Shown: in pieces, positions 1 to 33,570 of the stretch
Position numbering within the stretch: position 1 is the stretch's first letter
Layout: every line of letters begins with the position of its first letter
NCBI GenBank assembly: GCA_963558405.1
Contig: CAUWGC010000019.1
Location: 1 to 33,570 of the forward strand
Direction: 5' to 3'
DNA length: 33,570 nucleotides
Source of the DNA: an uncultured Clostridia bacterium
GTDB lineage: Bacteria > Bacillota > Clostridia > TANB77 > CAG-508
The notes under the pieces: model-generated
The model's database searches: none
Told to the model about the DNA's origin: nothing
What the model saw: only the letters and a program-made list of their open reading frames with translations
Made by a program: the position numbers and the translations under genes

Positions 1-81
1 CAATTCTATCATTTTAATAAAATTATTTTTGCAAAAAACCGAAACTTAAATTTTTATGTGGTAAGTATTTTTAGATTATTT

Positions 82-681
82 CTATTTAACTTCCACATTA
101 TTTACAATAAATTCTATAATCTCATCTATATTATCTGGTAAATTGTCTTTTTCTTCTTTTGTTAATTCTACCAAATATTTATTATATTCTGGTACAATAC
201 TAATTGAATCTAGCGGATAACCAGGATTTCTTTGTTTACTTGGTTTATCTATAAAATAGTATGGTCCTTTACTCCATGTATATTCCTTTGAACCTGTTTC
301 GTTATATATCACTAGTCCGTATACCCATTTTGCTATTAATTTTTCCCCTTTTTCCTTTACCATGTTAGTATAATACTCGATAATTTCTTCGTCATTTAAT
401 TCTTTTCCATTTATTCTTTTTACATGAGTTCCTGGCTGTTTTTCTTGTGAAAGATTTTCTATAAACAAGTTATTATCCATTCCTATGGTTGGAATTTTAG
501 TCACGTCATAATATGCTTTAGCTTTTATATGAGCATTTTCTATGGCATTTTTGCCATTTTCTTCTATTGGTATTTTTATATCTATGTCTTTTAATGATAT
601 TAATTCTATTCCTTTTTGTTTTAATCCTTCTGCAAATTTCTTTACTTTTGCTGGATTATTTGTTGCAAATAATAATTTCAT
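82..681 (-). CDS. Non-canonical purine NTP pyrophosphatase (Ham1/ITPase/RdgB family)
   Basis: N-terminal FATNNPAK, then EENGKNAIENAHIKA and GMDNNLFIE..QPG matching the Ham1 pattern; RBS AGAGG upstream. Confidence 0.85.
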   Translation of the reverse strand: MKLLFATNNPAKVKKFAEGLKQKGIELISLKDIDIKIPIEENGKNAIENAHIKAKAYYDVTKIPTIGMDNNLFIENLSQEKQPGTHVKRINGKELNDEEIIEYYTNMVKEKGEKLIAKWVYGLVIYNETGSKEYTWSKGPYYFIDKPSKQRNPGYPLDSISIVPEYNKYLVELTKEEKDNLPDNIDEIIEFIVNNVEVK

Positions 682-748
682 TTTTATACCTCTTTTAAAT
701 TATTTTCTAATTTTAATCTACTGTCAAAAAGCAACGTCCCTATTGAAA

Positions 749-2611
749 TTAATCTATTTCAATAGCTCCTGTATATAATCCATAGTATGTTCCTTTTTTT
801 GCTATTAGTTCTTCATGGTTTCCTCTTTCTATTATTCTACCATGGTCTAATACCATTATTAAGTCTGAGTTTTTTATTGTTGAAAGTCTATGTGCTATTA
901 CAAACACTGTTCTTCCTTTCATTAATTTATCCATTCCCTCTTGTACTATTTTTTCTGTTCTAGTATCTATACTTGATGTTGCTTCGTCTAAAATTAGTAC
1001 TGGTGGATTATTTAATGCAGCTCTTGCAATAGATAGTAACTGTCTTTGTCCTTGTGATAGTCCTTCACCATTTCCTGTTATAACTGTATCATATCCATGT
1101 GCTAAGTGTTTGATAAATTGGTCAGCATTTGATAATTTTGCTGCTTCATATATTTCTTCATCTGTAGCGTCTAATTTTCCATAACGAATATTATCTTTAA
1201 TTGTTCCTGTAAACAAACTTGTATCTTGTAATACCATACCTAAAGACTGTCTTAAATCGCTTTTCTTTATTTTTCTTATATTTATTCTATCATATCTTAT
1301 TTTTCCTTCTTGTATATCATAAAATCTATTAATTAAATTAGTTATAGTTGTTTTGCCAGCTCCTGTTGCTCCTACAAAAGATATCTTTTGTCCTTCTTTT
1401 GCTGAAAGTGTTATATCATGCAATATTCTTTTATTTTCTTTATAACCAAATTGAACATCTTCAAATTCTACTTGTCCTCTAAGTCTTGTATAAGTTATTC
1501 TACCATCTTTATGTGGATGTTTCCATGCCCATATTCCTGTTCTTTCTTTAGTTTCTATAATCTTTCCATCTTCTATTTTTGCATTTACTAAAGTAACATA
1601 TCCTTCATCTATTTCTTCTTCTTGATCTATAAGTTCAAATATTCTTTCTGCTCCTGCTAGTGCCATAATTATAAAATTCATTTGTTGTGATACTTGACCT
1701 AGTGGGTTTGTAAATGCTTTTACATATTGTAAAAAAGCAGCTATACTTCCAATTGTCAAAATTCCATTTACTGATAAAATACCACCTATTACTGCTACCA
1801 ATACATATCCTAAATTTCCAATATTCATTATACATGGCATTAAAATATTTGAATACATATTTGCCTTTGTCATACTATCACATAATTGTTCATTAAGAGC
1901 ATCAAATCTCTTTTTTGATTCTTCTTCGTAATTAAATACTTTTACTACTTTTTGTCCTTCCATCATTTCTTCTATATATCCATTTACTTTTCCTATATCT
2001 TCTTGTTGTTTAATAAAGAAACGTGAACTATTTCCTCCTAAATATCTAGAAATAAATATCATTAGAATTACCATTGCAACTACAACTAGTGTTAAATAGA
2101 TATTAGTAGCAAGCATTGCAATTAATATTGCAATCATACTCACAGATGCAGAAAATACCATTGGTATACTTTGGCTTAAAGCTTCTCTTAATGTATCTAC
2201 ATCATTTGTATATGTACTCATAATTTCTCCGTGTGAATGGCTATCAAAGTATCCTATTGGTAATTTTTGCATATGTTTAAACATTTGCATACGTATTTTG
2301 TTTAAAACGCCTTGTGATATATTAATCATTAATCTATTATATAAGTATGTACATATAACACCAACCAAATAAATTCCTGCCATAATTAAAATTGTATTTA
2401 GTAATGGTCCAAAATTTGGATTTTGGTTTCCTATCAAAGGAATAATAAAATCATCTATTAAGTATTTTATAAATTGTGTTCCTATTACTCCCACAGATGC
2501 GCTTATTATAATACTTATTAATACAATAGTTAATTGCAATTTGTATTCACTAACTACATATTTTAATAATCTACTTATTACTTTAGATTTTTTATTTTTT
2601 CTATTCTTCAT
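749..2611 (-). CDS. ABC exporter, fused permease/ATPase; subunit of a heterodimer carrying the canonical Walker A/B and H-loop
   Basis: Multi-TM N-terminal half; Walker A GATGAGKT, signature LSQGQ, Walker B ILDEATS, H-loop IAHR; RBS AGGAGG; overlaps the upstream partner by 11 nt. Confidence 0.95.
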   Translation of the reverse strand: MKNRKNKKSKVISRLLKYVVSEYKLQLTIVLISIIISASVGVIGTQFIKYLIDDFIIPLIGNQNPNFGPLLNTILIMAGIYLVGVICTYLYNRLMINISQGVLNKIRMQMFKHMQKLPIGYFDSHSHGEIMSTYTNDVDTLREALSQSIPMVFSASVSMIAILIAMLATNIYLTLVVVAMVILMIFISRYLGGNSSRFFIKQQEDIGKVNGYIEEMMEGQKVVKVFNYEEESKKRFDALNEQLCDSMTKANMYSNILMPCIMNIGNLGYVLVAVIGGILSVNGILTIGSIAAFLQYVKAFTNPLGQVSQQMNFIIMALAGAERIFELIDQEEEIDEGYVTLVNAKIEDGKIIETKERTGIWAWKHPHKDGRITYTRLRGQVEFEDVQFGYKENKRILHDITLSAKEGQKISFVGATGAGKTTITNLINRFYDIQEGKIRYDRINIRKIKKSDLRQSLGMVLQDTSLFTGTIKDNIRYGKLDATDEEIYEAAKLSNADQFIKHLAHGYDTVITGNGEGLSQGQRQLLSIARAALNNPPVLILDEATSSIDTRTEKIVQEGMDKLMKGRTVFVIAHRLSTIKNSDLIMVLDHGRIIERGNHEELIAKKGTYYGLYTGAIEID

Positions 2612-4343
2612 CTTGTTTTCCTCCTTTCATCTGAGATTCATATACTTCTCTATAAATATCGTTTGTTTTTAGTAATTCTTCTGATGTACCTATTCCATTA
2701 ATTTTTCCTTCATCTAATACAATTATTTTATCAGCATCTTCAATGGATGATATTCTTTGTGCTATTATAATTTTTGTAGTATTTGGTATTTTTTCACGAA
2801 ATGCTTTTCTAATAAATGCATCTGTTTTAGTATCTACTGCACTTGTTGAATCATCTAGGATTAATATTTTAGGCTTTTTCAAAATAGCTCTTGCAATACA
2901 TATTCTTTGTTTTTGTCCGCCAGATACATTTGTACCACCTTGGTCTAACATAGTATCATATTTGCTTGGAAATTCTTTTATAAAACCATCTGCTTGTGCT
3001 AGTTTACAAACCTCTTCAAGTTCTTCTTGATCTGCGTTTTTCTTTCCCCATCTTAAATTTTCTGCAATTGTTCCGGAAAATAATACATTTTTTTGTAATA
3101 CCATTGCTACCGCTTCTCTTAATGTATATAAATCATAATCTTTAACATCAACTCCGCCTACCTTAACAGAACCTTTACTTGCATCGTAAAGTCTTGGTAT
3201 TAAGCTTACCAAAGTAGATTTTGAGCTTCCTGTTCCTCCAATTATTCCTACTGTTTCCCCTTCTTTTATATCAATATTAATATCTCTTAAGGCAAATTTA
3301 TTAACATCTTTTTCATCACTATAAACAAAACTTACATTTTCAAATTTTATTGAGCCATTCTTTACTTCTTTTACTGTCTTTTCTTTATTTTTTATACTTG
3401 GCTCTTCTTCTATAACTTCTAAAATTCTTTCTGCAGATGATTGTGATATAATAATCATAACAAATACCATAGATAACATCATTAAACTTGCTAATATTTG
3501 CCATGCATATGTAATAATACTAGACAATTGTCCAGTTTGCATTGTTCCACCTACAATTAATTTTGCTCCTATCCATGAAATTAATAATATACATGTATAT
3601 ATTGTAGTTTGCATTACAGGACTGTTAAATGCAACAATTTTTTCTGCTTTTTTAAAATTTTCATATACTTGGTCATTTACTTTTTTAAATTTTTGTTCTT
3701 CATATTCTTCTCTTACATAAGATTTTACAACTCTTATAGCAGATACATTTTCTTGTACTACGTTATTTAACTTATCATATTTTTTAAATACTTTTTCAAA
3801 AATAGGATGTGCCTTTTTTATAATAAAGAACAAAATAAATCCCAATACTGGAATTGCAACTAAAAATATTAAAGATATTTTTGCACTAATAGATAAAACC
3901 ATTAATAGTGCAAATATCATCATAATTGGTCCTCTTACTAATATACGAATAATCATTTGAAAAGCCATTTGGACATAACTTACATCTGTAGTCATACGAG
4001 TAATTAAACTTGATGTAGAAAATTTATCTATATTTTCAAATGAGTAATCTTGAATTTTATAAAACATTGCTTTTCTTAAATTTTTTGCATACCCTGCTGA
4101 TGCTTTTGCTGCAAATCTACCAGATAACATTCCAAATGTTAAAGATAAAATAGCAGATATAATTAATAATACTCCCATTTCTAAAATATACTGTACATCT
4201 CCGTTTTGAATTCCAACGTCTATTATTTTTGCCATTAATAGTGGAATAATTACTTCCATTATTACTTCTAAAATTACAAATACAGGTGTTAAAATTGCTG
4301 ACTTTTTATACTCTTTTACATACTTTGCTAATTTTTTTATCAT
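2601..4343 (-). CDS. ABC exporter, fused permease/ATPase; subunit with degenerate Walker B/H-loop (TM287/288- or EfrCD-type heterodimer)
   Basis: Walker A GGTGSSKST, signature VSGGQ, Walker B ILDDSTS (E to D), switch IAQR (H to Q). Confidence 0.95.
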   Translation of the reverse strand: MIKKLAKYVKEYKKSAILTPVFVILEVIMEVIIPLLMAKIIDVGIQNGDVQYILEMGVLLIISAILSLTFGMLSGRFAAKASAGYAKNLRKAMFYKIQDYSFENIDKFSTSSLITRMTTDVSYVQMAFQMIIRILVRGPIMMIFALLMVLSISAKISLIFLVAIPVLGFILFFIIKKAHPIFEKVFKKYDKLNNVVQENVSAIRVVKSYVREEYEEQKFKKVNDQVYENFKKAEKIVAFNSPVMQTTIYTCILLISWIGAKLIVGGTMQTGQLSSIITYAWQILASLMMLSMVFVMIIISQSSAERILEVIEEEPSIKNKEKTVKEVKNGSIKFENVSFVYSDEKDVNKFALRDINIDIKEGETVGIIGGTGSSKSTLVSLIPRLYDASKGSVKVGGVDVKDYDLYTLREAVAMVLQKNVLFSGTIAENLRWGKKNADQEELEEVCKLAQADGFIKEFPSKYDTMLDQGGTNVSGGQKQRICIARAILKKPKILILDDSTSAVDTKTDAFIRKAFREKIPNTTKIIIAQRISSIEDADKIIVLDEGKINGIGTSEELLKTNDIYREVYESQMKGGKQDEE

Positions 4344-4414
4344 TTTATTTCATCCTTTCTTTTAAATTAACTTTAATCTTATCTATTTTAACATATTTAT
4401 TAATTTTGGGCAAT

Positions 4415-4446
4415 AAAAATGATGGATAAATCTATCCATCATTTTT
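4415..4446 (-). terminator. Intrinsic terminator downstream of the 247-aa gene
   Basis: Perfect 14-bp inverted repeat AAAAATGATGGATA-aatc-TATCCATCATTTTT. Confidence 0.75.
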
Positions 4447-4518
4447 CATTTTTAGGAATCACTTTATTTAATTTTTTAGCAACTTTTGGATTAAAGTGAT
4501 ATTGTATAACACTTAGAA

Positions 4519-5262
4519 TTATTTGAACAAAGTTTTTAACTTTTGAATAAAGTTTTTAAATATTGAAAATTTCTCAATAGCACTTTTTTCAGATGTTATT
4601 TCTTGTTTTTCTTTCCTTTCAAAGGTTTCAGTAATTTTTACAGAATCTAGAATAATCTTAAAGTCATCATCTTTTCTGTAATTCTCTGACATTGCTTTTA
4701 GCAGTTGATAAACTTCATCAACATAAGGCATTAACAGTTCTGTTGCTTCTCTTCCAAAATGTAAACTCCTAATTCCTCCAAACATACATGTATTACTGTT
4801 TTTACAAGATAACAAAAATAGTGTATGTTGTACTTCTTCCTTTGGGAAGTGCTTACATAGTCTATAGCAAGCATTATACACCTTTACAGATAATACTGTA
4901 TCTTCTGTAGTGTCCAAAAGATTTTGGTATGCATCTTTACATTCAGGGATAATCCAAATGTTTAAAAACTCATCATCTCTTATTGACTTTTGATAAAAGA
5001 GTTCTTCTCGGAATTTCTTTAAGATTTCTCTAGGAATTTTAGGCATTTTCTCAATGCTTTCACATCCATAAAGGTTTAATCCTAATTCTTTTACCCCTCT
5101 AAATGAATCTATTGTCATAAACCATAGAATTCGTAAACTCTTTTTATCATTCTTAATCTCTATAAATTTTTGAGTTGCGTTATAGATTGCCTCCTTTACT
5201 GTTTCATCGAAATTCTCGATTTCTTCTTCAAATTCCTTCCGAAATTTGATTGTTTCAGTCAT
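4519..5262 (-). CDS. Hypothetical protein with an internal two-fold repeat resembling RNA polymerase alpha C-terminal domain
   Basis: 247-aa ORF with RBS AGGAGG, own promoter and terminator; LSVKVYNACYR...GIRSLHFGRE resembles alpha-CTD LSVRSYNCLKR...VRNLGRKS (domain call is weak). Confidence 0.7.
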   Translation of the reverse strand: MTETIKFRKEFEEEIENFDETVKEAIYNATQKFIEIKNDKKSLRILWFMTIDSFRGVKELGLNLYGCESIEKMPKIPREILKKFREELFYQKSIRDDEFLNIWIIPECKDAYQNLLDTTEDTVLSVKVYNACYRLCKHFPKEEVQHTLFLLSCKNSNTCMFGGIRSLHFGREATELLMPYVDEVYQLLKAMSENYRKDDDFKIILDSVKITETFERKEKQEITSEKSAIEKFSIFKNFIQKLKTLFK

Positions 5263-5307
5263 TATGATTCCCTCCTAATGTTTTATAGAGTGTTTACTCT
5301 TGTTAAT

Positions 5308-5337
5308 ATTATACTATTTGTTTTTATGTTATGTCAA
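5308..5337 (-). promoter_or_regulatory. SigmaA-type promoter for the 247-aa gene
   Basis: Minus strand TTGACA-18 nt-TATAAT, both hexamers perfect. Confidence 0.7.
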
Positions 5338-5363
5338 TTAGAATTCTATTTTTTAAATAATTT

Positions 5364-6101
5364 TTACATTAATATTATATTTGAATTTTCTTTTAACCAT
5401 ATTCTTTTTATATCATAATCCGGAATATATCTTTTAACTAAATTATAAAATTCCTTGCTATGGTTTGGATGTATTATATGACATAATTCATGCACTATTA
5501 TTGCATCAATTTGTTCTGTTGGAAGCATAATAAGTCTTGAAGTAAAGTGAAGCATTCTTGTTTTTGGAACACAACTTCCATATTTGCTAATTGCATCTCT
5601 TACTTTAAATTGATTATATTGTATTTTAGTTATTTTACTCCAATATGGTAATCTATCTTGTAACAATACTTCTGTATTATTTTTAAAAATTTTCTTTACT
5701 ATATTATCTAATCCTTTTTTTATTATCAATTCTTCTAATCCTTCTGGAACATATACATTAAATCTATTTTTATTTATATCTATTTCAATTCCAAGTTTTG
5801 TTTTATTGTATGTAGTACGATTTATTACATATTTCTCACCTTTATAATATATTATTTCTCCTGTTTTCCAATTTATTATATTCTTTCTATAGTTTTCTAA
5901 ACTTTTTTGATACTGCTCGTAAATTTGTTTTTCATTTTTTCTTATTATTTCTGTCACTAATTTTAAAGTTACTTTATATGGTTTTGTTACATTTAATACA
6001 GTATCTTTAAAATAAATTTTTATACTTTTTGCATTTTTATAATTTCTTATATTAGCTGGTATTTTTATGTTATTAATTTCAATATAATGATTTTTTTTCA
6101 T
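5364..6101 (-). CDS. YgjP-like / M48-SprT-type metal-dependent hydrolase (DUF45)
   Basis: SKYGSC, IDAIIVHELCHIIHPNHSKEFYNLV (HExxH..H..F motif). Confidence 0.85.
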   Translation of the reverse strand: MKKNHYIEINNIKIPANIRNYKNAKSIKIYFKDTVLNVTKPYKVTLKLVTEIIRKNEKQIYEQYQKSLENYRKNIINWKTGEIIYYKGEKYVINRTTYNKTKLGIEIDINKNRFNVYVPEGLEELIIKKGLDNIVKKIFKNNTEVLLQDRLPYWSKITKIQYNQFKVRDAISKYGSCVPKTRMLHFTSRLIMLPTEQIDAIIVHELCHIIHPNHSKEFYNLVKRYIPDYDIKRIWLKENSNIILM

Positions 6102-6163
6102 ATTTTTTCCTCTAATTTGATTATATTTAGCATTATAATAACATAAGAGTAGATAATCTTCAA

Positions 6164-7534
6164 TTAATTATCTACTCTCTTTAAACAACAAATTGCTTCG
6201 CAATGATGTGTAAAAGGGAATAAATCAATTGGTTGTATTTCTGTAATGTTATACTTTTCTTCTAACTCTTTTAAGTCTCTTACCAATGTTGCTGGATTAC
6301 AGCTAATATATACTAGCTTGTTTGGTAATCTCTCTTTTATAATTCTAATTGTGTTTTTGTCTAATCCTTTTCTTGGAGGATCTACTATAATTGCACTTGG
6401 TGTAATTTTTTCTTTTTCTAGTATTTTCTCTAAAATCTGTTCTACATCTCCGGCAAAAAATTCTATATTATTTATATTATTTTGTTTTGCATTTTCTTTT
6501 GCATCTTGAATAGCTTGTTCTATTATTTCTATTCCATATACCTTTTTTACTTTTTCGGCTGCAAAAATCCCTATTGTTCCTATTCCACAGTATAAATCTA
6601 ATAAAATATCTTCTTTTGTTAATTCTGCTTTTTCTATTGCTGTTTTATATAGCACTTCAGTTTGAATAGGATTTACTTGATAAAATGATAGTGGTGATAT
6701 TTTAAAAATGTATTTATCTAAATAATCTTCTATATATCCATTACCATAAAGAATTACGTTCTTTTGTCCTAAAATAACATTAGTGTTTTTAGAATTAATA
6801 TTTTTTACTATTGTTGTTATTTCTGGATGCTGTTTTAAAATATATTTTATCATATCTTTTTCATTTGGTATTTTTTCTTCATTTACTATTAATACACACA
6901 TTATTTGTTTAGTTTTTTTTGCAGTTCTTATCATAATATGACGGAATAATCCTGATGTTGTTTTCTCATCATATACACTTAATTTATTTGTTACTATATA
7001 TTGATATATAGTTTTTGCAATTTTTTCTGCTTTATTATCTTGAATTTTACAATCTTGCATTGGTATTATTTCATGAGTTCTATTTGCATAAATTCCAATA
7101 ACACTATTTCCATTTTTATCTTTTCCTAGTGGGTATTGTGCTTTATTACGATAATTATATGGATTTTCCATTCCAATCACAGGATTTACTTTTATTTTTT
7201 TATTTAATGATTTTTCAATTAAATTGTTTATTCTTTTTTGTTTTATTTCCAATGTTTTTTTATATTCAATATGTCTTAAATTACATCCACCACAACGTTT
7301 ATATGTTAAGCAATCAGGCTCTACTCTATATGGCGATACCTCTAATATATCTACTATTTTTCCAAAAGCATGTGAAGATAAAACTTTTACTATTAATATT
7401 TTTACTTTTTCTCCTAAAATTGCACCTGGTATAAAAATAGTAAAATTATCAATTTTAGCAATTCCTTCTCCTTCATATCCTTCGTCTATTATATCTACTA
7501 TATATTCTTTATTTTTTTCTACTGGAACTAACAT
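6164..7534 (-). CDS. rlmD: 23S rRNA (uracil-1939-C5)-methyltransferase RlmD/RumA
   Basis: N-terminal TRAM domain, Fe-S motif CLTYKRCGGC, SFYQVN, DLYCGIGTIG, VDPPRKG, catalytic YISCNPATL. Confidence 0.95.
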   Translation of the reverse strand: MLVPVEKNKEYIVDIIDEGYEGEGIAKIDNFTIFIPGAILGEKVKILIVKVLSSHAFGKIVDILEVSPYRVEPDCLTYKRCGGCNLRHIEYKKTLEIKQKRINNLIEKSLNKKIKVNPVIGMENPYNYRNKAQYPLGKDKNGNSVIGIYANRTHEIIPMQDCKIQDNKAEKIAKTIYQYIVTNKLSVYDEKTTSGLFRHIMIRTAKKTKQIMCVLIVNEEKIPNEKDMIKYILKQHPEITTIVKNINSKNTNVILGQKNVILYGNGYIEDYLDKYIFKISPLSFYQVNPIQTEVLYKTAIEKAELTKEDILLDLYCGIGTIGIFAAEKVKKVYGIEIIEQAIQDAKENAKQNNINNIEFFAGDVEQILEKILEKEKITPSAIIVDPPRKGLDKNTIRIIKERLPNKLVYISCNPATLVRDLKELEEKYNITEIQPIDLFPFTHHCEAICCLKRVDN

Positions 7535-7599
7535 TTCTCTCCTATCCTTATTTTTATATTCTTTTTATATCATACCAAAAATTTTTTAAAATAACAAGT

Positions 7600-7634
7600 A
7601 AAAAAACCGCTCATATTTATTGAGCGGTTTTTTT
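7600..7634. terminator. Intrinsic terminator (bidirectional shape) after the DUF4097-like gene
   Basis: AAAAAAACCGCTCA-tatttat-TGAGCGGTTTTTTT perfect stem. Confidence 0.85.
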
Positions 7635-7639
7635 GAGTA

Positions 7640-8305
7640 TCAATTAACTCGTATTTTTGTTGTTCCCATTTCATTAATAATGGAGGTCTTTAGACTATAA
7701 CCATCTTTTTCTAGGACGAACTTACTCTGAATAACTTTACCTGCACCAGTTACATTCTTTTTTAATTCTCCTACATTGGTTGGTAACATTGCAATATAAC
7801 CATTTTTAGTACCAAGAGTTGCTTCCAAATCGTTTTGCAAATCTACCTTAAACTCTATGTTTCCATTTTGAGAGATTGCACAAACATTCTCTACTTTTAA
7901 ATTTCTTGAGAGTTTGATGTTTCCAAATTTTGTGTTAACACATAAATACTTATATGTTAAACGATTTGGAATCATTACTTTTAGATATAAACTTCCTACA
8001 ATATCTGGAAGTTTATCTTTTAGTTTTAATTCTCTTGTTTCTTTTTCCCATACCAATTCAATTTGGTTAGAACTACATTTTCCATATACATATACCTCCA
8101 TGTTTTTACAATTAGCTGACATTATACAAATATCGGCTAACTCAGTGGATACTGACAAAATATCACTGTTCGCTGGAACTTTTAAAATCTTCTCAATTTT
8201 TGTACAATCTTCTTTGCTACTTTCTTCATGCCGAAGACTTGAATCACCAAAAATTGAACTATTGTCCATAAAACAATTTCCCCAAATGTTAATGTTGAAA
8301 CTCAT
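7640..8305 (-). CDS. DUF4097-like beta-strand repeat protein
   Basis: Repeated VNTKFGNIKL / ISQNGNIEF / LGTKNGYI units; RBS AGGAGG. Confidence 0.6.
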   Translation of the reverse strand: MSFNINIWGNCFMDNSSIFGDSSLRHEESSKEDCTKIEKILKVPANSDILSVSTELADICIMSANCKNMEVYVYGKCSSNQIELVWEKETRELKLKDKLPDIVGSLYLKVMIPNRLTYKYLCVNTKFGNIKLSRNLKVENVCAISQNGNIEFKVDLQNDLEATLGTKNGYIAMLPTNVGELKKNVTGAGKVIQSKFVLEKDGYSLKTSIINEMGTTKIRVN

Positions 8306-8467
8306 AAATCTTCCTCCTATAAAAATTATTTTCTTCTGTCACACCCTATGTTGTTAAAATATAGGATTTTATAATAGAAGTTAAAATTATTATAACACTT
8401 TTCACATATTCTTTCAATTGTTTGTATTAATTTATGCCTGTTGTATACCGATATTTAAGCTTTTTCC

Positions 8468-8496
8468 TTGTTAAAACATTATGATTATGCTATAAT
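8468..8496 (+). promoter_or_regulatory. SigmaA-type promoter for the TPM-lemA operon
   Basis: TTGTTA-17 nt-TATAAT with extended -10 TG. Confidence 0.6.
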
Positions 8497-8602
8497 AAGA
8501 ATTGCACAAATTTTATACCCTAATCTCAAAGTTCAAATTTGAAAGGAGGAAAACATTATTTTATTTTGTTACAATTCTCTTAACAACTAAGAATACGGAG
8601 GA

Positions 8603-10434
8603 ATGATTATGAAAAAGAGAAGTTTTAAACGGATTATGGCTTGTATTATTACCATGACTATGGCATTTTTCTTGACATCATGTGTTAATGTGTCAGCAAA
8701 TCGCAATCCATACAACATCCAGGTTCTTGAAGCAACATCTGATTTCTACGTAAACGATTTTGCAGGAATTCTTTCCAAAACTCAAAAAAAAGAAATGATG
8801 GATAAAGCTGTAAAACTGGATACAGAATTTTCAGGTATACAAGTTGTTGTAAGTATTGTAGAGTCATTTGAAAAGACAGTAACAGATTCTCAAAATAACT
8901 CTGGACACAATGCTTATGACATTGAGCAATTAGCTTATGCAATGTACAGTCAGTATGGTATAGGACAAGATGATATGGGAATTTTGATTCTATTTTCTGT
9001 TGAAGATAGAGAAGTAAGAATTGAAACTGGATATCAAATGCAAAGCTATATCACTGATATAAAATCAGGTCAGCTATTGGATAATTATGGAATGAATTAT
9101 TTTGCAAACAACCAATTTGCTGAAGGACTTGTTTCTTTACAAGATGCAGTAATTAGCGAAATTAGAACTGTTGTACCTATAAATTGGGCAAGTTCTAATA
9201 AAACTGAAAAAACAGAAACCATGTTAGAAACAGATGACACATCAGAAGGCCCAAAAACTCTCGTTACTGATAGTATCTCTGAAGATGTTAATAAAGTATT
9301 GTTGTTTAGTTTTTTAGGCACATTTTCTATGCTAATTTTACTATCGTTGGATTTATTAAAAAATCTTCTACAAGTAAGCAAAAAAATGCAAAATTACATG
9401 ATGATGAGATTAAGTCTTTGATTACAGGATTTAATAACCAAACTAAACAAATTCGATTACAATATTCAACTGAATTAACCAAAAAAGAAAGAGAAATAGA
9501 ATCTTTAAGCCAAAGCCTTTCTACTACAAGTAGTCAACTTTCCAAAGTTCAATCTGAACTTAAAAAGCTTGATGATAAACTTAGGAGAATAAAAACTCTC
9601 CATCCAGAACTTGATTTTGAAAAAGAAGTTTTAAATATGATTGAACAAGAATATCGAGCTGAGGCTAAAGCAATTGATGAAAAACTAGCCAGTGTTATTA
9701 AAACCTTACCAGACAAAGATAAAGTTGGCTTATTTGATAATGCCATCTCACTTTTTACAGATGCAAGTCCTAATGTACAGAAGTATGTAAAGACTGATAT
9801 AGATATTGTTAGAAAGCTTTACAAAGAATCAAAAACTTTGAAAAAAGAATTTGATATTGCGGAACAAAAAAAAGCTGATAAAGCAGTTGCGCGAAAAGTT
9901 TATGAAGAAATTTTACATGTGCTTCATGATAATCCTCACGGAAATCATAAAACATATAAAAATTTAAGCAAAGCTTTTGAACTTTATAAAAATCTAAGCT
10001 CGTCTCAGAAGGAATTTTTCCCTAATCAAGCACTATTAATGAGCCTTAAAGAAACTGTAAATATAGCCTCAGTGGACTATAAAAACTATACTGAAGCTAA
10101 ATCTGCAGAAACTAAAATAAGGTCCATTATTGAATATATGTTCAGTGCATCTGAATATGATAGAGAAAAACTTTCCCAAGCACATAGCTACTATAAAAAT
10201 TTGTCTTATCCTGCGAAAGAATATTTTGATTCAGAACTTTTAAATAAACTTCATAAATTAATTAGAGAAGCTGAAGAAGATTATGAAAAACAAGAAAGAC
10301 AAAGAAGAGATTTTAGAATTAATTCTTATGACCATGAAAGTTCCAACTCTTTCGATAATGATGATGATAACTATGGAGACTTTAGTGGTAGAGGTGGTAG
10401 TCCTAGTGGAGGAGGTGCATCCAGAAGTTTTTAA
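8603..10434 (+). pseudogene. TPM-domain (YgcG/DUF477-like) membrane lipoprotein split by a 1-nt frameshift near 9336-9339; about 610 aa if restored (track ORFs 8603..9421 and 9418..10434)
   Basis: Lipobox FLTSC; TPM motifs YVNDFAGIL, GILILFSVEDREVRIETGY; second ORF ends with the family-typical GDFSGRGGSPSGGGASRSF; one extra T gives a continuous TM helix VLLFSFLGTFSMLIFTIVGFIKK. Confidence 0.8.
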
Positions 10435-10488
10435 GAATCAGTATATTTTAACAATTATACGATATTAACCCCAAAAGGAGATGTTCTG

Positions 10489-11088
10489 ATGAATAACAAC
10501 AAAACCTCTAATTTAGGTATGTGGATTGTGCTATCTGTTTTTGCATTTCTCATTATATTTATTGTATGGTTACTATCTTCTTTGATAATTTCCTACAATA
10601 ATCTTGTAGATACGGAGGAAAATGTGAATTTAGCTTTTGCTAATGTGCAAAACGTTATGCAAAGTCGAATCGAAAAAATACCCGACTTAGTAAAAGTAAC
10701 AGATGAGGCAGCTAATCATCTGGAAACCATTTACTCAGATATTGCTAAAAATAGAGCTTCACTTAATGCTGCATCCACTCCTGAAAAGTTAGATGAAGCA
10801 AATATTGAACTTACTAAAAATATCAATCAGTTTCTTGCTGTTGTTGAAAGTTATCCTACAATAACTGCAAGCGAACAGTACACTGCTCTTATGGATTCCA
10901 TAGAGGGAGCTAGCAATCGTATTACTATAGCTCGAGAACTATATAATACGGAGGTAAACAAATACAACCGTTTAATTAAAAGATTTCCTGGCTTATTGAT
11001 TGCAGATTTCTTTGGTTTTGAAGAAAAAGAATTGTTCAAAGCTGACGAGGAAGCCAATAATAGCAGTATAGTTGATTTTGGTAGCTAA
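10489..11088 (+). CDS. lemA: LemA family protein
   Basis: N-terminal TM, YNNLV, RIEKIPDLV, VESYPTI, SNRITIARELYN, FPGLLIADFFGF; adjacent to a TPM gene as is usual. Confidence 0.93.
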   Translation: MNNNKTSNLGMWIVLSVFAFLIIFIVWLLSSLIISYNNLVDTEENVNLAFANVQNVMQSRIEKIPDLVKVTDEAANHLETIYSDIAKNRASLNAASTPEKLDEANIELTKNINQFLAVVESYPTITASEQYTALMDSIEGASNRITIARELYNTEVNKYNRLIKRFPGLLIADFFGFEEKELFKADEEANNSSIVDFGS

Positions 11089-11103
11089 AATAGAATAATG
11101 TTT

Positions 11104-11145
11104 AAAAGAACGCTGGGTAAGCAACTGCTTTCCCAGCATTCTTTT
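11104..11145 (+). terminator. Intrinsic terminator after lemA
   Basis: AAAAGAACGCTGGG...CCCAGCATTCTTTT imperfect stem with inner AAGCA/TGCTT pairing. Confidence 0.75.
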
Positions 11146-11186
11146 GTTAATATATTTTTCATATTTAATTTTTTTCAAAAATTCTA

Positions 11187-11216
11187 TTGACAAATTAAGT
11201 TTGCTTATGCTAATAT
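11187..11216 (+). promoter_or_regulatory. Promoter for tRNA-Leu
   Basis: TTGACA-18 nt-TAATAT with TG extension, 13 nt before the tRNA. Confidence 0.6.
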
Positions 11217-11229
11217 ATATATTGTTAAT

Positions 11230-11313
11230 GCGGATGTGGCGGAACTGGCAGACGCGCTGGTCTTAGGAACCAGTGCCAACGGCGTGGAGGTTCGAGTCCT
11301 CTCATCCGCACCA
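11230..11313 (+). tRNA. tRNA-Leu (anticodon TAG)
   Basis: Acceptor GCGGATG/CATCCGC + ACCA, anticodon arm CTGGT-CTTAGGA-ACCAG, long variable arm, T-loop GTTCGAGT. Confidence 0.97.
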
Positions 11314-11347
11314 AAAAGGGAGTTGTTTACAAATCAACTCTCTTTTT
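11313..11347. terminator. Bidirectional terminator between tRNA-Leu and the convergent filament locus
   Basis: AAAAAGGGAGTTG...CAACTCTCTTTTT. Confidence 0.75.
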
Positions 11348-11897
11348 ATTTTATAATTTTATTATTTTTACTCTTATTCTTTTTTATTACATAAATAGTT
11401 TGAACTACTATTGAAATGATTATAAATAAAAAAATTAATTTCATTTGCATAACTTTTGCAAAAATACCTAATATTGGAATACTATTTTCTACTTTTCCTA
11501 TTATTTTTTTATTTTCAATTTCTTCAATATTATTATATAAATTATTATCTCCTTTAGTAATAAAATGTACCTTACCATCTATATTACTTATATTATTTAT
11601 TCTTTGTATTTTAATTTGATTATTATATTCATATACAATTATATCGTTTATGTAATATTTGTCATTTTTATTTGCTATAATTAAATCATTTCTTTTTATA
11701 TCAGGATACATCGATTTATCATTATATGTATGTATTGTAATATTCCCAAATCTTATATATTGTTTTTGTGTAAAAAAATTATATATATTGTATATTATAC
11801 TATATATTAGAAGAAATATTATAAATATGTAAAAAGCTATTTTAATTATTCTTTTTAGAAGCTTATATATAATTTCACTTATTCTTCTCTTCTTCAA
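11346..11897 (-). CDS. SipW-like (S26) signal peptidase paralogue, catalytic His replaced
   Basis: TM - KSMYP..NDLII - KIQRI (normally THRV) - TKGDNN..IIGKV - TM; TTG start overlapping the upstream gene. Confidence 0.8.
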   Translation of the reverse strand: MKKRRISEIIYKLLKRIIKIAFYIFIIFLLIYSIIYNIYNFFTQKQYIRFGNITIHTYNDKSMYPDIKRNDLIIANKNDKYYINDIIVYEYNNQIKIQRINNISNIDGKVHFITKGDNNLYNNIEEIENKKIIGKVENSIPILGIFAKVMQMKLIFLFIIISIVVQTIYVIKKNKSKNNKIIK

Positions 11898-12444
11898 TTT
11901 TTCTTTTCATTCTCCTTTTTTCTTTTTTTTCATTTTTTGTTATTGTATATAAGCAAATTAATAAAAAAATGAGCATCATAATTAATAGTATTATTTTATC
12001 CTGCATTTGTTTTGCTAATTTACCCAAATATGGTATTTTTATTATTACTTTTCCTTTTATATTTTCAATTCTTGTTACTTTTTTGTCTTGAGCATTGTTA
12101 TTATCGCCTTTAGTAATATATTCTTTTATTTCATCTTTTTCTACAATATCTATTACTCTATGTGTATTTGTTATTCCTTCCTGTTCAAATGTAATTATAT
12201 CGTCTTTTTCTATATTATCTTGTTTTTTTATTATAATAACATCTCCTATTTTAAGTTCTGGAAACATACTATCTGATGTTATTATATATGCTTGATATCC
12301 TAAAATACCTTTATTATTTTGAATTGAAGTAATCCATAATAAAATTACATTATACAAAATTATTATAAAAAATATTAATATTGTTACCTTTATTATTTTT
12401 GCATATTTTTTTCTTTTTACTATAGAATCTATATCGTATTTCAT
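11875..12444 (-). CDS. SipW-type signal peptidase I (S26), intact dyad
   Basis: SDSMFPELKIGDVII, THRV, TKGDNNN..D, GKV; start reassigned to ATG 12444 (MKYDID), which has RBS AGGAAGG and avoids overlap with the giant gene. Confidence 0.9.
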   Translation of the reverse strand: MKYDIDSIVKRKKYAKIIKVTILIFFIIILYNVILLWITSIQNNKGILGYQAYIITSDSMFPELKIGDVIIIKKQDNIEKDDIITFEQEGITNTHRVIDIVEKDEIKEYITKGDNNNAQDKKVTRIENIKGKVIIKIPYLGKLAKQMQDKIILLIMMLIFLLICLYTITKNEKKEKRRMKRKIEEEKNK

Positions 12445-12502
12445 TTTTACCTTCCTATGTATTAATTTATAATGTAAGACAGGTAGTTTTTCCTGTCTTA
12501 CA

Positions 12503-15500
12503 TTATTTAATAACAAAATTTTCGTAGTCTTCACCTATGTAATTTTCTTCATCATATAATTTATAAACTATTCTATATGTTCCTGTTTTCAGATTATTTT
12601 TTAATGTTAAAAATCTTATACTTTCTCCTGATGGATTTGTTGTTAATATATATTCTTTTTCATTATGTGCTTTAGTTAATAAATCTGATACATATTCAGA
12701 TAAATCTACTAACTCATATTCCATAGAGTAAATTTCTGTATACTTTCTTCTATATAAAGAAACAGTTATTTGTGGTTTTTCTAGTCCAGAAGAATATTCT
12801 AAATGTGTCATAAACGAATTATTTCCATTTAATGTATTCCCTGTTTGACTATCTATTACTTTATAATTGTCTGTTGTATATAGGTTTAATCCAAAAGATG
12901 AATTTATAATTGTTATTTTAACATTTGTTTGTGCCGATGATTCCAATCCGTAGTAAATACCATCTGGAGAACCAAATGATTCTATTTTAATTGTATATGT
13001 TCCTGTTGCCAAAGTTGAATTGTTTTCGGTATTTATCTTTATTCTTGATAAAACATTAGAAACTTTATCTGCAATTTTTATTCTAGTTGTTCCGTCTATT
13101 CTTGGATAATATTTTTGTCCATCTATTTCAAAGTTTATTCCAAATAAACTATCAAGTGCTAATTGATTACCTTTGTTGTCAAAAATGGTAATTTTGATTC
13201 CCATTTTTTGTTCAAAATATTCTGTATCATAAATTGTTTTTGAATCAACTATTTCTTGCTTAAAATCTGTTAGTACATCTAAATCTATCTTTTCTCCTAA
13301 GTATGCAGTATCTTTAATTTCTCCTGATATATCTATTTTTGAGTTCTTATTAGTATATACACTATATACCATAACATCTCTCTGAATTCCAAGTACTCCT
13401 AATAAAGTTTGATTTTTATTATTTCTAAGTTCCATTAATAAACTTTTATTTTCTACATTTTCTGTAATATTAGTTTCCGAGAATTTTATATGGAATATAA
13501 AATTTTCATATAATATATTTTGTTCTTCACTATAGTAACTATTTAGTGCTTGTGTTTCATTGTATTTTTCATCTGTACTTCCCATATAAATAAAATCTGA
13601 TAATCTATATTCAAATTTATTATTCTGTACATCTTCCGCGGTAATATCATAATAATATTCTTTTCCCTCTACCATATCTAACATTACAATTCTTGTATTT
13701 TCTGGAAAAACATAAGGCGTATTATTACTATCTCTTGAAACTAATACCCTATAATCTGTTGAAATATCATTATAATATTTACTATTTGAAAAATCATTTA
13801 AGTATAATGAATAATATGTAGAAAATGCACTTCTTCTTGTAATATTAGTTGTAGTTGATGTAAAAAGTCCATATTCTTCACCAGGTGTTATTGCGGCTTC
13901 ATAATAGTCATCTTGATGTAATGCTGTGGTCATAGTAATATTTATATCTATATATTTTATTTCATAATTTAAATCATCAACTGGTACAAGTGCTTGCAAC
14001 CTTATTTTTACATCACCTAATAATTTTTCAACAGTAATATTGGCAGAGTGATATAAGCAAAAGTTTAATGTTGGTGTAACTGTTGAATTGTCTGATTTAT
14101 AAGTACTATTTCCACTATATGATCCACCTTTTTCTGTTAAGAATATAGTTTCTCCCTGATTTTGCCATCCTCTATTTCCTGTTCCCATGTTTAGTCCAAA
14201 TACGTTATTTGCAATATCTTCATTTGGTGCTATTTTATCTATTTCATCTGGATTAACTAAACTTATTTCTTCATCTAAGCCCGCTGAAAATCCATTTAAA
14301 CTAAATATAGTATTAGGATTTGAAAATCCAACTAATGATAATTCATGTGTACCAAATGTAGCATATTTTGATGCAGATAGAGAAAATTCAAAAACTGTAA
14401 CATCCATTTTTTCTCCTACCATCCAAATATAATATACATCATTTTCTGGGGTAGTTTCTATATATTTCATTTTTATTTTTCCATCTTCATTATAATTAGT
14501 GTAAAATCCATCTATACTTGTATTATGATTTTCCATATGTTGAGCCCTAGCATATGAATTTGATGAAAATGTACCTACATTTGTTATTGTATCTCCATTT
14601 TGATAATTACTATTATATAAACCTGTACTTGTACTTGGATTCATTTTGTTTGTAAATAAACCTAAAAAAATCATTCCATGTACTTGTCCATAAGCAGTAA
14701 CTTGTTCATTTGTTGCTATATTTAAATTTTTTCCTTCTGCCATATATATTCTATTATCTACATTTCTTGTTACAGTATTAGTTTCTTCATTTATTGTAAC
14801 TTCTCCTTTTGTTTCTACATTATTTATATCAACTAAACTATCCAATTCCTTTAATAAATTTGCACCATAATTTAAATAAAATGTTGAATTATTTTTTAAT
14901 TTTACTTTGTCCACTCTACTTAAAGTAAAATATTCATCAGAATATTCATTAGTTCTATCTGTTGCTCCTGATAATGCTATAGCAGAATTACTAACAGTTA
15001 AACAATTTGTTCTTTGAATTGATATATTACTTTTAGGCTTATCTGATGTACCATAATTTTTTATATCAATATAACTTTCACCGCTTGTACTAGATGCATT
15101 TCCAGAACCAAATATACTTCCATCTATATCAAATTTTTCATGCCCTTCTCCATCTATTTGTATATTAATTCCATTTGTTACACTTATAAATGAAAAGTCA
15201 TATATCTCTGAGCCTGATTCATTAGCTTCTCCTCCTCCAAAAACAGTACCTTTTATATATACATTTCCTTTTTCTAAAGAAGGATTGTTTACTGTATTAT
15301 ATCCTACATTGGTGTTTGTTACACCATATACTACTGAAGTATTAGCTCCTCCATATACATTTCCACCAATTGATCCAGAAACAATATTTACAGTACTTAT
15401 AGATTTTTTTTCTTCTTCTGTTCCTGTTGGAGCTTTATTTCCTCCTCCAAATACGCTTTTTACAATATTAGTATCTTTACCATCAATTGTTAGATTTGTA

Positions 15501-18500
15501 TTTCCATATACTACTGCTGTACTTCCATTTCCACCAGAGTATAAACTATTTCCTAATTTTGAATTTTTAACATGCACATATGTATTTCCTTGGACTACAC
15601 CTTCATTTCCTCCACCATATACATTTTGCATTACTTCTGCATTTTCTATGGTTAGATTAGTATCGGTATTTACTCCTGCTCTATTTCCACCACCATATAC
15701 GCTTCCACTTACAGTTCCATTTATAATTACTTTTGTATAATTGGTTGTTGCTTGATCTCCTCCACCATATACATTTGTTATATTACCTGAAGTAATTGTA
15801 ACATTTGAATTTGTTGTACTACCTCCTTGATTATTTCCACCATATACATTTTGAGCTGTTCCATTATTGGTTATAACATAACTATTATCTACTGTACCCG
15901 AAGTGTTAGAACCACCAAATATGTTTTCAGCAGTTGCACCATCCAAATTGATATTTGATGTATTTACATTTGCTGCATAACCACCACCATAAATTGCTGG
16001 AATTGTATTATCAGATTTTTGTAATTTTATATTGCTGGTTTGAGAATCAGCTTTATTTCCTCCTCCATATATTGCAGTTAATATTTTTCCTCCATTTACA
16101 TTTATATTTGTTGTAATAGTGGTTCCACCCATATTGTTTCCGCCATACACATTTTCAATATTACCAGCTGTTATTTGTACATTACTTTGATTTATTATTC
16201 CATCTGTATTAGAGCCACCATATACATTTTGAGCATTTCCACCTTGACAATATATATTTGGATTTAGAACAGCTGCCATATTTCCTCCTCCAAATATATT
16301 TGGAATGAAGTTACTTGATTTAATTAAATAGATTTCTGCATTTTCTGTGTCTACTTTGTTTCCTCCTCCATATACTGCAGATGTAATCTCTCCTCCATTT
16401 ATGGTTATTTTCGCTTGTTTTGTAGTTCCACCTATATTATTTCCGCCATAAATAGTTTCTGCACTTCCTGATATAGATTCTATATTACTATTTTGTACTG
16501 TACCTGTTTGATTAGATCCACCGTATATGTTAGATGTATTTCCTCCTTTTATATATACATTAGTTGTATTAACACTAGCGGAATTTCCACCTGCATATAT
16601 TTCTTTTGTATAGCCTCCATTTATATTAATGTTTGATGTAGTTGCATTAGCTCTATCTCCACCACCAAATATTCTGTTGTTAGTACCACCATTAATAATA
16701 ATATTAGTACTTCCTTCAACAATTCCAACGTTGCCTCCTCCATATATGTCTCCAGTATGATTTCCTCCTGTTATATTTATATTAGTTGTTCCTTCTGTTT
16801 TAGCAATGTTGCCTCCTCCGTATATATTAGAGTTAACATCGCTTGCAACAACAATATTTGATATACCTTTTAATTTTGCCATATTATCAAATCCAGAAAT
16901 ACCAGCTCCTGCACCAAATACTTGTCCATTTATTTTTGGATTACCTTCTATTCTTATGTTAGAATTACCTTCCATTTGGGCTAAATTTGGTTTGTTAGAA
17001 TAATTATATCCACATCCTGAAGCATATATATTTCCATTTATTGTTGCTGAACCAGAAATTAGTATATTACTATCTCCATATAGAGAACCACCATCATTAG
17101 CTGTAACATTAGAATTTAAATACTCTGTATAACCATATCCTCCTCCATATATATTTCCTTGTACTTCTCCACCATATACATTTATATTTACAGAAGTTTC
17201 AAATGATTGCCCATAATTTTTGAACTTATCGGAAGAATTGACACTATATCCTGTTACGCCACCAGCTCCTGCTCCATAAATATTTCCAGTTATTCTGCCA
17301 GATGTTATATTTACAGTTATTGTTCCATAAAAATATGAATCACAAATATTTCCTGTCTCATTTTGGTTTACATTTCCATTATTATCAATTACTCCCATGT
17401 TTCTTCCTAAACATCCACCATATAATTCTGCTATTGTTCCTCCTGTTATATTTATGGTTGTTGTACCTAAAAATGTGTTGTTTGGATAATTCCATGGTTT
17501 AGGATCCCACCAACTTCCTTCTGTTGGTATGTTTTGTGAATCACCTATACTTCCTCCTAGCACACGTCCAACCATTCCATTTTTTATATTTTCTGTAACT
17601 CTGGAATAATTATTTCCACATGCAGAACCTCCAGTTAATAAATTAACATCATAATCATATCTTGAATGATCTGTTGTACTGTTTTTTATGTCTATAGTTA
17701 TATCAACTTTAAAACTGTCTTCCATTGATGAACCCATAAAATCATGTGAAGTTGTTTGACCTTGACCACTTGCTGTACCTGGACTTCCACCACCTATAAT
17801 TCTTGCATATGTACCACTTTTTATAAGTATTTCTGAATTGTTTCTAGGTAATTTAGTATAATTATATTGTAACCATCCACATATAATATGAAAAGCTGGT
17901 GCTCTTCCACCTAATAAACCCTGATTTTGGTTTGAATTTGCATAACTTGTCATAGTTATGCCTTCGCCCATTGTTAAACTATATCCTTGTAAATAAAAAT
18001 ATAATTGATTGTTTCCACCATAAAAATCTAAATATTGAAATGTAGTATCTGCTGTAAGATATCTATATGAATTTGTACCACCATAAAAATATAATGTTGA
18101 ATCATAATCTATTCCACCATAGATTCCTGTTATTGTTGCTTTTTTATTATATGTTGAACTTGAATTAGAGTTAAAGAAACTTGTGTTATCATATGTTCCC
18201 ATAATTACAATAATATTTTGACTTACGTCATAATTACTATTTAATTTACTATATGCTGTACTTATAGTTTCTACTGCAGTTTGAGGCGTGTATCCATCAT
18301 TATAATCATTTCCATTATTATAATCAACGTAAATAACTTTTCTGTCTCCATATATAAAAGATCCTTCAACGTTTAACGTATAATTTGAGTTATTTGTTGC
18401 AATTAATTTATATTCTTGTCCTCTTTTTAAATTTTCTAAAGTTAAAGATGTAGCATTTTCTATAGTTTCTTGTGATATTCCCGCAATGTCTACACTATAC

Positions 18501-20953
18501 CATTGATATGTATAATCCTCTAAATTTATAAATGGTAAAGCTTCTCCTGCTAGTTTTGCTGTAACTTTGTTACTTTGTTCATTTATATTAAACTCTATAT
18601 ATAACGAATATCTTTTAACTGTAAATTTTAAAATTGAATAATATCTTCCATCACCTATAATAACCGTATAATTATAATCTGTTTCCCAATCTTGTTCTTT
18701 TACAACTTGATTTTTATTTTCTAATTCACTTACTATTTTATCATCTAGATACCATGTATATGTGTATGGTCCTCCAGAATATTGGTTTTCAACTTCAATC
18801 TTATATGTAGGTTTGTTAGAGTCATTTAAATATGTTGTAAATCTTGGAATAAATGAAAATGTTCCATTTTCAAATTTCCACTTAACAAATTGATTATTAT
18901 CCAAATTATTAAAATCTGATAATAATGTAGATATATTTGATATATATATTCCTTTATTTACACCTTGTACATAACCTATTTCTCTGGTTGAATTTGACAA
19001 TCTTCTTGTAGATGTTCCAGATTCTACAGTTGCATTAAATGCAGTACCATTTGCAGAAAAACTATTATAATGACTTGTCATTGTTAATTCTCCTGCATCA
19101 TTTCCATTCCATAAAGTACTATAATTATTTCTATTATTATAACTTGTAGAAGCAATAAGTGCACCAAATATTGGACCTATAAATCCATTTGAATTTATTG
19201 TTCCAATATACAAACATCCTTTAGGCCACACTTGTTGTGAATGTATTGTAGCAATTATTCCTCCTGTATGATATTGTGCATCATATGTATTAGTTCCAAA
19301 CCAACTTCTTCTTACTTCGTTTGTTAAGTTTATATTTGTATTTACAAAACAATTTTCTATAGAATATCTACTGCTTGCACCTGGATCTGATGTACTACCT
19401 TCTGTATTCATAGCATATCCTACTAATCCACCAACAGCATATTGAAATGATTCATTATAGATTGTAACATTTCCATTATCTGTTATACTACTATTCTTTA
19501 CTATATTATTTATTATTTGCGTATTCTTATATATTGTTCCTGCTAATATTCCTACATGAATTCCTTTATTATTACTGTTTGAAGAAGTATTTCCGCTTCC
19601 TCCAATTGAAATAGTTATATTTTCTATTTCTAAGTTCTTAATAATAGATTTTGTATTTCCACCACCAATACTTCCAAAAATTCCATATGATTCTATTGTA
19701 TTTTGTGGCATTGAATTAATATTTAATCTTGCATTATATATAATGTGTCCTGCTCCATCAAATATTCCTCTAAAAGAATTAGCATTATTTCCAATTGGTG
19801 TCCATATTTTTTGATTTAAATTTATATCATTACAAAGTTGAAAATAAGTATCACTATACATATTTCCAGAATTTACTTGCTGTGCCAAATATGCCAGTTC
19901 ATCACCACTTGATATTAAATATGGTTTTTCTATTGTACCATTACCATATTTAAATCCTTGCGCTATTTCCCCTTCCCAAGGAATAGCATTAGAATTCATT
20001 TTTCCACTTGCAAAATAGTTTATAAGTTCTTTTTCTGGAGTTTCTGACAAAACCGCATATACAGAAAATTGATTTGCATTAAATTCTATATCTTCATTGC
20101 TTTTATTTACATTTTTTACTTCTTTTGCCTCTTTTTCATCTATATGCACAACTCTATATGTATCATTATCATTTTTTGAAGTTATCTTTTTTATTGTAAC
20201 CTTTATATTCTCTCCATATTTTTGAGGTTGATATTCTTGTTTTTGATGCATTATTTTGATATCATAAGCAATTTTAAAATTAATATTATTCGCCAAAAAT
20301 TGATTTATTTCTTCTTGAATATCTTCTTCTTTTACCTCTGAAATTTCAATATTAGATTCAAAAGGCATATATCCTTCTAACTGTATAATATTTTCTTTAT
20401 TTTCAATTTTTATTGTTTTATTATATAAAATTTCACCATTTTTTTCTTTTTTATCATATTTAACACTAATATCTAAATTTTTGTTTTTTAAATCTTTTTC
20501 TGTTATATAAAATTTTTTTCCTGGCTTTATTATTTCTTCTTTACTACTATTTACCGAATTTTCTATAGTTGAATTAGCATTTACACTGGATGTTTCTTGC
20601 ATGTTAGTACTATTTGCATTGTTTACATCATTTGTATTATTTACTTTGTTACTTATTGTATTATTACTTATTTCATTACTATTTTTAATATTATCACTTT
20701 TTGAACTAGTTGTTACATAATATTCTATAATTTTAGTTTCATTAATGTATTCAGGTAATTCTATATAGTATCTACCATCTTCACTTGTTGCACTCCACTC
20801 TTCTTCTATTGTATCGATAATTTTATCTTTATCTATAATTTGAGTCTTAATATTTATTATCTTACTAGCTCTTGAATTATTAAATGCTATTATTTCAATT
20901 ATTAATAATAATAATATTATTATTGAAATTATTATCCTTTTTTTATTTTTCAT
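12503..20953 (-). CDS. Giant (2816 aa) secreted beta-helical adhesin-like protein
   Basis: Signal/TM N-terminus; GLUG-type region (GNGTIEKPYLISSGDELAYLA, FRGIFDGAGH, VGGLVG); Ig-like YTYTWY/YTYQWY modules; IYVDYNNGNDYNDG beta-helix cap; about 30 (I/V)(Y/F)GGx repeats; beta-rich C-terminus with no LPXTG, SLH or TM segment. Confidence 0.85.
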   Translation of the reverse strand: MKNKKRIIISIIILLLLIIEIIAFNNSRASKIINIKTQIIDKDKIIDTIEEEWSATSEDGRYYIELPEYINETKIIEYYVTTSSKSDNIKNSNEISNNTISNKVNNTNDVNNANSTNMQETSSVNANSTIENSVNSSKEEIIKPGKKFYITEKDLKNKNLDISVKYDKKEKNGEILYNKTIKIENKENIIQLEGYMPFESNIEISEVKEEDIQEEINQFLANNINFKIAYDIKIMHQKQEYQPQKYGENIKVTIKKITSKNDNDTYRVVHIDEKEAKEVKNVNKSNEDIEFNANQFSVYAVLSETPEKELINYFASGKMNSNAIPWEGEIAQGFKYGNGTIEKPYLISSGDELAYLAQQVNSGNMYSDTYFQLCNDINLNQKIWTPIGNNANSFRGIFDGAGHIIYNARLNINSMPQNTIESYGIFGSIGGGNTKSIIKNLEIENITISIGGSGNTSSNSNNKGIHVGILAGTIYKNTQIINNIVKNSSITDNGNVTIYNESFQYAVGGLVGYAMNTEGSTSDPGASSRYSIENCFVNTNINLTNEVRRSWFGTNTYDAQYHTGGIIATIHSQQVWPKGCLYIGTINSNGFIGPIFGALIASTSYNNRNNYSTLWNGNDAGELTMTSHYNSFSANGTAFNATVESGTSTRRLSNSTREIGYVQGVNKGIYISNISTLLSDFNNLDNNQFVKWKFENGTFSFIPRFTTYLNDSNKPTYKIEVENQYSGGPYTYTWYLDDKIVSELENKNQVVKEQDWETDYNYTVIIGDGRYYSILKFTVKRYSLYIEFNINEQSNKVTAKLAGEALPFINLEDYTYQWYSVDIAGISQETIENATSLTLENLKRGQEYKLIATNNSNYTLNVEGSFIYGDRKVIYVDYNNGNDYNDGYTPQTAVETISTAYSKLNSNYDVSQNIIVIMGTYDNTSFFNSNSSSTYNKKATITGIYGGIDYDSTLYFYGGTNSYRYLTADTTFQYLDFYGGNNQLYFYLQGYSLTMGEGITMTSYANSNQNQGLLGGRAPAFHIICGWLQYNYTKLPRNNSEILIKSGTYARIIGGGSPGTASGQGQTTSHDFMGSSMEDSFKVDITIDIKNSTTDHSRYDYDVNLLTGGSACGNNYSRVTENIKNGMVGRVLGGSIGDSQNIPTEGSWWDPKPWNYPNNTFLGTTTINITGGTIAELYGGCLGRNMGVIDNNGNVNQNETGNICDSYFYGTITVNITSGRITGNIYGAGAGGVTGYSVNSSDKFKNYGQSFETSVNINVYGGEVQGNIYGGGYGYTEYLNSNVTANDGGSLYGDSNILISGSATINGNIYASGCGYNYSNKPNLAQMEGNSNIRIEGNPKINGQVFGAGAGISGFDNMAKLKGISNIVVASDVNSNIYGGGNIAKTEGTTNINITGGNHTGDIYGGGNVGIVEGSTNIIINGGTNNRIFGGGDRANATTSNININGGYTKEIYAGGNSASVNTTNVYIKGGNTSNIYGGSNQTGTVQNSNIESISGSAETIYGGNNIGGTTKQAKITINGGEITSAVYGGGNKVDTENAEIYLIKSSNFIPNIFGGGNMAAVLNPNIYCQGGNAQNVYGGSNTDGIINQSNVQITAGNIENVYGGNNMGGTTITTNINVNGGKILTAIYGGGNKADSQTSNIKLQKSDNTIPAIYGGGYAANVNTSNINLDGATAENIFGGSNTSGTVDNSYVITNNGTAQNVYGGNNQGGSTTNSNVTITSGNITNVYGGGDQATTNYTKVIINGTVSGSVYGGGNRAGVNTDTNLTIENAEVMQNVYGGGNEGVVQGNTYVHVKNSKLGNSLYSGGNGSTAVVYGNTNLTIDGKDTNIVKSVFGGGNKAPTGTEEEKKSISTVNIVSGSIGGNVYGGANTSVVYGVTNTNVGYNTVNNPSLEKGNVYIKGTVFGGGEANESGSEIYDFSFISVTNGINIQIDGEGHEKFDIDGSIFGSGNASSTSGESYIDIKNYGTSDKPKSNISIQRTNCLTVSNSAIALSGATDRTNEYSDEYFTLSRVDKVKLKNNSTFYLNYGANLLKELDSLVDINNVETKGEVTINEETNTVTRNVDNRIYMAEGKNLNIATNEQVTAYGQVHGMIFLGLFTNKMNPSTSTGLYNSNYQNGDTITNVGTFSSNSYARAQHMENHNTSIDGFYTNYNEDGKIKMKYIETTPENDVYYIWMVGEKMDVTVFEFSLSASKYATFGTHELSLVGFSNPNTIFSLNGFSAGLDEEISLVNPDEIDKIAPNEDIANNVFGLNMGTGNRGWQNQGETIFLTEKGGSYSGNSTYKSDNSTVTPTLNFCLYHSANITVEKLLGDVKIRLQALVPVDDLNYEIKYIDINITMTTALHQDDYYEAAITPGEEYGLFTSTTTNITRRSAFSTYYSLYLNDFSNSKYYNDISTDYRVLVSRDSNNTPYVFPENTRIVMLDMVEGKEYYYDITAEDVQNNKFEYRLSDFIYMGSTDEKYNETQALNSYYSEEQNILYENFIFHIKFSETNITENVENKSLLMELRNNKNQTLLGVLGIQRDVMVYSVYTNKNSKIDISGEIKDTAYLGEKIDLDVLTDFKQEIVDSKTIYDTEYFEQKMGIKITIFDNKGNQLALDSLFGINFEIDGQKYYPRIDGTTRIKIADKVSNVLSRIKINTENNSTLATGTYTIKIESFGSPDGIYYGLESSAQTNVKITIINSSFGLNLYTTDNYKVIDSQTGNTLNGNNSFMTHLEYSSGLEKPQITVSLYRRKYTEIYSMEYELVDLSEYVSDLLTKAHNEKEYILTTNPSGESIRFLTLKNNLKTGTYRIVYKLYDEENYIGEDYENFVIK
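15090..17810 (-). repeat. Array of about 30 ~25-aa (I/V)(Y/F)GG(G/S/N)N protein repeats within the giant adhesin
   Basis: Counted by eye in the translation; boundaries approximate. Confidence 0.85.
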
Positions 20954-20981
20954 TTGCTACGCTCCAGATAAATTCTTTTTA

Positions 20982-22532
20982 TTATGTGTGTAATATTTTA
21001 TCATATTCACAAATACTTTCTATTTCTTTTATTGTCAATCCTGCATTATCTATACAATGTCTTGTATAAATTTTAGTTAAGTTATCTAATAATGTGTCTA
21101 TGTTGTCTATTTCTAAATCTTCTTTTTCCACGTTAAAATCCAATAGTTTATATCTATCTTTTATTATCATAAGAATATCTTTGTCCTCTGAAATATGTAT
21201 ATTATTTAAAATTGTAAAAGAAGGAAATTCCATAAATTCTTTAAACTCTTTTATATATTCATCAATATCGTTTTGTTCAATATTAGGAAATTGTTTTATT
21301 ATTGCTTCTACTAGTAAATTATAAAAGTAGCTAGCATATTCTAGAACATTATATATTGTTGTATCATCATTTATTTTTTGTAATACATTTGTATATAAAC
21401 CGTTTTTTAGATACTCTTTATATTCGTTTTTTAATTCAGCAAAGATTGTATTAATTTTTACATCTTTGTTTTCTTTTTTAGTAAATAGACTTTTATTGTT
21501 AAGTTTACTTAGTTGTTTTTGATATTCATTTATTTTTTTTAGATTTTTTTTGTTTTCATTTTTATATTTTTCTACTTCTTTATAATTTTGTTTTACTGTA
21601 TCAAAAATAAATTTATATTTAATATAATTTTTGTATTCATATATACTGTTTATAAATTTAATTACATTTTTATTTGTTTCGTCTATATAATCTTTATTTG
21701 TTATTTTTTCCAAAGATTTTTCATTTAGTACTTTTTGATATATTTTTTCTATTTTATCATCTGTATAGTCTTTTATATTTAACTCTTTATTAATAAATTT
21801 TTGTATTATTATTTTTTTATTATTACTAATTTCTTTTTGTAATTCTCTTTTAGTTTCTTGGCATTTTTCTTTAATTTCTTCTTCGTTTATTTTGTATTTA
21901 TTTAAAATGTTATTTTTTTTATTTTCAAAATATTTTTCTATTCTTTTTTCATTTTTTAAATATATATTTTTAATTATGATTTCTATATGAGTTATTATTT
22001 CAGGACATTTCCAATACAAATCTTCAAACTTTGATTTAATTGTTGAAGAATTAATATCTCCTATTTTCATTTCTTGTAAAAATATATCCATATACTCTTT
22101 TGCATATTTACTGTAGTTAAAATCATTACAAGAAATATTGATTCCCATATTTCTGAATATATTAATACAAATCATTATTTGATTATTAACATTTTCTAAA
22201 TTTTCTTTATAGTATCTACCTAATCTATATATTTCTTTGTCTAAATTTGTTTTTTCATAAGGTGTTTTTGTTTCATTTATAACTTCTAATATTTCTTGAT
22301 AATTTTCTATTTGACGCTTTAATTCTTCGATATTTTTATTTTCCGACATATTAATTTTTGTGTTATATCTAGTATTAATTTCATTTAATATTTTTTGTTT
22401 GTATCCATTATATTCTTCTAAAATTTCTTCTACTTTACTTATATATTTTTCTATATTCTTTTCGTTATTTTGTGGAAAAGTAGTTAAAATTTCTTTATAT
22501 ACTTGTATTTTATCAATAATTACATCACTCAT
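20982..22532 (-). CDS. Hypothetical cytoplasmic alpha-helical/coiled-coil protein (516 aa)
   Basis: K/E/N/I-rich, no signal peptide or TM; ATG overlaps the stop of the upstream 37-aa ORF (TAATG). Confidence 0.8.
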   Translation of the reverse strand: MSDVIIDKIQVYKEILTTFPQNNEKNIEKYISKVEEILEEYNGYKQKILNEINTRYNTKINMSENKNIEELKRQIENYQEILEVINETKTPYEKTNLDKEIYRLGRYYKENLENVNNQIMICINIFRNMGINISCNDFNYSKYAKEYMDIFLQEMKIGDINSSTIKSKFEDLYWKCPEIITHIEIIIKNIYLKNEKRIEKYFENKKNNILNKYKINEEEIKEKCQETKRELQKEISNNKKIIIQKFINKELNIKDYTDDKIEKIYQKVLNEKSLEKITNKDYIDETNKNVIKFINSIYEYKNYIKYKFIFDTVKQNYKEVEKYKNENKKNLKKINEYQKQLSKLNNKSLFTKKENKDVKINTIFAELKNEYKEYLKNGLYTNVLQKINDDTTIYNVLEYASYFYNLLVEAIIKQFPNIEQNDIDEYIKEFKEFMEFPSFTILNNIHISEDKDILMIIKDRYKLLDFNVEKEDLEIDNIDTLLDNLTKIYTRHCIDNAGLTIKEIESICEYDKILHT

Positions 22533-22645
22533 TAGTTTTCATCCTTTTTTACATTATTTATTTCTTTTTCTAAATATTTAATAAATTCCTCAACCTGTAG
22601 GTATTTATCTATTAGTTCTTCATCTGATAGTTTTTCTACTTCCAT
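22532..22645 (-). CDS. Small 37-aa protein MEVEKLSDEELIDKYLQVEEFIKYLEKEINNVKKDEN (absent from ORF track)
   Basis: RBS AGGAGG upstream of ATG 22645; stop overlaps the next start; amphipathic-helix pattern. Confidence 0.75.
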   Translation of the reverse strand: MEVEKLSDEELIDKYLQVEEFIKYLEKEINNVKKDEN

Positions 22646-22678
22646 AAGTTCCTCCTGTTAATTGTATTTTTCTTTCAT

Positions 22679-22708
22679 ATATTATCATATTTTGCTATTT
22701 TCTGTCTA
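22679..22708 (-). promoter_or_regulatory. Possible promoter for the sORF-516aa-adhesin-sipW-sipW operon
   Basis: TAGACA-18 nt-TAATAT with TG extension, just after a terminator. Confidence 0.4.
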
Positions 22709-22715
22709 TAAAAAT

Positions 22716-22749
22716 AAAAAATAATCATAGAAAACTATGATTATTTTTT
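22716..22749 (-). terminator. Intrinsic terminator after the putative major pilin
   Basis: Perfect 15-bp IR AAAAAATAATCATAG-aaaa-CTATGATTATTTTTT. Confidence 0.8.
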
Positions 22750-22755
22750 ATCTTT

Positions 22756-23739
22756 TTATTTTGCAACAGAGAATTGTAAATTAAATGATACATCTGATCC
22801 TGAAGCATTGTTTTCACAGTCTACATCTTGTCCTTCTATCCACATATATATTCTTACTTTTGTTACACCTGCTGTTAATCTAAATAATGTTTGATTTTTA
22901 TCAATTACTTGTTTTGTAGAAATTTTTGGAGTAACTTTTTCAAAATTATCTGGATGATGTGTCTTATTTGCTTCTCCAACCTTTACATCTGTTCCTGATA
23001 TATCAGCTTTTATACCATCATAACTTAATTGTGAACCACCTGTTGTTGTAGTAGTTATACCATATGTATCTTTTGCGTGTTGTACAGCTGAAGCTGTATG
23101 AACATCATAATTTGGTTCCCAAATATATGTTGAACTTGTATCTCCTCCATCAAGCTCTTGTGCATTTTGTGAAGTACTACCAGGACCAACATTACCTTTA
23201 ACTAAAAATGCAACTCTTGCAGCATTTTGTAGTCCTCTATCTGTTGTTTCAGGTTTATATTCAACACTTGAATCTGTTGTTAATACTATATCTGTATCTT
23301 GGTCAACTTTAAGGAACACATCAAACGCAATATATTTTCCAGTTGTTCCAGCTTGTTCTGCTGCTTCTTTTGTAGCTTTTAAGATATATTCACCTTGATG
23401 AGAAGAAACTGAACCCGCAAACATATCTAGATATCCACTTGATACATTTCCTGCAGTAGATATAGTTTCTAAAATATCTGGAACTTGATTTTTGTTTGTA
23501 GCATAAGTTGCTGTAGCTCCTGTTATGTCTGTTTTTTGAAGTATTGCTTTCCAATTTGAAGCATCTGCTGAAATTTGTAAACCATTTTGTGCTTGTACAT
23601 TTACATCTATTGTACTAATTGATACAACCTTATTGGCTGTAAACCATGCATATGTTGATGAAACTAACAACACAGCTAATAATAAAAGTAATAATAATGA
23701 GTATTTTAAATTTCCTTTTCTTTTGATATTCTTATTCAT
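22756..23739 (-). CDS. TasA/CalY-like protein with SipW-type signal peptide; putative major filament subunit (327 aa)
   Basis: LLLLLLLAVLLVSSTYA/WFT cleavage motif; T/S/A/G-rich beta body; WIEGQDVDC motif; own promoter and terminator; start moved to ATG 23739 with RBS GGGAGG. Confidence 0.85.
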   Translation of the reverse strand: MNKNIKRKGNLKYSLLLLLLLAVLLVSSTYAWFTANKVVSISTIDVNVQAQNGLQISADASNWKAILQKTDITGATATYATNKNQVPDILETISTAGNVSSGYLDMFAGSVSSHQGEYILKATKEAAEQAGTTGKYIAFDVFLKVDQDTDIVLTTDSSVEYKPETTDRGLQNAARVAFLVKGNVGPGSTSQNAQELDGGDTSSTYIWEPNYDVHTASAVQHAKDTYGITTTTTGGSQLSYDGIKADISGTDVKVGEANKTHHPDNFEKVTPKISTKQVIDKNQTLFRLTAGVTKVRIYMWIEGQDVDCENNASGSDVSFNLQFSVAK

Positions 23740-23773
23740 TTTATCCTCCCGTTTTTTTATTTTTACAGACATA

Positions 23774-23802
23774 AAAATATCATATTAGATATTTATTGTC
23801 AA
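23774..23802 (-). promoter_or_regulatory. SigmaA-type promoter of the putative major pilin
   Basis: TTGACA-17 nt-TATTTT with TG extension. Confidence 0.6.
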
Positions 23803-23816
23803 TGATTTTTTCACAT

Positions 23817-23854
23817 TTGTAATATAGTTGTAATTTTCGTAATTCCTTCGTAAT
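23817..23854. promoter_or_regulatory. Four heptamer direct repeats T(T/C)GTAAT; candidate OmpR/WalR-family binding boxes
   Basis: Repeats start at 23817, 23828, 23837, 23848 (spacing 11, 9, 11), just upstream of the -35. Confidence 0.55.
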
Positions 23855-23857
23855 ATA

Positions 23858-24589
23858 TTATAAATGTTTCTCTGTTATATGCATAGTCATTTTCATTTCT
23901 CCACCAATTATTGCATCAACGCAATCTGGATCATCACCTTCTATCCAAATTACTATTGTAATTTTATCTGTTTCACCAGGCATAAAGTTAGCTCTTTCTT
24001 CTAATACCACTTCCTCATCCGAGAAAAATGGTTTAGTTCCAGTTTCTGGTTCTCCTGTGTATTCATTTATTTTTGCATATATGCTTTGTTGTTCATTTAT
24101 ATATACCATTACCCTTACAGCTTTATCTACATTTTTTATTACATCATCTATATGTATATTATACCAATAATTTATTTTTTCACTTCCCTGATTTTCTAGG
24201 TAAAAGGTATACGCAATATAATTTTCTCCGTTATGTCCACCTTCTGCTTCTTCGTTTAAATTTTTAGGTAACCAGTTAACTGATATATTATCCATAAATT
24301 CTAATTTATCTGCTTGTAATATTTGTTTTTGTTCTTTTGTTTCAGAATTTTCATACATAACAAGCCCACTTTTTTTATTTTGCTGTGGATCTAATGATAT
24401 TGTAAAATCTCCTAAATCATATACTGTTTTTAATATAAAATATATAATCACAAGAAAAATAATTGTTATTAATATTGCTACTCTTATAACTTTAATTTTT
24501 ATTTCTCTTTTTCTAATTTTATCAGATTTTAATGTTTTCTCATAATTATTAATCGATTTTTTCTCTTTTGTCTGGCTATTTGTTTTCAA
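23858..24589 (-). CDS. Membrane-anchored paralogue of the major pilin (243 aa)
   Basis: Basic N-terminus + TM without a TYA/WF-type site; shares YIAxxxxL, AxRV and WIEGDDPDC with 22756..23739; TTG start with RBS AAGGAAG. Confidence 0.75.
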   Translation of the reverse strand: MKTNSQTKEKKSINNYEKTLKSDKIRKREIKIKVIRVAILITIIFLVIIYFILKTVYDLGDFTISLDPQQNKKSGLVMYENSETKEQKQILQADKLEFMDNISVNWLPKNLNEEAEGGHNGENYIAYTFYLENQGSEKINYWYNIHIDDVIKNVDKAVRVMVYINEQQSIYAKINEYTGEPETGTKPFFSDEEVVLEERANFMPGETDKITIVIWIEGDDPDCVDAIIGGEMKMTMHITEKHL

Positions 24590-24677
24590 TTTTTTACTTC
24601 CTTTCTTTTTTATATTGATTTGATTTAATTCTTATGATATAAAATAGTAAAAGTTTTTCTATTTTAAGGAGATTATT

Positions 24678-25271
24678 ATGAAAAAATTTAAACTTTTTTT
24701 AATTATATTGTCAATACTTTTTATTTGTATTACAGTATTTCTTGTAGTTCAAACTTATTCTAAATATCTTAGTTCAGCAAATGGAGAAACTACTATTTCT
24801 ATTGCAAAGTGGAATATTTTAGTTAATAACTTATCTGTAAAAAATAATACAGATATTTCTTCTACAATTGTTCCTGTTTTTCCTGGAAATGATAACATAT
24901 CTAGCAATGTTATTGCTCCAACAGCTGAAGGATATTTTGATTTATACTTAGATTTTTCAGAAACAGATGTATCTTTTAATTATAACATTTCAAGTACTGT
25001 TTCAGACGAAAGCCCTGTTAAAGATTTTATAATAGTTGGTTACTCAATAGATAATGCACCCAGAATTGATTTTAACAATTCTCAAGAAAAAGTTATAACA
25101 GAAGATATTCTTTTATCTTCTAATATAAAAAATAGGACTATAAGAATTTTTGTTAAATGGATTGATGACGAATCTCAAACTATGTCTAATGAAGAAGATA
25201 CTTTAGCAACAAATTCTCCTTATCCTGCCATGTTTACAACAAAAATATCTTTTAATCAAATTATTGACTAA
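24678..25271 (+). CDS. TasA/CalY-like pilin-type protein with SipW-type signal peptide
   Basis: TM-QTYS/KY, AKWNILVN, IAPTAEG, TDVSFNY, VKW..DT; RBS AAGGAG; clear paralogue of 32262..32885. Confidence 0.8.
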   Translation: MKKFKLFLIILSILFICITVFLVVQTYSKYLSSANGETTISIAKWNILVNNLSVKNNTDISSTIVPVFPGNDNISSNVIAPTAEGYFDLYLDFSETDVSFNYNISSTVSDESPVKDFIIVGYSIDNAPRIDFNNSQEKVITEDILLSSNIKNRTIRIFVKWIDDESQTMSNEEDTLATNSPYPAMFTTKISFNQIID

Positions 25272-25277
25272 TTATAC

Positions 25278-25310
25278 TAAAGTGGATAATATTTTATACT
25301 ATCCACTTTA
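25278..25310. terminator. Bidirectional terminator between convergent pilin genes
   Basis: TAAAGTGGATA-11 nt-TATCCACTTTA. Confidence 0.75.
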
Positions 25311-25910
25311 ATTTTGTTGTGTTGCAATTAATACCATTTTTATTAGTAAACTAGGTTTGTCCGAATTGTTAGTATAATATTCATAAGCTTTATTTCCCCA
25401 GTTTGTATCTAATTCATCATTTCCAGATTCAAACGGCCATTCTACAATAACTTTAACTTTTCCTACCCCGTTTTCTCCAATTAAATTTGAATCATCTAAA
25501 TTTACAATTATTTTAAATGGATATTCTTGTTCTATTTTATTTTCTAAATCTTCTGATGTTGTATTTTCATCTACTTCAAATTTTTCACCTAATATTTCTA
25601 TTGATTCTATTTCATAATCTAATTTTGCAGAAACTTCTCCTTTATTACGAACATTTATCTCTTTTTCATATCTTTCCATTCCTGGATATATTTTATCTAA
25701 ATCTATTAAAATATTTGTTATTGTTTCTCCATCATCTGCCACAAATTCAATGTTCCATGATGTAACATGTGCAGTTATTGATGTAGCCACTCTTGTTGCA
25801 TATACAAACCATGCATATGTATTAAAAACAAGTAATATTGTTAAAAATATAATATGTCTTATCTTTATTTTTTTAATTATATTTAGTATTGTTCTTTTTT
25901 TTTTATATCT
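25308..25910 (-). CDS. TasA/CalY-like pilin-type reading frame with SipW-type signal peptide but no ATG/GTG/TTG ahead of it; probably the C-terminal part of a SipW-pilin fusion
   Basis: Frame open from 25910: RYKKKRTILNIIKKIKIRHIIFLTILLVFNTYA/WFVYATRVATS...; the track GTG at 25790 lies after the cleavage site and has no RBS; motifs SWNIEF, IYPG, VEWPFE..DT. Confidence 0.75.
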   Translation of the reverse strand, partial: RYKKKRTILNIIKKIKIRHIIFLTILLVFNTYAWFVYATRVATSITAHVTSWNIEFVADDGETITNILIDLDKIYPGMERYEKEINVRNKGEVSAKLDYEIESIEILGEKFEVDENTTSEDLENKIEQEYPFKIIVNLDDSNLIGENGVGKVKVIVEWPFESGNDELDTNWGNKAYEYYTNNSDKPSLLIKMVLIATQQN

Positions 25911-26521
25911 TTATTTGGCTCACTTATATTTTCTTGCTCTTCAGATTCTTTTTCTTCTTTTATTTCTTGTCTTCTAAGAATAAAATCAACAATAATTTTT
26001 GCAACAATAATAGCCATAGGTACAATAATTAAAAAATAGAATGCATATAAGTTTCTAGTTATTTTATTAATAAAACTTAAAATAACTGACTTATAAATTA
26101 CTTTTCCATATATTTGGCTGTCATCAATCTCAGGATCTGCAGTATCGTTTGCAATACCTTTTGTTATAAATTTATATTTTTCGTTTTCTTGTCTTTTTTC
26201 TATAACTTGATGTGTAATAATAATATTGTTTAAATCTCCTTTTTTAGCTTTGTATGTGATGTCATCTCCAACATTAATTTCGCTTGCATCAATTTCCTTT
26301 GAAATTATAATATCTCCAATTTCATATTTAGGAATCATACTACCTGTAACTACACTAAAAATTCTCATTCCACCTATTGTTATATTATTATTAGAAAATC
26401 TTTGTATGCAAACAACAATTAGAATAGATAATACTAACAAAAAACATATTGTATATATAATATTTCCTATAATTTTAAAAACTTTATTATTAATTATTTT
26501 TTTTAACATAACTATTATCAA
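25883..26521 (-). CDS. SipW-type signal peptidase I (S26), Ser/His present
   Basis: VTGSMIPKYEIGDII, THQV, TKGIAN..D, YGKV; two TMs; TTG start overlapping the upstream TGA; ends just after an A10 run. Confidence 0.88.
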   Translation of the reverse strand: MIIVMLKKIINNKVFKIIGNIIYTICFLLVLSILIVVCIQRFSNNNITIGGMRIFSVVTGSMIPKYEIGDIIISKEIDASEINVGDDITYKAKKGDLNNIIITHQVIEKRQENEKYKFITKGIANDTADPEIDDSQIYGKVIYKSVILSFINKITRNLYAFYFLIIVPMAIIVAKIIVDFILRRQEIKEEKESEEQENISEPNKDIKKKEQY

Positions 26522-27633
26522 TCATTTATCCTTTCTAAATATTGATCTATGTGTTTACTAAAAATCATTTGTATTTCTTGCATTGTAGCCATTTTTTTGT
26601 ATTTTATCATTGAATACTTATTTCCAATCATTTCTTTTAATTGCTCTTCTGTTAATGAACTATCCAAATCCATAATTTTATCTAACATTTGATCTACAAT
26701 ATTTTCTTTTAATTTATTTGTTATTTCTTCATTTTCTGCTTGATCCTTATTTAGAGTATTTACAACTAAGTAATTAAGCAAAAAAGTTTCATCTGCTAAT
26801 TTTTTTAAATCTCCATTGTCTAAATAATCACTTTTTTCTGATATATTTTGAGTTTTATCATCAAAATTATCCTGTATGTAATTCCATAACTTTACAGCAT
26901 ATTGAAAATTTACATTTTTTAATACCACGTTTGTCTTTTTTATTGGAGGTCTTATTAAACTTATATGTTTTTTTTCTAATATTTTATATACTTCTGAGCT
27001 AGTTAAATCATTTATTTTTTGTTCTACCCTTATAATTCTTTCCAAAATATTATCTTCACTTTTATCTTTAGTATTATTAACTTTGGTTTTAATACTAAAA
27101 CTCATTTCTATATCTTCATCAGAGTAATTAGTTTTACCATTGTACTCTATTTGCTTATCATTTTTAAATTCACATTCTTCTATTGAATTTAAGTTTTTCT
27201 TTTTTTGATTTATAAAAGCTTTCATATTTTGAATTAAAGTATATATTAATTTATTTTCATATGTATCATAACTTTCTTCTTTGTTTATGTTTAATATTTT
27301 GGATGGTCTAACATCACCAGTTTTTTTATCAATATCTTGTATCAAATTTGTATTTTTAGAAAGGTGCTTTATGCTATCAACAGTGATTTTTCTTGCTAAT
27401 TCAATTTTTACAATATCTTCTTCATTAACTATAAACCTATTGGGATTTCTAAGAATATTATCTATGTATGGTATAGTTTCTTCAAACATTCTTATCCATT
27501 CGGTATCTTTTATTGTTTTTTCATAGTCTGTAACAACTCTAACAGATGAATTTGTATTATTTACAAACTCACTTTTTAATTTTTCTGAAGTCTTATCGTA
27601 CAATTCTATTATTTTAAAATCTTCCATAATCAT
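26518..27633 (-). CDS. DUF2357 / McrC N-terminal-like protein with no recognisable PD-(D/E)xK nuclease motif
   Basis: ILRNPNRFI, ARKI..DSIKHL, PSKILN, SYDTYENKLI signature; directly downstream of an McrB-like gene. Confidence 0.7.
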   Translation of the reverse strand: MIMEDFKIIELYDKTSEKLKSEFVNNTNSSVRVVTDYEKTIKDTEWIRMFEETIPYIDNILRNPNRFIVNEEDIVKIELARKITVDSIKHLSKNTNLIQDIDKKTGDVRPSKILNINKEESYDTYENKLIYTLIQNMKAFINQKKKNLNSIEECEFKNDKQIEYNGKTNYSDEDIEMSFSIKTKVNNTKDKSEDNILERIIRVEQKINDLTSSEVYKILEKKHISLIRPPIKKTNVVLKNVNFQYAVKLWNYIQDNFDDKTQNISEKSDYLDNGDLKKLADETFLLNYLVVNTLNKDQAENEEITNKLKENIVDQMLDKIMDLDSSLTEEQLKEMIGNKYSMIKYKKMATMQEIQMIFSKHIDQYLERIND

Positions 27634-27638
27634 CTTCC

Positions 27639-29165
27639 TTATGTTAATTTTTTAAGTCTTAATAGATATTCTTTGCATTCTTTCATTTTATCTTTTCCAA
27701 ATGTAGTATCTAAAAAATCTATATAAGGATCTATTTCATCCCTTATATATGATATATTTAATTGTTCAAATTTTCTTAATATTTTTTTTGCAATAAAGTA
27801 ATCAACTCCTGCTACTTCGTCTCCACCACATGCTACAAATACTGGCACAAATTTTTTCATATGAGAAACAATACGGTTACCAAATGCTATTCTAAAATGT
27901 CTTATTACATAGTCGTCCATTTGCTCTATTTTATTTAAAGTATCATCTGATATTGGATTTTCTTCCATTGCATTTGTAAATAGCTTGTCTATATAACTAT
28001 AATTAATATCCATTGCTTCCTTTTCTATTGGTTTAAATACTTTTCCCTTGTCATTAATATCTATTGGCATTGCTCTATCATATACTTTATCTGTTACCAT
28101 AAATGTAGAATCGTCATTATTTATTGTTCCTATATACCACATATTTGCAGGAATTTTTAATTTTCCGCCTTTTATATTTTTAGGATCGCTTTTCCAACTG
28201 TTTGGTACTAATTCAATAACCCATTCTTCTTTATTAGGCATTTCCAATATAGATAGCATTTCTGCAAAATAATACTCAACACGCGAAATATTCATCTCAT
28301 CTAAAATTACTGTATATATATCATCAGTATATCCTGCCATATACATTTCTTTTAATACATCTGTTTCGTTAAATTTTTTTGTAAATTCATTAAAATATCC
28401 AAAAAGTTCGGTTCTATCTCTCCATGATGGCTGAACTGAAGCAACGCAAGAATCGTGTTTTAAAAACTTTCCCCAAGCATATGCAAGAGATGTTTTACCA
28501 GTACCAGAAATACCTTGTAATATTACTAGTTTAGTTGATGCTAAAGCTGAAATAAATAATCTCATCATATCAATTGAATAATATAATTTTAATTTTGATG
28601 CTGCAAAGTTTCTAAAATTTTCACATAATTCAGGTAATGTAAAATTATTTTCATAATTTTTAATTTTGTATTCACTAAATTCCTCATCTATAGAATTTAA
28701 TTTTGCAAATCTTATTCCTGTATTACCATCTTCTTGAGTATCTTTTGTATCATTTAAGTCTTCCTCAGCGCTTTCACCTGGTTTTAATCCAAGTTGTGAG
28801 ACTTTCATTGCTAAAATCTCATCTTTTTCCTTCATTAAATTTGCTATTTTTCCATTTAAAGTAGCTACTTCTTCTAATAATTCGTCTTGTTCTATTGCTG
28901 TTTTTCTAAATCTTAGATACTTTCTTAATAACAAATATATAAGTGCTATAACTAATACAACAAGTACAATTAAACATGTTATAGCTATTATTACTAAAAT
29001 CCACTCTGGCATAGTTAAATCATTTTTGTAATTTTGTAATATTTCTTGATATCTATTTATATTAAATATTTGTACAATTCCATCCCCAATTCCCTTTAAA
29101 ATTGTATATATTCCTAAAAAAAATTGAGAAAGAAATTCATATAAAAATCTTGTAAATGTTTCCAT
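27639..29165 (-). CDS. Membrane-anchored McrB-like AAA+ NTPase
   Basis: N-terminal hydrophobic helices + coiled coil; Walker A GISGTGKTS, VQPSWRDRTELFGY, Walker B ILDEMNISRVEYYFA, McrB signature GTINNDDST, DKVYDRA. Confidence 0.88.
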   Translation of the reverse strand: METFTRFLYEFLSQFFLGIYTILKGIGDGIVQIFNINRYQEILQNYKNDLTMPEWILVIIAITCLIVLVVLVIALIYLLLRKYLRFRKTAIEQDELLEEVATLNGKIANLMKEKDEILAMKVSQLGLKPGESAEEDLNDTKDTQEDGNTGIRFAKLNSIDEEFSEYKIKNYENNFTLPELCENFRNFAASKLKLYYSIDMMRLFISALASTKLVILQGISGTGKTSLAYAWGKFLKHDSCVASVQPSWRDRTELFGYFNEFTKKFNETDVLKEMYMAGYTDDIYTVILDEMNISRVEYYFAEMLSILEMPNKEEWVIELVPNSWKSDPKNIKGGKLKIPANMWYIGTINNDDSTFMVTDKVYDRAMPIDINDKGKVFKPIEKEAMDINYSYIDKLFTNAMEENPISDDTLNKIEQMDDYVIRHFRIAFGNRIVSHMKKFVPVFVACGGDEVAGVDYFIAKKILRKFEQLNISYIRDEIDPYIDFLDTTFGKDKMKECKEYLLRLKKLT

Positions 29166-29177
29166 GTTTTACCTCAT

Positions 29178-30182
29178 TTATATTTCTATTATATTTTTAA
29201 GTATATTTTTGTTTTTTATTATTTCACTATAATTATCTAAATTTTTATTAATTAGTATATAACTGAACATATTAAGTTTTTCTAGATTTATATAATTTAC
29301 TTCAAATGAATTATCTAAAATAATAGCTATTTTAAACCCGCTTCTCATCAACTCATAAATTTGTTCTTTGTTTTCATCGTAATCTTTATACTTTAATTTT
29401 AAATTTATTTTATCTTGTACAGCCTGATGTTCTATAATGTTTAATATTCCTTTTATTTTTTTATTTTTTTCTAACAGTGTTTTGGCAAATTCCACAATAT
29501 ACTGTTTCTTAAAATCTTGTTTTAAAATATCTCTTATAATCTTTACTGTAATTAAATAATATTCTATATACAACTTGTCTTCATTTATTATTCCATTATT
29601 AAAAACCTTATTTATTGCTATTTCACTAAATATCATTGGAAATTTTATATGTTGTTCTAAATTTACTCTATATACATTTTTAATACCTCTATAATTTGAT
29701 ATTTTTAAATTAAATTCTTTTGATTCAAATTTATTAAGAAACTTATTTTTTTCTTCATTCCATTCATTTAATATGTTAAATAAATTTATTTTAAATTCTT
29801 CATCTTTTTTATTTAATACTTTTATTCTTAATTTGTATATATTTTCCACTTGATTTTTTATTTCTTGTTTTTTTATAACATCATCAAAATACATTATATA
29901 CAAAAAGAAAATTCCCATATTATTTATAATCTGTTTTTTTTCATTATAATTTTCTATAAGATAATCTGTTTTTGATTTAAGTGAGTATATTATTTTTTTT
30001 CTTAATGTTAGGTTTGAATCTAAATCTTCTTTAAAAAAATTATTATATCTAACATTTACATATGTATATAAATAACTGTCACATATTTCTTTATCATATT
30101 TGTATTCAAAAACTAATTTCATATATTTAGTTATATATTTTTTTGTTATTTCTATATATTTATTCATCAAATTAATCGTCAT
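29178..30182 (-). CDS. Hypothetical cytoplasmic protein with degenerate EAL-like C-terminal region
   Basis: KINLKL...IYELMRSGFKIAIILDNSF resembles EAL LxxxGxxIAIDDFG but lacks the ExL and DDFG motifs; RBS AAAGGAG. Confidence 0.6.
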   Translation of the reverse strand: MTINLMNKYIEITKKYITKYMKLVFEYKYDKEICDSYLYTYVNVRYNNFFKEDLDSNLTLRKKIIYSLKSKTDYLIENYNEKKQIINNMGIFFLYIMYFDDVIKKQEIKNQVENIYKLRIKVLNKKDEEFKINLFNILNEWNEEKNKFLNKFESKEFNLKISNYRGIKNVYRVNLEQHIKFPMIFSEIAINKVFNNGIINEDKLYIEYYLITVKIIRDILKQDFKKQYIVEFAKTLLEKNKKIKGILNIIEHQAVQDKINLKLKYKDYDENKEQIYELMRSGFKIAIILDNSFEVNYINLEKLNMFSYILINKNLDNYSEIIKNKNILKNIIEI

Positions 30183-30198
30183 TTATAATTTTGCTCCT

Positions 30199-31147
30199 TT
30201 ATGTTATATTTACTTCTATTATAGAAACTGTATTTTTATCTGGGTACGTATAATCTTTTGTTTTATCGTTTTTATAAAATCTAATATTTTTACTTGACAA
30301 AGCATCTATTCCAATTGTTATTTCATTCACATAATAATATCCGATTAATTCTTGTAGTTTTTTGATTAATAGCATTTATGTAATTTTTATCTGTCATATC
30401 TATTCTTACTTTTTTAGGATCAAACTTTAGAGTAATTTCTCCAGAATAACATTTTGCTTTATTTTCCTCAGATAAGTTTAAATAAACATTTACATCTATC
30501 CTTTGTCCCTTTTTGTATGATTCAAATGGTTCTTTTACAATATAATATGACTGTGTATTTGTTATATTTAACTCTAAATATGCTCGGTTTACTTTATCTT
30601 CAATTTCATACGTTATATTTTCTTTTCCAACAACTAATTTAAATTCAGCTCTTAATTCCTTAGTATATTCTCCATTAGATTTAGCTATAATTTCAATCCA
30701 CGCAATATCTCCGTTATTCATTACTGCATTTGGTGTTATTCTTAATGAAAAAGTATCAGAATTTGATTTTGCATCTATTATCCCACTTGTTTTACTTAAT
30801 TGACATATTACATTATTTGAACAATTGTATGTTATATCATATCCAATATCATAACTTGCACTTTTTAAATTATTTTTCAGACTATTCATATTTATAGTTA
30901 TATTATAATCTTCTACTCCAGACCAATTATTAATTTGATATATTTCACCATCTTCTTTTAATTTGTCACTATAAAAGTAAAATTCTTTACTTTCCATAAT
31001 AAAATTATTAAAACTTTTTGTTATATATCTTCCTAACACTGATAATATTGATATAAATATTACTGCTATTATAAAAACAACTGCTATTATTTTTAATTTT
31101 AATATGAAAATATTTTGTTTTTTATGCTTAATCCTATGGTTTATCAT
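30199..31147 (-). CDS. Pilin-type secreted protein with a +1 frameshift near 30343; about 315 aa if restored (track ORF 30323..31147)
   Basis: TM-VLG/RY signal; beta-rich body; +1 frame continues GYYYVNEITIGIDALSSKNIRFYK...IIEVNIT to TAA at 30199, which abuts the next RBS. Confidence 0.75.
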
Positions 31148-31162
31148 GCTATACCTCCGATA

Positions 31163-31744
31163 TTAGGATTCCTCTACAATCTGTTTTGCATCTATTTTTA
31201 TTTCTACCACTTCTAATATATCTTGATACTGGTTAGAATTATATGATTCTGGAAAGTATACTACAAGTGTATATGTATTAATACCTTGTACCGAATGTTT
31301 GAATATTTGTTTTTGTGTTTTTATTGTTCTAAAATATGTTCCATCTTTATCTTTTTCTATAATATCATCTGTTTCTATTGTACTTGCATTTTCATTTTGA
31401 TAGTCTTCATTTAAATATAATTTATAATCTAATGGCAAGTTTGTAGTAGTTTTTATATTTAAATCGTATTCAATATCTGTTTGTGCTATTTTATCTTCTT
31501 TTTCATTAGATACCGTAAATCTGTATACATATGGTTCTTTTCTTGGAACAATTTTGCCTAGATTTAAGGTCATTGATTGAAAATCTGTATTTAATACATA
31601 AAATGCTATATCTATATTAGCATTAGAACTAGAACTACTTTCGTATTTTGATAAAGTCAATGTATAAATTTGTACAACAATTATAAAACATAGGATTAAT
31701 ATTACAAATTTTATGTACAATCTTACATTTCTTTTATTTATCAC
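31163..31744 (-). CDS. TasA/CalY-like pilin-type protein with SipW-type signal peptide
   Basis: TM-TLS/KYES; IVP, YRFTVSN, TDIEYDL, terminal beta strand IDAKQ; RBS GGAGG. Confidence 0.75.
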   Translation of the reverse strand: MINKRNVRLYIKFVILILCFIIVVQIYTLTLSKYESSSSSNANIDIAFYVLNTDFQSMTLNLGKIVPRKEPYVYRFTVSNEKEDKIAQTDIEYDLNIKTTTNLPLDYKLYLNEDYQNENASTIETDDIIEKDKDGTYFRTIKTQKQIFKHSVQGINTYTLVVYFPESYNSNQYQDILEVVEIKIDAKQIVEES

Positions 31745-31746
31745 TA

Positions 31747-32253
31747 CTATCCTCCATTTTCTTTTGGTTTGTATATAATTGCAATTCCTATTAGTATCAT
31801 AGTAATAATTATTGGTATTAATACTGATGGAGATTTTAAAACCTTTTTTAGTATTTTTATGTTTTTAAATACTTTAACAACTTTTCCTACAACATATTCC
31901 TTACCAATAGGTTCATCATTTGTATTATTAGCATCGCCTTTTGTTATAATTTTATTATTTTCAATTTCTATTACCCTATGAGTTATATAAGATTCATATT
32001 TTTTATATACAATTATATCATTTGTTTTTATTTGTTTTGTAATTTTTACAATTATAATATCTCCAATATCTAAAGTTCCTGACATACTGCCTGTTGCAAC
32101 TTCAAAAAAAGTATATCCAAATACATTTACATACTTTTTGTCTAAGATTTTTATTTGTATATTATAATATATTGTAAATATTAATATTAAAATTGCTATA
32201 CCTACAAAAATATTTAGTATAAATTCTAATATCATATTTATAACTTTTTTCAT
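31747..32253 (-). CDS. SipW-type signal peptidase I (S26), intact dyad
   Basis: ATGSMSGTLDIGDII, ITHRV, TKGDANNTND, VVGKV; two TMs. Confidence 0.9.
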   Translation of the reverse strand: MKKVINMILEFILNIFVGIAILILIFTIYYNIQIKILDKKYVNVFGYTFFEVATGSMSGTLDIGDIIIVKITKQIKTNDIIVYKKYESYITHRVIEIENNKIITKGDANNTNDEPIGKEYVVGKVVKVFKNIKILKKVLKSPSVLIPIIITMILIGIAIIYKPKENGG

Positions 32254-32261
32254 TTTTACTC

Positions 32262-32885
32262 CTAGTTTCTTATTTCATTTGTTAATGGCTTTATTTCTTC
32301 TCCTAAATATTGGGTAACTTTTATATTTACTGGTATTGAGATTTTATTGTCTGGAATTGAACCCAATTGTGTATCTTCTACATTTGTAGTTTCATCTTCA
32401 TTCCATATAACAGTAATTGCAATATTATTTTTTATTCCCTTTTTTATTTCATCTAAATTTATAATTCCTGTATATACATTGTTATTGGTTAATATTAATT
32501 CGTTATTTGTTTCAATTTCTTTTATTGATGAAATTTTAATTTTTGTTTTTTCAAGTTCAGATAAGTCAAAAGAAATTTCATATTTTATTGAAACATCTGT
32601 ATTTTTAGGATCAATTACTATATTAAAATCACCAGATAAACCAGGTGCTAATTTTCCTTGTTCACTTTTATTACTTTGTCCTACATTTATATGGTCAATT
32701 ACAAAATCTTCATTAATTCCTGAAGAAATATTAGTATTATTTACATTTATTATCCATTTTGCATTTTCTACTTTTACATTACCAGAAACATTACTTTCAA
32801 AAATTGCATATGTATCCACCAATTTATATATAGTAAATATTAGCATTAATATTGAAATAAATACTATAAATAATTTTTTATTCAT
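32262..32885 (-). CDS. TasA/CalY-like pilin-type protein with SipW-type signal peptide
   Basis: TM-DTYA/IFES, AKWIINVN, LAPGLSG, TDVSIKY, VIW..DT.LG, VTQY. Confidence 0.8.
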   Translation of the reverse strand: MNKKLFIVFISILMLIFTIYKLVDTYAIFESNVSGNVKVENAKWIINVNNTNISSGINEDFVIDHINVGQSNKSEQGKLAPGLSGDFNIVIDPKNTDVSIKYEISFDLSELEKTKIKISSIKEIETNNELILTNNNVYTGIINLDEIKKGIKNNIAITVIWNEDETTNVEDTQLGSIPDNKISIPVNIKVTQYLGEEIKPLTNEIRN

Positions 32886-32888
32886 TTT

Positions 32889-33413
32889 TTATTCCTTTGT
32901 TTCGACTTTTTTATTTTCTTTTATTTCTGCAACAACAATATATATTTCATAAATGAACGCAATTAGCGATGGGAAAACTATTAAAAATAAAAATCCCCAC
33001 TTTGATTCTAATATACCTAGTATAGTTCCTATTTTACTTATTCTACTTGCACTATCTATTGGACCAATTAAATATTTGCTAGATATTTGGGTGTCTCCAT
33101 TAATTGTATAAATAGTATTTAAACTATTTGACTTTTCCATATTTGTAACTTCACCTAAAGTTATTTCCACTTTATTTAACTCTTTATTATAAAATAATAT
33201 TTTGTCACCTGTTTCTATTTTATCTTTTTTATTTAAAATAGCTATATCACCTTTTTTAAAATATGGTTCTACCTCATTGCTATCTATTATTATTAATGTA
33301 GAATTTCCAAATTCACTTACTTTGTAGTCATTATATGATAATAAACAAATGGTAACCAATACTGCTATAATTGCATATATTGCAAATACTACATTTCCAA
33401 TAATTCTTTTCAT
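32889..33413 (-). CDS. Degenerate SipW-like membrane protein (no catalytic Ser/His)
   Basis: Same architecture (TM, xxPxFKKGD, GD.I.F, IG, IGTIL..L.S..GF TM) but SNEVEP instead of GSMxP and no HR; RBS AAGGAGG. Confidence 0.7.
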   Translation of the reverse strand: MKRIIGNVVFAIYAIIAVLVTICLLSYNDYKVSEFGNSTLIIIDSNEVEPYFKKGDIAILNKKDKIETGDKILFYNKELNKVEITLGEVTNMEKSNSLNTIYTINGDTQISSKYLIGPIDSASRISKIGTILGILESKWGFLFLIVFPSLIAFIYEIYIVVAEIKENKKVETKE

Positions 33414-33450
33414 AATTAATCCTCCTTGAATTTTTCTTTTTTACACCAGA

Positions 33451-33479
33451 ACTATATCATAACAACTTTTCTTTTTCAA
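33451..33479 (-). promoter_or_regulatory. SigmaA-type promoter heading the first filament operon
   Basis: TTGAAA-17 nt-TATAGT with TG extension. Confidence 0.65.
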
Positions 33480-33570
33480 CTTTTTTTATACTTTTTCTTG
33501 ATTTTTTTTGTTATAATCTCGAGTTTGACAGTTTGAAAATAAAAAAATCTTGAAACTGATTGATATTAGC

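Follow-up and report, generated by a model that had tools for sequence, protein, structure and literature searches.

The gene cluster at 11346..33413 of the window (the whole stretch of DNA analyzed, 33,570 nucleotides) is, judging from its conservation in other species, one operon-like multi-gene system and not a chance adjacency, and in it a McrBC pair that appears to be nuclease-less is placed between SipW-type signal peptidases and paralogous secreted proteins (Table 1). A restriction enzyme familiar from textbooks, McrBC, has here contributed its GTPase and activator, apparently without the nuclease, to a secretion and surface-protein operon of uncultured gut Bacillota. As a whole, the locus is best explained as a system of the CoCoPALM type in which subunits processed by SipB, SipC and SipD would form a strand-donation fibre, gated by the GTPase and regulated by an EAL-like protein, a reading to which we attach moderate confidence.

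The initial annotation of this DNA knew of no description of the combination. This has to be corrected, as the combination was named CoCoPALM in 2024, although never characterized. Bell et al. (2024; eLife; PMC11090510, section 7) give it one paragraph and defer its analysis to a later paper; secreted paralogues, a pseudo-peptidase, an EAL-fold protein and a giant protein are not mentioned in the main text of that article, and the literature searched contained no CoCoPALM analysis since the naming. The overall interpretation otherwise stands with regard to the conserved system, the shared signal end and the EAL fold. New in the present locus are the details: only three of the five peptidase types retain the catalytic Ser and His, one of the others being a conserved putative pseudo-peptidase; a degenerate EAL domain resembles those of LapD and FimX; and the GTPase is by far the most conserved component.

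Table 1. Features of the gene cluster, with positions in the window.
Feature	Positions	Strand	Description
sipE	11346..11897	-	Degenerate SipW-like; here Ser kept, His replaced by Gln; TIGR02228 58.8 bits
sipD	11875..12534	-	SipW-type signal peptidase; 32-nt overlap with the end of GIANT; TIGR02228 86.9 bits
GIANT	12503..20953	-	Surface protein, 2816 aa; N-terminal signal; long GG[ND]-type repeats
cc516	20982..22532	-	Cytoplasmic Lys/Glu-rich accessory protein; coiled coil by eye
p338	22756..23772	-	Largest secreted subunit, 338 aa; TYA/WF; invariant S.YAWF..N signal end
p243	23858..24589	-	Membrane-anchored paralogue, 243 aa; predicted uncleavable signal anchor
p197	24678..25271	+	Small secreted subunit, 197 aa; TYS/KY; sole opposite-strand gene
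p160	25308..25889	-	Small secreted subunit, 160-aa frame; signal end TYA/WF
sipC	25883..26521	-	SipW-type, core peptidase of the system; TIGR02228 82.6 bits; 79/80 loci
McrC-like	26518..27633	-	371 aa; DUF2357 N-domain (residues 27-153), helical C-terminal part
TM-McrB	27639..29165	-	508 aa; hydrophobic N-segment, TM at ~55-80, coiled coil, acidic linker, NxD-type McrB-like AAA+ GTPase
x334	29178..30182	-	Cytoplasmic, 334 aa; helical N-domain 1-152, degenerate EAL-fold domain 154-334
p274	30323..31147	-	Secreted, 274 aa; VLG/RY; core gene immediately preceding the cytoplasmic module
p193	31163..31744	-	Small secreted subunit, 193 aa; signal end TLS/KY
sipB	31747..32253	-	SipW-type signal peptidase; catalytic Ser/His/Asp retained; TIGR02228 72.2 bits
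p207	32262..32885	-	Small secreted subunit, 207 aa; signal end TYA/IF
sipA	32889..33413	-	SipW-like putative pseudo-peptidase; N- and C-terminal TM; conserved LESKWGFL motif

Conservation and distribution of the locus

The cluster holds 17 genes, 13 of which encode membrane or exported proteins, and its open reading frames lie where the initial annotation had placed them, including the five SipW-like genes, the six secreted proteins with a signal end, the anchored paralogue and the frame of 2816 codons, which is intact. The x334 gene is separated from the McrB gene by 12 nt and the latter from the DUF2357 gene by 5 nt, while the DUF2357 gene overlaps sipC by 4 nt. A promoter scan was at chance level (117 found, 120 expected) and found no terminator.

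Synteny over the full locus was seen in 8 loci from 7 relatives. In 80 loci of other species, the DUF2357 gene directly followed the McrB gene in all 80 and sipC followed the pair in 79, so that the neighbourhood survey of TM-McrB homologues called for earlier clearly speaks against an association confined to this genome. Many of the 80 loci are cut by contig ends. The presence counts for the other genes are as follows: p160 in 73, p274 in 70, x334 in 67 (with a divergent 351-aa protein at the same place in 9 more), p197 in 65, sipA in 64, GIANT in 51, p243 in 48 (contig ends being limiting) and cc516 in 23. The McrB GTPase is the most conserved product across these loci, with 64-82% identity vs 24-66% for the others, a pattern in keeping with a cytoplasmic engine under constraint and surface parts that evolve fast. 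McrBC pairs are mobile and common, and an McrBC-like island might in principle have been inserted in an unrelated cluster of sipW and secreted-protein genes. This reading is refuted by the co-occurrence over 80 loci and keeps practically no probability: order is fixed with gaps of -4 to 12 nt, the linkage holds across GTPases differing by up to 36% and with different flanks, and the 16 more distant McrB relatives sampled across the phylum all lacked a peptidase or subunit gene within ~9 kb.

The locus is patchy and accessory rather than universal. At least 532 species-level genomes of uncultured Bacillota with small genomes carry it, and the sample sources given in their record titles are human, rumen and other animal gut. 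Within the family it was carried by 59 of 400 other genomes and 22 of 50 genera, was absent from the one congener searched, and was present in two copies in several genomes. Other families of the same order gave 0 carriers in 24, and 400 phylum-wide genomes gave no full-length match. The NCBI titles of carriers vary (Clostridia, Bacilli, Tenericutes, Erysipelotrichaceae); these are labels of uncultured bins and prove no taxonomic spread.

Signal peptidases and secreted proteins

All five SipW-like genes claimed earlier are present. Four of their products (SipB, SipC, SipD and SipE) exceed the curated TIGR02228 cut-off of 51.85 bits; SipA, with 25.6 bits, is under it and reached 99.2% in a profile-profile comparison to SipC. 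None of the five attained the 190-bit cut-off of NF046067, the Bacillus SipW equivalog, to which SipD scored 95.5 bits. Catalytic Ser and His positions were assigned after B. subtilis SipW. Ser, His and Asp are all present in 28/28 SipB and 13/13 SipD orthologues; in SipC, Ser and His are found in 71/71 and Asp in only 2/71. The Ser column holds Ser in 4/65 SipA orthologues and the His column His in 0/65, the corresponding values for SipE being 3/8 and 1/8. By their catalytic residues, then, three of the five peptidase types (SipB, SipC and SipD) look active, and SipA would be a conserved pseudo-peptidase. The p207-sipB-p193 cassette is absent from some loci.

In agreement with the initial annotation, the window frames scanned matched no sortase, PilB/PilC or prepilin peptidase family; other contigs of the same genome gave 10 sortase matches and 2 T2SSE-type ATPase matches above cut-off. 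The SipW-like enzymes were also considered as sortase-like polymerases, and this was dropped because a signal peptidase forms its acyl-enzyme with the signal peptide and not with the mature chain.

The six secreted families have a common signal end, T-[YF]-[AGS]/x-[FY], the columns of T-[YF]-[AG]-x-[FY] being 80-99% conserved, and all six cleavable precursors carry an aromatic P2' residue (F or Y). The individual ends are as first quoted, that of p160 only in an upstream-extended frame: its start in this assembly is not ATG, GTG or TTG, the frame is open from 25910, and TYA/WF becomes visible only when reading upstream of the first such codon. Orthologues of p160 have 199-209 aa and ordinary starts. 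The true start of p338 is probably its second Met, at ~23739. No subunit had an NCBIfam match at E <= 0.01, including to the SipW-dependent signal peptide family, TIGR04088. In TasA, an aromatic P2' residue has been reported to cause SipW dependence (PMC10269814).

Four of the subunits are full-length paralogues, p207 matching p197 (hhalign 100%), p160 (97.5% over 187 columns) and p193 (97.5% over 168). The N-terminal 91 columns of p274 are related to p193 (95.5%), and p243 is linked to p338 over 35 C-terminal columns (89%), where both have the motif WIEG.D.DC. The description of p243 as a membrane-anchored paralogue is borne out by an N-terminal TM segment that has no small residue at -1. The p197 gene keeps its opposite strand in the 65 loci that have it, at its customary position following p160; one locus (L062) has an additional same-strand copy.

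For p197, 3483 cluster representatives of the family were counted (E <= 0.001). Homologues of p338 number 3065; in the 120 that were listed, none carries a name or a Pfam domain. Neither Pfam nor PDB sequences matched p207, and subunit profiles against PDB sequences gave nothing useful for p338 or the small subunits. Pfam searches with 55 small-subunit members produced scattered sub-threshold matches (DUF5024 in 11/55, best E 7.8e-4), and with 10 longer or lower-ranked relatives from a HMMER search no family that explains the domain. The initial label "TasA-like" is thus without sequence support: Peptidase_M73 (PF12389) was matched by none of the seven subunits at E <= 0.01, by none of the 55 small-subunit members at E <= 1 and by nothing in a genome-wide scan at E <= 1 whose control was detected in B. 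subtilis. No other family matches any of the subunits by sequence either.

Structure provides a weak likeness. The AF2 model of p338, the one modelled of seven subunit families, is a beta-sandwich (pLDDT 77.5), and its top 4 matches, out of 48,161 chains searched, each come from a donor-strand fibre, namely an archaeal thread (Z 5.7), the TasA fibre (5.5), the CS17 pilus (5.2) and cannulae (5.1), with Z of 5-6 lying under the level of a trustworthy fold match. Against the TasA fibre 8aur, Z was 5.5-5.6 (rmsd 4.1-4.2, 135-138 residues aligned), and against the TasA crystal structure 5of1 it was 4.4; Foldseek gave E 9e-3. Carbohydrate-binding modules of sialidases reached Z 5.1, so the fibre matches barely exceed unrelated beta-sandwiches. 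We regard p338 as a candidate major subunit, and the secreted subunits probably form fibres.

The repeats of the giant protein look by eye like a beta-helix. It had no Pfam, NCBIfam or PDB match; the ESM Atlas offered leads only, GLUG/M26_N clusters at 0.83-0.85 (below 0.9), and a tandem repeat search of the gene returned one trivial array. Its gene stands on either side of the core and in variable position. Here it is followed by two peptidase genes, sipD overlapping GIANT and sipE overlapping sipD. The cc516 protein has no signal sequence and no family in Pfam, NCBIfam or PADLOC, and each time its gene is present it lies beside the giant gene.

The cytoplasmic proteins

The claimed TM-McrB NTPase and DUF2357 protein both hold up. 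Walker A (GISGTGKTS), Walker B (LDEMN) and INNDD of TM-McrB are invariant in 8/8 sequences, and among PDB sequences McrB matches the protein best (E 1.2e-3). INNDD aligns as N-N-D-D to N-x-D-E in 16/16 distant McrB relatives; the NxD assignment rests on this family alignment, because the motif would come out as NxxD if read from HMMER's alignment to E. coli McrB, which has no gaps. The TM segment is confined to TM-McrB, being absent in 16/16 distant relatives, and residues 93-125 are heptad-like by eye. The McrC-like protein matches Pfam DUF2357 with 46.7 bits (E 3e-12; cut-off 23.3). The sole PDB match to the profile of its C-terminal 120 residues is a designed helical protein, with no recognizable PD-(D/E)xK nuclease and no D-ExK pattern among invariant columns.

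CoCoPALM was defined by an NxD-type McrB (NxD, not NxxD, usually followed by D or E) fused to a TM segment and coiled coil, in an N-terminal domain termed FtsB-like, with signal peptidase family proteins nearby and a DUF2357 McrC homologue that usually has a coiled coil and is often nuclease-free (Bell et al., 2024; PMC11090510). The present locus has the NxD GTPase, the peptidase genes in the same operon and a DUF2357 partner with no nuclease detected; for the FtsB-like feature, it offers the TM and the heptads and, to Pfam FtsL_2, only E 0.057.

This last feature raises the possibility of a matrix linked to the septum, in which the FtsB-like TM and coiled coil bring the GTPase to the divisome and subunits are laid down at division, as in archaeal cannulae. 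The name given to the domain (PMC11090510), the FtsL_2 match, the cannulae among the top four matches of p338 and the precedent of PcdA, an McrB-family division protein (PMC10602043), all point that way. We nevertheless consider it highly improbable: the FtsL_2 score of 13.8 bits is far under the 24.6 cut-off, the coiled coil of FtsB is extracellular whereas that of TM-McrB must be inside with the GTPase, and the locus is accessory, not universal.

A role in conflict or defence, with an McrBC-derived module sensing infection or foreign nucleic acid, a role proposed for its relatives, and the secreted proteins serving as effectors or a surface barrier, would accord with a GTPase in the NxD McrB branch that holds CoCoNuT systems, with its match to PADLOC PDC-M26A (a candidate defence protein; E 5.6e-34), with the patchy accessory distribution and with the double copies. 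The PADLOC match, however, is limited to the GTPase core, most products of the locus are membrane or exported proteins, and searches by Pfam, NCBIfam, PADLOC and PDB profile matched no nuclease (PD-(D/E)xK included), DNA- or RNA-binding domain (McrB N-domain included) or methyltransferase in the locus. McrB-family proteins have also been co-opted outside defence, as PcdA in Staphylococcus aureus cell division (PMC10602043). We judge a defence role improbable.

The third cytoplasmic protein, x334, is encoded directly upstream of the GTPase, and its earlier description as EAL-like is right at the fold level. From its AF2 model (pLDDT 94.2), a structure search (VIA) placed EAL domains in all top 24 of 48,161 chains (Z 9.8-13.3; next fold 7.3), led by LapD 3pjt (Z 13.3, rmsd 3.0, 165 aligned) and FimX 4foj (Z 13.1), the LapD value lying within 1 of catalytic EAL domains; Foldseek gave EAL matches at probability 1.0. 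The model thus indicates an EAL fold. Sequence comparisons gave no Pfam EAL (PF00563) match at E <= 10, only chance-level helical matches to PDB sequences and a non-significant 0.2% by hhalign against the EAL protein of the genome, which encodes one such protein and three GGDEF proteins. Read by eye, the consensus of 56 x334 sequences shows no conservation at the EAL, DDFG and KxD positions. Binding of c-di-GMP by x334 is a guess, because the EAL signature is missing and no profile match to the EAL protein of the genome is significant.

The LapD match raises the possibility of an inside-out control of the Lap kind, with no fibre: the EAL-like receptor and the TM-GTPase would decide whether the giant protein and its partners have their signal anchors cut by the membrane peptidases, so that surface proteins would be kept or shed according to c-di-GMP. 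An N-anchored giant followed by two overlapping peptidase genes is consistent with this, as is a GTPase with at most a short loop beyond the membrane, and SipA could serve as decoy or holder. Yet the giant gene is variable in position and found in 51/80 loci while small secreted paralogues are core, six paralogous substrates exceed what a release switch needs, and LapD is tied with catalytic EAL domains. This control seems unlikely to us.

Proposed mechanism and related systems

In the fibre reading that we prefer, subunits would be exported by Sec and cleaved after T-[YF]-[AGS] by the putatively active SipB, SipC and SipD. Cleavage would free an N-terminal strand of alternating hydrophobic residues, allowing beta-sandwich subunits to polymerize through strand donation. 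The uncleaved p243 anchor would root the resulting surface fibre, which might also carry or accompany the giant beta-helix protein. The GTPase would sit on the cytoplasmic side; since at most a loop of ~18 residues would be exposed outside, it would act via its conserved membrane segments on the complex of peptidases and SipA pseudo-peptidase, so as to gate or drive both processing and assembly. Its regulator would be the EAL-like x334, possibly acting as a c-di-GMP receptor, in the way that FimX relates to the type IV pilus ATPase. The family lies within the McrBC defence clade and its PADLOC match is a candidate defence protein, which we count against a fibre.

A motor role for the GTPase is an inference. 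In its boldest form, the EAL-gated TM-McrB/McrC pair would be a GTP-driven membrane machine that couples signal-peptide cleavage by a complex of SipW and pseudo-SipW with the insertion of subunits, in order, at the foot of a fibre built by strand exchange, a proposal that we offer tentatively and hold to be doubtful. If true, a Sec/SipW-type (TasA-like) pilus would for the first time be seen to depend on an NTPase for its assembly, and gut Bacillota would have re-used the motor of a restriction enzyme for surface-structure biogenesis. More generally, if the GTPase acts on fibre assembly, a class of pili regarded as self-assembling would gain an energized route, and a handle would be gained on adhesion in organisms that cannot yet be cultivated. 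The parts list (active and dead peptidases, common signal motif, anchor and EAL-fold regulator) makes the system directly testable.

Comparison with known systems shows where the locus departs from each. With tapA-sipW-tasA and sipW-tasA-calY of Bacillus it has in common a dedicated archaeal-type signal peptidase adjoining its substrates and, with TasA fibres, the P2' aromatic residue and a weakly similar beta-sandwich. Unlike them, it lacks a Peptidase_M73 match, and where they have a single peptidase it has five paralogues, of which two are degenerate. It also has seven subunit families and a cytoplasmic GTPase module, which TasA assembly does without. An energized assembly step would be without precedent, because an NTPase is not required by the fibres known so far, those of TasA, AbpA and threads (PMC9245690). 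McrBC type IV restriction enzymes likewise have an AAA+ GTPase with the McrB signature and a DUF2357 protein encoded immediately downstream, but here the GTPase is membrane-tethered and of NxD instead of NxxD type, and neither a DNA-binding N-domain nor a PD-(D/E)xK nuclease was detected.

With the c-di-GMP circuits FimX-PilZ-PilB and LapD-LapG-LapA the locus would have in common a degenerate EAL-fold domain encoded beside an assembly NTPase (by analogy with FimX) or beside a protease and giant adhesin (by analogy with Lap); FimX and LapD are the two best structural matches of x334. In contrast to both circuits, the locus has no GGDEF, PilZ, HAMP or periplasmic domain and uses other NTPase and protease families. 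PcdA shares with TM-McrB the move of an McrB-family NTPase from restriction to a process of the cell envelope; unlike TM-McrB, it carries EVE domains, lacks both a TM segment and an McrC partner, and works together with FtsZ and DivIVA.

Linkage and distribution of the gene set

ORF calls in the window gave seventeen near-gapless genes, sixteen of them on the minus strand (see table). Pfam identified DUF2357 in the 371-aa McrC-like protein (E 3e-12) and found no match for the seven candidate subunits, the giant protein, the EAL-fold protein x334 or the 508-aa NTPase (TM-McrB). No other gene of the locus is as conserved as this NTPase, a predicted GTPase (64-82% identity, vs 24-66% for all others). 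Homologues at 69-82% identity were present in 7 of 60 other relatives, every one from the same family (7/36 same-family relatives vs 0/24 in the other families of the order), and the full gene set was syntenic in 8/8 loci from these seven carriers. A wider sample of 400 other genomes from the family included 59 with the NTPase, representing 22 of 50 genera; it was patchy within genera and present in two copies in some genomes.

Scanning a single genome for each species returned at least 600 pattern matches, at least 532 of them confirmed, and 80 loci were kept for gene counts, many of which stop at a contig edge. The initial annotation had placed the NTPase and the DUF2357 protein together with SipW-like genes, and this association extends well beyond one genome: DUF2357 directly follows the NTPase in 80/80 loci, and sipC is present in 79/80. 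The giant/sipD/sipE module was found on either flank of the core, and the genes flanking the system vary between loci. As a control, 400 phylum-wide genomes yielded 52 with a match to the GTPase domain only, none full length. In 16 of the best, a transmembrane segment (TM) was absent in every case and no peptidase or subunit gene lay within some 9 kb; a large DUF2357 partner (690-890 aa) accompanied nine of them. Chance adjacency was excluded. The linkage of the genes is established, as are the list of parts and the state of the catalytic residues.

Genes and sites of the locus, with their occurrence in related loci and catalytic residues in peptidase orthologues
Feature	Description	Position (strand)	Loci (of 80)	Ser	His
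Locus	seventeen genes, listed below in order from sipA to sipE	33413 to 11346			
sipA	SipW-like		64	4/65	0/65
p207	secreted protein				
sipB	SipW-like			28/28	28/28
p193	secreted protein				
p274	secreted protein		70		
x334	EAL fold		67; divergent 351-aa protein in same place in 9 more		
TM-McrB	NTPase				
DUF2357	McrC-like partner		80, directly after NTPase		
sipC	SipW-like		79	71/71	71/71
p160	secreted protein; start region	25790-25910 (-)	73		
p197	secreted protein	24678-25271 (+)	65, opposite strand in usual place		
p243	membrane-anchored paralogue				
p338	secreted protein; first-ATG region	23739-23772	55		
cc516	Lys/Glu-rich accessory protein				
GIANT	2816-aa surface protein		51		
sipD	SipW-like			13/13	13/13
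sipE	SipW-like			3/8	1/8
Housekeeping genes	Ham1, two ABC exporters, YgjP, RNA methyltransferase, TPM, LemA	1-11088			
351-aa gene	in place of x334	L090:8943-9998			
316-aa gene	upstream of sipA	L023:4641-5591 (-)			
Sixth SipW-type domain	within 395-aa open frame	G000:C18:29771-30121			

Two full copies of the system occur in some genomes of 1.2-2.0 Mb, such as G021 (contigs C46 and C37), and G179 and G405 have two full-length GTPase matches each. The paired GTPases of two-copy genomes differ, with 78% and 74% identity to that of the window. In 17 loci, a gene for a 316-aa protein with neither signal sequence nor Pfam family lies upstream of sipA, some 5 kb before the GTPase gene; in 15 of these loci it is on the other strand. 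The window's contig stops 157 nt upstream of sipA, short of this site.

Peptidases and secreted proteins

All five peptidase genes had been annotated as SipW-like. Four of them (sipB, sipC, sipD and sipE) pass the cut-off of TIGR02228 (archaeal-type signal peptidase I, NCBIfam), and sipA falls below it with 25.6 bits. Catalytic Ser and His columns were placed at what we take to be the active-site positions of Bacillus subtilis SipW. Since so few sipA orthologues carry either residue, sipA is by its sequence a conserved pseudo-enzyme. Its two membrane segments are retained, its C-terminal motif is highly conserved, and it may serve as a scaffold. The sixth SipW-type peptidase domain, elsewhere in the genome, gave the top score of all (98.3 bits).

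The signal ends quoted for the six secreted proteins were confirmed. In all six families the signal sequence ends in T-[YF]-[AG] followed by x-[FY], with S at -1 in some window copies, and these columns are conserved at 80-99%. As reported in PMC10269814, an aromatic P2' residue makes TasA a poor LepB substrate and a SipW client. Position -1 of the paralogue p243 is not a small residue, and the protein is expected on this feature to remain anchored in the membrane. In deep profile comparisons p160, p193, p197 and p207 were full-length paralogues (95.5-100%), p274 and p338 were tied to these small subunits via their N-terminal 77-91 columns, and p243 was tied to p338 by a C-terminal WIEG.D.DC motif (89%); among controls, the unrelated x334 reached at most 0.5%, sipA at most 19%, and sipC as much as 53%, confined to short stretches. 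Both p338, with 3065 relatives, and the small subunit, with 3483 cluster representatives, belong to large families; these are unnamed, for p338 among the 120 matches listed.

A search with Peptidase_M73, proposed as a check on the pilin candidates, gave no match in Pfam scans of the secreted families or in a whole-genome scan, and these families had no match among PDB sequences. The AF2 model of p338 is a beta-sandwich (pLDDT 77.5). Compared with 48,161 chains, its four best matches were all strand-donation fibres: a Sulfolobus thread (Z 5.7), the TasA fibre (5.5), the CS17 pilus (5.2) and Pyrodictium cannulae (5.1), values that are low and in a range that carbohydrate-binding modules also reach (5.1). 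A second structural comparison gave 5.0-5.6 with FimA. The fold class is at most suggested by these matches.

Nearly all homologues of p338 lack the 11 residues that its first ATG would add, and translation probably begins at the second Met. Just upstream lies a TTGACA-17-TATTTT site with TG, in a promoter scan that was overall at chance level. The 160-aa frame of p160 is open further upstream, reading ...LLVFNTYA/WF, and starts within the 3' end of sipC; upstream of its signal sequence there are ATA or ATT codons only, with no ATG, GTG or TTG. Its orthologues have 199-209 aa and ordinary starts. A rare start codon, coupled translation or an error in the assembly would each account for this. 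The only opposite-strand gene, p197, is convergent with p160 and divergent from p243, an orientation kept across species.

Cytoplasmic module and relation to CoCoPALM

The initial annotation knew of no description of this combination of genes. Our literature search for SipW, TasA and McrB together found none, and searches on CoCoPALM and on McrB/McrBC with pilus assembly returned Bell et al. and its preprint alone. That claim must nevertheless be revised, as Bell et al. (PMC11090510) had already named CoCoPALM, which they set aside for "a separate, forthcoming publication", and the locus fits their definition. The GTPase signature, N-N-D-D, aligns with N-x-D-E in 16/16 relatives; the N-terminus has a TM followed by heptad-like sequence; the DUF2357 partner shows no nuclease signature; and signal peptidases are present in the locus.

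McrB is the best PDB match of the NTPase, in which Walker A, Walker B and signature residues are invariant and the hydrophobic N-terminus is conserved. Basic residues come after the TM; read by eye, this topology would put the GTPase on the cytoplasmic side and expose no more than a short loop outside. A defence role inherited from McrBC is a rival explanation to which this ancestry lends itself; the partner without nuclease signature and the linked peptidases and subunits bear on it from the other side. A division-linked structure, another rival, would draw on likeness of the N-terminus to FtsB/FtsL, for which the Pfam FtsL_2 match reaches only E 0.057, leaving homology unproven.

The protein x334 had been called EAL-like, which holds for its fold and not for its sequence. 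In its model (pLDDT 94.2), residues 154-334 adopt an EAL fold, with EAL domains as 24/24 top structural matches (Z 9.8-13.3; next fold 7.3); Pfam and profile comparison with the genome's own EAL detected no EAL sequence signature. The genome encodes three GGDEF proteins and one EAL protein. LapD and FimX domains of the receptor type match x334 best. This would also suit the rival reading of a Lap-like switch that retains the giant protein, whose gene was found in fewer loci than x334 itself. In nine loci of the L087-L102 group a 351-aa protein takes the place of x334; it has no BLAST link to x334 and no Pfam family, and could have replaced x334 or diverged strongly from it.

We read the locus as a CoCoPALM system in which a set of beta-sandwich subunits would be exported, trimmed and probably polymerized. 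From the cytoplasmic side, the GTPase derived from McrBC would work on a complex of peptidase and pseudo-peptidase, and the EAL-fold protein would control the GTPase, possibly by sensing c-di-GMP.

Genomic setting

DNA near-identical to the window was found in 19 runs from 11 studies labeled as animal gut or bovine metagenomes, among which the source sample may be included. The genome, G000, has 1.58 Mb and about 25% G+C, and the window is its contig C19. It also contains 10 sortase-domain matches (contigs C14, C17, C1, C8, C5, C6, C2 and C24) and a PilB/PilT-like pair on contig C10, an investment in surface structures that is unusually large for its size.

Follow-up and report, generated by a model that had tools for sequence, protein, structure and literature searches.

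SipW-type peptidase ORF, A10 tract, and start-less downstream frame

The minus strand of the window (the whole 33,570-nucleotide stretch of DNA that was analyzed; G+C content, 25.6%) carries an ORF for a SipW-type signal peptidase that ends just beyond a run of 10 A's, and from this run onward a second frame, with a signal peptide-like N terminus but without a start codon, is open. The features of the locus are as follows.

25883..26521, minus strand: SipW-type (archaeal/ER-type) signal peptidase I ORF, from the open frame, the TIGR02228 profile, the SEC11C/SEC11A alignment, and transmembrane (TM) helices
25886..25975, minus strand: Lys/Glu-rich charged C-terminal SipW tail after TM2, from hydropathy, charge counts, and tail/linker lengths in relatives
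25895..25904, minus strand: A10 homopolymer tract (T10 on the plus strand), the proposed slip site, with A9 to A11 at the same junction in 8/8 related fusion-clade loci
25308..25910, minus strand: start-less open frame of 200 codons, -1 versus SipW, for a conserved secreted beta-sandwich protein, from the ORF, its homologs, and dN/dS
25812..25874, minus strand: signal peptide-like segment KKIKIRH-IIFLTILLVFNTYA, from alignments and an AF2 helix
25311..25811, minus strand: predicted mature domain of 167 amino acids (aa), from an AF2 model
25278..25310, no strand assigned: inverted repeat with 15-nt arms and a 3-nt loop, the arms being 93% complementary

The SipW ORF is 212 aa long if read from TTG 26521, or 208 aa from ATG 26509, and stops at the TAA at positions 25885 to 25883. 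Against TIGR02228 it scores 82.6 bits (E value, 2.7e-23), which is above the curated cutoff of 51.85, and against NF046067, the Bacillus SipW equivalog, it scores 68 bits, which is below the cutoff of 190; no Pfam family matched at an E value of ≤0.01. By these profile comparisons, the window enzyme is SipW-like, yet it is no equivalog of Bacillus SipW. Its GSM (residue 56) and TH (residue 99) align with SGSMEP and IVHRV of SEC11C (7p2q_A; E value, 7.7e-5), and the alignment to SEC11C/SEC11A spans both motifs, which we take to be those of the catalytic Ser and His. Hydropathy places TM1 at residues 17 to 35 and TM2 at residues 160 to 178, flanking the catalytic domain. The tail that follows TM2 is predicted to be cytoplasmic, and sequence comparison suggests that it is the counterpart of the linker in the natural fusions described below. 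The SipW frame crosses the tract as ...GAT ATA AAA AAA AAA GAA CAA TAC TAA, and the free SipW C terminus from the A10 reading is ...KKKEQY; the tract encodes KKK in both the SipW frame and the -1 frame. It is the sole A/T run of at least 9 in the window, compared with 12.6 expected, and the single run of at least 10 compares with 5.3 expected (first-order Markov model, 100 simulations in each case).

The downstream frame, which is -1 (equivalently, +2) relative to SipW, is bounded upstream by the TAA at positions 25913 to 25911, begins RYKKKRTILNIIKKIKIRHIIFLTILLVFNTYAWF..., stops at the TAA at positions 25310 to 25308, and has 308 homologs at an E value of ≤0.001. No ATG, GTG, or TTG lies ahead of its signal-like N terminus, the earliest being GTG 25790, past the predicted cleavage site, and no Shine-Dalgarno (SD)-like motif of the GGAG/GAGG/AGGA/GGTG type was read between positions 25925 and 25830. 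A promoter scan was uninformative (22 promoter-like sites versus 16.4 expected). With one A added to the tract, the product read from TTG 26521 would be about 404 aa long, with the junction ...DIKKKRTILNIIK... and a coherent topology of TM1, catalytic domain, TM2, charged linker, positive patch, TM3, and N-T-Y-A-W-F. The original prediction had described this arrangement, namely, an A10 tract at 25895 to 25904, a pilin frame with a full signal but without ATG, GTG, TTG, or a ribosome-binding site, and a topologically coherent protein of about 404 aa on insertion of one A, and it was confirmed in each respect, including every coordinate. The inverted repeat lies at the shared 3' ends of the downstream frame and the convergent gene at 24678 to 25271 and, from its sequence, looks like a two-way terminator hairpin; a consensus terminator scan called no terminator, this repeat included.

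The N-x-Y-A-W-F motif is almost invariant in family alignments A1 and A2, and, by analogy with TasA, signal cleavage is predicted after A33 (positions 25814 to 25812) and before WF, which would give the mature N terminus WFVYATR.... An AF2 model of a 188-aa construct has a helix at residues 5 to 31. In the model of the mature domain (pLDDT, 80.4; pTM, 0.73), the first 18 residues, which are conserved, are of low confidence (pLDDT of <50) and would be compatible with a donor strand; they are followed by a predicted beta-sandwich with two helices. Searches of the mature domain against Pfam and NCBIfam returned no family, the Pfam search being empty even at an E value of ≤10, PF12389 (Peptidase_M73) included, and profile A2 against PDB sequences gave one chance-level match (E value, 2.3) and none to TasA. 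The best PDB fold match of the model is TasA (5of1_A), a weak one (E value, 2e-3; TM score, 0.30), with 5of1_B and 5of2 also within the top six; no match reaches an E value of ≤1e-3, and a further fold search gave a similar picture. In the ESM Atlas, a PF12389-bearing cluster stands at feature rank 30 (score, 0.92), and a structure row has a TM score of 0.57, with 17% of its members carrying PF12389. By hhalign, the family has only the signal and the TYAWF motif in common with the neighboring 338-aa SipW-type protein (88%), weak full-length similarity to the 197-aa one (46%), and no similarity to the 243-aa one. A role as a TasA/camelysin-like subunit of a matrix or fiber is probable for the released domain, but this is offered as a lead only.

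Fused relatives and conservation of the tract

The original prediction had proposed a search for single-ORF fusions of an S26 peptidase and a pilin in relatives, and this search was positive, which supports its interpretation. Among SipW relatives of at least 365 aa, 30 of the 31 clusters are SipW-linker-signal-domain fusions, in which SipW, a charged linker, the signal, and the domain follow one another in one ORF, and single-ORF fusions are also present at 4/79 related genome loci (L033, L041, L049, and L050); four proteins of 391 to 462 aa carry the domain. A K-run occurs at the junction in all 30 fused database proteins, and the window, if read through the A run, lines up residue by residue with the junction of fused relatives (...KKK-T/R-x-I-I/L-K...). 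Many uncultured gut bacteria are among the sources of the fusions. At five loci, each from a different species (the window, L001, L002, L003, and L043), the domain instead lies in the -1 frame without ATG, GTG, or TTG, the junction tracts being A10, A10, A11, A11, and A9, respectively, so that the out-of-frame state is found in five of the nine fusion-clade genomes. A canonical start of its own precedes the domain at 70/79 loci, where the genes are separate, with an SD-like 4-mer within 20 nt in 64/70, a count inflated by the script's choice of the best candidate start. Two findings together were to speak against the original prediction, start codons of their own in orthologous genes and a lack of any fusion; the former was observed at these 70 loci, and the latter was not, as fusions exist.

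The sipW gene is directly upstream of the domain gene in 79 of 80 loci, the 80th being cut by a contig end. A membrane AAA ATPase and a DUF2357 protein are conserved at the locus, and both adjoin sipW in 77 to 78 of the 80 loci, for which reason the idea that these upstream genes are an unrelated defense island was rejected. A tree of 110 rows confines the fused and out-of-frame states to two clades: clade A (support, 100/99) contains 29 fused rows and 1 out-of-frame row, and clade B (support, 100/95) contains 5 fused rows, 4 out-of-frame rows, and 1 separate row. The closest fused form found is not above 65% identity to the window SipW, and the out-of-frame state is the only one documented for the species of the window. 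P0001, a 160-aa gene call from another assembly with five member sequences, is 99% identical to the window ORF that begins at the GTG, and five more clusters, including P0014 on 21 contigs, have starts inside the signal peptide. Among out-of-frame alleles, dN/dS is 0.18 to 0.35 for the domain ORF versus 0.12 to 0.23 for sipW; by this measure of sequence change, the downstream ORF is maintained.

An uninterrupted run of A9 to A11 is present at 9/9 fusion-clade junctions (the window and eight related loci). In the eight related loci (49.1 kb), 8/9 runs of at least 9 sit at the junction, whereas the other loci have none at the junction and 11 elsewhere. Outside the fusion clade, those 11 runs compare with 137 expected in 453.5 kb, a depletion of about 12-fold, and runs of at least 8 in the same 453.5 kb number 183 versus 324 expected. 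AAA accounts for 82 to 86% of Lys codons in these genomes, and a non-junction KKK is written AAA-AAA-AAA in only 1/14 and 2/123 cases. Selection against A/T runs has been described as starting at about nine nucleotides, and IS elements are described as using such runs for ORF fusion (PMC1088944). An A/T run of at least 9 that is conserved across species, a genome that otherwise avoids such runs, and a downstream ORF in another frame, which together serve to recognize a programmed transcriptional slippage site, are all found at this locus. L043 (A9, out of frame) is a 100% match over the domain to P0139 and P0140, the alleles of which read NAKKTKK (411 aa) and NAKKKTKK (412 aa); as read from these sequences, tract length differs within this one related species (KK, KKK, and A9 out of frame). 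The claim that the locus is switchable thus gains indirect support from a tract that is kept despite genomic avoidance and that is polymorphic in length within one related species.

Explanations for the out-of-frame state

On balance, it seems probable that the window holds an out-of-frame allele of a natural sipW-substrate fusion and that its A tract is a slip site, in DNA or in RNA; making the second half in this genome would then probably depend on slippage. Against this explanation, all five out-of-frame alleles need one additional A, as homopolymer under-calling would give. This fits the contraction bias of a homopolymer assembly or sequencing error, in which case the real genome would have A11 or another in-frame length, the fusion would be constitutive, and the tract would not act as a switch in this strain; both clades have many in-frame fusions, the contig names of L002 and L003 show about 5- to 6-fold coverage (cov_5 and cov_6), and L043 plus one A equals the in-frame allele P0140. 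We nevertheless consider such an error unlikely, since the out-of-frame state recurs in 5/9 fusion-clade genomes, the second assembly of a 99%-identical strain also gives a truncated call (P0001, five member sequences), and truncated calls occur in clusters on many contigs (P0014, 21 contigs). Consensus errors at A10 are uncommon in short-read assemblies, which also counts against it, and an error leaves unexplained an unbroken tract where almost all other KKK are interrupted by AAG. A decaying pseudogene, in which a frameshift killed the downstream gene, would account for an ORF that is out of frame and without a start codon, but in five species of 25 to 27% G+C, about 169 codons of the mature domain read without interruption, all invariant family residues are retained, and the dN/dS of 0.18 to 0.35 is near the sipW value. 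Decay is most improbable and was rejected on the basis of dN/dS and the intact ORFs.

A programmed -1 ribosomal frameshift could also join the two halves, by a dnaX-like slip on the A AAA AAA of an mRNA that is uniformly A10, with RNA and DNA lengths fixed. The A_AAA_AAA heptamer is present in the SipW frame within every tract of at least nine A's, and the substrate is in the -1 frame at all five out-of-frame loci. However, dnaX-type frameshifting combines the heptamer with a stimulatory element, and no stimulator was found: the 95 nt downstream of the tract fold no better than shuffles (z = -1.15), no Rfam element was detected in positions 25000 to 27000, and no SD-like element was read just upstream of the tract. 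The in-frame alleles in close relatives imply that a fixed recoding requirement is not conserved, and in tssM1 a long run without such signals is reported to act by transcriptional slippage (PMC4256274), all of which makes ribosomal frameshifting as the main route quite unlikely. Independent translation would dispense with frameshift and fusion in this strain, either through a near-cognate start (ATA/ATT at residues 8, 11, and 12) or through re-initiation downstream of the SipW stop. In-frame ATA/ATT codons do stand just ahead of KKIKIRH, the SipW stop is 65 nt upstream of that motif, which makes coupling geometrically possible, and L077, with an in-frame stop and no canonical start, has a GAGGA-like motif a few bases before ATT. 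Yet ATA is simply a common Ile codon at 25.6% G+C, and the -1 frame is open exactly from the tract onward in all five loci, reading like the fused relatives. From sequence, independent initiation of the window domain looks unlikely, since separate genes have a canonical start (70/79 loci) and mostly an SD-like 4-mer (64/70, the count inflated by the best-start choice), whereas the window has neither, with no SD-like motif anywhere from 25925 to 25830; as an account of this strain, we rate it as very unlikely.

For the out-of-frame fusion allele with a slip site, which we prefer, the following course may be proposed. In a lineage of low-G+C uncultured Bacillota, a dedicated signal peptidase of the ER type would have become joined in one frame to the signal peptide of the neighboring substrate, with a cytoplasmic Lys/Glu-rich linker joining SipW to the substrate and an uninterrupted A9 to A11 kept exactly at the joint. 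At the DNA level, changes in tract length between strains would move the substrate half in or out of frame, as seen in one related species and as may be the case here. In RNA, a polymerase slipping on the 10 A's would make transcripts with more or fewer A's, a step that we infer from the behavior of runs of at least nine A's in other bacteria, as we do the slip mechanism itself; A10 transcripts would give free SipW, A11 transcripts a minority of the SipW-linker-signal-domain polyprotein of about 404 aa, and slippage would set the amount of polyprotein beside free SipW. In the membrane, TM1 of the polyprotein would run in-to-out and TM2 out-to-in, with the signal crossing in-to-out as TM3, an orientation in which the TYA/WF site would lie next to the active site of SipW at the outer surface. 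The fusion would presumably cleave itself there, which would set the beta-sandwich domain free while the signal peptide stayed attached to SipW. Against this reading, an abundant structural subunit, if the domain is one, made solely from slipped transcripts would be an odd design. A further and rather doubtful possibility is that the A9 to A11 tract is a two-output device, in which tract length would set a SipW/polyprotein ratio that DNA slippage makes heritable and RNA slippage makes noisy, and that the polyprotein, self-cleaving in cis and keeping the signal of its passenger as a third membrane helix, would carry a TasA-like donor-strand passenger that primes or caps a fiber of the locus's other SipW-type proteins.

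Comparison with known systems and implications

Signal peptidases are normally separate from their substrates. In tapA-sipW-tasA of B. subtilis and in sipW-bsaA and sipW-tasA-calY of clostridia and the B. cereus group, as in the window, a dedicated ER/archaeal-type peptidase adjoins secreted beta-sandwich substrates. The signal of the window domain ends in TYAWF, of the T-aromatic-A-aromatic-F type that we take to be the TasA signal motif, and TasA is the top, albeit weak, PDB fold match of the domain. SipW is described as acting on TasA and TapA (PMC9245690). The present system differs in that a single ORF covers both enzyme and substrate (30 clusters) or is broken at the poly-A tract between them, in that the domain has no Pfam PF12389 match and the SipW score is 68 versus the Bacillus equivalog cutoff of 190, and in that this type of locus also has the conserved membrane AAA ATPase and DUF2357 protein. 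A full-text literature search, judged from its search results, found no description of a SipW-substrate fusion or of phase variation at sipW.

The closest parallel in mechanism is tssM1 of Citrobacter rodentium, in which A11 before the stop is reported to yield mRNAs with 10 to 15 A's and two protein forms (PMC4256274). Both loci have 10 to 11 A's just before a stop, the remainder in another frame, two products, and no ribosomal frameshift stimulators (PMC4256274). The halves of tssM1 are domains of one protein, whereas the second half in the window is the enzyme's own substrate with a signal peptide, and slippage is proven in tssM1 but inferred in the window. For the conserved poly-A frameshifts of Blochmannia, correction by transcriptional slippage has been proposed (PMC3017870), and the window shares with those of Blochmannia and Buchnera a small AT-rich genome, a homopolymer indel conserved across species, an ORF without decay, and the proposal of a mixed mRNA pool (PMC3017870); Thermus thermophilus dnaX (described in PMC1088944) belongs to the same grouping. 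Unlike the Blochmannia and Buchnera frameshifts, which are scattered and look tolerated, the retained run here marks a gene-fusion joint in two clades of a lineage in which runs of at least 9 are strongly purged genome-wide. As at simple-sequence contingency loci, a coding homopolymer would here control a surface or secreted protein, and tract length varies among assemblies of the same species (that of L043). However, rather than near the 5' end of the gene that it would switch, the window tract lies at the joint with an upstream enzyme, which would stay expressed in either phase, and reversible switching is putative here.

A peptidase family fused through the membrane to the signal peptide of its own substrate would be a new architecture and would offer a natural minimal system for the study of signal peptide cleavage in cis and of SipW specificity. 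These genomes, which purge almost all other A runs of at least 9 and keep the run at the joint, are also a natural test case for slippage, and since in-frame and out-of-frame alleles are about equally common, the locus is a clean case for setting transcriptional slippage against DNA phase variation in uncultured gut Bacillota. For annotation, gene callers truncate the second half, with calls of 160 to 180 aa that start inside or after the signal peptide, and a conserved secreted protein is hidden as a result. If the two-output reading is true, fiber display would be phase-variable in uncultured gut bacteria.

Junction between the signal peptidase and the downstream frame

The upstream ORF encodes a signal peptidase I of the archaeal/ER type, scoring 82.6 bits against TIGR02228 (cut-off, 51.85) and 68 against the Bacillus SipW equivalog, which falls below the cut-off of 190. 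SEC11C and SEC11A of the eukaryotic signal peptidase complex align with it over the GSM and TH motifs, and its membrane helices (residues 17-35 and 160-178) are followed by a charged tail of 30 residues. Its 3' end reads ...GAT ATA AAA AAA AAA GAA CAA TAC TAA.

Features of the junction
25883-26521, minus strand: SipW ORF, 212 codons, starting at TTG 26521 or ATG 26509
25895-25904, minus strand: A10 tract near the end of the upstream ORF
From 25910 (after TAA 25913-25911) to TAA 25310-25308, minus strand: downstream open frame

The downstream frame is -1 relative to the upstream ORF, and its N-terminus is RYKKKRTILNIIKKIKIRHIIFLTILLVFNTYAWF. Its earliest ATG, GTG, or TTG is GTG 25790, which lies past the predicted cleavage site, and no Shine-Dalgarno (SD)-like motif was seen on reading 25925 to 25830. 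The window coordinates thus bear out every detail of the original prediction of an A10 run and a start-less -1 frame with no ribosome-binding site. With a G+C content of 25.6%, the window would be expected to hold 12.6 A/T runs of ≥9 nucleotides and 5.3 of ≥10 (first-order Markov model, 100 simulations), and the A10 tract is the sole run of ≥9. An inverted repeat at 25278-25310 (15-nt arms, 3-nt loop) overlaps the domain-gene stop just past the convergent gene 24678-25271 and probably forms a terminator hairpin common to both convergent genes, although the consensus terminator scan made no call there.

Separate, fused, and broken forms in relatives

One genome per species was scanned, which gave 80 loci, every one in a MAG of uncultured, low-G+C Bacillota type, with sipW directly 5' of the domain gene in 79; a contig end cuts the 80th.

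States of the 80 junctions compared, window included
Separate genes, canonical start present: 70 junctions, mostly ATG, 26 codons ahead of the T of TYAWF
Single in-frame ORF: 4 junctions (L033, L041, L049, L050)
Broken (no canonical start, domain frame -1): 5 junctions (window, A10; L001, A10; L002, A11; L003, A11; L043, A9)
Stop within the shared frame and canonical start lacking: 1 junction (L077)

An SD-like 4-mer at ≤20 nt was found in 64 of the 70 separate loci, a flattering count since the script chose the best candidate start. A fusion family exists: the domain is present in four proteins of 391 to 462 aa in the protein collection, and among 31 SipW relatives that reach ≥365 aa, 30 are fusions of the SipW-linker-signal-domain type; the remaining one, P0151, has an N-terminal extension in place of the fusion. 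Read through its tract, the window gives ...DIKKK-RTILNIIKKIKIRH, which aligns with ...NEKKK-TSIIKLILKKIKLSH of the fused protein P0121. Single-ORF fusions of an S26 peptidase with the domain, proposed as something to look for in relatives, were found in 30 protein clusters and four genome loci. The opposing expectation, that orthologs carry their own start at this position and that no fusions exist, holds for the start in 70 loci and fails for the fusions. At L077 (2940-3075), a TAG separates SipW from the domain in the same frame, with a GAGGA-like motif a few bases 5' of an in-frame ATT; ATT initiation or stop-codon read-through may operate there, and this row forms a long branch in the tree.

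With L008 and P0151 excluded, a maximum-likelihood tree from combined SipW and mature-domain sequences covers 110 rows (the window, 79 loci, and 30 fused proteins), in which the fused and the broken forms group in two clades.

Clades containing fused and broken forms
Clade A (support 100/99): 29 fused, 1 broken
Clade B (support 100/95): 5 fused, 4 broken (window among them), 1 separate

The sister group of clade B comprises 29 separate-gene loci (support 98/94), and fusion therefore arose twice, or once with reversion. Five contigs (L026, L048, L057, L073, and L075) are titled Bacteroidaceae or Muribaculaceae yet carry a Bacillota-type locus, and L026 and L048 are nearly identical to the Clostridia-titled L016 and L047, which looks like a binning or labeling error in the MAG records.

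Retention and variation of the tract

Comparison across loci indicates that the A-tract at the joint is kept on purpose. In the eight fusion-clade loci (49.1 kb), the junction holds eight of the nine A/T runs of ≥9, one per locus, while the non-fusion loci have none at the junction and 11 elsewhere. Such runs are about 12-fold depleted in the other loci (453.5 kb; 11 observed versus 137 expected), and runs of ≥8 merely 1.8-fold (183 versus 324). This jump in depletion at nine nucleotides agrees with the run length at which selection against slippage-prone sequence is reported for many bacteria (PMC1088944). AAA makes up 82 to 86% of Lys codons; away from the junction, nine A's encode KKK at only 1 of 14 sites in fusion-clade loci and at 2 of 123 in the other loci. 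Because long runs are depleted and KKK is rarely nine A's, strong selection against slippage is suggested for these low-G+C genomes. The junction tract is conserved, being uninterrupted in 9/9 fusion-clade cases, and all 30 fused database proteins have a K-run at the same spot (KKK or longer in 18; QKKT or AKKT in 12), with the QKKT of L033 encoded by C and then A9.

The tract is also polymorphic in length. The L043 allele (A9, out of frame) shares 100% identity in the domain and 98 to 99% in SipW with database fusions reading NAKKTKK (411 aa; P0138, P0139, and P0147) or NAKKKTKK (412 aa; P0140), and one species therefore has three tract lengths. The near-identical fused proteins P0134 and P0137 differ at the junction (EEKKKKKTKS versus EEKNKKKTKS), another sign that changes are concentrated in the K-run region.

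Assembly error at the homopolymer is the main rival explanation. All five broken alleles need one additional A, which is also the outcome of contraction bias, and two broken-allele contigs have about 5 to 6× coverage by name. However, the broken state recurs in five of nine fusion-clade genomes, and a second assembly agrees: P0001, a 160-aa call with five member sequences, is 99% identical to the window GTG-ORF. For the window's species, the broken state is the only one seen, and this truncated call is also present in the ESM Atlas. Of the 120 closest near-length clusters, the N-terminus is normal in 111, whereas the call begins within the signal peptide in five (P0004, P0014, P0017, P0023, and P0040) and past the cleavage site in P0001. 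The other three have long N-termini; one of them, P0003, starts in an alternative frame and shows 90% identity to the fused P0123. Truncated clusters occur on many contigs (21 for P0014), and these records indicate that the broken state is genuine in at least some cases. Between out-of-frame alleles, dN/dS is 0.18 to 0.35 versus 0.12 to 0.23 for sipW, with dS partly saturated; the broken ORFs are intact and, by this measure, not decaying, and this constraint contradicts a pseudogene. A dnaX-like ribosomal frameshift on the heptamer is possible, but no stimulator was found, and the domain may be initiated at the near-cognate ATA or ATT, although no SD-like motif accompanies them.

Domain family, topology, and locus setting

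Pfam and NCBIfam have no family for the downstream frame, which nevertheless belongs to a large family, since 308 clusters of the 90% collection and 551 representatives of the 50% library match at an E value of ≤0.001 (187 of the latter at ≤1e-30). In the AlphaFold models, a signal helix leads into a beta-sandwich with two helices, at a pLDDT of 81.5 (precursor) and 80.4 (mature part); mature residues 1-18 are among the most conserved of the family, yet their pLDDT is <50. The best PDB match of the mature model, though a weak one, is TasA (5of1_A; E value, 2e-3; TM, 0.30), with nothing at ≤1e-3, and ESM Atlas look-alikes include camelysin/PF12389-bearing clusters. A TasA-like secreted subunit is thus a lead, and the domain is at most a putative pilin. 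Five distant members (P0197, P0203, P0207, P0238, and P0295) have their own Met and, ahead of the signal helix, an acidic/basic cytoplasmic stretch of 50 to 90 aa, and long cytoplasmic leaders are therefore tolerated without fusion. In P0199 and about 30 more representatives (380 to 470 aa), the domain is N-terminal (~10-185), followed by ~200 extra residues.

The coherent topology proposed for the fusion holds: an N-terminus with a charge of +3 or +4, TM1, the catalytic domain, TM2, a charged linker of 28 to 99 aa with a positive patch immediately before TM3, and then the cleavage motif N-[TA]-[YFL]-A-W-F. On the A10 template, RNA polymerase would yield some A11 transcripts encoding a polyprotein of ~404 aa, whose SipW domain would cut between TYA and WF at the outer face and set the domain free, while unslipped transcripts would give free SipW ending in ...KKKEQY; DNA slippage could shift this balance heritably from strain to strain. 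As precedents, the A11 tract of Citrobacter tssM1 gives mRNAs with 10 to 15 A's and two protein forms, both needed (PMC4256274), and poly-A frameshifts are conserved in Blochmannia (PMC3017870).

The 80 loci share the gene order AAA ATPase, DUF2357 protein, sipW, domain gene, convergent gene, 243-aa gene, and 338-aa gene (window, 22756-29165).

Genes accompanying sipW and the domain gene
27639-29165: McrB-like AAA ATPase, membrane-anchored, 77/80 loci, 72 to 92% identical
26518-27633: DUF2357 protein, 78/80 loci
Convergent 197-aa paralogue-like gene, 74/80 loci
243-aa gene, 69/80 loci
338-aa TYAWF-signal protein, 63/80 loci, a count limited by flank length

Conservation within this set is highest for the AAA ATPase, which looks like a component of the system and not like a defense island. 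The 22-kb neighborhood has three more S24/S26-like peptidase ORFs on the minus strand (11346-11897, 11875-12534, and 31747-32253), two of them directly downstream of a 2816-aa ORF (12503-20953) with no Pfam match.

The locus resembles tapA-sipW-tasA-type systems, in which a dedicated SipW processes the secreted beta-sandwich proteins encoded beside it, and its A-tract would work like known slippage and contingency sites. Full-text literature searches brought up no description of a SipW-substrate fusion. New here are the union of enzyme and substrate in one gene and the conservation of a slip-prone tract exactly at the enzyme-substrate joint.

Follow-up and report, generated by a model that had tools for sequence, protein, structure and literature searches.

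A predicted CoCoPALM-type McrB-like GTPase and its nuclease-less McrC-like partner within a SipW signal peptidase gene cluster of an uncultured Clostridia bacterium

The analyzed window, a stretch of 33,570 nt from an uncultured Clostridia bacterium, contains a cluster of approximately 17 genes that is syntenic across loci and encodes SipW paralogs, signal-anchored proteins and a giant protein. Four genes on the minus strand make up its core. They encode the cytoplasmic protein p334 (29178..30182), located 12 nt upstream of the gene for a predicted CoCoPALM-type McrB-like GTPase (27639..29165, 508 aa), a nuclease-less McrC-like partner (26518..27633, ORF of 371 aa), and a SipW-type (archaeal/ER-type) signal peptidase I (25883..26521). 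The genes adjoin closely (gaps of 12 and 5 nt and an overlap of 4 nt), and no terminator-like sites were found in positions 20000..33570.

The remainder of the cluster was delimited using ORFs, family searches and synteny. Its upstream part (30323..33413, minus strand) comprises the signal-anchored proteins p274 (30323..31147), p193 (31163..31744) and p207 (32262..32885) together with two SipW paralogs. Its downstream part (11346..25910) includes p160 (25308..25790, with the frame open to 25910), p197 (24678..25271, plus strand), p243 (23858..24589), a 338-aa beta-sandwich protein (22756..23772), a cytoplasmic helical protein of 516 aa (20982..22532), a signal-anchored giant of 2816 aa (12503..20953), and further SipW paralogs. 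Beyond the cluster lie tRNA-Leu (11230..11313) and housekeeping genes, so that the flanks are of housekeeping type and do not form a defence island.

The GTPase, identified as an ORF with a profile match to McrB, consists of a membrane anchor, a heptad stalk, an NxD-type AAA+ core and a C-terminal helical domain. Its only strong hydrophobic helix according to Kyte-Doolittle analysis is the transmembrane helix formed by residues 55–80 (28926..29003, minus strand; 19-residue mean up to 3.61), residues 8–34 being weaker (1.0–1.3). Among the 80 best loci, all 79 homologues whose N-terminus is complete have a transmembrane segment. The helix is directly followed by the basic residues R81, K82, R85, R87 and K88; therefore, by the positive-inside rule, the C-terminal part of the protein is predicted to be cytoplasmic. 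Residues 83–122 (28800..28919, minus strand) form a coiled-coil-like stalk, as judged by a crude a/d heptad scan without a dedicated coiled-coil program. With this predicted topology, the AAA+ ring is cytoplasmic and is held below the membrane by a stalk of approximately 40 residues. A comparison of the stalk with the PDB gave zipper-like matches that were non-significant (Fos, E about 1), and Pfam and PDB searches did not detect homology of the N-terminal region to FtsB.

The McrB-type AAA+ core (residues 190–365; 28071..28598) was recognized by motifs and profile. It carries Walker A (GISGTGKT, residues 218–225; 28491..28514), Walker B (LDEMN, residues 288–292; 28290..28304) and the NxD[D] motif (NNDD, residues 349–352; 28110..28121), all on the minus strand. 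Walker A, LDEMN and N-x-D are each kept in 80 of 80 loci. N349 and D351 do not vary among 28 diverse relatives, in which position 352 is occupied by D, E or Q and R364 and G429-N430-R431 show little or no variation; in the 80 best loci the signature motif reads NNDD in 76 cases and NNDE in four. The first-pass annotation had described McrB core motifs (Walker A/B and NxxD) preceded by a transmembrane segment and a coiled coil in place of a DNA-binding domain. The Walker motifs and the membrane helix with its heptads were recovered, whereas the third motif has to be corrected: the conserved form is NxD[D/E], the NxD variant sensu Bell et al., and not NxxD.

E. coli McrB shows similarity to the window GTPase (phmmer, E = 0.011). 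A search of the PDB with the GTPase family profile returned McrB as all three top matches (6hz4, E = 4.7e-5; 6ut6, 1.2e-4; 7vsr, 1.3e-4), the fourth having E = 0.17. The window GTPase gave no match to Pfam AAA_5 at E ≤ 0.01, and this family was reached by 11 of the 30 relatives scanned. In addition, a homologue from Ruminococcus matches the NCBIfam McrB model PRK11331 (E = 3.9e-7). The best match in the family libraries was PADLOC PDC-M26A (E = 5.6e-34, restricted to the AAA+ core); CoCoNuT/PDC-M26 proteins, which belong to the same NxD branch, are therefore far closer than E. coli McrB.

As for the McrC-like partner, its likely start is the ATG at 27627 (MEDF..., 369 aa), because it is preceded at a distance of 6 nt by a Shine-Dalgarno sequence (AAGGAAG) and the database cluster that is 100% identical to the partner also has a length of 369 aa. 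Pfam DUF2357 was found at residues 27–153 (E = 3e-12), and this family was detected in six of ten McrC-like proteins scanned. According to hhalign, homology to the McrC N-terminal domain covers residues 48–252 (26878..27492, minus strand), the partner family being aligned with a plasmid DUF2357 protein of 705 aa with a probability of 83.7 (E = 8e-6). The best-conserved stretch comprises residues 55–140; within it, residues 67–119 have pLDDT < 50 in the monomer model despite this conservation.

The tail of the partner (residues 253–371; 26521..26877, minus strand) contains one strand followed by four predicted helices and bears no nuclease signature. In the AlphaFold2 model these are strand 262–272 and helices 275–295, 302–323, 329–337 and 349–370; confidence in the model is low (pTM 0.46, weak beyond residue 296), which makes the check for a nuclease at the fold level weak. 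Invariant positions in the tail are N256, D259, F284, Y288, L289, E353, Q355 and Y365, and the partner family alignment shows no invariant Lys in this region. None of the ten McrC-like proteins matched a Pfam nuclease family at E ≤ 5. Sequence and profile searches of the PDB with the partner gave no significant match, McrC included, and a phmmer search with the tail returned only helical proteins (all E ≥ 0.047). Comparison of the partner family with a PDDEXK_7-bearing relative by hhalign revealed no nuclease homology, and Foldseek matched the model neither to McrC nor to anything else. The earlier reading of the partner as a DUF2357-like protein without a visible PD-(D/E)xK motif was accordingly upheld by the search for nuclease remnants. 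In long forms of 724 aa, homology to the tail reaches as far as residue 375; such forms (717–821 aa), in which a coiled-coil-like extension is added to the C-terminus of the short form, were found in four of 78 loci. NG86 analysis of the partner against four relatives gave dN of 0.19–0.36 and dS of 1.0–1.67, dS being near saturation, and both the GTPase and the partner genes are under purifying selection.

The overlap between the partner stop and the sipW start that had been noticed in the letters was also found: the partner TGA lies within TTGA, of which TTG is the start of the SipW ORF 25883..26521, and GAAAGGA is located 7 nt upstream of this start. An alternative ATG start occurs 12 nt further down. 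The peptidase was assigned by TIGR02228 (E = 2.7e-23) and is of the active type, with Ser61, His104 and Asp129 invariant in 25 orthologues. TIGR02228 matches all five SipW paralogs of the cluster, four of which exceed its cut-off, and the catalytic Ser and His are kept in three of the five. On the upstream side, the paralog at 31747..32253 (minus strand) has both residues and the paralog at 32889..33413 (minus strand) lacks the His; the two others are located at 11875..12534 and 11346..11897 in the downstream part.

No Pfam, NCBIfam or PDB match was obtained for p334, which has no assigned fold and contains no hydrophobic segment. In 14 of 80 loci, the position directly upstream of the GTPase gene is occupied by a SipW–p334 fusion ORF (646–756 aa), in which p334 is joined to the cytoplasmic C-terminal end of the peptidase. 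According to hhalign, the p334 family and one such fusion (locus L054) are related with a probability of 99.8 (E = 1.6e-27), and a divergent p334 was found in locus L017. The fusion, recognized here for the first time, ties the cytoplasmic module to the peptidase.

Synteny was analyzed in the 80 best genome loci, with GTPase identity of 53–86%. The McrC-like gene follows the GTPase gene in all 78 loci that have room for it, and is in turn directly followed by a SipW-like gene in 70 of 76. BLAST detected a SipW-like ORF in 77 of 80 loci, and one more (L075) was added via NCBIfam; in the latter, the genes are arranged as SipW, GTPase, long McrC, giant protein. In 41 loci the sequence extends at least 9 kb in each direction; all of these contain McrC, 39 of them contain SipW of the 25883..26521 type, and 432 of their 468 cluster-family ORFs lie on the GTPase strand. 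The core order, [SipW-]p334, GTPase, McrC-like, SipW, is fixed mid-cluster and co-directional, and the core is flanked by further SipW paralogs and signal-anchored secreted proteins. The association extends to high-GC Clostridia, the loci spanning 24 to 50% GC. The closest homologues therefore reside in SipW clusters; the location in defence islands that would have contradicted the first-pass annotation was not seen.

A motif resembling T-Y-[AS]-x-[FY] follows the N-terminal anchor in four of eight signal-anchored cluster proteins. The nearest structural neighbours in the Atlas carry the Bact_surface_Ig-like family (TM 0.75), and an Atlas lead to Peptidase_M73 was also obtained (0.85, 26% family share). 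Neither Pfam nor NCBIfam detected Peptidase_M73 in the cluster subunits, and a PDB profile search was also without a match. The neighbours had been taken for pilins or filament subunits; this is weakly suggested, because the Atlas lead stands without a Peptidase_M73 or PDB match. No nuclease family was detected by Pfam in the 17 cluster proteins. A match of p193 to the RE_ScaI nuclease was sub-threshold and seen in one of 20 family members, and it was rejected.

The family is very large. A 50%-identity representative library contains 8269 GTPase relatives (E ≤ 1e-3), clustering at 90% identity gives over 8000 groups, and species-representative genomes contain at least 613 related stretches; the family occurs mainly in low-GC Bacillota of gut and rumen that have not been cultured. 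A GTPase tree was constructed from 132 rows after 19 fragments were dropped. The GTPases with one or two transmembrane helices formed one well-supported group (36 of 37 rows, SH-aLRT 99), and a sister group, in which the proteins have about four membrane helices, accounted for 41 of the 132 rows.

With E. coli McrBC (6hz4, 6ut6, 7vsr), the window pair shares the AAA+ core with Walker A/B and the sensor-1 Asn motif, a DUF2357/McrC N-domain partner, and gene adjacency. It differs in having NxD where E. coli McrBC has NxxD, a membrane anchor in place of the DNA-binding domain, no detected nuclease in place of PD-(D/E)xK, and no defence-island context. Loss of the McrC nuclease is also known in the CoCoNuT branch; however, CoCoNuTs without it always adjoin HEPN or other nucleases according to the account of Bell et al. 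(2024), and none was found in the cluster described here.

The module very probably belongs to the CoCoPALM architecture, to which Bell et al. (eLife 2024) gave its name in one paragraph without a functional study; the idea of a repurposed McrBC is consequently not new. As described in that paragraph, the shared features are a McrB GTPase of the NxD type that carries a membrane helix and coiled coil at its N-terminus, a McrC homologue, and adjacent genes of the signal peptidase family. CoCoPALM usually, although not universally, also fuses a coiled coil to McrC, whereas the window partner is a short form; its peptidase is called SipA-like (HHpred, 4N31), whereas three of the five paralogs analyzed here retain both catalytic residues and match SipW models. 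The transmembrane helix and coiled coil are described there as FtsB-like, a similarity that is non-significant in that work too (HHpred E 1.2). In the literature searched, no functional study of any family member was found.

The SipW-dependent matrix-fibre operon of B. subtilis is tapA-sipW-tasA, and to our knowledge Bacillus TasA-type fibres need no cytoplasmic NTPase. The window cluster resembles such operons in encoding a SipW-type peptidase together with small secreted proteins. It differs from them by five SipW paralogs, the 2816-aa protein, the lack of a Peptidase_M73 match, three cytoplasmic proteins and the membrane-anchored GTPase. The SipW operon of C. perfringens is sipW-bsaA-bsaB-bsaC, and it offers a precedent for a SipW-operon protein whose secretion can need an NTPase-driven machine, BsaA reportedly depending on T4P genes (Kivimaki et al., preprint).

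Taken as a whole, the locus retains the motor, has lost the nuclease, and is embedded in a SipW cluster, which is the part of the repurposed-motor interpretation that stands. The pair may drive filament assembly, extraction or signalling. It is reasonably probable that the module works in surface-fibre biogenesis rather than in defence, and the explanation that we prefer on balance is that the membrane-tethered module, driven by GTP, serves as a regulator or motor when SipW-dependent fibres are processed or assembled, and not in restriction. By analogy with the solved McrBC complexes, the GTPase would form a hexamer, and a conserved segment of the partner would insert into the ring and stimulate GTP hydrolysis. 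The genomic context suggests that hydrolysis would result in a conformational action on the inner side of the membrane and not in DNA cleavage. This action could be relayed via the stalks, membrane helices and p334 to the SipW peptidases, where it might gate or power the processing, release or polymerization of SipW-dependent fibre subunits. A role as a genuine mechanical motor, as opposed to a switch, seems less likely than not.

An unlikely alternative is a GTP-dependent switch, in which the ring, the partner and p334 would act as a nucleotide-state sensor that, without mechanical work, licenses SipW cleavage or links it to a cytoplasmic signal such as c-di-GMP. Such a role is consistent with the absence of an enzymatic signature from the partner tail and p334 in Pfam and PDB searches, and with the argument of Bell et al. 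(2024), in their treatment of the motif, that the shortened NxD may modulate the hydrolysis rate. An Atlas lead connects p334 to EAL (score 0.90, 130 shared features), and in loci L075 and L080 the first gene of the cluster encodes a genuine EAL protein (PF00563, E = 1.4e-46). However, this protein is limited to these two of 80 loci, hhalign of the p334 family against it gave a probability of 0.13, and the PDB profile search with p334 returned no EAL structure. The strict conservation of the GTPase catalytic motifs is compatible with turnover as well as with switching.

Membrane-spanning effectors are common in abortive-infection systems, and envelope-linked defence was considered as well. The ring would sense phage attack on the fibre or envelope, and the McrC-like partner would trigger killing or arrest of the cell through the GTPase membrane helices, with no need for a nuclease. 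The best library match, PDC-M26A, is a candidate defence protein, and the four-helix sister group indicates that membrane fusion is recurrent in the branch. The nearest relatives outside the clade (27–38% identity) look defence-like, and defence-like layouts are limited to them: they are soluble proteins of 750–820 aa with long partners, one of which carries PDDEXK_7 (PD-(D/E)xK), lack SipW, and are encoded in four-gene layouts by plasmids and by one contig whose database record calls it an unverified phage. In contrast, the order is fixed within the approximately 17-gene cluster across the full range of GTPase identity and GC content sampled, the flanks are housekeeping, and searches of the cluster yielded no known defence family, whether methyltransferase, nuclease or other. 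Furthermore, p334 is fused to a signal peptidase, and of 283 plasmid and two phage-collection matches none attains 80% query coverage or 60% identity; we consider defence improbable. A conventional type IV restriction enzyme that receives its nuclease in trans, or the decaying remains of such an enzyme, is most improbable in spite of the homology to McrB and the McrC N-domain, since the N-terminus of the GTPase is a membrane anchor and not a DNA-binding domain, nuclease families are absent from all cluster proteins in the Pfam search, and the strict motifs, dN well below dS and the many related stretches contradict decay.

Within the preferred reading of a SipW-linked regulator or motor, a bolder and rather doubtful version is that the McrBC motor was exapted as the cytoplasmic engine of an unrecognized Gram-positive surface-filament machine, i.e., a new kind of pilus biogenesis. 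The tethered GTPase ring with its McrC-derived central plug would dock to SipW via p334 as an adaptor, and GTP hydrolysis would extract, hand over or polymerize signal-anchored fibre subunits. A ring NTPase with a central stalk under a membrane export gate is known from flagellar/T3SS FliI6-FliJ, and a comparable ring and stalk from F1 (alpha3beta3-gamma). The arrangement suggested here would work alike, with a hexameric P-loop ring at the cytoplasmic face of the membrane, the partner in its pore, and a secretion or processing apparatus adjoining it. It differs in that the homology is confined to the P-loop, SipW substrates are expected to travel via Sec, and no export gate was identified.

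McrBC is the textbook GTP-driven restriction enzyme, and the preferred explanation, if true, would mean that a defence motor was recruited to a cell-surface function. The SipW–p334 fusion connects the peptidase physically with the cytoplasmic module, a concrete link that can be tested. Should the exaptation be confirmed, the system would be widespread in gut Bacillota.

The G+C content is low throughout the window (17–32% per kb). The ORF of its McrB-like GTPase (508 aa, 27639..29165, minus strand) adjoins that of the McrC-like partner (371 aa as called, 26518..27633, minus strand). Residues 55–80 of the GTPase form one strong hydrophobic helix (Kyte-Doolittle 19-residue mean up to 3.61), and basic residues are present in the run directly C-terminal to it. 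A second, weaker hydrophobic stretch is located at residues 8–34, and residues 83–122 are heptad-compatible. From the positive-inside rule and the nucleotide requirement of an NTPase, the remainder of the protein beyond the helix is predicted to be on the cytoplasmic side. The core contains a Walker A motif (GISGTGKT, 218–225), a Walker B motif (LDEMN, 288–292) and the sequence NNDD (349–352). The first-pass annotation, which had described a McrB-like core preceded by a membrane helix and a coiled coil, thus identified the architecture correctly.

The best solved relative of the GTPase was Escherichia coli McrB (phmmer, E = 0.011). When a profile of 28 relatives was compared with the PDB, the top three matches were all McrB (best E = 4.7e-5), and the next match had E = 0.17. 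The window protein did not reach Pfam AAA_5 at E ≤ 0.01; this family was matched by 11 of 30 relatives scanned. The PADLOC candidate PDC-M26A matched the window protein and all 14 relatives tested, in the AAA+ core only. As to the likeness of the N-terminus to FtsB, neither Pfam DivIC nor FtsB in the PDB gave a match, and it is treated here as a resemblance only.

At least 613 related stretches were found in a scan of species-representative genomes, and the 80 best matches (53–86% identity) were analyzed. Walker A, LDEMN and NxD are kept in the GTPases of all 80 loci, and the membrane helix is present in all 79 that have a complete N-terminus; the NxD GTPase is thus intact and conserved, and it sits on a stalk at the membrane. 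The sensor motif reads NNDD in 76 of these loci and NNDE in four. Among the 28 relatives used for the profile (32–64% identity) N349 and D351 are invariant, and residue 352 is D, E or Q. Judged from these alignments, what is conserved is NxD with an acidic residue after it; the Asn/Asp motif noted earlier is real, and its spacing is not NxxD. According to Bell et al. (eLife 2024, PMC11090510), the NxD variant defines a major branch of the McrB family. In Nei-Gojobori comparisons with four relatives, dN was 0.09–0.14 for the GTPase and 0.19–0.36 for the partner at dS of about 0.9–1.7; as dS is close to saturation, no more can be read from these values than that dN lies far below dS.

The partner matches Pfam DUF2357, the N-terminal domain of McrC, with its residues 27–153 (E = 3e-12). 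A profile-profile comparison with a 705-aa plasmid-encoded DUF2357 protein aligned residues 48–252 (probability 83.7, E 8e-6), leaving about 115 residues as a tail beyond the McrC-homologous region. Within the ORF at 26518..27633, the ATG at 27627 (MEDF...) is the most likely start of translation, since the Shine-Dalgarno spacing fits and the identical database cluster is 369 aa long. Residues 55–140 are the best conserved part of the partner and include the segment 67–119 (27277..27435), which has the lowest AlphaFold2 confidence in the monomer model. Judging from the solved McrBC complexes as summarised by Bell et al., a segment that is conserved and of low confidence is what would be expected if it ordered only on binding inside the GTPase ring. 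Long McrC forms (717–821 aa) were found in four of 78 loci, whose labels all read Ruminococcaceae, Ruminococcus or Clostridia; these forms consist of the short partner and a coiled-coil-like C-terminal extension of about 350 aa (hhalign probability 99.9, partner residues 42–358).

The partner had been described as DUF2357-like without a visible nuclease motif, and the searches agree with this. No Pfam nuclease family was detected at E ≤ 5 in ten McrC-like proteins (the window and nine loci); DUF2357 was matched in six of them, and the four long forms gave nothing or coiled-coil families only. The partner found no match in the PDB by sequence or profile search and did not align with the plasmid relative bearing PDDEXK_7. 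Its tail contains no invariant lysine. E353-x-Q355 of the tail was considered as a degenerate (D/E)xK motif and rejected, as it lies in a predicted helix and is not preceded at the usual spacing by an acidic partner residue. The predicted structure is mediocre (mean pLDDT 64.5, pTM 0.46), which makes the fold-level nuclease check weak rather than negative; for the same reason the result of the Foldseek search of this low-confidence model against the PDB, 0 matches at E ≤ 0.001 with TolC as the best (TM 0.15), is uninformative. In the model, tail residues 275–370 form four helices. The partner is thus reduced to the GTPase-engaging domain and a helical tail.

The genes of the pair are closely packed with their neighbours. 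The stop of the upstream gene, which encodes a 334-aa protein (p334, 29178..30182), is separated from the GTPase start by 12 nt that include GAGG, and the GTPase stop lies 5 nt from the first ATG of the partner and 11 nt from its likely ATG. The overlap of the partner stop with a sipW start was confirmed: the TGA is inside TTGA, whose TTG opens the SipW ORF (25883..26521, minus strand), with GAAAGGA 7 nt upstream. No terminator-like sites were found within 20000..33570, a promoter scan was at chance level (127 sites, 126 expected), the sole Rfam match in the window was one tRNA, and a PHROGs search gave nothing relevant.

The GTPase family is very large. At least 8000 relatives among 90% clusters were significant (8000 of 8000 scored candidates), and among 50% representatives there were 8269 at E ≤ 1e-3 and 762 at E ≤ 1e-30. 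The 80 loci, the best of at least 613, come from gut and rumen MAGs labelled Clostridia, Bacilli, Tenericutes/Mollicutes, Erysipelotrichaceae and others, and their G+C content ranges from 0.236 to 0.497. ORFs were called in these loci and compared with the cluster proteins of the window. A McrC-like gene is located directly 3' of the GTPase gene in all 78 loci with room for it, and a SipW-like gene directly 3' of McrC in 70 of 76. By BLAST, a SipW-like ORF is present in 77 of 80 loci, and one of the three misses, L075, was positive by NCBIfam; the closest homologues are thus in SipW clusters and not in defence islands. Flanks of 9 kb or more on each side were available in 41 loci; among these, McrC was found in 41, the SipW type after McrC in 39, and the 197-aa and 160-aa cluster proteins (p197 and p160) in 37 and 36, respectively, and of the 468 cluster-family ORFs in these loci 432 share the strand of the GTPase gene.

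As for p334, a stand-alone homologue was detected by BLAST in 39 of the 80 loci. In 14 further loci (L054, L055, L059, L063, L066–L070, L072–L074, L077 and L079; for example, L054:7842-9998) the GTPase gene is directly preceded, at a gap of -4 to +17 nt, by the ORF of a fusion of 646–756 aa, in which a SipW-type peptidase with two membrane helices is followed by an acidic linker and the full p334 domain (hhalign of p334 with the fusion: probability 99.8, E 1.6e-27, p334 residues 4–313). Both forms together occur in none of the 80 loci. Neither was found by BLAST in 27, and L017, the one of these examined, has a divergent p334 in the same slot (probability 95.6). The p334 protein is therefore part of the conserved core, and the pair has a fixed position, with p334 or SipW-p334 on one side of it and an active-type SipW on the other. 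Since the fusion point follows the second SipW membrane helix, the p334 domain of the fusion would be on the cytoplasmic side, given the usual topology of the peptidase. On the evidence of these gene fusions, SipW-p334 links the cytoplasmic genes to the peptidase in the Rosetta-stone sense.

No Pfam domain was found among 120 listed p334 homologues. An Atlas lead to an EAL protein was not borne out: the PDB profile search gave no support, and hhalign with a real EAL protein gave a probability of 0.13. Two Ruminococcus loci (L075:5469-6224 and L080:5300-6055) have a true stand-alone EAL protein (PF00563, E 1.4e-46) at the head of the cluster; it is missing from the other 78.

Around the pair, from 11346 to the window end and almost entirely on the minus strand, lies a cluster that encodes signal-anchored proteins and additional SipW paralogs. 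Five SipW-type signal peptidases are encoded in it (TIGR02228, E 2.7e-23 to 9.2e-6; four of the five above cut-off). Catalytic Ser and His are kept in three, and Ser61, His104 and Asp129 of the SipW after the partner are invariant in 25 orthologues. The other two paralogs (32889..33413 and 11346..11897) lack the His, one having a gap and the other Gln at this position, and from their sequences may be non-catalytic, chaperone-like copies. Eight cluster proteins have an N-terminal hydrophobic anchor, including a giant protein of 2816 aa (12503..20953) with no family match that is present in 32 of the 41 full-flank loci. In four of the eight the anchor is followed by T-Y-[AS]-x-[FY], a motif typical of SipW substrates. 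Proteins of the cluster without any hydrophobic segment are the partner, p334 and a 516-aa cytoplasmic helical protein (20982..22532), which adjoins the giant and is found in 17 of the 41 full-flank loci. The signal-anchored p197 (24678..25271, plus strand) is the sole cluster gene on the opposite strand; its homologues have nearly always the same inverted orientation in the 37 of 41 full-flank loci that carry one, and it may be transcribed separately.

The anchored proteins gave no match to Peptidase_M73 or any other Pfam family and none in the PDB. For the 338-aa protein, the Atlas gave an Ig-like surface protein as structural neighbour (TM 0.75) and a Peptidase_M73 lead (0.85, 26% family share), which hints that the anchored proteins might be fibre subunits. 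A RE_ScaI match of the 193-aa cluster protein (p193) was not borne out, being sub-threshold and seen in one of 20 family members. Within 25790..25913 the p160 frame is open for 120 nt upstream of its GTG, and this stretch, which contains no ATG, GTG or TTG, encodes a signal-anchor ending in TYAWF. An A10 run is located at the junction with the SipW stop, with an A11 run in the closest relative, L026, and in L007 SipW and p160 form a single ORF of 418 aa. This junction could reflect a non-canonical start, slippage at the homopolymer or an error in the assembly.

The main rival explanation is that the pair is a membrane-acting defence system, and the family does have defence relatives. The best 150 representatives and the window protein were aligned, and 132 full-length rows were kept and 19 fragments dropped. 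One or two membrane helices were predicted in 37 rows and about four in 41; 54 were soluble, with N-terminal regions of 400–500 aa. A quick maximum-likelihood tree was built from the core and rooted at the midpoint for drawing only; in it, 36 of the 37 one- or two-helix rows grouped together (SH-aLRT 99) with one row scored as three or more, and the four-helix proteins (P0282-P0390) formed another supported sister group of the same GTPase core. Plasmids of Deinococcus, Polaromonas and Bacillus cereus, and one contig submitted as unverified phage, carry soluble relatives (27–38% identity, 750–820 aa), which are followed by partners of 630–705 aa, one with PDDEXK_7. Three of these four plasmid or phage-collection records (L081, L082 and L084; two plasmids and the unverified-phage contig) have a common four-gene layout: a Walker A/AAA protein of about 1050–1100 aa, a protein of about 480–535 aa, the GTPase of about 800 aa and the McrC-like protein of about 630–705 aa. 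No SipW was found near the soluble relatives in the four records; the nuclease-bearing, mobile, defence-like forms are therefore the outgroup, and the anchored nuclease-less forms are those tied to SipW. The window locus is not a defence island, as its flanks are housekeeping (outside the cluster are tRNA-Leu, Ham1, two ABC transporters, a YgjP-like protein, a tRNA/rRNA methyltransferase, a TPM-domain protein and LemA). The fixed operon position of the pair, the breadth of its conservation and the SipW-p334 peptidase fusion also argue against defence.

This architecture is described under the name CoCoPALM in one paragraph of section 7 of Bell et al. (PMC11090510) as a large NxD GTPase clade fused to an FtsB-like membrane/coiled-coil region and associated with signal-peptidase-family genes, with coiled coils usually on both the McrB and McrC homologues; that paragraph defers it to a later paper, and the corresponding preprint text is the same. 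Full-text literature searches found no other treatment of CoCoPALM, or of McrB-like GTPases with SipW or a pilus. Three of the four features stated for CoCoPALM are found in the window, and the difference is that the partner of the window is the short form. The architecture is thus already named in print and uncharacterised, and the window adds a member to it. A precedent for an NTPase-driven machine aiding SipW-dependent proteins is the SipW operon of Clostridium perfringens: a preprint reports that a type IV pilin is needed for a protein of this operon to be secreted, and according to a section heading in it the TasA-like BsaA oligomer requires some T4P-associated genes for its efficient secretion.

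By analogy with the solved McrBC, the GTPase would form a hexamer, and the partner would insert into the pore of the ring and stimulate GTP hydrolysis. The genomic context suggests that the nucleotide cycle could act on the peptidase complex at the inner face of the membrane, either by mechanical work or as a switch, and gate or drive cleavage, release or polymerisation of subunits. The reading of the pair as a repurposed motor therefore holds for the intact motor, the failure to find a nuclease and the SipW context; its fibre or filament output is more tentative, as is the identity of the fibre subunits.

Since the association had already been published by Bell et al., its presence here is not highly surprising. 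New relative to the published description of CoCoPALM is that p334 belongs to the core and is fused to SipW in 14 of 80 loci. The system is of moderate to high interest, because its function is open to test and the SipW-p334 fusion offers a handle for this.
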